A stretch of DNA of 51,236 nucleotides from Thraustochytrium aureum (lineage: Eukaryota). Under the pieces are notes generated by a model. The model searched no databases and was not told where the DNA came from. It was given only the letters and a program-made list of their open reading frames with translations. This document shows positions 1-51,236 of the stretch, piece after piece. The translations under genes and the position numbers were made by a program. Location of the stretch: the NCBI GenBank assembly GCA_012862495.1, contig BLSG01000398.1, positions 1 to 51,236 on the forward strand. The letters are read 5' to 3'. Position 1 is the first letter of the stretch. Every line of letters begins with the position of its first letter.

Positions 1-106
1 GAGAGAGTATGGGAGTACGGCGTAACGTAACGGGCGATGTGAGGGCCGCGCGCGCTGGCTTCTCTGCGTCTCCTCCTGAAGTACTTGCGTTGTGATAGGC
101 CCAAGG

Positions 107-127
107 TGGCAGGCAGGCAGGCAGGCG
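107..127 (+). repeat. (GGCA)n microsatellite upstream of the DHHC gene
   Basis: ggcaggcaggcaggcaggc read directly. Confidence 0.85.
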
Positions 128-212
128 GTCAAGATCACAGGGGCAAGGAGGGCAAAGCGCGAAGGCGGAGGGCAGGGCCCCAAGGCAGCGGCGGTCTGCT
201 GCGCAGTGCGCG

Positions 213-1502
213 ATGGCGCAGAGCCGAAGCGCAGGGTACAAGGGCGTGGCGGTGGAGGAGGAGGAGGAGGTGGGGCGAGCGCTGACAGGCCAATGCGATG
301 CGCCGCGACCAGGCAGGTCGTACAGGGTCGCGCCGCCGCAAAGGCTGTCGCCCTGCGGCGTGGCGCGAGTGCTGGGGCTCTGTATGAGCGGCGTGGTGGG
401 GGCGCTGATCGTGCTGAGCTACGTGCCTGTGGTGCACTTTTATGCGACCTGGGACTTGGGCAACGTGCTGCTGCTGGGGCTGTTCCACCTCCTCGTGGGG
501 CTGGTGGTTGTGTCGTACCTGCAGACCAGCTTCACTGACCCAGGCACCGTGCCAGCGGAGTGGCACGAGCGGGTGGCGCGTTGCAAGCAACCCATGTACC
601 CTCGCTGCACCAAGTCGTCGCTGTTCAAGCCTCCGCGGTCGCACTACTGCTCCGTCACGCAGCGCATTGTGCTCAACATGGACCACTATTGTCCATGGGT
701 GAACAACTGCGTTGGTTTCTTCAACCGCAAGTTTTTCATCCAGTTTGTGACCTACACGGCGCTCCTCGCGCTGCTGGCCTCTGCGCTGCTCGGCTACAAG
801 ATGTACACTGGAGAGGGCGGCCTCAGCCAGGTGTCGCTGCGGACCAACCACAAGTCGCCAGACCACGCTCCGGCGGAGATCCCCGCGATCCCGACTGTGG
901 AAGAGATCCACAAGCAGCATGATGCTGCGACGAGCTCGCCGGTCTCGCGAGACGCGCAAATCACGCTTGCAATAATGACGATGATGGGCGCCCTGATCGA
1001 TGGCACTTTTTCATTCACATTGTTCATCTTCTCAGGGGCGCACCTCTGGATGGCAGCGCGCAACCACACCACCATCGAAGGGTTTGCGGTTTCGCGCAAG
1101 TACCGCCTCTCGACGCTGCGCAACCTGGAGAGCGTCTTTGGGGTCAACAAGCTGTACTGGTTTCTGCCGCTTTATGGGGATGGCCCCGCTGGGGACGGTG
1201 TGCATTGGCAGCTCGCGGACGGGACCTGGGTTGGGCTTGCGTCTGACGAAGAAGACCTCGGTGGCAGCGGCTGCTGCGACGACATGGAGGCTGGCAGCCG
1301 TGGTGGCCCTGATGGCCCAGAGCAGCGCACCGAGATGGATCGTGGCTCGACGAGTGACGGATATTTGCCGTCGCTGCCGCTTGACGACGATTGTCGTTCG
1401 GGTGCCGACGTCCAACCTGCTGGGGCTCGCGACGCGCACGTTTTGATTGAGCTCGCGCCACGGGACGCAGCCGGCGGGGTGCGTGCGCGAAAAGCGCTGT
1501 AG
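213..1502 (+). CDS. DHHC-family protein S-acyltransferase (palmitoyltransferase), DHYC variant, 429 aa
   Basis: Two TM helices, then TDPG motif, KPPRSHYCS...DHYCPWVNNCVGFFNRKFF core, two further TM helices, TTIE motif and a PaCCT-like YRLSTLRNLESVFG. Uninterrupted ORF. Confidence 0.95.
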   Translation: MAQSRSAGYKGVAVEEEEEVGRALTGQCDAPRPGRSYRVAPPQRLSPCGVARVLGLCMSGVVGALIVLSYVPVVHFYATWDLGNVLLLGLFHLLVGLVVVSYLQTSFTDPGTVPAEWHERVARCKQPMYPRCTKSSLFKPPRSHYCSVTQRIVLNMDHYCPWVNNCVGFFNRKFFIQFVTYTALLALLASALLGYKMYTGEGGLSQVSLRTNHKSPDHAPAEIPAIPTVEEIHKQHDAATSSPVSRDAQITLAIMTMMGALIDGTFSFTLFIFSGAHLWMAARNHTTIEGFAVSRKYRLSTLRNLESVFGVNKLYWFLPLYGDGPAGDGVHWQLADGTWVGLASDEEDLGGSGCCDDMEAGSRGGPDGPEQRTEMDRGSTSDGYLPSLPLDDDCRSGADVQPAGARDAHVLIELAPRDAAGGVRARKAL

Positions 1503-1686
1503 CGAGCCATCGCTTAGCCTGCCCTCGAGCACGCGAGAACCGCAGGAGAGATAGAGGGTGCAGCGGCCTAGTCTACCTTGCTCTCTACTTTCCCGACGAC
1601 TCGTACTGCAGCTGAAACCCACACCTGGCAAGCGTGCAGACAGGGTTTGTTTGCTAGATTGATTGTTTTCGTTTGCCCAGGCCGAG

Positions 1687-1717
1687 CTCCCTCCCTCCCT
1701 CCCTCCCTCCCTCCCTC
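1687..1717 (+). repeat. (CTCC)n microsatellite
   Basis: About 7.5 perfect copies read directly. Confidence 0.95.
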
Positions 1718-1732
1718 GCAATTGCTGCGGAA

Positions 1733-1847
1733 GAAACAAGCCACGGACGGAATCCCACATCGGCCACCTCGAGCTTCGAAATGGAAACAAGCCACGGACG
1801 GAATCCCACATCGGCCACCTCGAGCAACGGAATCAAGCCATGGACGG
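1733..1847 (+). repeat. 42-bp direct repeat, two exact copies (1733-1774, 1784-1825; period 51) plus a degenerate partial third copy (1830-1847)
   Basis: gaaacaagccacggacggaatcccacatcggccacctcgagc occurs twice, followed by gaatcaagccatggacgg. Confidence 0.9.
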
Positions 1848-2183
1848 CGGCGCGCAAGAACGCCCAGGAATTGGAGCGCTCGAGGAGACCAATCAAACAG
1901 TTGGGGTAAGCAGCACAGGGTGGAAGGGTGGTAGTGTACTTGATTGCGTATCAGCTGGACGAGCGAACGCAAAGCAGGACTCTCCGCGACCGCGAATGTT
2001 GGCTGCCGGAGGGGGAGAAACTAAGAAAAAGATACTCAACTAGAGAACAGTGACCTGCGCCGCCCCGCGCGCGACAGAGCAGAAAGCGCTCCCGGGAACC
2101 ACACCCTCGGCTGCCGTTCAGCCTCGAGAGCTCGCAAGCTCCCTCTGCAGACACTCTCGACCTCCTATAGAAGAGCTAGGGCT

Positions 2184-5100
2184 CTAGAGAATCGAGCACC
2201 CCCGCGAGCCGCGATGGGAGGGCGCGAGCGAGGCCTCGTCAGACTCGTCGAGCGGGCGGGACAGAATCGGACCCCTCAAACGCTGCATCTGAAGCAGCGC
2301 ACAGTACTGGTAAAACCGCGCCGCCAAGGCGAGGTCGGCACGCAACAGCGCCATCACGCGATCGCGGGGCGCAAACTTGAGCAAGGCGGTTTCCGAGGCC
2401 ACCTTGACGGTGAAAGCAGACGGCGCGCCGGTGAGGAAGCGCTCCACTCCAAACACCGTGCCGACCTTGTAGGAAGCAAACTGAACGCGCCGGCCGTTCA
2501 CCTCGCGCTGCACGACAAGCTCGCCAGCGCCGACAAGATAAAGCCCGTTCGGTCCGTCGAGCTTGAGCGCGCGCTTGGTAGCCGTCGTCCTCCGGCCAAG
2601 CTTTGGATCCTTCGTCCGCGCGTCGCCAGAGCTCTCCTCAGCGGGCAGCCGCGAGGCCACGATAACGTTCTGGCCGCGCTTGACGCGCACAGAGCGGCCG
2701 TCGTGGAAGATCTTGAACTTGTCTTGCTTGGTAAGGACCTGCTGCAGCGTCTGCGTCAGCACAAGGAACTCGGTGCGGAGATCATGCTGCTGGCTGAACA
2801 CCACGTTGAAGGGGTCCTCCGCGACGCTCGGTGGGAGATCCGCATCCTTGGTCCCGGACGAGTACCCGTACAGGTCGCCCGGCAAAGTGTACGAGTGAGG
2901 GGCGCGCTCCACCACGGTGCCGGTGCGCAACAGGGCCTCGACCCAGTCCTCGACCAAGCCGGCCGAGTTGTTCTCTGGCAAGAAGATGTCTAGTCGCAGC
3001 TCGTCGGTGATCACGGTCAGATTCTCGCCTCGGTCGCCGAAGCGGCGCATTTCGTAAATGTCGTTGAGGTGGAGCTTGCCGTACAGCGCGGGCCGGCGGC
3101 GCAGTTTGGCGAGGTCGAGAGCGCGCTTCTTTGTCCGAAAGCAAATGTGATAGCGCGTAACGTACAGCACGCCCTCTTTGGGCGTGTTGTAAACCTCAGA
3201 GTCCCGCGTGTCAACCCCGTACCAGGAGTGGCCCACCAGCATCGAGATGTCGCCCACAATCTGGGCCTCGCAGTCGACCTGAAAGATGATCGCGTCGAAC
3301 GCCATGTCAAAGTCCTGCTCAAACCAGACCCTCGCGCGCTCGAGGTCACGGCCACGTCGCTCGAACTGGGTTTCCTGCGTCGTGCGGATCGGCTTGTTGT
3401 CGAGCAGCCGGGTCAGCGTGGCCGTGCCGTCCTCGCGCTGGTCGCGCTCGATAAGCTGCTGCTCGATCTCGTCGCACAAGAGCTCCTCGTCGCGGTCCGC
3501 GCGCTCGCCGATGACCGCCGCCACGTACTTGAAGAAGGCCAACGCCAGCGCGCCGTTCTTGCGGAACAGCTTGGTAAGCTCCACGACGGAGATGCAATGC
3601 AAAACCACGTCCGTCTTGGCCACCAACTGGACAACCGACATGGGCTGATTGAGGATCCAAGGTACGATCCCAATGGAATCGCCCTTCTCAAACTTGCCAA
3701 CGGGCTCGAAAGTACGCATGGACGAAAAATAATCGCCCATGCTGTCCTCATCCTCGTCGCGGTCATGGTCCCCAAACTCGCTGCTGTACACGCCGTCCCG
3801 CCCGCCCGTGCTGCGCCCCTCGGAGCCATTGAAAATGATGCTGACCTCGTCCTGCTCAGGCTCCTTGTTCGCCGCGGATTTCAGAGTGGCGCGAAGCTTG
3901 TCCTCCGCCAAAGCGTCGTACGAAAACGGCTGGCCAAACAAAAACGAGGTCCCCTTTCGCAGGATGCGCATTGAGAAAGACTCGTCGCCGCGGATGCCGC
4001 CCTCCTCGTCTCCATCGTCCATGCTGATTTGACTCGCCCGCCGCTGCTGGCCGCGCCCAGACCGCAGCTCTTGTTGCCGCTCTAAATCCTCGATTGTGGG
4101 CGGCCCTGCACGAGTCGCCTCGAATTCGACCTGGTCATCATATGCCCCGCCCGGGCTGCTTGAAATGGGCACCACGACAGCGCCGCCGGCGCTCGATTGG
4201 CACTGGTCGAGGCGGCAGTTCGGGCGGCGCGCTCGCGGCGTACGCCTCTGCAAGCTCGAGCGCGCTGAGTTTGTGATCTGCTTTCGCTGCGCTCGCGCCG
4301 CTCGTGCCAAGCGCAGCAGCAGTGGAGGGGCTCGAAACGTCTTGAGGAAAGCCGTCGTGTCCCGCGGCGATCCTGCCGCCAAAATCGAACTTGGCATCAG
4401 TGGAACGCCCGGCGTGACGGCCCACGTTTAGGAGGTCGTCGTCCTCCTCGTCGGGCCCGTGCCCTGCGCGGCTGCGACCCCGACGGGAGCGCCCGAAGCG
4501 CGAGGTCCCGCCGGTGCCTGCTCTGTCCCTCGAGGCCGCAAACGAAGATTCACCCAGCGGCGTCTTCGCAAAGCTGGAGCTGCGGTCCGGCCCAGCCAGG
4601 CCCTGCGCAGCGCCATCGCGGGCGCCGGTCTTGGCGGTCCTCGAGCTCCTCCCGTCGTAGTCGAACTCGTCGCGGTCGAATTCGTCCCCTCCCTCGTCGT
4701 CGTCGTCGTCTTCCTCCTCCTCCTCTTCGTCACTTGTCTCGTTTCCGTGAAACGCTTCGTGTGGGTCGGCCCCGAGCAAAAGTGCGTCTTCCTCGTCGGC
4801 ATCGAACGAGGTATTGCGCGGAGCAAGCACGACCTGTCGCGGCCCCCCCGTTTGTTGTGCTCGCGCCGTAGCTGCCGCTTCGTAGCCGTCGAGGGTGTAA
4901 CGCGCCTGCTCGGGGACTAGGATGTGGCTTGGTACCACGTAGCCCCCAGCATCCTCCTCGAGGGAGAGGTCTGGCGGACGGCGGAATTCCATCGTCATGG
5001 GGATGACATGGTTCTTGATCAGACCTGTGATAGCCTTCTGGCTCAGGTCGTTGGCCTCCACGTCGTACAGGCCTACCTTGACGAGCTCGTCGCCGACCTT

Positions 5101-7029
5101 GACCCCGGCGCGCTCTGCTTCGGAGCCGGCCTTTACGCTATGGACAACAGCGGCCTGGTTGTTGGGGAAGACGCGTTTGGGCACGCCGCCCACAATTTGC
5201 TCGCCGAACTCTGCCAAGTTGTACGATCGCTTCTTTTTGCGATACGCAAAACCGAGCTTGCGTTCCTTAAAGCGGACCGTGAAGAACCGCGGTAAGGACC
5301 GGTTGAGCGAGCTCGAGTCGAGCATCTCAAGCGAGGGTGCGCGGTTCTGGATCTTGTCCTCCACATTGGGGAACAGCAGCGACTGCAGGTCAAAGTCGTC
5401 GCCGATCGCGTCTTCCTTTGCCTTTGTTTTCGCCAAGGCACTCTCCGTTGTCTCCAAGAAGATCTCGATTGTCCCCTCGCTGACATGCATGATGTCTTGG
5501 AATAAACTTTCCTTGTGCAAGACCATATCGCCGGCATGGTAAGCTCTGCGCCAGACAAAGTTTACGAGCAACCTCCAGTCCCGGTGCGTGAGCAGGTGCT
5601 GCGCTGCGCGCTCGCGCGTTCGTGCTGCGAGTCGGAGACGCTGTTGCTGCAGCGACTCGGTGTCTTGGGCGATGTACAGCTGTTCCTTCTTCTTCACCGC
5701 GCGCCAGAGTCGGTCCATGTGGCCGATGCACTCGTTGCGGCTCTGCTTTGTGTCGAAATCCATCTTGAGGATCCTCACTGTGCCCGCTTTGGTGGAGCAG
5801 GTCGCCGTTACATCCTTGAAAGAGGGGGCGTCCTCCTCGGCCACCGACTCGTTCATTCGCTCGACGACGTAGAGCCAGGTCTCCTCCATGGACTTCATCG
5901 AGTTGATGTTGATGAGCATCACCGTGACCTTGAACACGTTGCTGAAAATGGACTCGTTCGCGGTGAAAATCACCTTGCGCGAAGCGGGGTAGATGCCCAG
6001 GCGGCCCGGGATCGTCAGCACTTCGTGCGGCGCGTTGGGGTCTCGCTTCTTCAACTTCTTTTTCTTGGCCTTTTTGTCGTGGGCGAGGTCGCGGGCACGT
6101 TGGGCCTCCGCGTTCGACGTGCCCAGGCCGTGCACGAGCGGGTCCGTGTCGGGGTCGATGTCGTCCACGTAGTCGTCGAGAGCCTTCTCGTAGGATAGGA
6201 TGCATGTGTAGACGTAGCGAGGTTTGGTACCATCGTCGTCGACGTCATCAATCTCGTCGTCACCGCCGCCTTGCCACGGCGCCATCCACTTTTTCTTCTT
6301 CTGCTGCTTGTACAGCTTCATCTTTTCGCGGTCGGTCATGCGGTGGAACCGGATCGCGCTGCTCAGGTAGTAGATCACCATCACAACGCAGAACAGGTAG
6401 AAGAGCGTCACCAGGGTGAAGAGGATCACCGGGAAGATTGGGTTGATCTTGACGGGGAGCTGGCTGCCGGGCGCGAGCGGCTCGGCGAGGATCGAGGTGA
6501 GCGAGAGAGCCTGAGACATCAGGTAGACGAAGAATGCCAGCAGCGCCAACGTGAATATGTAAAACCAGATGAACAGCACGGAGGACTCGAGCCTGATCGC
6601 CCAATAAAGTGGCCGAAAGTACAGGAAGAACACCGAAAAGAGGTAAACGATAGAGAGCACAAACGAGAGGATCATCGTGCTCGGGTTTGTCACGTTGCTC
6701 GTGAGCAAGGTAGACATGACGGCGACAAAGTTGATCACGGACACCCACCAGCTGAAAAGCCAAAACCGATAGCAGCTTCTCACGAGTTTGCGCTGCGCTT
6801 CCAAGGGAAAGTCTTCTTGGATGTTGAGGTGCAGGACTGGGCAGGCCCGCGGCCAGTCTGGCTTTTCCTCTATCATCACGCGCCGGTCCCCTGTCCACCA
6901 CTGCTCTTCTTCGTCGCCGTTTTCCTCGGGCTCCACGTAGTCGACATCCTGCACACGGCTCCACAAGTGCCGCGACGGCCTCGTCGACTTGGCTGGCGGC
7001 CGCTTGCGCATGCTCACCGCAGCACCCAT
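2184..7029 (-). CDS. Multidomain membrane protein (~1,614 aa): SCAMP domain, GRAM/PH-like, split cNMP-binding domain with inserted PDZ, GRAM/PH-like, cNMP-binding domain; one frameshift near 4197
   Basis: ORFs 4138..7029 and 2184..4397 overlap and join if one base is removed near 4197 (PRPVP|SSAGGAVVV). SCAMP motifs DWP..P....I..DFP and LYFRPLYWAIRLESS plus 4 TM segments (~6340-6860). PDZ LGF...VHSVKAGSEAERAGVKVGDELVKV (~4975-5286). cNMP fold GLYLVGAGELVV...YKVGTVFGVERFL...ALAARFYQYCA (~2280-2740). GRAM-like EGVLYVTRYHICF (~2930-3292). Confidence 0.8.
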
Positions 7030-7071
7030 GTTTTAGCCACGAGTGAGGCTCGCGAGCGAAGCCAAGCCAGA

Positions 7072-7719
7072 NNNNNNNNNNNNNNNNNNNNNNNNNNNNN
7101 NNNNNNNNNNNNNNNNNNNNNNNNNNNNNNNNNNNNNNNNNNNNNNNNNNNNNNNNNNNNNNNNNNNNNNNNNNNNNNNNNNNNNNNNNNNNNNNNNNNN
7201 NNNNNNNNNNNNNNNNNNNNNNNNNNNNNNNNNNNNNNNNNNNNNNNNNNNNNNNNNNNNNNNNNNNNNNNNNNNNNNNNNNNNNNNNNNNNNNNNNNNN
7301 NNNNNNNNNNNNNNNNNNNNNNNNNNNNNNNNNNNNNNNNNNNNNNNNNNNNNNNNNNNNNNNNNNNNNNNNNNNNNNNNNNNNNNNNNNNNNNNNNNNN
7401 NNNNNNNNNNNNNNNNNNNNNNNNNNNNNNNNNNNNNNNNNNNNNNNNNNNNNNNNNNNNNNNNNNNNNNNNNNNNNNNNNNNNNNNNNNNNNNNNNNNN
7501 NNNNNNNNNNNNNNNNNNNNNNNNNNNNNNNNNNNNNNNNNNNNNNNNNNNNNNNNNNNNNNNNNNNNNNNNNNNNNNNNNNNNNNNNNNNNNNNNNNNN
7601 NNNNNNNNNNNNNNNNNNNNNNNNNNNNNNNNNNNNNNNNNNNNNNNNNNNNNNNNNNNNNNNNNNNNNNNNNNNNNNNNNNNNNNNNNNNNNNNNNNNN
7701 NNNNNNNNNNNNNNNNNNN
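7072..7719. other. Assembly gap (other gaps: 10196-10439, 11927-12175, 36433-36962, 45956-46414, 49966-50625)
   Basis: Runs of N. Confidence 1.
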
Positions 7720-8255
7720 GGGGGGGTGCTTTGGCGGTGTTTTTCCCCAAGGGCTTTGACGGAAGCCCTGTGCTTGTGTCGGAGCGCAGCGCGCGCCGCA
7801 TGACGCAAGCGTTTACGAATGACATGTTGGACTTCGTGAACGAGCAGCTTGGCTTGAGTTTGACGCTCAGCGGCGAGCAGGCCCACGCCTCAGAGCCGAG
7901 CTTGGAGCGATTGGCTTCCTCGTTCTTGGGGCTTGCTTCGGCAAGTGCGCAGCGTGCTGTGCTGGAGGAGGCGCGCAATTTGGCGCGGGCGAATTCTGTC
8001 CGTCACGCTGCTGGCTCTCTTCACGATGTCCATGCTGCCCAGGTGGTTCGCGCGATGGAAAGAATTCTCGAGGGCGGGGAGGGGTTCTTGACTGCAGAGA
8101 TTGCTCGAATTGGCCGTCTCCTTGAGAGCGATAGCGTTGGCGAAGCGAAGCACGTGGAGCTCTTGGCAAGACGCTCGGCCTTGGCCTTGTTTTCCGCAAC
8201 GCGAGAGGAGGTGGTTGAAGATACTGTGGGGAGCAGTGGTGGCTTCAACGAATGA
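7720..8255 (+). CDS. 3' part of an ERp29/PDI-D-type ER protein (end of a thioredoxin-like fold plus ERp29 C-terminal helical domain); 5' end lies in the gap
   Basis: FFPKG...LDFVNEQLG resembles the end of a PDI thioredoxin domain. VRAMERILEGGEGFLTAEIARIGRLL...KHVELLARRSALALF matches the ERp29_C pattern. Stop at 8253-8255. Confidence 0.75.
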
Positions 8256-8420
8256 CTCGGAGGTGAAAAGCACAAGCCACCCGCGGAGGCGGTGTCCGCC
8301 GTTCGGCGGCTGGATCCGCGCCTGCAGGGTGAGCCTGGCACGTCGCGGTCGTCGCAAGGAATTTCGCTGGTCGACTTGTCGACCTCGACCATTGCCGCAA
8401 CGGAAGAGGGATGGCGGCGT

Positions 8421-8502
8421 CTGAGATGCTGGTGAGATCCTGCATCGCCTTAGATGCTGGCGAGATGCTGCATCCTCTGAGATGCTGGTGAGATCCTGCA
8501 TC
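8421..8502 (+). repeat. Three-copy 28-bp tandem repeat, each unit with an internal inverted repeat
   Basis: ctgagatgctggtgagatcctgcatc at 8421 and 8477, with a variant copy between them. GATGC...GCATC arms in each unit. Confidence 0.9.
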
Positions 8503-8541
8503 CCTGCGCACCCGTTTTCGCAGTTTCTTTTTGATTGAGAG

Positions 8542-8840
8542 TCCATGGTGTTGCTGGGTTATCTTCGGGAACGAAGCCAGGAATGCGGCTGCCTCCTTCG
8601 AACGCCTGTGACAAGGCATCTCTGCACGCGACGCAGGCCGCGCTTGCTGAAGAGCCCCCAGACCAGTCCCGTAGGAGCCGGACGGACAACCAAAAGTCTA
8701 AAGATGGCTGAGCGCCTTACGAATAATGGCCTTGCGATGTGACGATCCATGGTGTTGCTGGGTTACCTACGGAAAAGACGCTAGCTCTAGAGGGACTCTG
8801 CTGTCTCCTTCGGCAGCCAGTGGCGGGATACCTCTGGTTG
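8542..8840 (+). repeat. Diverged direct duplication, period about 204 bp
   Basis: Exact 20-mer tccatggtgttgctgggtta at 8542 and 8746, with imperfect similarity continuing downstream (ctccttcg...ctctg). Confidence 0.7.
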
Positions 8841-9200
8841 GTTGGAAGGAATGTTGACTACACGACGATGAAAGAGACGGGAGGCGCGACCTCAAAACGA
8901 GACGGGATGCGCGGCCTCAAAACGATGAACGAATGGCGCAGCCGAAGCCGAACCAAGCAGCACCAACAGGGACGCCACGAAAGCCTTTTTTTGGGTATAG
9001 ATTGGAAAATGACGGTGGAGCGCCACGCGGAAGGAGAAGGCGACGAGTTCAAAACCGATGAACGGTAGACTATGCGAAGCTTTAAAACAAAATGGGGAAA
9101 CTGTGGCATCATGCATCAGCTGGCAACTGATGAGCGAAGGTCGTAGGAGGAAAGGCTGCCCAGCGCGAAATCCTCCGTGTGGGAGGAGCCTCTGGCGAAA

Positions 9201-10631
9201 TCACACACTTTCAAGGACCGCCGGCTGCGAGCCTGGCGCAGCGTCGCGCTGCAACTGCTGCACAAGTGTAAAGGCGCGATCGTAGTATCCAGGACACGGA
9301 TTGTGGTCTGACTGGTCGTACTGGAGGTGCTGGTTCAGGCAGTTTGCAGGCAAATCATCAAGCCCCGGAGAATCGTACAGGAACGACGGGGAGCACGGCG
9401 GAGTGAGCACGACACCGGTGATGAGGTGGGTGATCGCGCCGTGGTCATCGAAAACGAGCTTGGGACGTTCGCGCTTGGCGAATTGAATCGTCCGGCCGTT
9501 GTCGAACTCAACCACGCTCCCGCCAGCGACCATCTTGGAGATTTGCCAGGTTCGACCGTCGAGGGAAAAACTGTGCACGATGGATCGCTTGGGCTCGTTG
9601 AACGGCGCAGCATGCGCAAGGCAGTGATAGTGGCCGCGGGCATCCACGTAGAGGAAAGGGTCTTCGCCTTGCCCGCAGGCACGTTTCGAGCGAAGCCGGT
9701 AAGGGCCACGCCAGTGGTCTGCCTCAGCGATCGACATGTCCGCGTTGAAGAGGACAAGCGTGGTACCGTTGGGAAACACCCAAGGCGTTGGGTTTCCGTT
9801 CCCACCCACGTTGAAGGATATGTTGGCGATGTGGCGCTCCCACGGTCCATAAAGCCCAGGAGAGTGGTGGATGGGGAAGGTTGCCGGGCCACCGTTGCCG
9901 TGCGCACCAAATCGGTCAGTCGGAGGGTCGGCCAAAACCTCGTCTAAATCTGCGCGGCATGGCGAGGTCCCATTTCCGGGCAGGCAGGGCTGCGTTGCTC
10001 GTCCCTCGGCGAGTCCGATGTGGAAGAGCAGCCAGGCGTCGCTCGCCTTGGCAATCTGCGGGTTGTGCGCCCACACCGGCAGAACGACTTGCTCGCGCCG
10101 GTATGGGCCCTCGATCGTGTCCGAGACGCCCCTGATGACCTGTGAGTTTCGCCCCCATTCGCGAAGGCCGCAGTTGCCCGATATCTCAGAGAAGANNNNN
10201 NNNNNNNNNNNNNNNNNNNNNNNNNNNNNNNNNNNNNNNNNNNNNNNNNNNNNNNNNNNNNNNNNNNNNNNNNNNNNNNNNNNNNNNNNNNNNNNNNNNN
10301 NNNNNNNNNNNNNNNNNNNNNNNNNNNNNNNNNNNNNNNNNNNNNNNNNNNNNNNNNNNNNNNNNNNNNNNNNNNNNNNNNNNNNNNNNNNNNNNNNNNN
10401 NNNNNNNNNNNNNNNNNNNNNNNNNNNNNNNNNNNNNNNCACCGCGCCACGCTGCGTCGCATTTGCATTTCCCGGCCGTGCAGACACCGTTCAACTCGCA
10501 GTCGAGGTCGTTCTGCAGGCCCCGCCGCCGGACGCGACGGTTCTGGGCTCTGCCGCGGTTGCGGCCTCCGGCGCGCGAGAGGCGATTGCAACTGCCGCTG
10601 CGGCCGCGGCGACGACAAGGCAGCGAACCAT
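9201..10631 (-). CDS. Secreted protein: signal peptide, EGF-like domain, five-bladed beta-propeller of the GH43/62/32/68/117/130-like group; frameshift near 10511 and internal gap 10196-10439
   Basis: ATG at 10631 gives MVRCLVVAAAAAAVAIA (signal-like). Adding one base near 10511 gives CRNDLDCELNGVCTAGKCKCDAAWRG (EGF-like). After the gap: NSQVIRGVSDTIEGPY, AHNPQI, GNPTPW, EDPFLY and RERPKL motifs. Confidence 0.75.
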
Positions 10632-10632
10632 T

Positions 10633-10673
<41 letters not shown>
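10633..10673 (+). repeat. (CTGG)n microsatellite abutting the start codon of the minus-strand EGF/beta-propeller gene
   Basis: About 10 perfect copies read directly. Confidence 0.95.
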
Positions 10674-10677
<4 letters not shown>

Positions 10678-11470
10678 GCGGGCACTCCGCTTTGACGTCC
10701 GCGTCCGGTAGTCCAGTGAAGATCTAACATTCCGGTGGTTGGTCAGACAAGCTCGTTACGTGAAAAAGTACCTGCGTTCTCGCACCTTGAAGCCTCACCA
10801 TCAGGCCAGCGCGCAACAAGGTCCCCGCCGAGCGCCAAATTTTAACCAACTTGTTCTTTGTTCCTGCTCAACGGTAAAACTTGGAGTCATGTCCACGTGG
10901 GACTCGCACGGTGTGTGGAGGTGGCAGTGGCAAATTTACGAAAAAATCCGAACTTTATGAGCCGGAGCCACACGCTCGGAGGTCCTTCGGAGTCGGGCCG
11001 CACCCACGCCTCACCAGGGCTCTGCTTGCTGTCGGCTGACGACTCGGAGGAAGGTCGGATGGCTCGGTGGAGTAAGAGAGCCTGACTTGGTAGGCCTCTT
11101 CTAGCTACTCGTAGAGCGGTACCAATTCCAGTTTCGACTCGGGAAGGCCAATTTATCGACAGCAGCCGAGAGCGGCGGTTCATCAATCGACTCGGAGTTG
11201 CCCAGCCCGATTGAAGAAGAGCCTGCACTGATCCTTCTTGCTGAAAGGAGGATCCTCCTTTGCTGACTCATGTCAAGGAGGATGGATCCTCCTTGGTGCA
11301 CTGGCAGGCCGGGGCTCCTGCGCGTCGGTTCGGCGGATCCTCCTTGCCCGCACGTCCTCCTTGGGCTGGCCCGTGTCATTCACACTGATGAGACTGCAGC
11401 AACAGTGACAGGCCCGCTTGGATTGTTGATGATCAACAAAAGATCGCGAGCAGGACACCCGTGTTTTCAA

Positions 11471-11502
11471 CGTCCGTCCGTCCGTCCGTCCGTCCGTCCG
11501 TC
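11471..11502 (+). repeat. (CGTC)n microsatellite
   Basis: 8 copies read directly. Confidence 0.95.
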
Positions 11503-12208
11503 TTCCACACGTCCGTCAGCTCGGTCGGTCGAGTGGAGCGCGTACATAGTGGCCAATCGTCCCTCAGGAATTGCCGCCTCCCTTGGGACGACGTGCGAGA
11601 CAGCGCAGACACCGCCGAGCGCGACTCGTTTTTACCCTCGCCAGCCAACGAAGCCGCCTTGCGAGGCGCCCACTCACCTGCGCACTCCCCGTACCAACTC
11701 GAAGGCTGGCCGGTCGGAGGCGGCGGGTCCCGACTCTCGAAGCTCTGGCGCTCCCATTTGTGGCCCACTCCGTCCCTCTCTCGAGTCCAGTTCTTGCCCT
11801 CGAAGCGCCCTCCGCGGCCCAAGCCGCATCCACAGCTGGTCGCGCCGCCCTCTCAGCGTCCCCAGCAGTTGCGCTGCCGCCCTCTCGAAAGCCACGCAGT
11901 TCCAGCGCGCGGATTCGTGAGTGCCTNNNNNNNNNNNNNNNNNNNNNNNNNNNNNNNNNNNNNNNNNNNNNNNNNNNNNNNNNNNNNNNNNNNNNNNNNN
12001 NNNNNNNNNNNNNNNNNNNNNNNNNNNNNNNNNNNNNNNNNNNNNNNNNNNNNNNNNNNNNNNNNNNNNNNNNNNNNNNNNNNNNNNNNNNNNNNNNNNN
12101 NNNNNNNNNNNNNNNNNNNNNNNNNNNNNNNNNNNNNNNNNNNNNNNNNNNNNNNNNNNNNNNNNNNNNNNNNNNAAACACCGCGCGCGAGCAGCAACAA
12201 CCACCACT

Positions 12209-12531
12209 GCAGGCAGCAAGGCAGCAGGCAGGCAGGCAGGCAGCAGGCAGGCAGGCGGGCAGGCAGGCGGAGGAGAGGCAGGCGGGTCGCTAAGGTGGAG
12301 AGCGAGGGGCTTGCGAGGCAGGCAGGCAGGCGGGCAGGCAGGCAGGCAGGCAGGAGAGCAGGGGAGAGCGGGAGAGCAGGGGAGAGCGGGAGAGCAGGCG
12401 GGAGAGAGCGGCACGGGACGCGGCGCGGCGAGGCGAAGGAGGCAGGGAGGCGGGCAGGCGGCTGCGCACCACGCGCGGCCGCCGGCTGGTTGTGTTGTTG
12501 TTGTTGGTGGTGGTGGGTGGTGGTGGTGGTG
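12209..12531 (+). repeat. Compound low-complexity tract: (GGCA)n-like, purine-rich GGGAGAGC repeats and (GTT)/(GGT)n, upstream of the giant gene
   Basis: Read directly between the gap and ATG 12607. Confidence 0.85.
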
Positions 12532-12606
12532 CGGGCGGAAGGCGGCGCGAGGCGCACGGGAGGCTGGGGCGAAGGGCGGCGCGCGAGAGAGGGACGGAGA
12601 GAGAGG

Positions 12607-12684
12607 ATGGGCCCGGCGTGGACGGGGCTTGTTGCCCTGGCAGCGGCCCTGACCGTTGTGCTGGGAGCGTCGAGCGCGAGCGGG
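12607..12684 (+). other. Predicted signal peptide of the giant protein
   Basis: MGPAWTGLVALAAALTVVLGASSASG|QSPES: hydrophobic core followed by a small-residue cleavage site. Confidence 0.8.
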
Positions 12685-15600
12685 CAGAGCCCCGAGAGCG
12701 CTTGCATCGCGTTCAACACGAACGAGGACCAGTCGTACTGGGATGAAATTACGAATGTTTGCAAACCGTGTCTGGGAACGCCGGGGTGCGGGTTTTGCCT
12801 GAGCACGCTGCGGTGCCACGCCGGCGACGCCCACGGACCGCTGGACGGAAACACGTTCTGCCCGGACTGGGTAGGCGGCGCAGACGCGGCTTGCCCGATC
12901 AAGCCCGCGTGCGACGAGTTTACGGACTGCAACGGATGCGCGATGCACGAAGACTGCGCCTGGTGTCCGTCCGCGAACAAGTGCATGATCCTGACTGAGG
13001 TGTTTTCAAGCGGATGCCGCGGAACCGTCTTCGACCCGCCGTGCCCAGCCTCATTCATTGGGGTCAACCGCGTGCTCGGCAACATGGTCGTAGAGCCCGA
13101 CCCTGCGTTCGGTGGTGGCCACTTTGAGGCGTTCGGGCATGCGGAGGGGACAGGCAACAGGTTCGAGTTCACCCTGACAGACAGCGAGCTCGTCCTGCAG
13201 TCCGCGTACGACCTTTCCGCCAGTGCAGGCCACCGCGTTGGGATCAATGAGCGGGGCGGCGACGTCGCTGTAACAGCGGGAGACGGGCAGAGCCAGAACA
13301 AGGGCAAAGGTGGACACGTGTCGCTCCAGGCAGGCGCTGGGCTGGGCCAGGTCGCCCACGGCGGAGCCGGGGCCGGCGGGGACGTGCGCCTGACTGCAGG
13401 CTCCTCTTCAGAGGCGGCTGGCGGTCGTGTCGTTCTTCGCGCTGGCTTGAGTGCCGCCGGCCCAGGTGGGGACGTTCTGCTCTCATCGGGGGCGTCCACG
13501 TCGGCCGGTTCTGGCGACGTCGAAATTGGGTCGCACGACTCCGCCCTGCTGAGCTCGGGGCAGATTGTGCTTCGCAGCGGCAATGCTGCGACCCAGTCAG
13601 GCGATGTCGTCTTGCAAACTGGTGCGACTAGCTCTGGTTCGGTGGGCTCCATCTCGCTTCTTGGCGGCTCCTCCCACTGGGGCCGCCGTTCCCGGCGGGG
13701 GCATCAAGCTGCAAGCTGGTTCGGCTTCCGGGGCTGCTGCGCCCGGAGGAAATGTCGAGCTCGCGAGCGGTTCGGCAAGTGGGGACGGTGCCACCTCCGG
13801 CGCCGTTCGCATTGCTTCCGCAGCCGGAACGGCGTCCGGGGGCGTAAGTCTGCAAACCGGAGCCGCGTCTCAGGCCGCCTCCGGGGACATCACGCTTTCG
13901 ACGGGAGATTCGAGCACGTTCACGCCCGGCAAGATTGTGCTCCGAGTCGGTGCTGCCCTGTCGCGCGACCACGGAGGCGATATCGAGCTGCACGGAGGCC
14001 TCGCCACTGAGGCCACCCGCTCCGGCGGCGCCGTCATGCTCAACGCCGGCGCTGGGATGCGCGGCGGCGCCGTTCGACTGAACGGCGGCCTGGCCTCCGG
14101 CACGGACGGACCCCTGGATACAGGGGGGGGTGTTGACGTCCGAGGCGGCAACGCCCAGTCTGGAAAGGGTGGATCCGTCTCGATCCTATCCGGAACGTCG
14201 ATCCTCGACGCCTCCGGCGACGTAGCGATTGGCTCGGCGGCCACACCTGCCACCGGAAGCGACTCTGGCTACCTGTCACTGTCGACAGGCGACGCGATCC
14301 TCGGCGACTCTGGCATGATTGTGCTCAGAACCGGGAACAGCGCTTCGCGGCGAAGCGGGTCCATCTCGCTCCTCGCCGGGACAGGGGGCGGCGCCGTCAC
14401 GCTTCAGGCAGGGGCAGGCTCCGCAGACGCGGCGATCCCCGGCGGGCCCGTGCGCCTCACTTCTGGCTCTGGCCCGCAAACCGGGGATGTCGAGATTCGA
14501 TCGGCACCGTCCACTGGCGAGCCGTCAAACAACGCGAGCAGCTCAGGAGACGTCACCGTGCAGTCCGGCGACGTCTTGGCTGGCACAAGCGGGTCAGTGC
14601 GCATCGCGAGCGGGACGGGAACGCAGAACGGCAGAGCTGGGTCCGTCTCAATCCGTGTCGGTGGCTCTGCCTCAGGAAACGGCGGCTCGATTTCTCTCGC
14701 CGGCGGCATGACCTCTGAGGCGCAGGCCTCAGGCGGAAACGTGGAGCTTATTGCAGGTTCAGGTACAAACGTTGACGGCGGCTCCGGAGGCAGTGTTGTC
14801 CTGCGAGGCGGACCCGCAGGAGGCAACGCAGACGCCGACGGCGGGAGTCTTGGCATCGGAGGCAACGTAGAAAATGTACGGCGGCTTCTCGGCGGACTCG
14901 CCCGGCGGAGCCGTCATGCTCACAGGCGGCGAATCTACCAAGAACTTTGGCGGCAACATCGTTCTGCGCTCTGGAAACGGGGTAGCGACCTCGAGCGGCA
15001 GCATCTCCATCTTCACTGCAAACGCAGGGCCGGTGGGTGTTTCCGGAAGTATTTCACTCAGCACCGGGACCTCGTCAAACGGAGACTCCGGGACTGTGTC
15101 AGTGGAATCCGGGGACGCGGCTGGTGGTCGGGCTGGCTCGATCAGCGTAGCCGTGGGCGTCTCGGAGGAGGGCGACGGGGGCGATGTTTTTGTCTCGGCA
15201 GGCCTATCAAAGTCTGGGGCCACAACTGGCGGCCGCGTTGTCATTTCGGGCGGAGAAGGCCAAGACGTCGACTTGTCAAACGGTGGCAACGGAGGCGCTG
15301 TCTTCATCTCTGGTGGCGAGGCAAAGGGCAGGGCCGCCTCAGACGCTGGCGGAGCAGTCTTGGTTTCTGGTGGCCTCGCTGCGGGCGGGAATGGGGGCGA
15401 TCTTGAACTCCTCTCGGGCCGCTCAGCTGAGAGGTCCTCGGGCCCTGTGCTGCTTGCATCCAGTGACGCAGGTCTCTCGGGCGTATCCGGCGATATTGTG
15501 ATCCGCACAGGACGTGCAACGGCGGGAGACGCGGGATCGATCGCACTCACAACCGGACAAGCCGTCGACGGTGCCGGCGGCAGCCTTGTCCTCTCGGTTG

Positions 15601-18600
15601 GCAACGGCGATTACGGCGACGGCGGAGACATCATGCTCACGGCAGGGACCACGCTCGACACCGGTCGAGTAGGCGGTGCAGTTGAGATCCGAGGAGGCCA
15701 GGGTGCAAGCCCCCATTCCGGTGACGGCGGCGACGGCGGCCAGGTTCGCCTTTTTGGCGGTGAAGCCCGCGGAACAAGCTCTGGCGACGTGGGCGGGGAC
15801 GTCATTGTCGAAGGTGGGCGGGCTTTCGCTGGCACTGGGGGTAGCATGCGTTTCACGTCTGGCGCGGGCACGGCGACGAGTTCCGGGCGCGTCTTGATTG
15901 AAACCAGTAATGCGGGTCGAAACGGTGTGTCAGGCTCCTTGACCCTCTCCACCGGCACAGCGAGCCAAGGGAGCTCTGGCTTTGTCAACGTGGAAACAGG
16001 GCGCGCGCTTGGCGGGAGCGGTGGCTTTATCAACGTTGTCGTCGGCGAAGGCAACTACGGCGACGGAGGCCACATCAACGTTGCGGCTGGCAAGACCACC
16101 GACAGCTCTGGTGCTTCGGGTGGGTACATCGCCGTAACGACTGGCTACTCTGCGCAAACGTCCTCCGGGTCGTTTGCGCTCCGGACGCCCAACGCAGGTC
16201 TCATCGGCGTTTCCGGGGGGATTTCGCTTTCGACCGGAACGAGCAGTGCCGGCGCGTCCGGCCACGTCGGTATCGGAACGGGCTACTCCAATGGCGGCCC
16301 AGGCGGCGATGTTCGTGTCTACGTAGGTACTGGACATTCCGGCGACGGTGGCAATGTTACGATTACGGCGGGCGAGGCAACCGCAAGGGCCGCCACTGGT
16401 GGCAACGTTGTAATTGCTGCAGGCGAGGGCTCCAGTCAAGAAATCGGCAACGGGGGCAACGGCGGCAAAGTCCAGGTATTTGGTGGCGCCGCTCAAGGCC
16501 GAAGCAAAGACGACTTTGGCGGCAACGTCGAGCTACAAGGCGGCTACGCACACACCGGTACCGGTGGCAGCGTGGTGCTCCACTCTGGCTTCAGCCTCTC
16601 ATCGAGCAGTGGAAGTCTCGTGCTTCGCACAGCCAACGCGGGTACTGCTGGACTTTCAGGCGCGATCACACTGTCGACGGGCGAATCCACCGCAGAGTCC
16701 TCCGGAGCAATCAACGTTGGATCAGGCACCGCACGGGGTGGTCGCGGAGGGGACATTTCTGTCACCGTCGGCACGGGCAACCTGGGGCGGGGCGGTAACA
16801 TCACGCTCACTGCAGGCACGACAACTGCAACTCGCTCGGGCTCTACCGGTGGCACAGTCTCGATCACGACAGGCTTCTCCAAGGAGACGAGCAGTGGAAA
16901 CTTTGTGGTTAGGACACCGAATTCCGGGTCCTCTGGCGTCTCCGGGTCTATGGTTTTCTCGACAGGCACTGCCTTCAGTGGCAACTCGGGCCGCTTTCAT
17001 GTTGCCACCGGAACCGCGCAAAAAGGTAGTGGGGGCGAGATTGACATGGCAGTTGGACGGGGCTTCGTTGGCGACGGTGGATTCGTCCGCCTCACCGCAG
17101 GCGAAGCCACGGCTGCTGCCGCTACTGGCGGCTTCGTGCGGATTACGGCAGGACGAGGCTCAAACACCGACTCCACCAACGGTGGCGATGGTGGGCATGT
17201 TGAGATTTTCGGCGGCGAAGCACGTGGCAGAAACGCCCAGGATTTGGGCGGCGATGTCGCGCTCACCGGCGGCGAAGCCAATAGAGGATCCGGGGGCTCT
17301 ATCGTGCTGAAAAGCGGTGTCTCTGAAATCGCCTCGAGTGGGTTGGTGAGCATTACGACCGCAGACTCTGGCCCCAATGGCGTTTCCGGCAGCGTGTCGC
17401 TCAGGACTGGGGAGTCGCTGGACGGTCCCAGCGGCATTCTGCAGCTCTCTACGGGGATCGCAAATGGCGGCAACGGCGGCAGCATTCGCGCCGAGGTGGG
17501 CAGTGGCAATGTCGGCGATGGCGGCGACGTGATCGTCACCGCTGGTATCACCAGCGCCGCCGCAAGGAAAGGCGGGAGTGTCTACATATCCGCAGGGAAC
17601 GGGACAGCCAAGACCACCACAGGACCGCTGGGCGGAGGAGACGGCGGGGACATTCACATGACCAGTGGTCATGCGGAGGGCCGTGTCAGCGTCGATCGAG
17701 GCGGCAACTTCACGATCAATGCAGGCTCGAGCCAGGCGGGCACGGGCGGGTCTGTTTGGATCTATTCGGGGCGCTCATTTCTCGCAAGCAGTGGCGAAGT
17801 CCGGATCGGCTCTGCAAACGCTGGCGACGACGGTGTTTCGGGTCCAATGACGCTTCACACTGGCGTCTCAACAAAAGGGTCCTCCGGAGCCATCATGCTC
17901 GCCACTGGCACCGCCGTGGGAGGCTCGGCTGGGAACATCACCATAAATGTCGGCACGGGCAACGCGGGCAGTGGTGGCAACCTGACGCTTTCAGCTGGGG
18001 GGACAACTGGGGTCGCATCTGGTGGCGCCTTGAGCCTCACCTCGGGCTTCTCCAGCACAACTTCTTCGGGAAATATTGCGATTCTCACCGCGAATGCCGG
18101 GGCTCGCGGCGTCAGCGGATCGATTAGCCTTTCAACGGGGACCGCGTCTAACGGGAACTCCGGTATCCTACAGATTAGCACTGGTCGCGCCAACGACGGC
18201 ATGGGCGGGAGCGTGCTGATTCATGTTGGAACTGGCGAGGGCGAGTTGACCAAGGTGGGAGGGAACGTTACCCTCCGCGCCGGGAACACGACGGCGGACG
18301 GCACAACCGGAGGCGGCGTCTACATCCTGGCTGGCGATGGTATGTCGCAGAGCCAGAGCGGCGGCGGCCGGGGTGGCGAGGTAGTTCTGCGCGCGGGGCA
18401 TGCCGACGGCAAGAATTCCGTAGACAACGGCGGCAACATGTTTCTTAGCGGAGGATCCTCTGTAGCAGGCGTTGGTGGAAACGTGACGATTCTCACAGGG
18501 CGCTCCTCCGGATCGAGCTCAGGCAAGCTGCAGCTCGCTAGCGCGGACGCTGGCACGCAGGGTGCCAGCGGGAGTGTCTCCATCACCAGCGGATCCGCAG

Positions 18601-21600
18601 AGCGACACAACTCTGGCACGATAGAGATTTCCACCGGTCCGGCGAATGGTGGTGCTGGCGGTCCTGTTCTCGTTGCTGTCGGTCAGGGGACCTCCGGTAC
18701 TGGTGGGGAAATTTTCCTGAAGGCAGGCTCGACGTCATCGGCAACACACGACGGCGGCGCGATCCGCTTGCTCTCTGGGGCAGCGTCGTCTAAGCAGCAA
18801 ACGTCTGGAGCGCTCGAGCTCCAGACTGCCCCAGGCGTCGGCGGGAGTGGTTCAGTCCTGATTGCAACTGGGAATTCCGATTCATTGCGTTCGGGTGTTA
18901 TCCGCTTGAACACTGGCAACGCAACCACCTCCCGTGCTGGTGACATCGAATTATCTGTTGGGAGTTCTGGAGTTGGCGCTGGCGGCTCCGTTGCGCTTTC
19001 AGCTGGCCTAGCGGCCGGGTTGCCGGCGACCGGGGGTAGCGTTTCGATTGTTTCTGGTCCCTCAACTCGTGCCACCTCAGGAAGCATTCTCGTGGCGACT
19101 CCGTCTGCAGGTCACGAGGGCGGTTCTGGCTCGATCAATATTACGACTGGCCGTGCAACCAAGGACCAGTCGGGGAACATTACCTTGTCAACAGGAGACT
19201 CGTCGAGCGGACACGGCGGCGATATCGTTCTTGAAGTGGGCGGAGCCACCAGGTCCACGGGCGGATTCGTAGGGATCCGCGCGGGAAACACGAGTGCCGA
19301 CAAAACAACCGGGCTCGTCCCTTCTGGGGGGAGAGTCGAGATTGTGGCTGGCTCTGCGACGCACCAGGGAGCCGGGATTGGAGGCGACGTCGTTGTCTCC
19401 GCAGGCGTTTCGCTAGGAAGGGATGCAACGAATCGTGGCGGCTCGCTTGTGTTTGCTGCTGGCTCGGCTGTCGGGGGCGTCGGCGGAAACGTCTCCGTCG
19501 CAACTGGTTCAAGCACCGAATCGAACAGCGGCACCCTGCGGCTGGACACGGGGCTCTCTGGATCGAAAGGTGCGTCTGGTTCGATTTTTCTCCAAACTGG
19601 TGTTTCTCTTGGCCAGACGTCCGGACAGGTCGTCCTCCGGACAGGACGCTCTGCGAAGGGCGCTGGCGGCGATGTCGTGATCGCCGTCGGGAATGGAACT
19701 AGCGGGGCTGGTGGCTCGGTTAGCATATCCGCAGGCAACACGGAACAGAGTGGGCCAAGCGCGACCGGTGGTTGGGTTTCGATTCAGTCTGGCGCCTCCG
19801 CAGCCACGTCTAGTGGATCAGTGTCTGTTGGATCTGCCAACGCTGGCGTGGAGGGCGTGAGCGGCTTCTTAGTCCTCTCAACCGGCGCTACCTTGGATGG
19901 GTCCAGTGGGCCAATTAACATGACGAGCGGTTTCGCAATGGGAGGCTCTGGGGGTTCGATTCGGATTGCTGTTGGTGGGGCAACTGCGCCTCTGCAGCGA
20001 GGAACTGCCGGTGGGAATGTCACTATCCTTGCAGGCGACACTGCTGCGAACGATGCTTTCGGGGGCGACATCACGCTACAGGCAGGATCCGGCTCCAGCA
20101 CAGATGATAAGCTCGGCGGGCAAGGCGGAAACGTGGTCTTGCGCGGTGGCGCAACGGCCTCAAAGACAAGTGGTGCGACGGGCGGCCGCCTGGTTTTCGA
20201 AGGAGGGTTGGCCTCAAGCGGAGAAGGAGGCTCGGTCAGTATCAAGTCGGGTCGGGGTTCCGCGACGACGAGCGGCTCCCTGAATCTTTCCACCGCTGAT
20301 GCAGGTACGGCTGGCGCCACAGGTAACGTGTCGATGACCTCCGGCGACTCTACTAAGGGTGCATCCGGGAACGTATACATTGCTACCGGTGCCGCGAAAG
20401 GCGGGGCAAGCGGGACGATCTCAATCCTCGGCGGGAGGAGCGATACACATATTGGTGGCGATCTGATCCTTTCCGCCGGCTCGAGTTCCACGAAAAATGG
20501 CGGGGGGTTGTTGTTGAGACTGGCTCATCGACTTCGGCTTCAAGCGGCTCACTTTTTCTGCGGACGTCTCCTGCGGGAGTCCAGGGCGACTCTGGATCTG
20601 TTAGCGTCTCCACTGGCTCGACCACAAAGGGGAGCTCGGGGGACATCCTTCTCGCAACTGGAGGGAGCAAGGGGGCGCCAGCGGGGTCAGTGCGCATCGA
20701 AGTCGGCACTAGCTCTGGTGGATCGAGAGCTTCGAACCTTGACCTCCGTGGAGGGAACATTACCGACGCTGATGTACGTGGTGGGAACGTTACCATCATG
20801 TCTGGCATGAGCGGGCGAACCTCAAGTGGCTTCGTCCATATTCTTTCTGCGGACGCCGGCGTCAAGGGAACGAGTGGCGATGTCGTTGTCGGCACCGGTG
20901 TTGCCACAGTCGGCTCCTCGGGCCGCCTTGAGCTTTTCACTGGAAGTAGCAAGAGCGGTCCTGCTGGCCCCATTCGCATCGCAGTTGGGGTAAGCAACAG
21001 CGGCGATGGAGGCGACGTTTCCATCTCGGCAGGGAGTGTTGTTTCAGGCTCCTTCTCTGGAGGGGCCGTCCGCGTTTCGAGCGGGGGCAGTGAGCTTGGT
21101 TCCTCCGGCCCGGTGCTTGTAGAGACCCCTGCGTCTCCGAAGGGGCGCAGTGGAGACATCCATGTGAAAACGGGCACCACCGATAGCGCAGACGCACCTT
21201 CTGGCGATCTGACTTTAGAGACAGGGTCAGCGACGCTCGGCTCCTCGGGAGCGATCGAGATACGGGCAGGCGTTGCTGTCAAGAAAGGTGGCAGTATTCT
21301 TGTCGCTGCTGGAGATTCTACCACACAGGACGGGGGCGACGTGGTCGTGCAGTCTGGCTCGGCTGCAGCCGCTCAAGGCTCGTCCGGGTCGGTCTTCGTA
21401 CGTTCGAGCGCTTCTGCAATGGGACCAACCGGGGCCGTAGATCTCGCAACAGGAAACTCGACGTCTAGTAGTTCGGGCCCCATCAACATTTCGACAGGTT
21501 CGGCTCGGAAAGCCGCTGGCGACATCACTCTCAGAGTCGGGAAGAGCCAAGATCTAGCTGGTGGTCAGATCCAGCTTCGCGCTGGGGACTCTGAAATAGC

Positions 21601-24600
21601 CCGAGACGGCGGCGCTGTTATCATTGAAGGCGGCGTTGGCAGCGCGCGCAGCGGTTCAATTTCCCTCGCTTCACTTGCCTCCCCGAAAGGCGGTACTGCC
21701 TCCGGAAACGTGAGTCTCGCAACCGGCTCAAGCGAGGACGGCGCGGTCTCTGGGAACCTTTTCATGTCCACTGGCGACGTCGACGGGTCAGGCACGTCCG
21801 GAAGCCTGTTTGTTGCTCTTGGCAAGTCTGCGAGCGGCTCTGGCGGCGCGGTCTCTATCCGCGCCGGTGGGAGCAGCTCCGAGAGCAGAAACGACGCTGC
21901 AGGGGGCATCACAATCGAGGCGGGCTCAGGCATGTCCTCTCAGGCTCGTGGCGGTTCAGTGAATATCGCTGGCGGCTCCTCTAGAGGTACTGCCGTTGGC
22001 GGAGGTAATGTCACCGTCTCAGGCGGCTCTGCAACGTCGAGTGGACCAGGCGGTAACATCGTGATTCGCTCTGGCGCCTCCGCTGGAGGTGACACGGGGA
22101 GTGTACAGCTGCTTTCCGCTGACGCAGCGAACGGCGATTCAGGCGATGTTGCGATCAAATCGGGTTCTGCTGCCGGAAGTGGGAAGGTGTCAGGCGATGT
22201 TCGTATCGAGACGGGCGCCGCAGGCGCTGTCGCTGGCAACATCACGATGAGCGTCGGCACAACTCAGGGCAGGAACGGAGGCGAGATTCGCGTCTCAGCT
22301 GGTGCCTCGTCTCATAGCACTGGTGTAGGCGGTGACTTGACTCTGATCAGTGGTGCAGGGACGGCAAGTGGGCGTGTCGATCTAGCAAGCGCTAGCAGCG
22401 GCGACAACGGCGTTTCTGGGCCTGTCACTGTCGGCACTGGTTCGGCGACACTGTCGTCTGGGGCCCTCGATCTTTCAACGGGGAGGTCCACAAGTGGCGA
22501 TGCGGGCCGCATAAGCATCGCTGCTGGTTCTTCCGTAGGCGTTCCCGGCGCTCGCGTTGCCATTTCCGCCGGGAACAGCACGAACATGCGTGGTGGCGAG
22601 CTGACTTTGCGCTCGGGGTTCTCTGCAGCCGGTGAAAGTGGCTTTGTCTCCATTTCTTCTGCAACGGGCACGCAGTCGTCAGGGTCCCTGAGCATGGGAT
22701 CTGGCAGTGCCATCGACGGGAGCAGCGGAATGGTCAACATTTCGACTGGAACGGCTCATGATGGCCGAGCAGGGCGTATCGAGGTAGCGGTGGGGCAGAG
22801 CGCATCTGGGCAAGGCGGCGATATCCTCCTCCAGGCTGGTCAATCCAGAACGGCGACCGGCGGGTCTGTTCTTGTCTCCTCTGGCTCAACCGCCTCGACT
22901 CACTCGAGCGGATCCGTTGTGATCCGATCTGCTGGAGCCCAGAACGGCGTTTCAGGTGGCGTGGAGCTGCTCACAGGCGACACGAACGCTTTGCAGTCCG
23001 GTACCATTTCGCTTCGTACGGGAACGAGTAAGCTGGCCGCTGGGTCAATCCGCCTAGCCGCAGGCGAAACCAACTCTGGCACTGCAGAAGGCGCAGAAGT
23101 CTCCATTACTGCAGGTGCTGCTTTGGGCACTGGACACGGTGGTCGCGTCGTTGTTACCAGTGGAACGTCACGTAGGGCAAGGTCCGGGGAGGTCAGAATC
23201 GGCTCTGCTGGCTTTGTTGCCACTGAGGCGAGCGGCTCGTCTGGGGAAGTTGTTCTGAGCAGCGGAGCGGCTTCTGGAACGGGGTTCTCTTCCGGGTCGC
23301 TCACGGTCTCTACTGGCGTTTCCGCGAGCGGCCGTGCCGGTGACATTGATATTCGCGTTGGCAACAGCGGCGGTGGCGATGTGGGCGGTTCGTTGAGCCT
23401 TCAAGCAGGAAACAAGACTGCAGGCGACGGCGCGGGCGGCTCGCTCCAACTCGTCTCTGGTGCATCTGCAAGTGGGTCCAGCAGTGGTGAGGTCTCGATT
23501 GTGACGCCCGGTGCTGTGAATGCTCCAAGCGGGACAATTAAGCTTGCGACTGGCTCCACGACGCGGGGTGGCGAAAGTGGCGGGTTGATGCTTGAAACAG
23601 GAAGCGCAGGGCAGGCCGCCTCCGGTGGCATTGAACTCCGCGTCGGCGCGAGTCAAGAGGCTTTCGGTGGCAACGTCGAAGTCTTCGCCGGCAACACCTC
23701 TAAAGGTGGCAGAGGGGGGCACGTGGTTCTAACTGCTGGTAGCGCAACTGATCAGTCAAGCACTGGCGTCGGCGGCTCTCTCTCCCTCATCGGTGGGTCG
23801 ACGACGAGCAAGTCTTCTTCCACCAGCGGTGGAGGGGTTTCCATCGCAGCCGGTTCTGCCGAAAAAGGTAGCGGCGGAAGCATTGCGATTGTTTCCGGTG
23901 CATCAGACGGCTCGTTTTCTGGGCGCATAGACATTCGAACGGCAGCGTCAGGCAAGCGAAGTGGCTCAGCCGCTTTCGGTACCGGTGCAAGTGGTGAGGG
24001 CACCTCAGGCTCCCTATCGCTCAGCACTGGTGACACGATGCAAGGCAAGGCCGGCGACATTTCGCTCGTCGTTGGATCTGGAAACAGCGGAACCGGAGGT
24101 GGCCTCATCTTATCCGCCGGCCGCGCTGACCGAGGTGGCGATGTTAGGATTCGGTCTGGGCTGGGCATCACCAAGGGTTCTGGCTCCGTTCTGGTGTCGA
24201 CTCCGTCACCTGAAGACTTCGAGGCTTCTGGTTCGATTGAACTTTCAACTGGCAATGGTGGCAGCAGTAGTGGTCAATCTGGCAACCTGGTCCTCGCAAC
24301 AGGTCACGCTCCACGTGGCGCGAGCGGGTCTATCACTCTATCGGTTGGCGAATCGACCTACAGAGGCGGGCCGGCGGGATCTGTCTCGATTTTCGCTGGC
24401 ACTTCACACGAGCACAGCGGAGGCGCTGTCACTATCGCGAGTGGGGCAAGCTTGATGGAGAAAGATGACGCCTCCAGCGGAAACGCAACCCTCACAACGG
24501 GTGTGAGTATGAAAAGGTCCGGTTCGCTTCTTTTGGGGACCGGGGCAGCCGAAGGAGCGTCTGGCGAAATCCGCATTGCCAGTGGGGACTCTTCAAGCTC

Positions 24601-27600
24601 TGCCGGAGGCATTGTGATTGCAGTCGGGCGGTCGGCGAGCGGGCGGGCGGGGGACGTGCACGTCAGTGCTGGTCTCACGTCCGGCACTAGTTCCACGGGT
24701 GGGGCTGTCCTCATCTCGAGCGGCAAAAGCACAATGTCGACAAGCGGATCTGTCTCTATTCGCACCGCCGACGGTGGTGCGAACGGAGTCAGCGGATCGC
24801 TTGACCTTTGGACTGGGGATACCACCAAGGGTACTGCTGGGAGCATCCGCATCTTTTCCGGGAAAAGCGCAAGCGATGGTTCAGGTGGCAACATTGCCGT
24901 CTTTGCCGGCGCAGCAAACAATGCGCGAGGCGCTGAGGTATCTATCACCGCAGGTAGTGTCACGGACGGGAGCTGGACTGGTGGGCGCATCCTGATCTCG
25001 TCGGGCAGGTCGGCGACGAGCTCGAGCGGCGAAATAGCCATTCAAACTGCGCAAGTCGGCTCTGGTTCTGGCACTTCAGGTGCGGTCGTGGTGTCAACTG
25101 GTCTTGCTGGCGCTGGGTCTACTGGCGAGATTGCTCTCCTGACTGGTGATTCTAGCAAGGCAGGCACAGCAGGCTCAATCAGGCTCCAAGTTGGCAGCGG
25201 CGGGAGCGTTGGGGCAGGCGGTTCTGTCCAGATCCGAGCTGGATCAGCACTATTCAACGATGGTGGGTCCGTCGTGGTAGAGTCCGGGCCAGGGGCGTCC
25301 GAAAAATCTTCTGGAAGCATTCGCCTCGCCACCCCAGATGCCAGCGCGAATGGTCGGTCTGGAGACATCAGCCTTCGGACAGGCGAAGGAGGCGGTGTGC
25401 TTGGCCCTCAGGGAACGTTTCTATTGCCGTCTCAAGCGCACTTAATGGGCAAGCCGGTTCGATCTCACTTTCCGTTGGAGATGGGCGGCACGCTGGAGGC
25501 GTCAACATTGCAGCAGGCTCGACTGTGGACCAAGGCCATGGCGGCGCTGTTTCGATTCGGGGCGGGGATGCAAGCGCGAAGTCGAAGGACGGCGGAGGCG
25601 GGGCCGTCACGATTCGAGCTGGTGACGACCATGCCAAAGGCAGCGACACTGCAGAGTTGGGCGGCGGAAAGATATCTCTGATTGGCGGTGAGGTTTCCAC
25701 AAGCGGTCGTTCCGGAGGCTCCATTGAACTTCGCTCCGGTGCAAGTGTGAAATCCAGATCAGGATTTGTCACGATTAACACCGCTGATACCCCGCAACAA
25801 TCGGGCGACATCGAGATCGCAACTGGGCAAGGCACCTTCGTTGGAAGTGGCAACCTGAAGTTGAGCACTGGTCAGTCGGCAAGCGGCAGGGCAGGCAACA
25901 TTGAATTGGCAGCAGGTGCGAGCCTGGGGTCCCAACGCGGCGGCAACGTGACGCTTTCAAGCGGCTCGGGGGACATCGTGTCCGGGGGGGTTGTTGCAAT
26001 ATCTTCCGGAACCACGAGCTCCCCCGCCCATTCGTCTGGCGGGGTCTCTGTCGAGTCAGCAGCTAGCCCTGGTCTCAGCGGGGGCGTCACGATTCAGTCA
26101 GGCGGTGCGAAAGCAGGGACAGGGTTGGTGGCTATCCGAAGTGGAAGTGCGTCCCAAGGCGCTGCCGGGGCGCTCTCTCTCCAGGCGGGAGCGTCTGGGA
26201 TCGGGCAAGGCGGCGAGCTCGTGCTGTCAGCTGGCTCTGCAACCGGAACCTCAACAAATAAGGGTATGGGGGGCAACGTCACCGTCGTCTCTGGGTCTTC
26301 CACGGAGGCAGCGACAGGAGCGATTTCCCTGAGCACTCCCCCGTCCGGCAACGCCGCAGGCAGCGGATCGATCTCTCTTTCAACAGGGACCAGTGGGGTC
26401 TCGTTCAGCCCAGATGCCGCAGGAATCAACGGTGGGAGCATCGCCCTCGCCACCGGAATGTCGCAACGAGGGAGCAGTGGCGGCATCGCCATTACCACCG
26501 GAGAAGGGCGCGACCAAGGCGGCTCCATTTCGCTACTTGTTGGCCAAGGAGGCTCGATCGGCGGCGCCATCACGCTCTCTGCTGGGTCAAGCTCGGCGTC
26601 GTCTGGTGGCGGCGTTAACATTGCCGCGGGCCCTGGCTTGGAGCAAGGGGGCACTGTTGTTTTGACTGGCGGGCAGTCTTCGGGATCGCGCGATGGGTCT
26701 GATGGAGGTGGCGTTGTTCTGCGAGGCGGGCACTCGCCCTCGCGCCGCGGAGGCCCCGTTGTGCTCGAGTCTGGGGCAAGCGACGAGGGTGAATCGGGCT
26801 TCGTTAGTATCAAGTCTAGATCAGCGCATGCGAGCTCAGGGTCTCTTGTGCTTGCTACTGGCAACGCGACAGAAGGGACCGCAGGCAGCATTACTTTGGT
26901 ATCGGGTTCAAGCTCCTCAAGCGACCAAAGTGCAGGCGGCATCCGACTCTCTGTTGGCGGCAGCCGGGTCACGGGGGGGGCGGTGGAGATCGTGTCCGGA
27001 CCATCTTCACTATCGACTGGCGGGGTTGTGAAAGTCCTCTCCGGAGCCTCCGAGATGGGCTCGAGCGGTGCGGTGTCGATTGCATCAGGGTACGGCGCTG
27101 AACACTCGGGCGACGTGGAGATTGCAAGTGGTCCTGCGGGCGAGCAAAGCTCTGGCTCGGTCCGCCTCACATCTGGACAGTCTGCTAGCAAGGGTCACGG
27201 AGGGGACATTGTTTTGTCTGTAGGAGCTGGAAGCTCGGGCCGTGGTGGCGCAGTCCGCATCGCTGCTGGTTTGCAGACTTCTGAGTATGGAACCGAAGGT
27301 GGTTCTATTTATATCGCCAGCGGTCATAGCGAACAAGCCTCAAGCGGGTCGATCGAACTCGCCACCGCTCAGGCCGGCCTGGCAGGCGCCTCGGGCTCCA
27401 TCGCCATTGCGACGGGCAGCTCCGCCTCAGGGGCGTCGGGCAATATCACCTTCCAGACCGGTAATGGCACAAACGCCCCCGCTGGTAATGTCGTCCTGGC
27501 CGTCGGCGAAACGGATGGGGGCGTGGGTGGCTCCGTTCTCATTTCTGCTGGTGGGACGTTGGCGAGCGAGGAGTCCACTGCAGGAAACGTAGTTATCACC

Positions 27601-30600
27601 TCTGGCTTCTCGCGCGAGACAACGAGCGGAAACGTTCAGATCGCCTCTGCTCCAGGTGGGACTGAAGGAGCCTCTGGCTCGGTTGAGCTGGGAAGCGGTG
27701 CCGCAATTTCAGGCAGCAGTGGGCGACTTGATTTGACTACAGGTTCAGCAGACTTTGGGGGCACCGGTGCAATCAGGCTGAGCACCGGAGATTCACGGGC
27801 GGGTGGTCGGGCTGGGAGCATCGCAATCGCTGCTGGTGAGACTGCCAGGGGCACTGGTGGTAGTGTCTCGTTGCTTGCGGGGTCAACCGTGGACGAGACA
27901 GCGGCCGGCGGCGCCGTCTCCATTGTATCTGGTGCGACGATGTCGCAGTCTGCTCCGAGCGGGTCACTCTCATTGGCTACTGCTTCATCTCCTGCGTCTG
28001 GATCGATTCGTGTTTCAACGGGGAGTTCCAGTGCTGGAACGAGTGGGGCATTGGAGCTCGCTACCGGGGGCGCACAGGGAGGTAGCGCTGGATCCGTGTT
28101 CCTCTCTGCTGGTCCGACAAACGCCCCACTGTATCCTGGCGGCAATGTTTCCGTTGTCGCTGGCCTGTCCGCTGAGGCAACGGGTGGCTCGGTCTTGATC
28201 CGATCGGGGGTTGGCTCGGCGGCTGCGAGCGGCAGCGTCACGATCTCCACCGCATCTGCGGCGGGCTTGGGCGGGGCGTCTGGCTCGGTGGCAGTCTCTA
28301 CGGGTGACTCTGCTGACGGATCTAGCGGGGCTCTTGTTCTACGGACAGGGTCTGCAAGTTCCTTGACTGGGGCTGCAGGAAACGTGGAAATCCTCCCAGG
28401 TCGAAGCAGTGCCAACAGTGAGGGCGGGTCGTTTATTGTCCGCGCTGGCAGTAACGGGGGCTCCATTCAGCTTTCGACTGGCGCGTCAGAGGTTGCCGGG
28501 TCGAGCGGGAGGTTTGAGGCAAGAACTGGGTTTGCCACTTCGGGCCCCTCCGGGTCTGTGACGCTTGCGAGCGGAGATGCAGCGAGTGGGGCTAGCGGTT
28601 CCGTTTTGGTGCGCTCAGGTGATTCGACTTCCGACCGGTCCGGGGACGTCCTTCTCCGCGTTGGCAGCTCGTTGTCAAGCGAGGGAGGCGACGTTCGCCT
28701 CGAAGCTGGTCTCGGTGCAGCTACTGGCGGTTCTGTAGTCATTTCGAGTGGTGGCGTGCAACAAGCCGGCGTATCTGGGCGACTCGTCATGAGCACAGCC
28801 GCAACGAGCGCGCAGTCTGGTGCGATTCTAATCAGCTCAGGGTCTGCCGCAGCAGGCTCCTCGGGTTCGCTCGCACTCTCCACCGGCTCTAGTCAAGCCT
28901 CCGCCGGAGGCATTCGTCTTGATGTAGGCCCAAGTGCAGGAGCTGGGACCACTGGCGGGTCCATTGAACTCGTGGCGGGACCCTCGGACGAAGGAACAGG
29001 CGGCGCTGTTTCCATTTCTTCCGGTTCAGGGCATTCTCAATCTGGCGCTATACACCTCTCCAGCGGTCTTGCTGCCCAGGGCAGCTCGGGCTCTGTCGAT
29101 ATACGCACAGCAGAGGCATTGAGCGGCTCTTCAGGGAACATTGTTTTGGAAACAGGAGCGGCGGCCGCTGGTGGCTCGATCGTTCTTGCCACGGGGGCCA
29201 CTTCGGTGAACAGCGATGCAGGAAGTGTCAGCGACGGGGCTGTTAGCGTCGGTGCAGGTTCACTTGCACGTAACGACATCACGCTCGCGGTTGGCTCGAC
29301 CGATTCTGAAGTTGGCGGGGGTGTCCGCATCTCCGCTGGTGAGAGCGTGATGCCGGCAATCGGTCGTGGCGGCCGTGTAACCATATCTGGCGGTTCTGGC
29401 TCGCACAGTGGAGGAGATGTCGTTATTTCCCCGGGTGCAACGAGCGGCAGCATCGCGCCCTCCAACGCTACCGTCTCGCTCTCCACTTCTCAGGGCCATG
29501 TTGGCGTTGCAGTGAGAGACAACGGGGAGCTTTTCCTCGCGTCCCAGTTCGGTCAACACATGAGCGTTTCGGCGGGCAACAACCTCAACATCGAAGCGTT
29601 TAACGAAGTCCGCTTCAACGCCGCCGAGAACGGGACTTGGGACACGAAAGTGCGGTTTCAGAATGGAACCTTGTTGTCGCACGTTCCGTTGCACGTTTCT
29701 GGGACCGAGTACTCTTCTGATATCCGAATCAAAGAGAAGATCGTCGACGCCGACCTCAACCTTTTGCTGCATCGTCTGCAAACGATCGAGATCAAGGAGT
29801 ACCAGTACAAAAAGGAATGGCAACGCCTCCGCGAGCACGATGGGTCTCGGGTCCGTGGTGTCATTGCCCAGCAACTGAAAGAAGTGTTCCCCGAGTATGT
29901 CCACATAGAGAGGAAGCTCTCTTACCCCGACAAAGGCCTGGAGTTGGAGAACTTTCACAAGGTGGACAAGGTCTCGCTCATCCTCGACTTGGTTGGCGCT
30001 TTCCAGGAGCACCACAAGCACTTTGAGGTCAAGCGGGCGACGGGGTCTTCGACGCCTTCGGTGGTGGTTCAATCAGCTGCAGCCGCTGGCGAAGGCACCT
30101 CGACTGGGTCTGTTACGATTCGCTCTGGCGGCTTCGAATCAGGGTCAAGCGGGGCTGTTGAGATCGAGACTGGACCCGCTGGGTCTGGATCTGCGGGGAA
30201 CTTGAGCCTTACTGTTGGTTTGGCCACGGGTTCCGCCGCTGCCGGATCCGTTCGCATTCAATCCGGCTCTGCAGAGAATGGTCCGCTTGGGAACATCATT
30301 TTGCAAGCAGGACAACGCCCTGCAGTTGGCGAGGGTGGACATATCGACTTGCTTGCTGGGGAGAACGACGGCAACGTCCTCGTCCGAGCTGGCTCGGCGC
30401 GGGGTAGCGTTACTATTGAGGCCGCCCAGTCTTTTCAGGTCGCTGCCGGCAGCGTCAACGTTGTCTCTACCGTTGGCCGTGAGAACTTTAGCGGACGCAC
30501 CGGCGAGGTGCGCGTTGCCTCAGGAGATGCCCTCGACGCGGACAGCGGAGCGCTGCGCGTCTCGTCAGGTTCGTCGCTTAGCGGCTCCGCGGGTGACGTC

Positions 30601-33600
30601 AGCCTCACGGCTGGGGAGGTCGCATGGCAAGGGCTCCCACGGGGGCTCTGTTAGCGTGCGAGCCGGATTTAGCACCGATGGGCGCGGAGGCAACTTGACC
30701 CTCGCAGCAGGCTCCGGAGTTGTTGATCGAGCCGGAACCGTCGAGATCGCTGCTGGTTCTTCCGTTTCTGCGTTTGGTGGAGATGTGAGCATCAAAGCAG
30801 GGTCCTCTTCAGAACGCGCAAGCGGTTCGGTGGCCATCTCTGCTGGGGCAGGGTTTGGTGGCGGGGTTTCAGTTCGCTCAGCAGATCAAGGCGCGATTGG
30901 CATCGTTTCTGGCGCTGGAGGCGCTGTTCGCGTTGCAACTGCTGATGCAAGCACATCAAGTGGCCCAACTGCGTCATCGGGGCCCGTCTCGATTTCGACC
31001 GGCCGGGCCGACGGTGCGGCCTCATCGGGCGGTCTCGTACTTCGCACTGGGGACGCTGGGAGTGCTGGAGGCATTCGAATTGTTGCAGGCACAAGCAACC
31101 TCGGTTCCAGTGCGGAGCCCGGTGCGTCTTCAATCGAACTTGTTGCACCTGGCTCGGTCTCGATTAAGGACGGAGCAATTACGGTCGGTCAATCAGGCGA
31201 AATCGCTGTAGCGTCGACTGTCGGTGAAGATGTCGTCTTCACCCCAGGGCGTGATATCCGCGTCGATTTCAAGCACGCCGGGTCGGAGTTTGTCGTCGGA
31301 AATGAGAAGAATGCTGTGAATGGCGACGTGACGTTTCGAATCCGCGAGGACGAGGTCATTTCCCACGTCCCTATCCAAGCGACTGCAATCGTCTATCCAT
31401 CCGATCGGCGGATCAAGGAGAACATTGAGCCCGTTGACCGCTCGCGCGTCTACCATCGTCTTCAAGGGATCCAACTTCGCCAGTACCAGTACACCGAGCA
31501 ATGGCGCAGTGTCCGCGGCATGACTGACAACAAGGTCGTCCGAGGAGTTATTGCCCAGGAGCTAGCAGAGACGTTTCCGGAGTACGTCAACATCGTCAAA
31601 AACATGCAGTTCGAAGAGAAGGGCTTCAGCCTGGATGACTTCCATGAGGTGAACAAGCAAGCCATCACGCTCGACCTGGTTTCTGCTCTGCAAACGCAGC
31701 ACTCGCGTTTCACGATTGGGGAGGACTCGCCGTCTCGCAGCGGCCAAGTGGATATTTCCACTGAGGACGCGGGTGCGTATGTCGGAGCCGTGGAAGACGC
31801 TGGGGCGAGCGGCGGCATTGTACTTCGGACCGGACTGGCTGCCCAAGGCTCAAGCGGATCTGTTCGCGTCGAGACCGGGCCAGCGCTTGCCGCAGGTGGG
31901 ATCCACGTCGAGCCTGGAGCCTCTTCTGGGCCAACGCCCGCAGCTGATGTGTCAATCCGCGCTGGCGCTGGCGCTGGCTTTGGAGGCACAGTGAGCGTCT
32001 TCTCAGGCGCTGGGCAGCTACGGTCTGGGCACTTTTCGGCCGGCTCGTCTGACAGTGCAGCTGCAAGCGGGTCAGTTCAGGTAGGCTCCGGAGCAACTGA
32101 AACAGGACCTTCAGGGTCTGTTAGCGTATCCTCTGGTCGCAGCGTTGGCGGTGACGCTGGGGATGTGAGCGTTGAAGCCGGAAGCGCTGGAGGGAAACCC
32201 GGCGACGTGCGCGTTTCCGGGGCGCGTCGCTATCTGACAGTGCTGTCACGGGCGGCGCAGCAGCGCTTGTCTCTGGCGCAAACGCAGCGGGCGGTTCTTC
32301 TGGCGAGGTACTTGTCGCGTCAGCAGCAAGCGCCATATCTGGCCGCGTAGTGTTGAGCAGTGGCCAGGCCGCCACGGGCGAGTCTGGTTCTGTGGCACTA
32401 GTCAGCGGCGATGCCTCTGCTGCATCCGGATCCGTTGTGGTCCGCGCTGGGGTTTCCTCTGCGGGACCAGGCGGCGCTGTTGAGGTCGTCGCGGGCAATG
32501 CGAATGGGCCCGGAGGAGTTGGCGGATCGGCGTCGATCTCCTCAGGCGCGTCTTTGCTTGGTCAAGCAGGGTCCCTTTCCCTTCTCTCCGCCAGTGGCGG
32601 TGGGGGTGGTGACGTTTCTGTGCTCGCTGGCGCTTCTACCACCGCTCCAGCTGGAGGCTCAATTACTGTTGCTGCTGGAGGCGCTGCAGCAGATGGCGCA
32701 TCAGGTGGGGCAGTGAGCATCTCGGCGGGGGCTGGTAGTGCTGGCCACGGCGGGTCGCTCGACCTCTCAGCGGGCTCTGGCCTCTTCGGCAACGGCGGAG
32801 CAGTGCGAATCCGGAGCGGCGATGCAGGTGCAGGCTCGGCGAGCGGTGTCACAATTGCGGCTGGCAACGTTCGCGGAGCTGGTTCGAACAGTGACGAGGC
32901 CTCCGGCGACGGTGCAAGGGCTGGAACGATCCGACTTGTTGCGGGTTCGTCTGAGATTGCAGACGTTTTGGGAGGCGGTATAGACCTCCATGGCGGTTCG
33001 GCTCTTGCCCCAGGCGTTGGCGGCGGCTCTGTTCGGATCCTCAGTGGAGCAGGAACAAGTGGGCCAAGCGGCCACGTATCGATCGCAACCGCAGGCGCCA
33101 CAAGTGACGCCTCGAGTGGATCCGTCGCCCTTGAGACAGGAAGCGCCGAAGACGGCCCCTCCGGAGACATTCACTTGCGCTCAGGCCAAGCGTCTGGAGG
33201 GTCTGTTGGCTCGATTCGGCTCGAAGCTGGAGTCTCAACCGACAGTGCCGTGCCAGGATCGATCGTTCTTAAAGGCGGTTCAGCACTTGGCAAGTCAATG
33301 GCAGGCGGTTCTGTAGATATTCGTTCTGGCGAGGGCGAGTCGCGCGGAGGCGAGGTTCGAATTGTATCCTCGGCCGGCGAAAAGTCTGTTGGCGGGGACG
33401 TCGTCATCGGCGTGCAATCGTCTGCCTCTTCTGGAAATGAAGGGCAGGCTGGTGCGGTGCGCATTTCGGCGGGGTCTGACGCAGGTGTTGCTCGTGGTGG
33501 AAACGTCATGATTGCGGCTGGGAACACGATGGGCAAGGGAGGCGCTGGGGGCGACGTGTCAATCCGAGCTGGCGCGTCGTCGACAGAAGCGCCCGGCGGC

Positions 33601-36600
33601 TCGCTATTGTTGGAGTCTGGCGAGAGCGATGCTGGGGAGGGTGGGGCGCTCTTTCTGTCGACGCCCCTCTCACGTGAATCCGCCTCCGGTCCGCTTTCTA
33701 TTCGAACTGGATCAGCAATAGCTGGTTCTGGACAAGTCGATATCGAAAGCGGCAAGAGCGAGGGCACCAGCGGAGATATTCGGATTAGTTCTGGGGCTTC
33801 GCGTTCTCGCGCTGGCGCTGTTGCCATCTCTGCCGGAGAATCGTTGGGTTCGTTCGGTGGCGATGTCTCTGTTTCCAGTGGAGCAGGTGTCTTGGGGTCT
33901 GGGTCGCTTGGAATTCGGACTGGATCATCTGCTTCTGGGCTTTCTGGGGCGCTCTCCATCGCAACAGGGGACACCGGAAAAGGGGCGTCTGGTAGTGTCC
34001 AAATTGGCACCGGAAACGCGCCCGGATCTGCTGCTGGAAGCGGCTTGGTGACGCTCTCGACCGGTGATTCGGATGCAGGCGACGCTGGCGATCTGTCGCT
34101 TCGGGGCGGTGCGTCGAAGAAATCCACGGGCGGCTCCATCCTGTTGGAGAGCGGCACAGGTCTGCAGGGCGGGCAGGTCCGCCTCACTGCTGCTGGAGGA
34201 GCATCTGGTGGGAATTTCGCGCTGGAAGCAGGAGCGAGCCTTGGCAAGGCAGACTCTGGAGGCAACGGTCCAAAATCCGTGCAGGGAGAGGACAGGTCTC
34301 CCGGGGCGGTAGTATCGCGGTTGAAGCTGGTGCGTCTGGGTCGCACAGTGGCGGTACGCTCGAACTGCGTGGCGGCGTTGCCGAATCTTCCTCGCAAGGT
34401 TCTGGCGGAAGCGTAAATATTGTGTCGGGATCGCACGCTGGTGGCGCCGCGTCTGGCGCGCTTTCACTGCTTTCGGGGGACTCCACCCTGGCAAAGAGCG
34501 GCGACATCGTCGTTGGCACTGGGAAAGGCGCTGGCGGCTCCGGCTCGCTACGGTTGTCAACCGGCAGCGTCGCGCTGCCTGGCGCGACGCCAGGCCCTGT
34601 CTCAATTCGCGCGGGTTCGAGTTCTGGCGCCGGAGCGACTGGTGGCGAGGTTACTCTTGCTGCTGGAGGCGCTGGCGGTAAGGGCTCGGCAGGTGGAAGT
34701 CTCCGGCTCTCGGCGGGTGTGGCTTCTGCGGATGGGGCTGGAGGGTCAACAGAGATAGCTGCTGGCGATGCATCTTCTGGGCGCGGAGGGAGAACGCAGA
34801 TTCGTGCTGGAAGCAGTGCGGAGAGTGTTGGTGGAGACATCGCTCTTTCAGGCGGAATGGGTGCCACGATGGGTGGCACTGTACGTCTCGAAGGCGGCTC
34901 GAGCCGTCGTGGCCCTGGCGGGAACGTTGATATTGTCTCGGGTCAAAGCGAGTTGAAGGCTTCTTTTCTGGAGCGCTGCGGCTGGAAAGTGGTGCAGCTG
35001 ACGGCGGTTCTTCAGGCAATGTTTGGTTGGGTTCTGGCTTGGCTTCTCTTTCCTCAGGCACCGTTTCGCTCTCAAGCGGAGCGGTTCCCAAAGGGCGCGC
35101 AGGCGATATTTTTGTCAGCCCTGGTGCGTCTGGGACGAAGGATGGGGCAAGCACGTACGTCAACGGGGGCGCAAACTCGGTTGGCGTTGGCGGATCCGTT
35201 GTCATTCGCTCTGGTACCGGTCCGCAGGAAGGTGGGTCCGTTGTCGTATCCTCCGGCGCAGCAAGTCAAGGTCGCTCAGGGGAGGCAGTCTTCCTCTCCG
35301 CAGATTCGCTGAGCGGTCGGTCGGGCCCTGTTCGTATTGCCAGTGGCCAGACAAGCGTGGCCGGCTCTTCTGGAAACGTTGTTGTGGAGTCTGGAGCTTC
35401 CGACTTTCAGGCTGGAAGTGTCGAGGTTAAAGCTGGGCAAACTGCGAGTCTCACAGCTCCTGCGGGCCGCGTCACCGTTCGCGGCGGCGGTGGGGGCTCG
35501 TCTGGCGGCGACGTGCACGTTCTCGCAGGAACTTCAACACAGCTCGGTGGAAGCCTCGCCCTTCGAGGCGGCGAAGCGTCCCTGGGCGTAGGCGGGCGCG
35601 TCGAAATTTCCGCTGGCTCCGGGCCCCAGGGGGGTGGATCAATCGCGATGAGCGCTGGGCCTGCGTCAAGCGGTACAGCCGGTCATGTGGAAGTCGTTGG
35701 CGGGGCCGGTAGTGCAGACGCTCTTGCTGGCCGCGTCGAAATCACTGGCGGGTCTTCACAGGATGGCGCGACCGGGGGTAGCGTTATGATTCGCTCGGGC
35801 TCAAGCAAGGCTGGGTCCTCTGGTGTGGTTTCCGTGGGTACCGCGACCGCTGCACGTGGAAGCAGTGGCCACGTTCAGGTATCCACAGGCAATGCGTTAG
35901 CAGCGCCAACAGGCGACGTTTCGATTTCAACCGGGTCAAGTGGGAAGGGCAAAGCAGGTGATATCGTTTTGACGGCAGGCGCTTCGTCGAAAAGCGAGAC
36001 TGGACTCGGTGCCGCGGTGAGGTTAAACGGAGGTCGGTCCACGGACAACGCCCCTGGTGGCGAGGTTGTCCTTCAAGCAGGAGGCAATCTTGCGACTGGC
36101 CTAGGCGGCACAGTTCATGTTCTATCTGGTGCAAGCGAACAAGGCGTAAGTGGCGCTGTTCGACTCGCGAGCTCGCAGGGCGGGATCAGTTCCGGGCCGG
36201 TAGAAATTGGCACGGGATTTTCAACCTTTGGTGCATCCGGCAAAGTCGCGGTTCGCACTGGGGATGCGAAAGCGGGAAGGTCTGGCGAAATCTCGATTCA
36301 AGTCGGCGATGCCGCTGCGGGGACCGCCGGTCGCATCTCGATCGAGGGCGGCCGATCCAACCTCGGTGAGGGCGGCCGCGTCCGAATCGCCACCGGGACG
36401 AGCGCGTCTGGTCCGAGTGGGTCCTTAGAAATNNNNNNNNNNNNNNNNNNNNNNNNNNNNNNNNNNNNNNNNNNNNNNNNNNNNNNNNNNNNNNNNNNNN
36501 NNNNNNNNNNNNNNNNNNNNNNNNNNNNNNNNNNNNNNNNNNNNNNNNNNNNNNNNNNNNNNNNNNNNNNNNNNNNNNNNNNNNNNNNNNNNNNNNNNNN

Positions 36601-39600
36601 NNNNNNNNNNNNNNNNNNNNNNNNNNNNNNNNNNNNNNNNNNNNNNNNNNNNNNNNNNNNNNNNNNNNNNNNNNNNNNNNNNNNNNNNNNNNNNNNNNNN
36701 NNNNNNNNNNNNNNNNNNNNNNNNNNNNNNNNNNNNNNNNNNNNNNNNNNNNNNNNNNNNNNNNNNNNNNNNNNNNNNNNNNNNNNNNNNNNNNNNNNNN
36801 NNNNNNNNNNNNNNNNNNNNNNNNNNNNNNNNNNNNNNNNNNNNNNNNNNNNNNNNNNNNNNNNNNNNNNNNNNNNNNNNNNNNNNNNNNNNNNNNNNNN
36901 NNNNNNNNNNNNNNNNNNNNNNNNNNNNNNNNNNNNNNNNNNNNNNNNNNNNNNNNNNNNNNTGGAGACCTTGTGCTCCAAGCTGGTCTTGGTCTCGCTA
37001 GTGACTCCGGCTCTGCGTCTCTTGGTACGCCAGAGTCGTCAGCTGGTCGCTCCGGGGCGCTTCGACTCTCGACAGGGATGAGCGCCTCGCAATCCTCGGG
37101 TGACATCAGTGTCAGCACGGGATCCACGCAAAAAGGCCCTGCAGTTTCTGGGGCTGTCCACATCACGACCGGGGCGTCTCTCGACGGTCCAACGGCCGCG
37201 GCTGGAAATATCAAGCTGCAGGCAGGGGCGGCAAATCCAGCCGCTCAAGTCCAACGCAACCAGGCAGGCGCGCTTACCCTTCAGTCTTCCGTTATTCTGA
37301 CGCCCGGGGCTTCTTCCGGCGCTGGGGTTGCACTAACTGATAGCCTTGGCGCAACGCGAGTGTTCGTCTCCAACACGGGCGGCGTGCACGCGACCACTGC
37401 AGAGGGGGAGAGCTTTCGTGTCACAACGGCGAAGGGAGGAAACATCGTGATGGATCACGTGAACGATCCAAGTGCAGAAACAACGATGTCATTCGACGGC
37501 CAGACTGTGTTCCGTGCACGGTCGGACCGCGTGGTGGCCCACTCGCCAATTCAGGCCTCTGCGATTCACTTTCCGGACGACGAAAGGATCAAAACGAACA
37601 TCGAAGCTTTCGACAGGAGCAACGTGTATCAACGCCTCCAAGATCTCGAACTGCGATCGTTCGAGTATTCCGACGAGTGGAAGGCTGTCCGAAAGACCGC
37701 CGCAACAACTGCTTCGCGCAAGATGCGCGGCCTGGTCGCTCAGCAGGTGGCGAAGACCTTCCCGGAGTACGTCCATATCCTCGACGAGGTCTCATTCGCT
37801 GACAAAGGTTTCAAGATGGACAAGTTTCACGAGATTGACCAGCAACAGCTTACTTTGGACCTGGTGTCGGCCCTGCAAACGCAGCACAGCCGTTTTAAAA
37901 TCGGTCCGAACAGTCAAGACGTCAGCGCAACTCTCCAGATCTCCACTGCGGACGGGGGTGATCACCCGAGCGCGCCGAAAGCGAACGAGGGCTCGTCAGG
38001 GGCCATTTCGATCGCCACTGGCAAGTCAACGCTCGGCCCTTCCGGTGCCCTCACCCTCATGACTGGAAATGCAACCGGCGGCGATGCCGGGACTGTCGCT
38101 GTCTACGCTGGAAGCAGCGATAGCGGCGTGGCGGGCTCGATCGACATTCGCGCCGGTGCAACTGGTGCCCTAGGAGAAGGCGGCCGTATCATGCTACAGA
38201 GTGGAGTTAGTCGTGTGGGTCGAAGCGGCCCAATGGCTTTCCGCTCTGGCCCAGGCGTCGCCGGAAGCGGGGACCTGGCCATCGCGAGTGGGGATACGAC
38301 CGGAGGGGTTTCTGGGAACGCAACCTTCGCAAGTGGCGACTCCGTTTCAGGAATGGCCGGCCAAGTAACTGTTGCTGCGGGCTCGTCGAGCTCGATTGGG
38401 GCGGAGGGCCTCGGTGGTCGCGTTGTGATCCGCGCGGGCGCGGCGCGGGTCGGTAGCGGTGGCTCCATTTTCGTGATGTCTGGTGCTTCCCCTTTCGCCT
38501 CTGGTAGTGTTGTGATGAGTAGCGCACCGTCTTCATCCTCCGGAAATGTCAGCATTGCCTCAGGCACGGGCGAGTCTATGTCAGGAGCGATCCAGATAGC
38601 CAGCGGAGCGTCAAAGTCGTCGACAGGTGCGGTAAGCATTGGGTCGGGAGAGTCGCTGCAAGGGGTTGCTGGAGACGTTCGTGTTCGCGCCGGCTCGTCC
38701 TCAAGCGGGCCGCGTGGTGGCTCTGTTATCGTTGATGGCGGCTCTGCGCAGAGTGGGATCGCAGGGTCTGTGAACATTTCTTCTGGTTCAAGCGAGGCAG
38801 GCGCAGCTGGCTCCGTCGCCATTACTGCTGGGAGCGCCGGGGCGAAGGCCGGCAACGGAGCCCAAGTCGTAGTAGCAGGCGGCCTGGCAAGTGCTGCTGG
38901 TGCAGTCGGTGGGCCAGCGCACTTCGTCGGCGGGCTGTCCAGGGCTGGCCATGGCGGGGCAGTAGTGGTATCTGGTGGCGATGGGCTTGGTGGTGTGGGG
39001 GGTGGCGCTATCGTGCGCTCCGGAGACTCGCAGCTTGGCGCGAGCCAGCCCGTTGTTATTCAAGCAGGTGTATCGCGTGCTCTCGGCACCGACGGTCTTA
39101 CTTCAGCTGGCCAAGTCAAGATCGCAGGCGGTACAGCGATTCCTAAAGGTATGGCTGGCGGATCCGTCGTTGTAGACGGGGGGAGTGCGCAAGGTGGGCC
39201 TGGCGGAGCAGTTTCAATCACTTCAGGAGCAGGCACAGACCAGAGCGGCTCAATAAGAGTGGGAAGTGCGTCGGGCGTTCGGTCTGGCAACGTCGAATTG
39301 GGCACTGGCGCAGCAACGGCAGGAGTCTCAGGGAATCTTACGCTTCGCACTGGGTCTGGCCCAAGTGCCGGCCAGATCGAGGTGCACGTTGGATCGTCCA
39401 AAATCGAAGGCGGGGGGTCTCTGTCGCTCTCTGCTGGGCGAGCCTTAGGCACTGGCCCGAAAGCGTATGGTGGGCGCCTTCGCCTCGCCGCAGGTGATGC
39501 ACCTGCTGGAGCCGGCGGTAACATCACCCTTACCTCTGGTTCCGGCACCACTGCAGGGGACGTTATTATTTCTGCCGGGTCTGCAACCAAGCCAACTTCG

Positions 39601-42600
39601 AAGGGCGACGTCGGAGGGATCCAAATCTCGGGTGGTTCGTCGGCTGGACCGAGTGTCTCGGGAGGCGGGGTGAGCATCTCGGGCGGGGCCGGCGATGCTC
39701 AGGGATCCCAAGGAGGTGCAGTTATTTTGCAAGGTGGGCGCGCCGCAGTTGCGGTCGGCGGAGACGTCACGCTCCAGAGCGGGTCTTCAATCTCTTCTTC
39801 CAGCGGGGCAGTTCGCGTCGCTTCCGCCCCCTCTTTGGCCAGTTCTTCCGGCTCTGTCGAGTTCGGGACTGGGAGCTCAGCAGCAACGAGTGGAAACGTA
39901 TCTATCTCTACTGGGGCATCAGACGCTGCGAGCGGCTCTGTCCAAATAACTGTCGGCGAGGGCAAAACGTCAGCAGGGTCGCTCGTCCTCGTTGCTGGTC
40001 GTGCCGCGGGCGGGCATGGCGGCAACGTCGACCTTAAGAGTGGGGCGTCTCTCGGTGCAGGGCTCAGCTCTGGATCTGTTTCCGTTGCTTCCGCTGATCA
40101 CAATGCTGGCTCGTCAGGGCCTCTTAGACTCGCAACTGGGCGGTCTGCCTCGGCGTCCGGTCACGTTGAGATATCCACGGGAACTTCTGGTACAGCTGGA
40201 GCGGTTCATATTGCTGCAGGTGACTCAACCGGAGCGACCCCGGGGTTGGGCGCTTTGCCCAGCGCTGTGTTTATTCGCGCTGGTCGCGTTACGGGAGCCG
40301 AAGGCGGTCCGATCGACGTTCGAGCTGGGAACAGTACCAACGCGGGTGGTGGCACACTCCAGCTACGTGCAGGAAGCGGTCCGTTAGCTGGCGGAGACGC
40401 GATATTGCAGGCGGGGCATTCGCTGTCCTCGAACGGTGTGGGCGGTCACGTGCAAGTATCTGCTGGGGGCTCCGCGAGTCGGGGTGGGGACGTCCTCCTT
40501 GCTGGCGGTGCAGGATCGTCCTCTGCGCCCGGTGGCGCCGTCGATATCCGCGGGGGTGCAGCTGCAGGTGCGCGGGCTGTCAGCGGTGGCGTCGTCATTT
40601 CGAGTGGTGCGCATGTAGCTGGGCCGAGCGGTGACGTTGTCCTTACCACAGGTAGGCCTGGGAGCTCTGGGGGCTCTGGGAGCATACGAATTGCATCTCA
40701 TGACGCCGTCGGCGGTTCGAGTGGCGACGTCACCGTCGGCTCTGGTGAGTCTGCCGGTCCACCTGGCCACGTCAGCCTTGTCGGTGGCACATCAATCGGA
40801 ACAGCAAACGCTGGCGGACTCGTTTCCGTGCAGGGTGGCCGAGCCAATGCGCCGCAGCTTCCTGGAGGGTCTGTTCGGATTGAGAGTGGCGGCAATCCGT
40901 CGGGTGGTCCGAGTGGGTCTGTTGAGATTTCAACAGCCCACAGTATACTTGGGGTTGCACAGAGCGGAGCTTTGAGTCTGCGATCAGGTGATACTGGTGC
41001 TGGCCGCGCCTCTGGGTCCATTTCGATTCGCAGTGGAGCCGGCGGATCGGGAGGCGGAATTCTCATTCAAGTTGGTGCTGGGTCTGACCGTGCCGGTGGG
41101 CCTGTGCGTATCGAGGCTGGTAGCACCAACAACGCCGATTTGAGTGGCGGAGATGTCAATGTCACATCTGGCTCGAACATTGCGGGCCCAAGCGGTCGAA
41201 TCGTGTTGACAACGCCCGATGCGGGCTCTGCGTCCGGAAGGAGCGGAAGCATATCTATCAAGACCGGGAACAGCCCGATGGCATCCTCAGGCGGCGTCGA
41301 GATTGCTGTCGGCGATGGGGCGCAAGCGGGCGGTCGTGTCGGTCTTGTTGCTGGGACGAGTGCTTCGAATCGCGGCGGTGATGTGTCGCTTGAAGCGGGT
41401 TCTTCTCGCTCTGCGGGATTTCAGGGTGGCTCATTGATCCTGACGGCGGGAGCCGGCATTGTCGCTCCTCCGCAATCAACTGGCGTCGCAGGTAGCGAAA
41501 CTTCGACGGCAGGCGGCGAGATAAAAATCACAGCAGGCGTTGGACTCGCTGGTTCTGGCGGTGGTGTCTCCGTCCGCGGCGGAAACGGCCGGGCAGAATC
41601 TGGTGGTCGTGTTCGCGTGCTCGGTGGCGACCTCGCGGGCGCAGGCATTGCCGCGGGCGAAGTCTACCTGGAAGGCGGCCAGCATCTTGGCGCGTCGGGT
41701 TCGGGTGGAAATGTTACACTTCGTGGTGGGGGCGGGCCCACTGCTGGCGGCGACGTCTCAATATTCTCTGGTACAAGCGGGCGAAGGTCTGGCGGGATCA
41801 CCGTTCGCACAGCTCCTGGGGAAGGCGGCTCCGGTAGCGTGGAGGTTTCATCTGGTGCAACAGGTGGGAGTGTCGGGTCCGGCACCGTCCTGCTTCGAAG
41901 TGGCAATTCTCCGAATTCGCAGGCTGGACCAGTTCAGATTCGCGGAGGTGATGGCCGAGTCGGATCGTTTGTTTCTATCCGAGCTGGCGATTCGGCTGAC
42001 GCAGGCAGTGCGATTTCCCTCGAGTCAGGTTCCGCTCTCGCGTCTGGTGTTGGAGGACCGATATCCATCGTTGGCGGCGATAGCTTGCAGGGAGTTGGAG
42101 GCCGCGTCACTGTAAAGACTGGCTCTGGCGCAACGGGAAGCGGTTCCCTTGTCCTCCAGAGCGCTCAAGCCCCAGGTGGCTCGACTGGAGAAGTTTCTCT
42201 CGGGTCTGGAATCGCCGTGGGCGGGCCTGCGAGCGGTGGAGTGGCAGTGTCGACCGGCGATGCGACGGTGGGTCAGGCCGGCAACCTGACGCTTTCTGCA
42301 GGAAACTCGGCCGTCGGGGTTGGGGGTGCGGTACACGTCACTGCTGGTGCAAGCGCAGCAACTGACGCTCAAGGCGGTCTCGTGCGCATTCAAGCAGGAA
42401 GCTCTGCGCAACTTGGCGGCGACGTCGCGATCACTGCTGGCTCTGGCGCCTCGACGGGCGGGTCAGTAGTGGTGTCCAGTGGCCCTTCAACCGTTCGCGG
42501 GTCGTCTGGCAATGTAACGGTCGGGTCCGCGACTGCTGGACTCGCCATGGGCTCTGGCGACGTTGCTCTTGCTTCTGGAAACGCGCTTGGCGTTGGCAAA

Positions 42601-45600
42601 ACTGGATCAGTCCGTGTTCAAGCAGGGACCTCTGCTGGCGGGCCTGGGGGGAGTGTGCTTGTCTCCACCGGTCCGTCGGCCTCAACTGTCGGCCAGATTC
42701 AGCTTCGCGCTGGCGCTAGCATGGCCAAGGCGGGAGGCACAGGTGGGGCAATCAGTATTGCCGCTGGTGTGGCAACTGGAACGGGCTCCAGTGGTGGCAG
42801 CGTCGAGCTGTCAGCAGGTGAATCCCTCGGAGGCCCTGGTGGCGCGGTGTCTCTGCATGGCGGTTCTGCTCGCGGCGGTCAAGGCGCTGGTGGTGCAATT
42901 GAACTGCGCGGCGGGGATGCAACAACGACTGCCGGCGGCCGCGTTGACGTTCGTGGTGGGGCCGGCAATACTGTCGGTGGTGAGATCGACATTGAGGCCG
43001 GGACGGGGCGAGTACTTGGGGGGAATGTGAATTTGCGTTCCGGGGCTGCCAGCGAGGGCGCTTTGAGCGGAAGCGTTTCGATTTCCACTTCGAGGAGCTT
43101 GGATTCGTCAGGCTCCGTTTGGGTTGGGACGGGGTCCGCTGGTTCCTTGTCCGGTCAACTTAACGTTACCACTGGGGCATCTGCGCAAGCAGGCGGGATT
43201 TTCGTCGGGCCTGGTCTCAGCTCTGGTCCCCAAGGTGGTTCCGTTGTTGCTTTAGTTGGCGGTTCGTCAAGTGGCGCTGCTGGCGGTACTGCCGTCCTGC
43301 AGGGCGGCAGCTCGAGCGCTCAGGCTGGGCCGGGCGGGGTGGCTTCCGTGAGAGGCGGGAGCAGCGCTCTGTTCGGCGGCGACGTCAACGTAACGTCAGG
43401 CTCTGGAGCGCAAGTGTCTGGCTCTGTCAGGTTAACAACGGCAGAGAGCACCACTAGTGGGCGTCTGTCTCTCGCAACTGGAACATCGTCACGAACCGCC
43501 GGAGCAATCACCTTGCGGCCCGGCGATACCTTGAATGAGGTAGAGGGGGCCGCAGTGCAGATTTTTGCGGGAGGGTCCTCATCGCAGGCATCGGTTGGCG
43601 GGCGCCTTGATCTAGTTGGTGGCAGCGGGCAGGGCACCGGTGGAAACGTCCGCGTGGAATCTGGACCTGGAGGACCTGGTGCTGCTGGCAACGTGACGAT
43701 ATTCGGCGGCCAGGGTGGAACGCGATCGGGCACTGTTTCCGTTCGTGGTGGCTCGTCTAGTACTGGCCGAGCTGGGGACGTTGTGGTTTCTGGAGGAGAC
43801 TCATCTGCCAGCATCCCAGGTAACTTGCATCTTTCTGCTGGCGGTGCGGACTCCAGCAGTCCTGCTCAAGGCGGAGCCGTAAGCCTGGTTTCTGGCGCTT
43901 CAATGAACAGCTGGAGCGGCTCTGTTCTGATCGAGTCTGCCGCTGCAGCCACCACGTCGCCCGGAAGTGGAAATGTGCGCGTCTCAACAGGTCCGTCCGG
44001 CCGCGGAGTGTCAGGTCACCTCAACATCACCACTGGCGATGGTGGAACTGCGGGGAATGTCGTCATCGCCTCTGGAAGCTCCAGTGTGGCATCTGTTGGC
44101 TCGCAAGTCATTGTCCAAGCTGGTCGCGCCGTTGCGAACCGTGCCGTTGGCGGGCGACTTTCCTTGCTTGCTGGTTCCTCCTCTGGTGGGCCTGGCGGCG
44201 ATGTTGCAGTGGCAGGAGGGGCTGCTGGTGGAGGTCTCGGGGGCGCTGTTGTCATTTCAAGTGGCGAATCCCGCACCTCCGCTTCTGGTGGAGTCTTCAT
44301 CTCAACTGTGAGTTCTGCCGTTGGCTCCGGAGCAGTCAACATTTCCACTGGCTCAGTATCCTCTGGTGCTGCTGGGTCCATATCTCTTGAGACGGGCAAT
44401 AGCGAGTTCGCAGGAGCAGTTTCCATTCGAGTTGGAACCGCTGCGAAGGGCTTGGGTGGCAATGTCACTATTCAGGCTGGCGACTCGGAGGGCGACCGGT
44501 CGACGGCAGGCCGATTGCGCATTCTTGGCGGAACTGGTCGGAGAGGTGGTGGAGGGGACGTCGAGGTCCTGGCCGGGGCTTCGCTTCTTGGTGAAGGCGG
44601 TGCCGTCTCAGTTTCTTCGGGACTGGGGACCAGCTCGAGCGGAGATGTGGTTCTGTCAAGTGCCAGTGGCGCAGTGCGCTCTGGCGCTGTTTTCCTCGGT
44701 TCCGGGCAAGCCGTTTCGAGCAGCAGCGGAGAGGTTGTTGTTCAATCAGGTCTCGCTTCAGCCAACCGGGCCGGGAACGTCACCGTACGCGGTGGTTCAA
44801 GCGGGATTGGGAATGGTGCTGCTGTTCGAATCTTTGGTGGGGATTCCGTGAGGTCTGGTCTGAGTGGTGGAGGTATCGATATTGTTGGCGGCGCAAATGC
44901 CGACGCGGGCGCCGGAGGTAGTGTGGCGATTTCAGGTGGTACGGCGGCAAGGTCTACCGGCGGCGGGGTCGCTATTTCGAGTGGCGGTGGCGTCAGCGGA
45001 AGCGGTACAGCATCTCTCAGATCGGCTGACGCTGCCGGGGCGAGTTCAGGTGACATCTTTGTTACTTCAGGAGCTCACTCGGGACCCAATACGGGCCAAT
45101 CCGGCCAAGTGTTGATCGCATCTGGACCCTCTGTCGCGGGTTCCGCCGGCCAGGTTCAAATTCGAGTCGGTCGCTCAGGAAGCGCGAGTGGGGGCGCCGT
45201 GAGCATTCACTCTGGTGCAGGTGCCAGTATTGGAGGCAACATTGAGTTAACCTCCGGAGCTGGTTCTGCGGCGTCCGGGCGCTTGGAGCTCTCCACAGGT
45301 GGAGGCGCCGCATCGCAATCTTCTGGTGCTGTTGTTCTGTCCTCTGGCGCAGGCGCAACGCGAGAATCCGGCCCAGTGTCTGTTGAGTCAGGTGCATCTC
45401 AGGCTGCCTCCGGGTCGGTCTCGCTTAGCTCGGGTGCAGCTTTTGCTGCTGGCAACGTCACGGTCCTTGCTGGCGCTAGCTCTGGCGCTAACGCCGGCGG
45501 CGCTCAGGTTCGCGTCTTTGGAGGCAACTCGCAAACTGGCTCAGGTGGTTCCGTTCAGATCCAGGGTGGGTCTACTCTGGCACTCTCGCCGCGTCGTGGA

Positions 45601-48600
45601 GGGGCAGTGCGCGTGGCCGGTGGCGAGGCCGCCAACAGCGGGGCGATCCTTATTGAGTCTCCAACGGCGCAAACGTCTTCAGGAAATCTTGAGTTGCGTT
45701 CTGGCAACGCAACGACCGGGGCGTCTGGAGCCGTCTCCATGGCGACTGGGGCAAGCCCGACTTCGCCAGGCGAAATATCTATTGTTGGGGGTACTGCACT
45801 TACAAACGGTCGAGGCTCCACGGTGCGGCTTGAGGCTGGAGCAGGGCTTGGTTCTGCAAGTGGTGGAGACGTTGTTGTGGCTGCAGGCAACTCGAGCAGG
45901 ACGCTAGGCGGATCCGTTTCGATCGTTTCTGGGCGATCAGGCGCCGGTCCAAGTGNNNNNNNNNNNNNNNNNNNNNNNNNNNNNNNNNNNNNNNNNNNNN
46001 NNNNNNNNNNNNNNNNNNNNNNNNNNNNNNNNNNNNNNNNNNNNNNNNNNNNNNNNNNNNNNNNNNNNNNNNNNNNNNNNNNNNNNNNNNNNNNNNNNNN
46101 NNNNNNNNNNNNNNNNNNNNNNNNNNNNNNNNNNNNNNNNNNNNNNNNNNNNNNNNNNNNNNNNNNNNNNNNNNNNNNNNNNNNNNNNNNNNNNNNNNNN
46201 NNNNNNNNNNNNNNNNNNNNNNNNNNNNNNNNNNNNNNNNNNNNNNNNNNNNNNNNNNNNNNNNNNNNNNNNNNNNNNNNNNNNNNNNNNNNNNNNNNNN
46301 NNNNNNNNNNNNNNNNNNNNNNNNNNNNNNNNNNNNNNNNNNNNNNNNNNNNNNNNNNNNNNNNNNNNNNNNNNNNNNNNNNNNNNNNNNNNNNNNNNNN
46401 NNNNNNNNNNNNNNACGTCATCCTCGCTGCGGGCGCGTCGACGAGCCCGGTGGCCCGCGGTGGTGCGGTGAACATAACTGCGGGGCGTGGTGCCGGCCTT
46501 GGCGGCGGTATATCGATTGACGGCGGCTCAGGTGTGGCTTCCCGCGGTGGCGACGTACGCGTTGCCGCTGGAACAGCAGATCGTCTAACCGGCGGGAACC
46601 TGACGCTCAGTAGCGGATCCAGCGGTGCGACAACATCTGGGTCAGTGGCCATTGGAACGCCATTTGCTGTTGGGGGCTCGAGTGGTTCGATTGCTGTCTC
46701 CACTGGGGCCGCCGTCCAACAAGCTGGCTCAATCCAGCTTGTGGCAGGAGCAAGCTCTGGGGCTCGAGGTGGCCAAGTCTTCATTGAAGCAGGAAACTCC
46801 GGGTCTGGGGACGGAGGCCCCGTTAGCATTCAAGCCGGTCGCAGCCAGAGCGTGACTAGCGTCGGAGGCGCTGTGACAATCTCAGCAGCGCAGGGGCAGG
46901 GCGCAGGAGGGAGCGTAAGCGTTCTTGGTGGTGCTGGCGTCAGCGCTAACGGAGGGTCCATCGTCCTTGAAAGCGGGCCGAGTGGGAGGGCTAGAACTGG
47001 GGATGTTGCAATCAAGTCTGCGAACTCGGAGGCAGCACGGGCTCTTCCGGTGACGCTTCGCTCTCCACCGGAAGCGCCAGCGCAGGCCGGTCTGGAAGCG
47101 TCGTCATTTCTAGCGGCAGCAGTGCTTTGGAGACTGGCGACATAACGGTAGCGGTTGGGACCTCTGCTCTCCGGGACGGGGGGGTAGTGGCTGTGCAAGC
47201 GGGAAACGCCACCGCCCGGCATGGCGGTGATGTTGCTATCCAAGCCGGGACTGGCGGTTTAACCGGTGGTGATTTGCGTCTGACGACGGGAGCTGGTCTC
47301 GGAGGTCGTGGCGGTAGCATCTTGGCCCGTGCCGCATTATCGAGCTCTGGGCGCGGCGGCGACGTTGTCTTTGCAGCTGGTGATACGCGAGGCCAATTCG
47401 ACCAAGGTGGAAACGCATCGTTCTTCGCAGGAAGTGGTAGAAGTGGTGGCCACGTTGAATTTCGAGCAGGCGCCGGAAGCACTGGACCAGGAGGTGACCT
47501 CTTGTTTCAATCAGGCCGCAGTGATTCCTTCAACTCGGGGAAGATTGACTTTGCTACGCCAAACGCTCTTGTTGACGGCGACTCGGGAGCTGTCACATTT
47601 CAGACTGGAAATACTGTTGCGGAGACAGCGGGGCTGTGCTTTTTTCGACGGGCTCTTCTGCCGATGGGGCCGCGGGGCCGATCTCGCTGCTGGTTGGTGA
47701 CACCGCCTCAGGAACGGGCGGAGACATCTTGATTCACGCTGGGTCAAGCAAAACGAGCACTGGTGGCTCAATCGAGATTCTTGGCGGCAGTGGCCTCGCG
47801 ACGTCGAGTGGCATTGTGACGATTGGCTCTCGAGACGCGGGGGTCGCCGGTACAAGCGGTAGCGTGTCGATTAGAACAGGCAAGGGGACTGCAGGACCGA
47901 CCGGCTCGATCTCCATCTCGAGTGGGGATGCCAAGAACGGCGACTCGGGCAGTTTTGACGTTCTCCTCGGTCAGAGTGATGGCGGAAGGGGTGGCAATGT
48001 TTCCGTTTCTGCAGGCTCGAGCCTGCGCTCATTCGGCGGCAACATTGCCTTGACGTCTGGCACAGGATATGCAAGCTCAAGCGGGAACGTCACCATAAGC
48101 TCAAGCGCGGCCGGCACTGCTGGAGTAAGCGGTAGCATGGTTCTCGAGACGGGCACGGCAACTCTTGGCCCTAGCGGGTCGATCCGAATCGCGACTGGAC
48201 GATCCCGCAACGGCAACGGAGGCAATATTGACGTGGTTGTTGGAAACGCAACGAGCTCCAGCGGCGGGAACCTCACAATGATTGCCGGCCAAAGCAGCAG
48301 TGCAGATGGCGGCAACGTTGTCCTTATGTCTGGGCTTGGCCTTGCGACCACGAGTGGTAACGTGTCCATTGGATCAGCCCCAGGTGGTTCCACTGGTCGC
48401 TCCGGACAGGTCAGCGTCTCAACTGGCATGAGCTCCAGGGCGCCGTCCGGGCTGCTCAACCTCACAACTGGTGAGGCTTCGTCAAGCCGAGCTGGGCACA
48501 TTAACATTTTGGTGGGAGGCTCCGGGTCTGGTCAAGGATCAAACGTTGTTGCTCGCGCTGGCAGGAGCTCGACCAGGACAGGTGGCCAAATGGTTTTGCA

Positions 48601-51236
48601 GTCTGGATTTGGCGAGGCTTCTTCAAGCGGCATGGTCAATATTTCCTCTGCAAACGCTGGCACGTCTGGCACGAGCGGAAGTATTGCTCTTTACTCTGGC
48701 CTCGCCACAAGAGGCACCAGCGGCTCGCTGGACTTGCAGACCGGAGACTCTCTTGCAGGCCGATCTGGAAACATCAACATAAACGCTGGCCTTGCAACCG
48801 GCAGCATTGGTGGTGACGTCACCGTTGGTGCAGGCACAAGCACGACGTTGACTGGCGGCCAGCTTTTCCTTTCCTCTGGTTTCGGACAGACCGCCAGCAG
48901 CGGACATGTATATCTCGGCAGTGCCCGCACTGTGGTGGGGACTAGCGGGCGCCTCAACATTTCCTCTGGATATTCTGGCGAAGGGTTCTCGGGGGAGGTG
49001 TTCGTTGGCACTGGAGACGCAGCATCAGGCATGGCTGGTGATATGACATTGATGGTTGGCTCTGGTGACAGTGGGGCAGGGGCAAACGCCCTTCTCATGG
49101 CCGGGAATTCAACAACTTTTGGAGGTTTGACTGGGGGCCGCGTCACTATTTCAAGCGGGCATTCTGCGCAAACGACAAGCGGAGCGATATTGATCGGATC
49201 CCCAAATGCTGGGGTTGCCGGGGTATCGGGGCGCGTTGCTCTCTCGACAGGCACAGCCACTCTTGGCTCAAGTGGAGAAATCTCGATGTCTACGGGAAGG
49301 TCATCTCTTTCAGGAGCAGGTGGGCGGATTTCGCTCAGCGTTGGCCAAGGAACATTGGGCGCAGGTGGCGACATCATCCTCGACGCCGGAGACACTGTTG
49401 ACCAAACCGGAGGCTCGATATCCCTAATCACCGGCAGTGGAACCACGACCTCAAGTGGACACGTATACATTCGCTCCCGCGATGCAGGGATAAGCGGGGT
49501 GTCCGGCTCACTCCAGTTTAGTACCGGCACAGCGTCCTTCGGAGCGTCTGGCGAGGTGAAGATCCAGTCGGGAGCAGCATATGGCTCGAACGGCGGTTCC
49601 ATAAGCTTGCTTGTTGGAGATGGCGACAAACCTGGAGGCGATGTCATCCAACGCGCTGGTCTTTCGCGCGACGAGACGGGTGGGGCAGTCTCTATCACGT
49701 CTGGCGGCGCGACAGCGACCTCGAGTGGACCGATTACAATATCGACAGCAAACTCCGGGACTAGTGGTGTCTCCGGAGCTCTCACGCTTTCCACAGGAGT
49801 GAGTTCTGCTGGAGCAACTGGAACTATCATTTTGAGCACTGGCGAGTCAACTGGTGGAAAGGGAGGAGACGTTGTTCTGAGCGTCGGATCTGGGGACACC
49901 GGACGTGGCGGAGACGTCCTGGCAACTGCCGGACTCAGTTCTGTAGCAACCGGAGGAAAGGATTANNNNNNNNNNNNNNNNNNNNNNNNNNNNNNNNNNN
50001 NNNNNNNNNNNNNNNNNNNNNNNNNNNNNNNNNNNNNNNNNNNNNNNNNNNNNNNNNNNNNNNNNNNNNNNNNNNNNNNNNNNNNNNNNNNNNNNNNNNN
50101 NNNNNNNNNNNNNNNNNNNNNNNNNNNNNNNNNNNNNNNNNNNNNNNNNNNNNNNNNNNNNNNNNNNNNNNNNNNNNNNNNNNNNNNNNNNNNNNNNNNN
50201 NNNNNNNNNNNNNNNNNNNNNNNNNNNNNNNNNNNNNNNNNNNNNNNNNNNNNNNNNNNNNNNNNNNNNNNNNNNNNNNNNNNNNNNNNNNNNNNNNNNN
50301 NNNNNNNNNNNNNNNNNNNNNNNNNNNNNNNNNNNNNNNNNNNNNNNNNNNNNNNNNNNNNNNNNNNNNNNNNNNNNNNNNNNNNNNNNNNNNNNNNNNN
50401 NNNNNNNNNNNNNNNNNNNNNNNNNNNNNNNNNNNNNNNNNNNNNNNNNNNNNNNNNNNNNNNNNNNNNNNNNNNNNNNNNNNNNNNNNNNNNNNNNNNN
50501 NNNNNNNNNNNNNNNNNNNNNNNNNNNNNNNNNNNNNNNNNNNNNNNNNNNNNNNNNNNNNNNNNNNNNNNNNNNNNNNNNNNNNNNNNNNNNNNNNNNN
50601 NNNNNNNNNNNNNNNNNNNNNNNNNACAGGCGTTTCTGCCAGCCAGGGTGGGTCCATTCAGTTGACAGCTGGACTCGGGAGTACCGAGACGGGAGGCAAG
50701 ATCTCCCTCACTAGCGGAGTCGGAACTGCTTCGACAAGCGGCCGCATCGAGCTCGTCACGGCTCCTGGCGGCGGCAACGGTGTGAGCGGTGCGGTGACCA
50801 TTGACACGGGCTCGACCACGGCCGGCGACACTGGTGAATTCCGCGTTCTGACAGGCGTTGCTGCAGGCGGCAAGGGCGGCGCGATTACTCTGAGCGTCGG
50901 CGACGGCAACAGCGGCGCGGGCGGTCTGGTCGCCATCACGGCTGGCACGACAAGCGCCCTCACGGGTGGCTCTGTCTCGATCAGCTCTGGATCCGGAACC
51001 AGCACAAGCAGCGGGCCCATCTCGCTCGCAACGCCCTCAGCAGGCACGCTGGGCACCAGCGGGGCTGTTTCCGTCAGTACTGGATCAGCTCCAGATGGCG
51101 ACACGGGCGAGTTCCGTGTCGAGACCGGCGACGCTCTGGGCGGGAAGGGTGGCGACATCAGCCTTCTGGTTGGTGACGGCGACTCTGGCATTGGTGGCGC
51201 AGTGACCGTGACAGCTGGTTTAACCACTGCAAGCTC
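12607..51236 (+). CDS. Giant (>12,800 aa, 3'-incomplete) secreted Gly/Ser-rich beta-repeat protein with N-terminal PSI-like domains and three internal peptidase S74/ICA domains; 10 frameshifts and 3 gaps
   Basis: ATG 12607 followed by a signal peptide. The same (G/S)G-x-[VIL]-x-[ILV]-x-[AST]-G repeat continues through ORFs 11461, 13565, 14874, 20690, 25525, 30215, 32350, 34422, 35027, 36973, 47127, 47636 and an open frame from 50626 to the window end. Frames switch at about 13673, 14871, 20502, 25405, 30613, 32219, 34267-34275, 34964, 47028 and 47621. No stop seen in the repeat-bearing frame. Confidence 0.8.
12703..13047 (+). other. Two tandem PSI (plexin-semaphorin-integrin)-like Cys-rich domains
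   Basis: CKPCLGTPGCGFCLSTLRCHAG...CPDW...CP and CDEFTDCNGCAMHEDCAWCPSANKC...C...CP fit the PSI pattern CxxC-x4-C-x-[WF]-C-x5-C. Confidence 0.75.
29716..30023 (+). other. Peptidase S74 / intramolecular chaperone autoprocessing (ICA) domain 1, Ser-Lys dyad intact
   Basis: SDIRIKEKI...YQYKKEW...RGVIAQQLKEVFPEYV...ENFHKVDKVSLILDLVGAFQE. Ser codon at 29716, Lys codon at 29731. Confidence 0.9.
31400..31711 (+). other. Peptidase S74 / ICA domain 2, Ser-Lys dyad intact
   Basis: YP|SDRRIKENI...YQYTEQW...RGVIAQELAETFPEYV...DDFHEVNKQAITLDLVSALQ. Ser codon at 31400, Lys codon at 31415. Confidence 0.92.
37576..37896 (+). other. Peptidase S74 / ICA domain 3, catalytic Ser replaced by Asp
   Basis: FP|DDERIKTNI...FEYSDEW...RGLVAQQVAKTFPEYV...DKFHEIDQQQLTLDLVSALQ. 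GAC at 37576 where the other two copies have Ser. Confidence 0.88.

What the first reader, a model, noticed from the sequence alone, without database searches (positions are those of the whole stretch)
12607..51236. Giant eukaryotic secreted fibre-like polyprotein with three internal phage-tailspike/MYRF-type autocleaving chaperone domains
Seen: signal peptide, PSI-like domains, >12,000 aa of beta-strand repeats and three S74/ICA domains in one reading path. Established: S74/ICA domains (phage K1F endosialidase chaperone, MYRF) drive trimerisation and self-cleave through a Ser-Lys dyad; in phage fibres they normally occur once, at the C-terminus. Inference: this is a homotrimeric beta-helical fibre made as a self-processing polyprotein, with each chaperone folding the segment before it. 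If each of the ~800 repeats adds one 4.8 A layer, the visible part is about 0.35-0.4 micrometres long. I know of no characterised eukaryotic protein with this layout.
Basis: partly seen in the sequence, partly recalled or inferred. Interest (0 to 1): 0.95.

Follow-up and report, generated by a model that had tools for sequence, protein, structure and literature searches.

The report
Giant self-cutting protist fibre polyprotein
A single-celled eukaryote carries one unbroken gene for a protein of more than 12,800 amino acids, made of about 750-780 short repeats and three phage-tailspike-type chaperone domains; it likely folds into a secreted three-stranded fibre that would cut itself at two of the three domains, a layout also found in water moulds and not found in the literature searched.

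Summary
Confirmed, with one correction. One + strand reading path runs from ATG 12607 to the window end: 12,313 sequenced codons, no stop. Short-read contigs of the same or a near-identical organism carry frame-restoring indels at 9 of the 10 frameshifts and show no intron-like joints, so those breaks are assembly errors. The gene runs on past the window into a collapsed 217-aa tandem array. It encodes a signal-like N-terminus, a PSI-like Cys-rich head, about 750-780 15-residue Gly/Ser beta-type repeats and three S74/ICA domains of the MYRF type. Only ICA1 and ICA2 keep the catalytic Ser-Lys pair; ICA3 has Asp for Ser and is predicted not to cut. The family occurs in zoosporic oomycetes and unnamed protists; two independent sequences also hold three ICAs, active and dead mixed. 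The closest known system is the TLP-12 triple-beta-helix glycofibril, whose ~20,000-aa alveolate candidates have 12-residue repeats and one C-terminal ICA. So a giant eukaryotic ICA fibre is not unprecedented; serial internal ICAs that would cut or merely register the fibre appear to be new. Trimer fold, cleavage and biological role are inferred, not shown.

The parts
12607..51236 (+). Giant intron-free reading path, 12,313 sequenced codons plus about 550 codons in three N gaps; open at the window end
   Evidence: read contigs
12607..12684 (+). Signal-peptide-like hydrophobic N-terminus
   Evidence: highest hydropathy window of the protein; cleavage site not predicted by a tool
12697..13050 (+). 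Cys-rich PSI-like head (16 Cys); same arrangement, split by introns, in locus L002
   Evidence: Pfam PSI E 5.5e-4 below cut-off at 12910-12990
13230..29470 (+). Repeat tract 1: about 347 15-residue repeats [GSA]-G-x-V/I-x-L/I-x-[AST]-G-x-[SAG]-x4
29716..30010 (+). ICA1 (S74), S-D-I-R-I-K, Ser-Lys pair intact; preceded by a ~80-aa non-repeat neck
   Evidence: Pfam 38.3 bits
30030..31130 (+). Repeat tract 2: about 25 repeats
31400..31710 (+). ICA2 (S74), P-S-D-R-R-I-K, Ser-Lys pair intact; 47-57% identical to oomycete-type homologues
   Evidence: Pfam 44.2 bits
31760..37320 (+). Repeat tract 3: about 109 visible repeats plus one N gap
37576..37895 (+). ICA3 (S74), P-D-D-E-R-I-K: Asp replaces the catalytic Ser; predicted non-cleaving node; sister of ICA2 in the tree
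   Evidence: Pfam 33.1 bits; codon GAC, two changes from any Ser codon; covered by a 1,225-nt read contig with 1 difference; tree
37950..51236 (+). Repeat tract 4: about 267 visible repeats plus two N gaps
50626..51236 (+). One copy of a collapsed 651-nt (217-aa) tandem unit; the gene continues beyond the window
   Evidence: about 4-5-fold depth in all four runs and a head-to-tail joint with 40 letters between in three of four runs; in frame

Best explanation
This is one intact gene for a protein of more than 12,800 residues that is likely secreted and likely folds as a homotrimeric beta-stranded fibre, in which three internal ICA chaperone domains would bring the three chains into register, two of them would then cut the chain and the third, which lacks the catalytic serine, would stay as an uncut node. 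Shown: the single reading path, the repeat anatomy, the three MYRF-type ICA domains, the Ser-Lys pair in ICA1/ICA2 and its loss in ICA3, and the same mixed layout in other organisms. From established knowledge (MYRF, MrfA, phage K1F): ICA domains work only as trimers, cut just before the Ser, and sit next to triple beta-helices. Inferred: each 15-residue repeat gives one beta-strand (two inward hydrophobic residues) and a Gly/Ser turn, stacking about 4.8 A per repeat; serial ICAs let a chain too long for one C-terminal chaperone be zipped section by section in the ER; cuts at residues ~5,706 and ~6,268 release a PSI-headed rod of ~5,700 aa (~170 nm), a 562-aa stub, and an ICA2-led remainder of >6,600 aa (>180 nm) with the dead ICA3 inside. 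Ser+Thr make up 24% and probably carry O-glycans, as on TLP-12. The most likely role is a structural cell-surface or extracellular filament (coat, hair or tether), with the Cys-rich head as tip or anchor.
For: One gene: 9 of 10 frameshifts matched by read-contig indels of exactly the restoring sign, no joint except those at the terminal tandem repeat, gap-edge letters read open in the repeat frame; of the 40 listed substitutions, 22 are synonymous, 18 missense, 0 nonsense, 24 at third codon position. Independent multi-ICA ORFs: L001, a 3,918-aa open frame with 3 ICAs (active/dead/active) and 150 repeat motifs; P0007, 1,767 aa, 3 ICAs (active/dead/dead, one with the same P-D-D motif); P0008 and L004/L005 with 2. 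ICA identity: Pfam S74 x3, MYRF 7dc3 E 2.7e-14; the Tyr-x-Tyr, G-V-I-A-Q and Phe positions mutated in the MYRF study are kept in ICA1/2. 104 of 147 tree rows form one repeat-associated group apart from MYRF/MrfA-like and viral rows (FastTree support 0.996); Ser-less domains fall in at least four separate places of that group, so loss of cutting with retention of the domain recurs. Precedent for the fold: TLP-12. A P. sojae model holding the homologue is transcribed.
Against: No structure supports the trimer directly. The single-chain model of 12 repeats (pLDDT 66, pTM 0.47) gave no match in pdb, only weak viral matches (best TM 0.21) and Z below 5 to outer-membrane beta-barrels, which points if anything to an antiparallel meander. 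The helix after each ICA is about 20 residues, against 36 (N670-K705) for the coiled coil that drives MYRF trimerisation. In MYRF the ICA hardly touches the upstream stalk, so 'each chaperone folds the segment before it' is a phage-based inference. The frameshift near 13675 was not resolved by the reads, the gaps are only partly seen, and the C-terminus (anchor, further ICAs) is unknown. Runs X2-X4 are only guessed to be RNA.
Confidence: 0.65

Rival explanations
1. Same gene and same trimer, other fold: each chain forms an antiparallel beta-meander or its own beta-roll, and three pack into a prism, not an intertwined parallel triple beta-helix. Length per repeat would be similar, the folding role of the ICAs smaller.
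For: The single-chain AlphaFold model resembles long antiparallel sheets (top rows all beta-barrels, Z 4.5 or less); one hydrophobic strand plus a long Gly/Ser turn per 15 residues suits hairpins; the TLP-12 motif is absent (0 tandem matches).
Against: A one-chain model of an intertwined trimer is unreliable (pLDDT 66) and Z under 8 is uninformative; ICA domains of known structure lie next to triple beta-helices.
Confidence: 0.17
2. The ICAs act only as trimerisation nodes; even ICA1 and ICA2 rarely cut in the ER lumen and the product is one continuous fibre of 0.4 micrometre or more.
For: 20 of 68 family domains with a readable motif lack the Ser, 12 of them also the Lys; dead domains are kept in several lineages; the coiled coil is short.
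Against: 48 of 68 keep both Ser and Lys across oomycetes and unnamed protists, and every multi-ICA sequence seen keeps at least one intact dyad (window, L001, L004/5, P0007, P0008); such conservation is hard to explain without catalysis.
Confidence: 0.11
3. An unstructured, mucin-like Gly/Ser/Ala glycoprotein in which only the ICA and Cys-rich domains fold.
For: 52% Gly+Ser+Ala, almost no aromatic residues; no sequence match of the repeats to any solved structure (best E 0.11).
Against: Strict 15-residue period with alternating hydrophobic residues and two near-invariant Gly, conserved between distant organisms; model pLDDT 50-90 for 179 of 180 residues with an alignment.
Confidence: 0.04
4. 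A decaying pseudogene, several adjacent genes, or an integrated viral fibre gene.
For: 10 frameshifts in the assembly; the one near 13675 is unresolved; homologues in databases are short fragments; giant-virus-like contigs carry arrays of S74 genes.
Against: 9 of 10 shifts are reversed by read contigs; no stop on the path; L001 is a 3,918-aa open frame; no family member among 68 viral loci (all but one with 5 or fewer repeat motifs), in annotated phages or in prokaryote genomes by one pattern; L002 has spliceosomal-type interruptions.
Confidence: 0.03

Closest known systems
TLP-12 glycofibril and its Amoebophrya candidate proteins (bioRxiv 10.1101/2025.09.30.679562; parts 1-4 of 5 of the text read; supplement closed)
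   Same: Protist, giant (about 20,000 aa), Gly/Ser-rich short repeats, ICA domain, extracellular fibre; works like it in the proposed ICA-chaperoned trimeric beta fibre.
   Different: TLP-12: 12-residue GSxxSx7 repeat with two strands and 9.6 A rise, one C-terminal ICA, alveolates. Here: 15-residue repeat with no GSxxS periodicity, three or more internal ICAs, active and dead, PSI-like head, named homologues in oomycetes.
MYRF / Dictyostelium MrfA ICA domain (PMC8326128, PMC3828593; passages read)
   Same: Closest solved domain (7dc3, E 2.7e-14); internal position, P-S-D-x-R-x-K motif, protein continues after the ICA.
   Different: MYRF has one cytosolic ICA, a short stalk, a DNA-binding domain, a four-heptad coiled coil and a transmembrane anchor. 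Here no DNA-binding domain, no membrane helix in the visible part, short helix, thousands of repeat residues on both sides, predicted lumenal; separate clade in the tree.
Phage tailspike/tail-fibre C-terminal intramolecular chaperones (K1F endoNF, GA-1 neck appendage 3gud; Pfam PF13884)
   Same: Same Pfam family and Ser-Lys chemistry.
   Different: One per protein, C-terminal and discarded; only E 0.02-0.14 to this family. Among the 135 non-family loci scanned none had two strong ICAs in one frame; one non-repeat protein with two was seen (P0105).
Stramenopile tubular mastigoneme proteins Mas1-3/Ocm (passages of bioRxiv 10.64898/2026.09.11.750887)
   Same: Secreted, Cys-rich modules, found in flagellate stramenopiles.
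   Different: About 64 kDa EGF-like shaft proteins; no S74 domain or Gly/Ser beta repeats reported in the passages seen. No sequence link was tested.

Membership tests
S74/ICA domain family (PF13884; MYRF type) | Profile match above the curated cut-off | tested here: met
   38.3, 44.2, 33.1 bits against 22; MYRF 7dc3 E 2.7e-14
S74/ICA domain family (PF13884; MYRF type) | Ser...Lys dyad (S-D-x-R-x-K) in ICA1 and ICA2 | tested here: met
   SDIRIK, SDRRIK; Ser and Lys essential in MYRF
S74/ICA domain family (PF13884; MYRF type) | Ser...Lys dyad in ICA3 | tested here: not met
   DDERIK, codon GAC, read contig agrees
S74/ICA domain family (PF13884; MYRF type) | Long C-terminal three-helix coiled coil | tested here: inconclusive
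   About 20-residue amphipathic helix by alignment, then repeats resume, against 36 residues in MYRF
S74/ICA domain family (PF13884; MYRF type) | Trimer-dependent self-cleavage | not testable with these tools
   needs expression
MYRF/MrfA transcription factors | Ndt80-type DNA-binding domain before the ICA and a transmembrane helix after it | tested here: not met
   No such Pfam hit in 14 segments; no membrane-length hydrophobic stretch after the N-terminus; C-terminus unseen
TLP-12-type glycofibril proteins | Dodecapeptide GSxxSx7 repeat | tested here: not met
   0 tandem matches; period is 15
TLP-12-type glycofibril proteins | Giant Gly/Ser-rich repeat protein with an ICA domain in a protist | tested here: met
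TLP-12-type glycofibril proteins | Single C-terminal ICA | tested here: not met
   three internal ICAs; a further terminal one cannot be excluded
TLP-12-type glycofibril proteins | Intertwined triple beta-helix core | tested here: inconclusive
   single-chain model only, no informative fold match
TLP-12-type glycofibril proteins | Dense O-glycan coat | not testable with these tools
   Ser+Thr 24%, 28-49% at several non-core repeat positions
PSI (plexin repeat) domain | Pfam PF01437 above cut-off | tested here: inconclusive
   20.7 bits against 23.1, E 5.5e-4
Tubular flagellar hair component | Present only in taxa with tubular hairs and expressed with flagellar genes | tested here: inconclusive
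   All named eukaryotic homologues are zoosporic oomycetes but no zoospore-less genome was searched; P. sojae profile resembles dynein rows but also 1,539 other module-3 genes

The most novel reading that the evidence does not exclude
This family is the unidentified thin-filament component of stramenopile tubular flagellar hairs (terminal or lateral filaments of fixed, unequal lengths), and the spacing of active and dead ICA domains is a genetically encoded ruler: one polyprotein cuts itself into filaments of set lengths, while dead ICAs serve as joints.
Probability: 0.15. Interest if true: 0.93.

Novelty: new variant of a known kind. Interest (0 to 1): 0.74.

Why it matters
It extends the phage-tailspike chaperone from a single terminal or single internal domain to a serial system that would both register and section a sub-micrometre protein fibre, with repeated evolution of non-cutting copies. 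The family is conserved in oomycetes (Phytophthora, Nothophytophthora, Aphanomyces, Achlya) and many unnamed protists but is annotated only as short 'hypothetical' or 'Peptidase S74' fragments, in one case as an archaeal tail fibre, so a whole class of giant secreted proteins is invisible in current proteomes. It gives sequence candidates for unassigned environmental glycofibrils and for protist surface filaments whose proteins are unknown, and precise predictions (cut sites, piece lengths) that proteomics and EM can test.

Tried and rejected
Three-copy complex prediction of the repeats: tool not available, no verdict. Single-sequence AlphaFold of the ICA2 region: pLDDT 36, not used. Fold searches with the repeat model: no informative match; sequence search of PDB with the repeat profile: best E 0.11. 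Search for long homologues of 2,154-6,857 aa: none among 257 candidates; the longest family hit anywhere was 1,767 aa, so no full-length model or C-terminus was found. Own genome and the records behind L001-L009 are not held. No RNA holder listed on record for the gene; runs X2-X4 are guessed RNA and no silent stretch was laid, so expression in this organism is open. Introns as the cause of the frame switches: rejected, no joints there and 1-2-base indels instead. Two pairs of shifts in the first Viterbi path (12760/12984, 31391/31515) were artefacts of the codon model and were dropped. ESM Atlas: repeat region 0.97-0.98 to unnamed clusters, one auto-named 'Peptidase S74', taxa 'Chlorophyta' from 2-3 members, with a low recognition value; N-terminus under 0.9: leads only. 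Literature: five searches for this architecture or its gene ids found no paper on a multi-ICA eukaryotic protein; no S74 term in the held supplements of a P. parasitica zoospore membrane proteome or an Aurantiochytrium proteome; PITG_01491 not in the held supplements of a P. infestans RNA-seq paper or the flagellar-gene list (a candidate-based list). These tables may list the protein under another id, and bioRxiv supplements were closed. P. sojae stage data do not separate a flagellar from another role. Earlier findings of the scan: none in 4 look-ups. The organism was not identified; a thraustochytrid-like stramenopile is a guess from memory of such genomes, not a result.
Full report
Observation. 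The window is a eukaryotic scaffold with six N gaps; upstream genes hit DHHC, SCAMP, PDZ and cNMP-binding families. From ATG 12607 a chain of overlapping + strand frames runs to the window end. A codon-model path found 10 real frame switches and three gaps; two further pairs of switches lay in non-repeat domains and were artefacts. Read in 14 segments the path has 12,313 codons and no stop; the gaps add about 550 codons by their nominal length.

One gene. Four public runs hold the stretch (two studies; one may be the source sample; three are only guessed to be RNA). Their contigs, laid on 12400-32390 and 32300-51236, show indels near 14871, 20501, 25404, 30618, 32219 and 34268/34272, 34963, 47036, 47620. 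All nine have the sign that restores the frame; six of the nine are seen in two or more runs, three in one contig. The switch near 13675 was not shown. No joint appears in the first half; in the second half the two joints concern the terminal repeat. The 21-30 letters that contigs carry into the gaps read open and in the repeat pattern (read by hand). The last 611 bases have about 4-5 times the depth of the rest and join head to tail with 40 letters between: a 651-nt, 217-codon unit, so the gene goes on beyond the window and probably exceeds 13,000 aa. Of the 40 substitutions listed (153 more not shown) 22 are synonymous, 18 missense, none nonsense.

Anatomy. A hydrophobic N-terminus precedes a head with all 16 cysteines and a sub-threshold PSI match. 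The rest is 22.5% Gly, 16.7% Ser, 12.4% Ala, 7.1% Thr, built of a 15-residue unit with one hydrophobic-x-hydrophobic strand flanked by two near-invariant glycines: 621 strict matches against 83 +/- 7 in shuffles, about 750-780 units in all. Three S74 domains, each after a non-repeat neck of about 80 residues, divide the chain into 5,705, 562, 1,883 and 4,182+ sequenced residues. Their profile matches the MYRF ICA structure at E 2.7e-14 and phage chaperones only at E 0.02-0.14. ICA1 and ICA2 have S-D-x-R-x-K; ICA3 has Asp at the Ser position, and a read contig over it differs from the window by one letter in 1,225, whereas Ser would need two changes. In MYRF and MrfA loss of the Ser or Lys blocks cleavage (PMC8326128 and PMC3828593, passages).

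Family. A profile search of 1.84 billion proteins gave 69 hits at E 1e-30 or better. Of 76 metagenome loci, nine (L001-L009) carry the repeats with ICA domains; L001 is one 3,918-aa frame with three ICAs, L004/L005 have two in one frame, L002 has the same PSI-like head. L001 reads active/dead/active, P0007 active/dead/dead, P0008 active/dead. Among 68 domains from repeat-bearing proteins with a readable motif (three are near-duplicates of one cluster) 48 have Ser and Lys and 20 lack the Ser. In a FastTree of 147 ICA cores, 104 rows form the repeat-associated group, apart from 43 MYRF/MrfA-like, viral and other rows (support 0.996; rows with more than 22 gaps and duplicates left out); Ser-less rows lie in at least four places, and ICA3 is sister to ICA2 (0.97), though long branches make inner forks weak. 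No family member was found in 68 viral loci, annotated phages or prokaryote genomes by one pattern. In P. sojae the homologue falls in one older gene model that spans three newer ones and is transcribed: mycelium 4.58, sporangia 4.63, zoospores 1.43, cysts 1.48, germinating cysts 2.60 (PMC10072465, one supplement row and passages; log2 FPKM by the methods). Six dynein-annotated rows are likewise low in zoospores, so this does not decide the role.

How it most likely works. ICA domains trimerise and cut themselves before the Ser. A chain with ICA domains and a strict amphipathic strand repeat is therefore most simply a trimeric beta fibre, as cryo-EM has shown for TLP-12, whose candidate proteins are about 20,000 aa with a C-terminal ICA. 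I infer that internal ICAs register the three chains section by section after entry into the ER, that ICA1 and ICA2 cut, and that ICA3 remains as a node. At 4.8 A per repeat the four tracts measure about 167, 12, 52 and 128 nm, twice that at TLP-12's 9.6 A. Against this: no trimer model could be obtained; the single-chain repeat model (pLDDT 66) matched nothing informative and leaned to antiparallel sheets; the post-ICA helix is shorter than MYRF's; and in MYRF the ICA hardly contacts the upstream stalk. I put the mechanism at 0.65, another trimeric beta fold at 0.17, no cutting at 0.11.

Role. Unknown in detail; a structural surface or extracellular filament is most likely (inference from signal-like N-terminus, absence of a catalytic domain other than the ICAs, Ser/Thr richness and the TLP-12 precedent). 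The bold reading is a flagellar-hair filament: Ochromonas hairs bear lateral filaments of two sizes and one to three terminal filaments (PMC2108286, abstract only), the known Mas proteins localise to the shaft or its development, and all named homologues are zoosporic oomycetes. No zoospore-less genome was tested, so this stays at about 0.15.

Novelty. The kind (giant protist ICA-chaperoned beta fibre) is described; the serial internal ICAs, the mix of cutting and non-cutting copies, the 15-residue repeat and the oomycete-wide conservation were not found in five searches of the held library, which lacks most subscription papers and bioRxiv supplements. Verdict: new variant of a known kind, interest 0.74.

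Noticed in passing
window 2184-7032, - strand: Two overlapping frames (4138-7032 with SCAMP and weak PDZ hits; 2184-4427 with weak GRAM and cNMP-binding hits) switch frame near 4400; may be one SCAMP-PDZ-GRAM-cNMP gene with another assembly frameshift, an unusual fusion.
   Followed up: partly
window 99-1502, + strand: Intact DHHC palmitoyltransferase gene (Pfam E 3.5e-24).
   Followed up: no
window 9201-10490, - strand: Open frame cut by an N gap, no Pfam hit for the part tested; function not pursued.
   Followed up: no
L001 6400-11755: The ICA-plus-repeats unit is tandemly duplicated with a period of about 590 aa; copies 1 and 3 are nearly identical and active, copy 2 has lost the dyad: ICA number can change by recent duplication.
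   Followed up: partly
L078-L104 (viral contigs): Several viral contigs carry arrays of adjacent long genes, each with one S74 domain near its C-terminus, without the 15-residue repeats.
   Followed up: no
protein P0100 (RYE85057.1): A family fragment with 32 repeat motifs and a Ser-less ICA is annotated as a tail fibre protein of a Methanosarcinales genome bin on a 3.5-kb contig; likely a mis-binned eukaryotic fragment.
   Followed up: no
window 15000-20400 and 47800-51236: Higher-order periods on top of the 15-residue unit (148 aa and 91 aa), and most N-x-S/T sequons cluster in such tracts.
   Followed up: no

What the first reader, a model, noticed from the sequence alone, without database searches (positions are those of the whole stretch)
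29716..31711. Two active-looking ICA domains predict exact cleavage sites and a discrete ~561-aa middle product
Seen: S-D-x-R-I-K motifs at 29716 and 31400, each followed directly by more beta repeats instead of ending the protein or running into a long coiled coil. Established: MYRF is cleaved just before the catalytic Ser. Inference: three products, namely ~5,700 aa (PSI-tipped), ~561 aa (ICA1 plus ~450 aa of repeats and neck) and >6,600 aa starting at ICA2. Each released chaperone would stay as the N-terminal cap of the next segment.
Basis: partly seen in the sequence, partly recalled or inferred. Interest (0 to 1): 0.85.

Follow-up and report, generated by a model that had tools for sequence, protein, structure and literature searches.

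The report
Giant fibre with serial self-cutting domains
A single-celled eukaryote encodes a likely secreted repeat protein of over 12,800 residues with three internal copies of the self-cutting domain known from phage tails and MYRF: two keep their catalytic residues and are predicted to cut the fibre into three pieces, while the third has lost its catalytic serine and likely only helps folding.

Summary
Observation confirmed. S-D-x-R-I-K motifs at 29716 and 31400 open MYRF-type ICA/S74 domains (Pfam 38 and 44 bits, cut-off 22; ICA2 model matches PDB 7dc3 at 2.2 Å), each followed by more repeats. The 30618 frameshift is most likely an assembly error: the one public contig covering it lacks the extra base, and all six breaks tested are corrected likewise. 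Predicted pieces: 5,703, 561 and >6,612 aa.

Three additions. (1) A third ICA at 37576 has Asp for Ser, confirmed in two runs. (2) In relatives the domain is internal and keeps Ser at 49 of 52 sites; the three losses are all downstream copies in multi-copy genes. (3) The second half of the coiled coil that MYRF needs for cleavage is missing here and in relatives, so cutting is inferred, not shown.

The 561-aa size is not conserved (365–1,914 aa in relatives). The 15-residue repeat differs from the TLP-12 glycofibril 12-mer. This scan noted the family before on another genome (e1-9897740). Ten paper searches found no description of serial internal ICAs. Verdict: new variant of a known kind, interest 0.6.

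The parts
12607..12684 (+). Start Met and signal-peptide-like hydrophobic stretch
   Evidence: Sequence; most hydrophobic 19-mer of the whole gene, and no other stretch scores above 1.61. No signal-peptide predictor was available.
12685..13100 (+). Cys-rich, PSI-like head
   Evidence: PF01437 E 6e-04, below the curated cut-off; matches the heads in L001 (E 2.5e-16) and L005 (E 1e-04)
13200..29400 (+). Repeat segment 1: Gly/Ser-rich units of about 15 residues, G-x-hydrophobic-x-hydrophobic-x-x-G
   Evidence: 302 motifs here; 640 in the gene against 67 +/- 8 in shuffles, modal spacing 15
29404..29715 (+). Neck/stalk before ICA1
   Evidence: Aligns with the necks before ICA2, ICA3 and those of relatives
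29716..30027 (+). ICA1 (S74); Ser 29716, Lys 29731; predicted cut just before 29716
30040..31200 (+). Repeat segment 2 (20 motifs counted), body of the predicted 561-aa middle product
30615..30618 (+). One extra base beside a G run; most likely an assembly error
   Evidence: Left out in the 1 public contig that covers it (tables 4 and 8)
31205..31399 (+). Neck/stalk before ICA2
   Evidence: its last part aligns with the MYRF stalk
31400..31717 (+). ICA2 (S74); Ser 31400, Lys 31415; short helix 31655-31708, then a beta strand; predicted cut just before 31400
31720..37270 (+). Repeat segment 3, with further one-base breaks (32219, 34268+34272, 34963) and an N gap (36433-36962)
37576..37899 (+). 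ICA3 (S74) with Asp in place of the catalytic Ser; Lys 37591 kept; predicted non-cutting
   Evidence: contigs of X1 (37100-38324) and X2 (37368-37925) agree with the window at this codon; sister to ICA2 in the tree, support 99/90
37910..51236 (+). Repeat segment 4, open at the window end; the C-terminus is not in the window

Best explanation
This stretch is the middle of one giant eukaryotic gene for a likely secreted, likely trimeric beta-rich fibre, and its two Ser-Lys ICA domains are predicted to trimerise and cut the chain just before the serines at 29716 and 31400, giving pieces of about 5,700, 561 and more than 6,600 residues. Shown: one reading frame once single-base assembly errors are set aside, a 15-residue repeat, three internal MYRF-type ICA domains, an intact dyad in two and Asp for Ser in the third, and the same internal layout in many relatives. 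Inferred from phage tailspikes and MYRF: each ICA sets three chains in register and helps the repeats upstream of it fold as a triple beta-helix, then the active ones cut themselves free of that upstream segment and stay as the N-terminal cap of the next. Inferred here: because the ICA's coiled coil is only half the MYRF length, the fibre directly downstream would supply the missing trimer stability, so folding and cutting would pass as a relay from the far end towards the N-terminus; ICA3 would be a folding node that does not cut. The pieces probably part after cutting, since the MYRF-type ICA has few contacts with the stalk above it.
For: Domain identity: Pfam S74 above cut-off in all three; best PDB sequence hit MYRF 7dc3, E 8e-11 single and 7e-16 profile; AlphaFold2 model of ICA2 (mean pLDDT 77.8, about 90-96 over most of the domain) matches 7dc3 at rmsd 2.2 Å, then endoNF 3gw6, 3gud and T5 4uw8. 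Active site: positions equivalent to MYRF S587, R590, K592, Y615, Y617, Q639, E647, F666, V669 are kept in ICA1 and ICA2; in a 38-row alignment Ser is in 37, Lys 38, Arg 38, the two Tyr 36 and 37. Selection for the nucleophile: Ser at 49 of 52 non-redundant sites in this family; the 3 exceptions (window ICA3, second and third ICA of P0004) all lie downstream of an intact copy, and ICA2/ICA3 and the two P0004 copies are sister pairs (99/90 and 100/98). Layout: 39 of 52 sites are followed by repeats, 12 records or exons end within 60 aa, 1 has other sequence; four separate gene lineages carry two or three ICAs (window, P0004, P0120, the L007-L014 group). Intact gene: all 6 breaks in 17000-36400 are offset by the right indel in public contigs, with no other indel or joint listed; no indel in 36964-45955; 46 of 80 listed variants are synonymous against 28% expected, none a stop (p 4e-08). 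Precedent for an ICA-linked eukaryotic triple-beta fibre: TLP-12 (10.1101/2025.09.30.679562).
Against: No cleavage was observed; nothing here tests activity. MYRF needs a four-heptad coiled coil for cleavage: L685, L692, I696, L699 and R695 mutants block it (PMC8326128; L683A still oligomerises but is not processed, PMC3742443). The window's ICAs have no hydrophobic residue at these positions, and 0 of 46 scorable family sites have all three of the L692/I696/L699 equivalents (33 have none, 12 one, 1 two). Three ICAs persist without Ser, so the domain can be kept with no cutting. Spacing between ICAs is not conserved. The 30618 correction rests on one contig of depth 3.77. The trimer and the beta-helix fold of the repeats are not modelled; the repeats match no solved structure by sequence and lack the TLP-12 motif. 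Searches seeded by shared words may favour Ser-bearing relatives. The C-terminus, and whether it is anchored, is unknown.
Confidence: 0.62

Rival explanations
1. The internal ICAs are only folding and registration nodes along one continuous fibre; with the zipper shortened they cut rarely or not at all, and Ser is kept for structural reasons.
For: Loss of the zipper positions that MYRF needs; three Ser-less copies are retained with the rest of the domain conserved.
Against: Ser at 49 of 52 sites while its neighbours vary freely (position -1 is Ser or Pro, +2 varies); Ser-to-Ala MYRF folds and crystallises, so Ser is not needed for the fold (PMC8326128); losses occur only in downstream copies behind an intact one.
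Confidence: 0.2
2. Both ICAs cut, but the pieces stay bound end to end, so the fibre is nicked rather than divided; the nicks lock the fold or act as break points for shedding.
For: The endoNF chaperone grips the upstream beta-helix before cleavage (PMC8326128); a short middle piece of unconserved size is easier to explain as a by-product of duplication than as a free product.
Against: The closest structure is the MYRF type, which has almost no contact with its upstream stalk and releases it; endoNF also releases its chaperone.
Confidence: 0.14
3. The gene is a decaying pseudogene, or is cut short at 30654 by a real frameshift, so ICA2 is never made in one chain with ICA1.
For: The window shows ten places of frame switch along the gene; four of them (near 13680, 14875, 47050, 47610) were not checked against other runs; the 30618 check is a single shallow contig.
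Against: All 6 places tested are corrected in other runs, most lie in or beside base runs, and variants are biased to synonymous with no stops.
Confidence: 0.04

Closest known systems
MYRF / Dictyostelium MrfA ICA domain (PDB 7dc3; PMC8326128, PMC3742443, PMC3828593)
   Same: Closest sequence and fold; internal position; Ser-Lys dyad and surrounding residues; the ICA stays at the start of the C-terminal piece.
   Different: MYRF has one ICA, in the cytosol, between a DNA-binding domain and a membrane anchor, with a four-heptad coiled coil. Here there are three, in a likely secreted repeat fibre, with about half the helix and fibre repeats on both sides.
C-terminal intramolecular chaperone of phage tailspikes and fibres (endoNF 3gw6, 3gud, T5 L-shaped fibre 4uw8; PF13884)
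   Same: Same Pfam family and fold; sits just after a beta-rich stalk that it is known to fold as a triple beta-helix.
   Different: The phage domain is single, terminal and discarded. Here it is internal, repeated and followed by thousands of residues; three of the five viral loci fetched have the terminal form with a long helix and none the internal-repeat layout.
TLP-12 glycofibril and its Amoebophrya candidates such as A0A8J1ZHD7 (10.1101/2025.09.30.679562)
   Same: Giant (about 20,000 aa) protist protein of Gly/Ser repeats with an ICA; a solved trimeric beta fibre coated with glycans.
   Different: TLP-12 has a 12-residue GSxxS repeat and, per the text, a C-terminal ICA. This gene has a 15-residue repeat, the G-[ST]-x-x-[ST] motif is under-represented (120 vs 157 +/- 12 in shuffles), and its ICAs are internal.

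Membership tests
ICA / Peptidase S74 (PF13884) | Profile match above the curated cut-off | tested here: met
   38.3, 44.2 and 32.8 bits against 22
ICA / Peptidase S74 (PF13884) | Ser-x4-Lys dyad at the domain start | tested here: met
   Met for ICA1 and ICA2; ICA3 has Asp for Ser
ICA / Peptidase S74 (PF13884) | ICA fold | tested here: met
   Model of ICA2, Foldseek to 7dc3 E 1.6e-08, rmsd 2.2 Å; ICA1 and ICA3 by alignment only
ICA / Peptidase S74 (PF13884) | Long C-terminal trimeric coiled coil (four heptads in MYRF, needed for cleavage) | tested here: not met
   18-residue helix then a beta strand; zipper positions lost here and across the family
ICA / Peptidase S74 (PF13884) | Trimerisation | not tested
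ICA / Peptidase S74 (PF13884) | Autocatalytic cleavage before the Ser | not testable with these tools
   Needs protein expression or proteomics
Phage tailspike/fibre with C-terminal chaperone | Single chaperone at the C-terminus, discarded after cleavage | tested here: not met
   Three internal copies, each followed by repeats
MYRF/MrfA transcription factors | Ndt80-type DNA-binding domain upstream and membrane helix downstream of the ICA | tested here: not met
   No such Pfam hit in any stretch of the gene; no membrane-helix-like stretch after the signal
TLP-12 glycofibril proteins | 12-residue GSxxSx7 repeat | tested here: not met
   Period 15; motif not enriched
TLP-12 glycofibril proteins | Triple beta-helix stem with O-linked glycans | not testable with these tools
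   Ser+Thr are 24% of residues, which is compatible but no test
TLP-12 glycofibril proteins | ICA at the C-terminus | tested here: inconclusive
   The gene's C-terminus lies beyond the window and no genome is held; no terminal ICA with a long helix was seen among relatives

The most novel reading that the evidence does not exclude
A widespread protist family builds sub-micrometre surface fibres as self-processing polyproteins: serial ICA nodes fold a >12,800-residue trimer in a relay, active nodes cut it into fibres whose lengths are set by gene layout, and a single Ser change turns a cutter into a permanent joint, so lineages tune the number and length of fibres by duplicating nodes and switching them off. 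The products could be an unidentified protist filament such as fine flagellar-hair or cell-coat fibrils (a guess; not tested).
Probability: 0.35. Interest if true: 0.82.

Novelty: new variant of a known kind. Interest (0 to 1): 0.6.

Why it matters
The ICA domain is known as a single device: discarded from the end of phage fibres, or releasing MYRF from the membrane. Serial internal copies, some live and some dead, would show how a cell folds a trimeric beta fibre of thousands of residues in register and sets its length without a separate protease or ruler. It predicts exact cut sites, gives a natural live/dead pair (ICA2 and ICA3, 56% identical) for a simple test, and offers sequence candidates for glycofibrils now being solved by cryo-EM from water samples. 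It would also show that an ICA can work with half of the coiled coil that MYRF needs.

Full report
What is in the window. The neighbours are eukaryotic genes (DHHC palmitoyltransferase, cNMP/GRAM protein, SCAMP). From a Met at 12607 with a signal-peptide-like start, one + strand gene runs past the window end at 51236, more than 12,800 codons, in stretches separated by ten places of frame switch and three N gaps. After a Cys-rich head (weak PSI hit below cut-off; shared with L001 and L005) it is 22% Gly, 17% Ser, 13% Ala, built from a unit of about 15 residues: G-x-hydrophobic-x-hydrophobic-x-x-G occurs 640 times against 67 +/- 8 in 50 shuffles, modal spacing 15. No membrane-helix-like stretch follows the signal. 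The organism was not placed further.

The observation. S-D-I-R-I-K at 29716 and S-D-R-R-I-K at 31400 are there and open Pfam S74 hits well above cut-off. ICA2 matches the MYRF ICA structure 7dc3 by sequence (E 8e-11; profile 7e-16) and by fold: an AlphaFold2 model built on a 38-row alignment (mean pLDDT 77.8) gives 7dc3 first (E 1.6e-08, rmsd 2.2 Å), then phage chaperones 3gw6, 3gud, 4uw8 and many phage fibres in BFVD. A third S74 domain, not in the finding, starts at 37576 with D-D-E-R-I-K, about 2,060 codons after ICA2 across an N gap.

Are the breaks real? Four public runs were laid on 17000-36400. Seven indels were listed, at six places (20501, 25404, 30618, 32219, 34268 with 34272, 34963); these are exactly the six frame switches of that stretch, each with the sign that restores the frame, and no other indel or joint was listed. 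At 30618 only one contig covers the place (X4, depth 3.77) and it lacks the extra base. On 36964-45955 no indel was listed, and contigs of X1 and X2 agree with the Asp codon of ICA3. X1 may be the window's own source, so it is not counted as independent. Of the 80 best-supported substitutions shown (80 of 279 listed in the two calls), 46 are synonymous against 28% expected and none makes a stop. Four breaks outside these stretches were not checked. The gene is most likely intact.

Do the domains look active? From PMC8326128 (parts 2 and 3 of 6 read: results and discussion): S587 and K592 are essential, Y615 and Y617 together are essential, cleavage is before S587, the ICA stays with the C-terminal piece, and it has almost no contact with the stalk above it. 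ICA1 and ICA2 keep all these positions; ICA3 has lost the Ser and has Phe for the first Tyr. In MrfA the equivalent motif is SDLRIK and both mutants block cleavage, but the peptide recovered began at the Asp (PMC3828593, passages). Against: MYRF cleavage needs the four-heptad coiled coil (L685, L692, I696, L699, R695), and L683A in the human numbering oligomerises but is not processed (PMC3742443, passages). Here the helix is 18 residues and passes into a beta strand; these positions are not hydrophobic in any of the three domains.

Relatives. Protein searches (8,000 candidates scored each, lengths up to 2,000 aa) gave 38 proteins with this kind of ICA before the scores drop to MYRF and phage levels; a metagenome scan with a pattern that does not include the Ser gave 26 loci. 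After removing copies over 90% alike, 52 of 106 sites remain: Ser in 49, Asp in 2, Ala in 1 (P0037, P0038 and the exon L026:855 lack a readable site and are not counted). 39 of 52 are followed by repeats, 12 end within 60 residues at a record or exon end, 1 has other sequence; none of 46 scorable sites has the full MYRF zipper. So both the internal position and the short helix are family traits, and Ser is kept despite the short helix. Multi-ICA genes occur in four lineages: the window (Ser, Ser, Asp), P0004 (Ser, Ala, Asp; 389 and 365 aa apart), P0120/L026 (Ser, Ser; 804) and the L007-L014 group (Ser, Ser; 1,913-1,914). In a 61-row tree ICA2 and ICA3 are sisters (99/90), the two Ser-less P0004 copies are sisters (100/98), the two pairs fall apart, and ICA1 lies outside the ICA2/ICA3 group: duplications within genes, with Ser lost at least twice, always behind an intact copy. 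Named members are few: Achlya hypogyna (P0002), an EukProt entry labelled Alexandrium tamarense (P0103), and a 3-kb contig labelled archaeon (P0027; probably misassigned, my inference); the nearest Atlas cluster is 83% eukaryote, commonest Oomycota with phylum known for 6 members. Several loci show exon-like breaks. Viral and prokaryotic scans gave nothing with this layout.

How it most likely works. Shown: layout, repeats, fold of ICA2, state of the dyads, family pattern. Inferred from phage and MYRF work: the precursor enters the secretory route, three chains align, each ICA helps the repeats upstream fold into a triple beta-helix, and ICA1 and ICA2 cut before their Ser, staying as caps on the next piece. 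Inferred here: the downstream fibre stands in for the missing half of the coiled coil, so the process would run from the far end towards the head; ICA3 is a folding joint that does not cut. Using TLP-12's 14 nm per 216 residues as a rough scale (a different repeat), the pieces would be about 370, 30 and over 430 nm. I put this at 0.62; nodes that do not cut at 0.2; nicked but still joined at 0.14; broken gene at 0.04. The middle piece is best seen as a consequence of where a second live node sits in this gene, not as a conserved product.

What is known. The domain and its chemistry are known (MYRF, MrfA, phage tailspikes). A giant ICA-bearing protist fibre is in print: TLP-12, a glycan-coated trimer of 12-residue repeats whose Amoebophrya candidates have a C-terminal ICA (10.1101/2025.09.30.679562; passages and section 7 read; its supplementary Fig. 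S5 was not seen and could show internal ICAs). This gene fails the TLP-12 repeat test. Ten searches of the paper library (listings only, plus term look-ups in PMC12221091, PMC12220804 and 10.64898/2026.09.11.750887) found no description of serial internal ICAs in a eukaryotic fibre; subscription papers are not covered. This scan noted the same family on another genome, with one internal domain (e1-9897740), a terminal-ICA eukaryotic spike (e1-7449022) and tandem S74 domains in a bacterium (e1-861877); these are unchecked notes and not counted as support.

Verdict. Observation confirmed; interpretation partly supported. New variant of a known kind: an ICA with a shortened helix used serially inside a giant eukaryotic fibre, in live and dead copies. 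Interest 0.6: the layout is unusual and gives exact, cheap tests, but cleavage is unproven, the biological structure is unknown, and the family has been seen before in this scan.

Noticed in passing
window 37576-37899 (+): Third ICA with Asp for the catalytic Ser; P0004 has a copy with the same change in a separate branch of the tree.
   Followed up: yes
window 4141-7029 (-): SCAMP domain in one ORF with a PDZ-like stretch (below cut-off) and a region that looks like a cNMP-binding domain; an unusual fusion if real.
   Followed up: partly
window 2187-4397 (-): Protein with a cNMP-binding domain and a weak GRAM hit, next to the SCAMP gene, which seems to hold similar domains.
   Followed up: partly
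window 213-1502 (+): DHHC palmitoyltransferase, apparently in one exon.
   Followed up: partly
window 9204-10193 (-): ORF with no Pfam hit that looks by eye like a beta-propeller glycoside hydrolase (recalled resemblance, untested).
   Followed up: no
window 13680, 14875, 47050, 47610: Four more frame switches in the giant gene, not checked against other runs; the first two sit in short base runs.
   Followed up: no
L005:5152-10370 and L001:2745-9850: Same Cys-rich head and internal ICA, but the head-to-ICA distance is under 5 kb and about 7 kb of DNA against 17 kb in the window, so the first segment's length varies widely.
   Followed up: partly
L026:730-960: The second ICA of this gene is split just after its catalytic motif by what looks like a short intron.
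   Followed up: partly
P0027 (RYG63291.1): Family member labelled 'tail fiber domain-containing protein [archaeon]' on a 3-kb contig; it groups with the metagenomic members and is probably a misassigned eukaryotic contig.
   Followed up: partly
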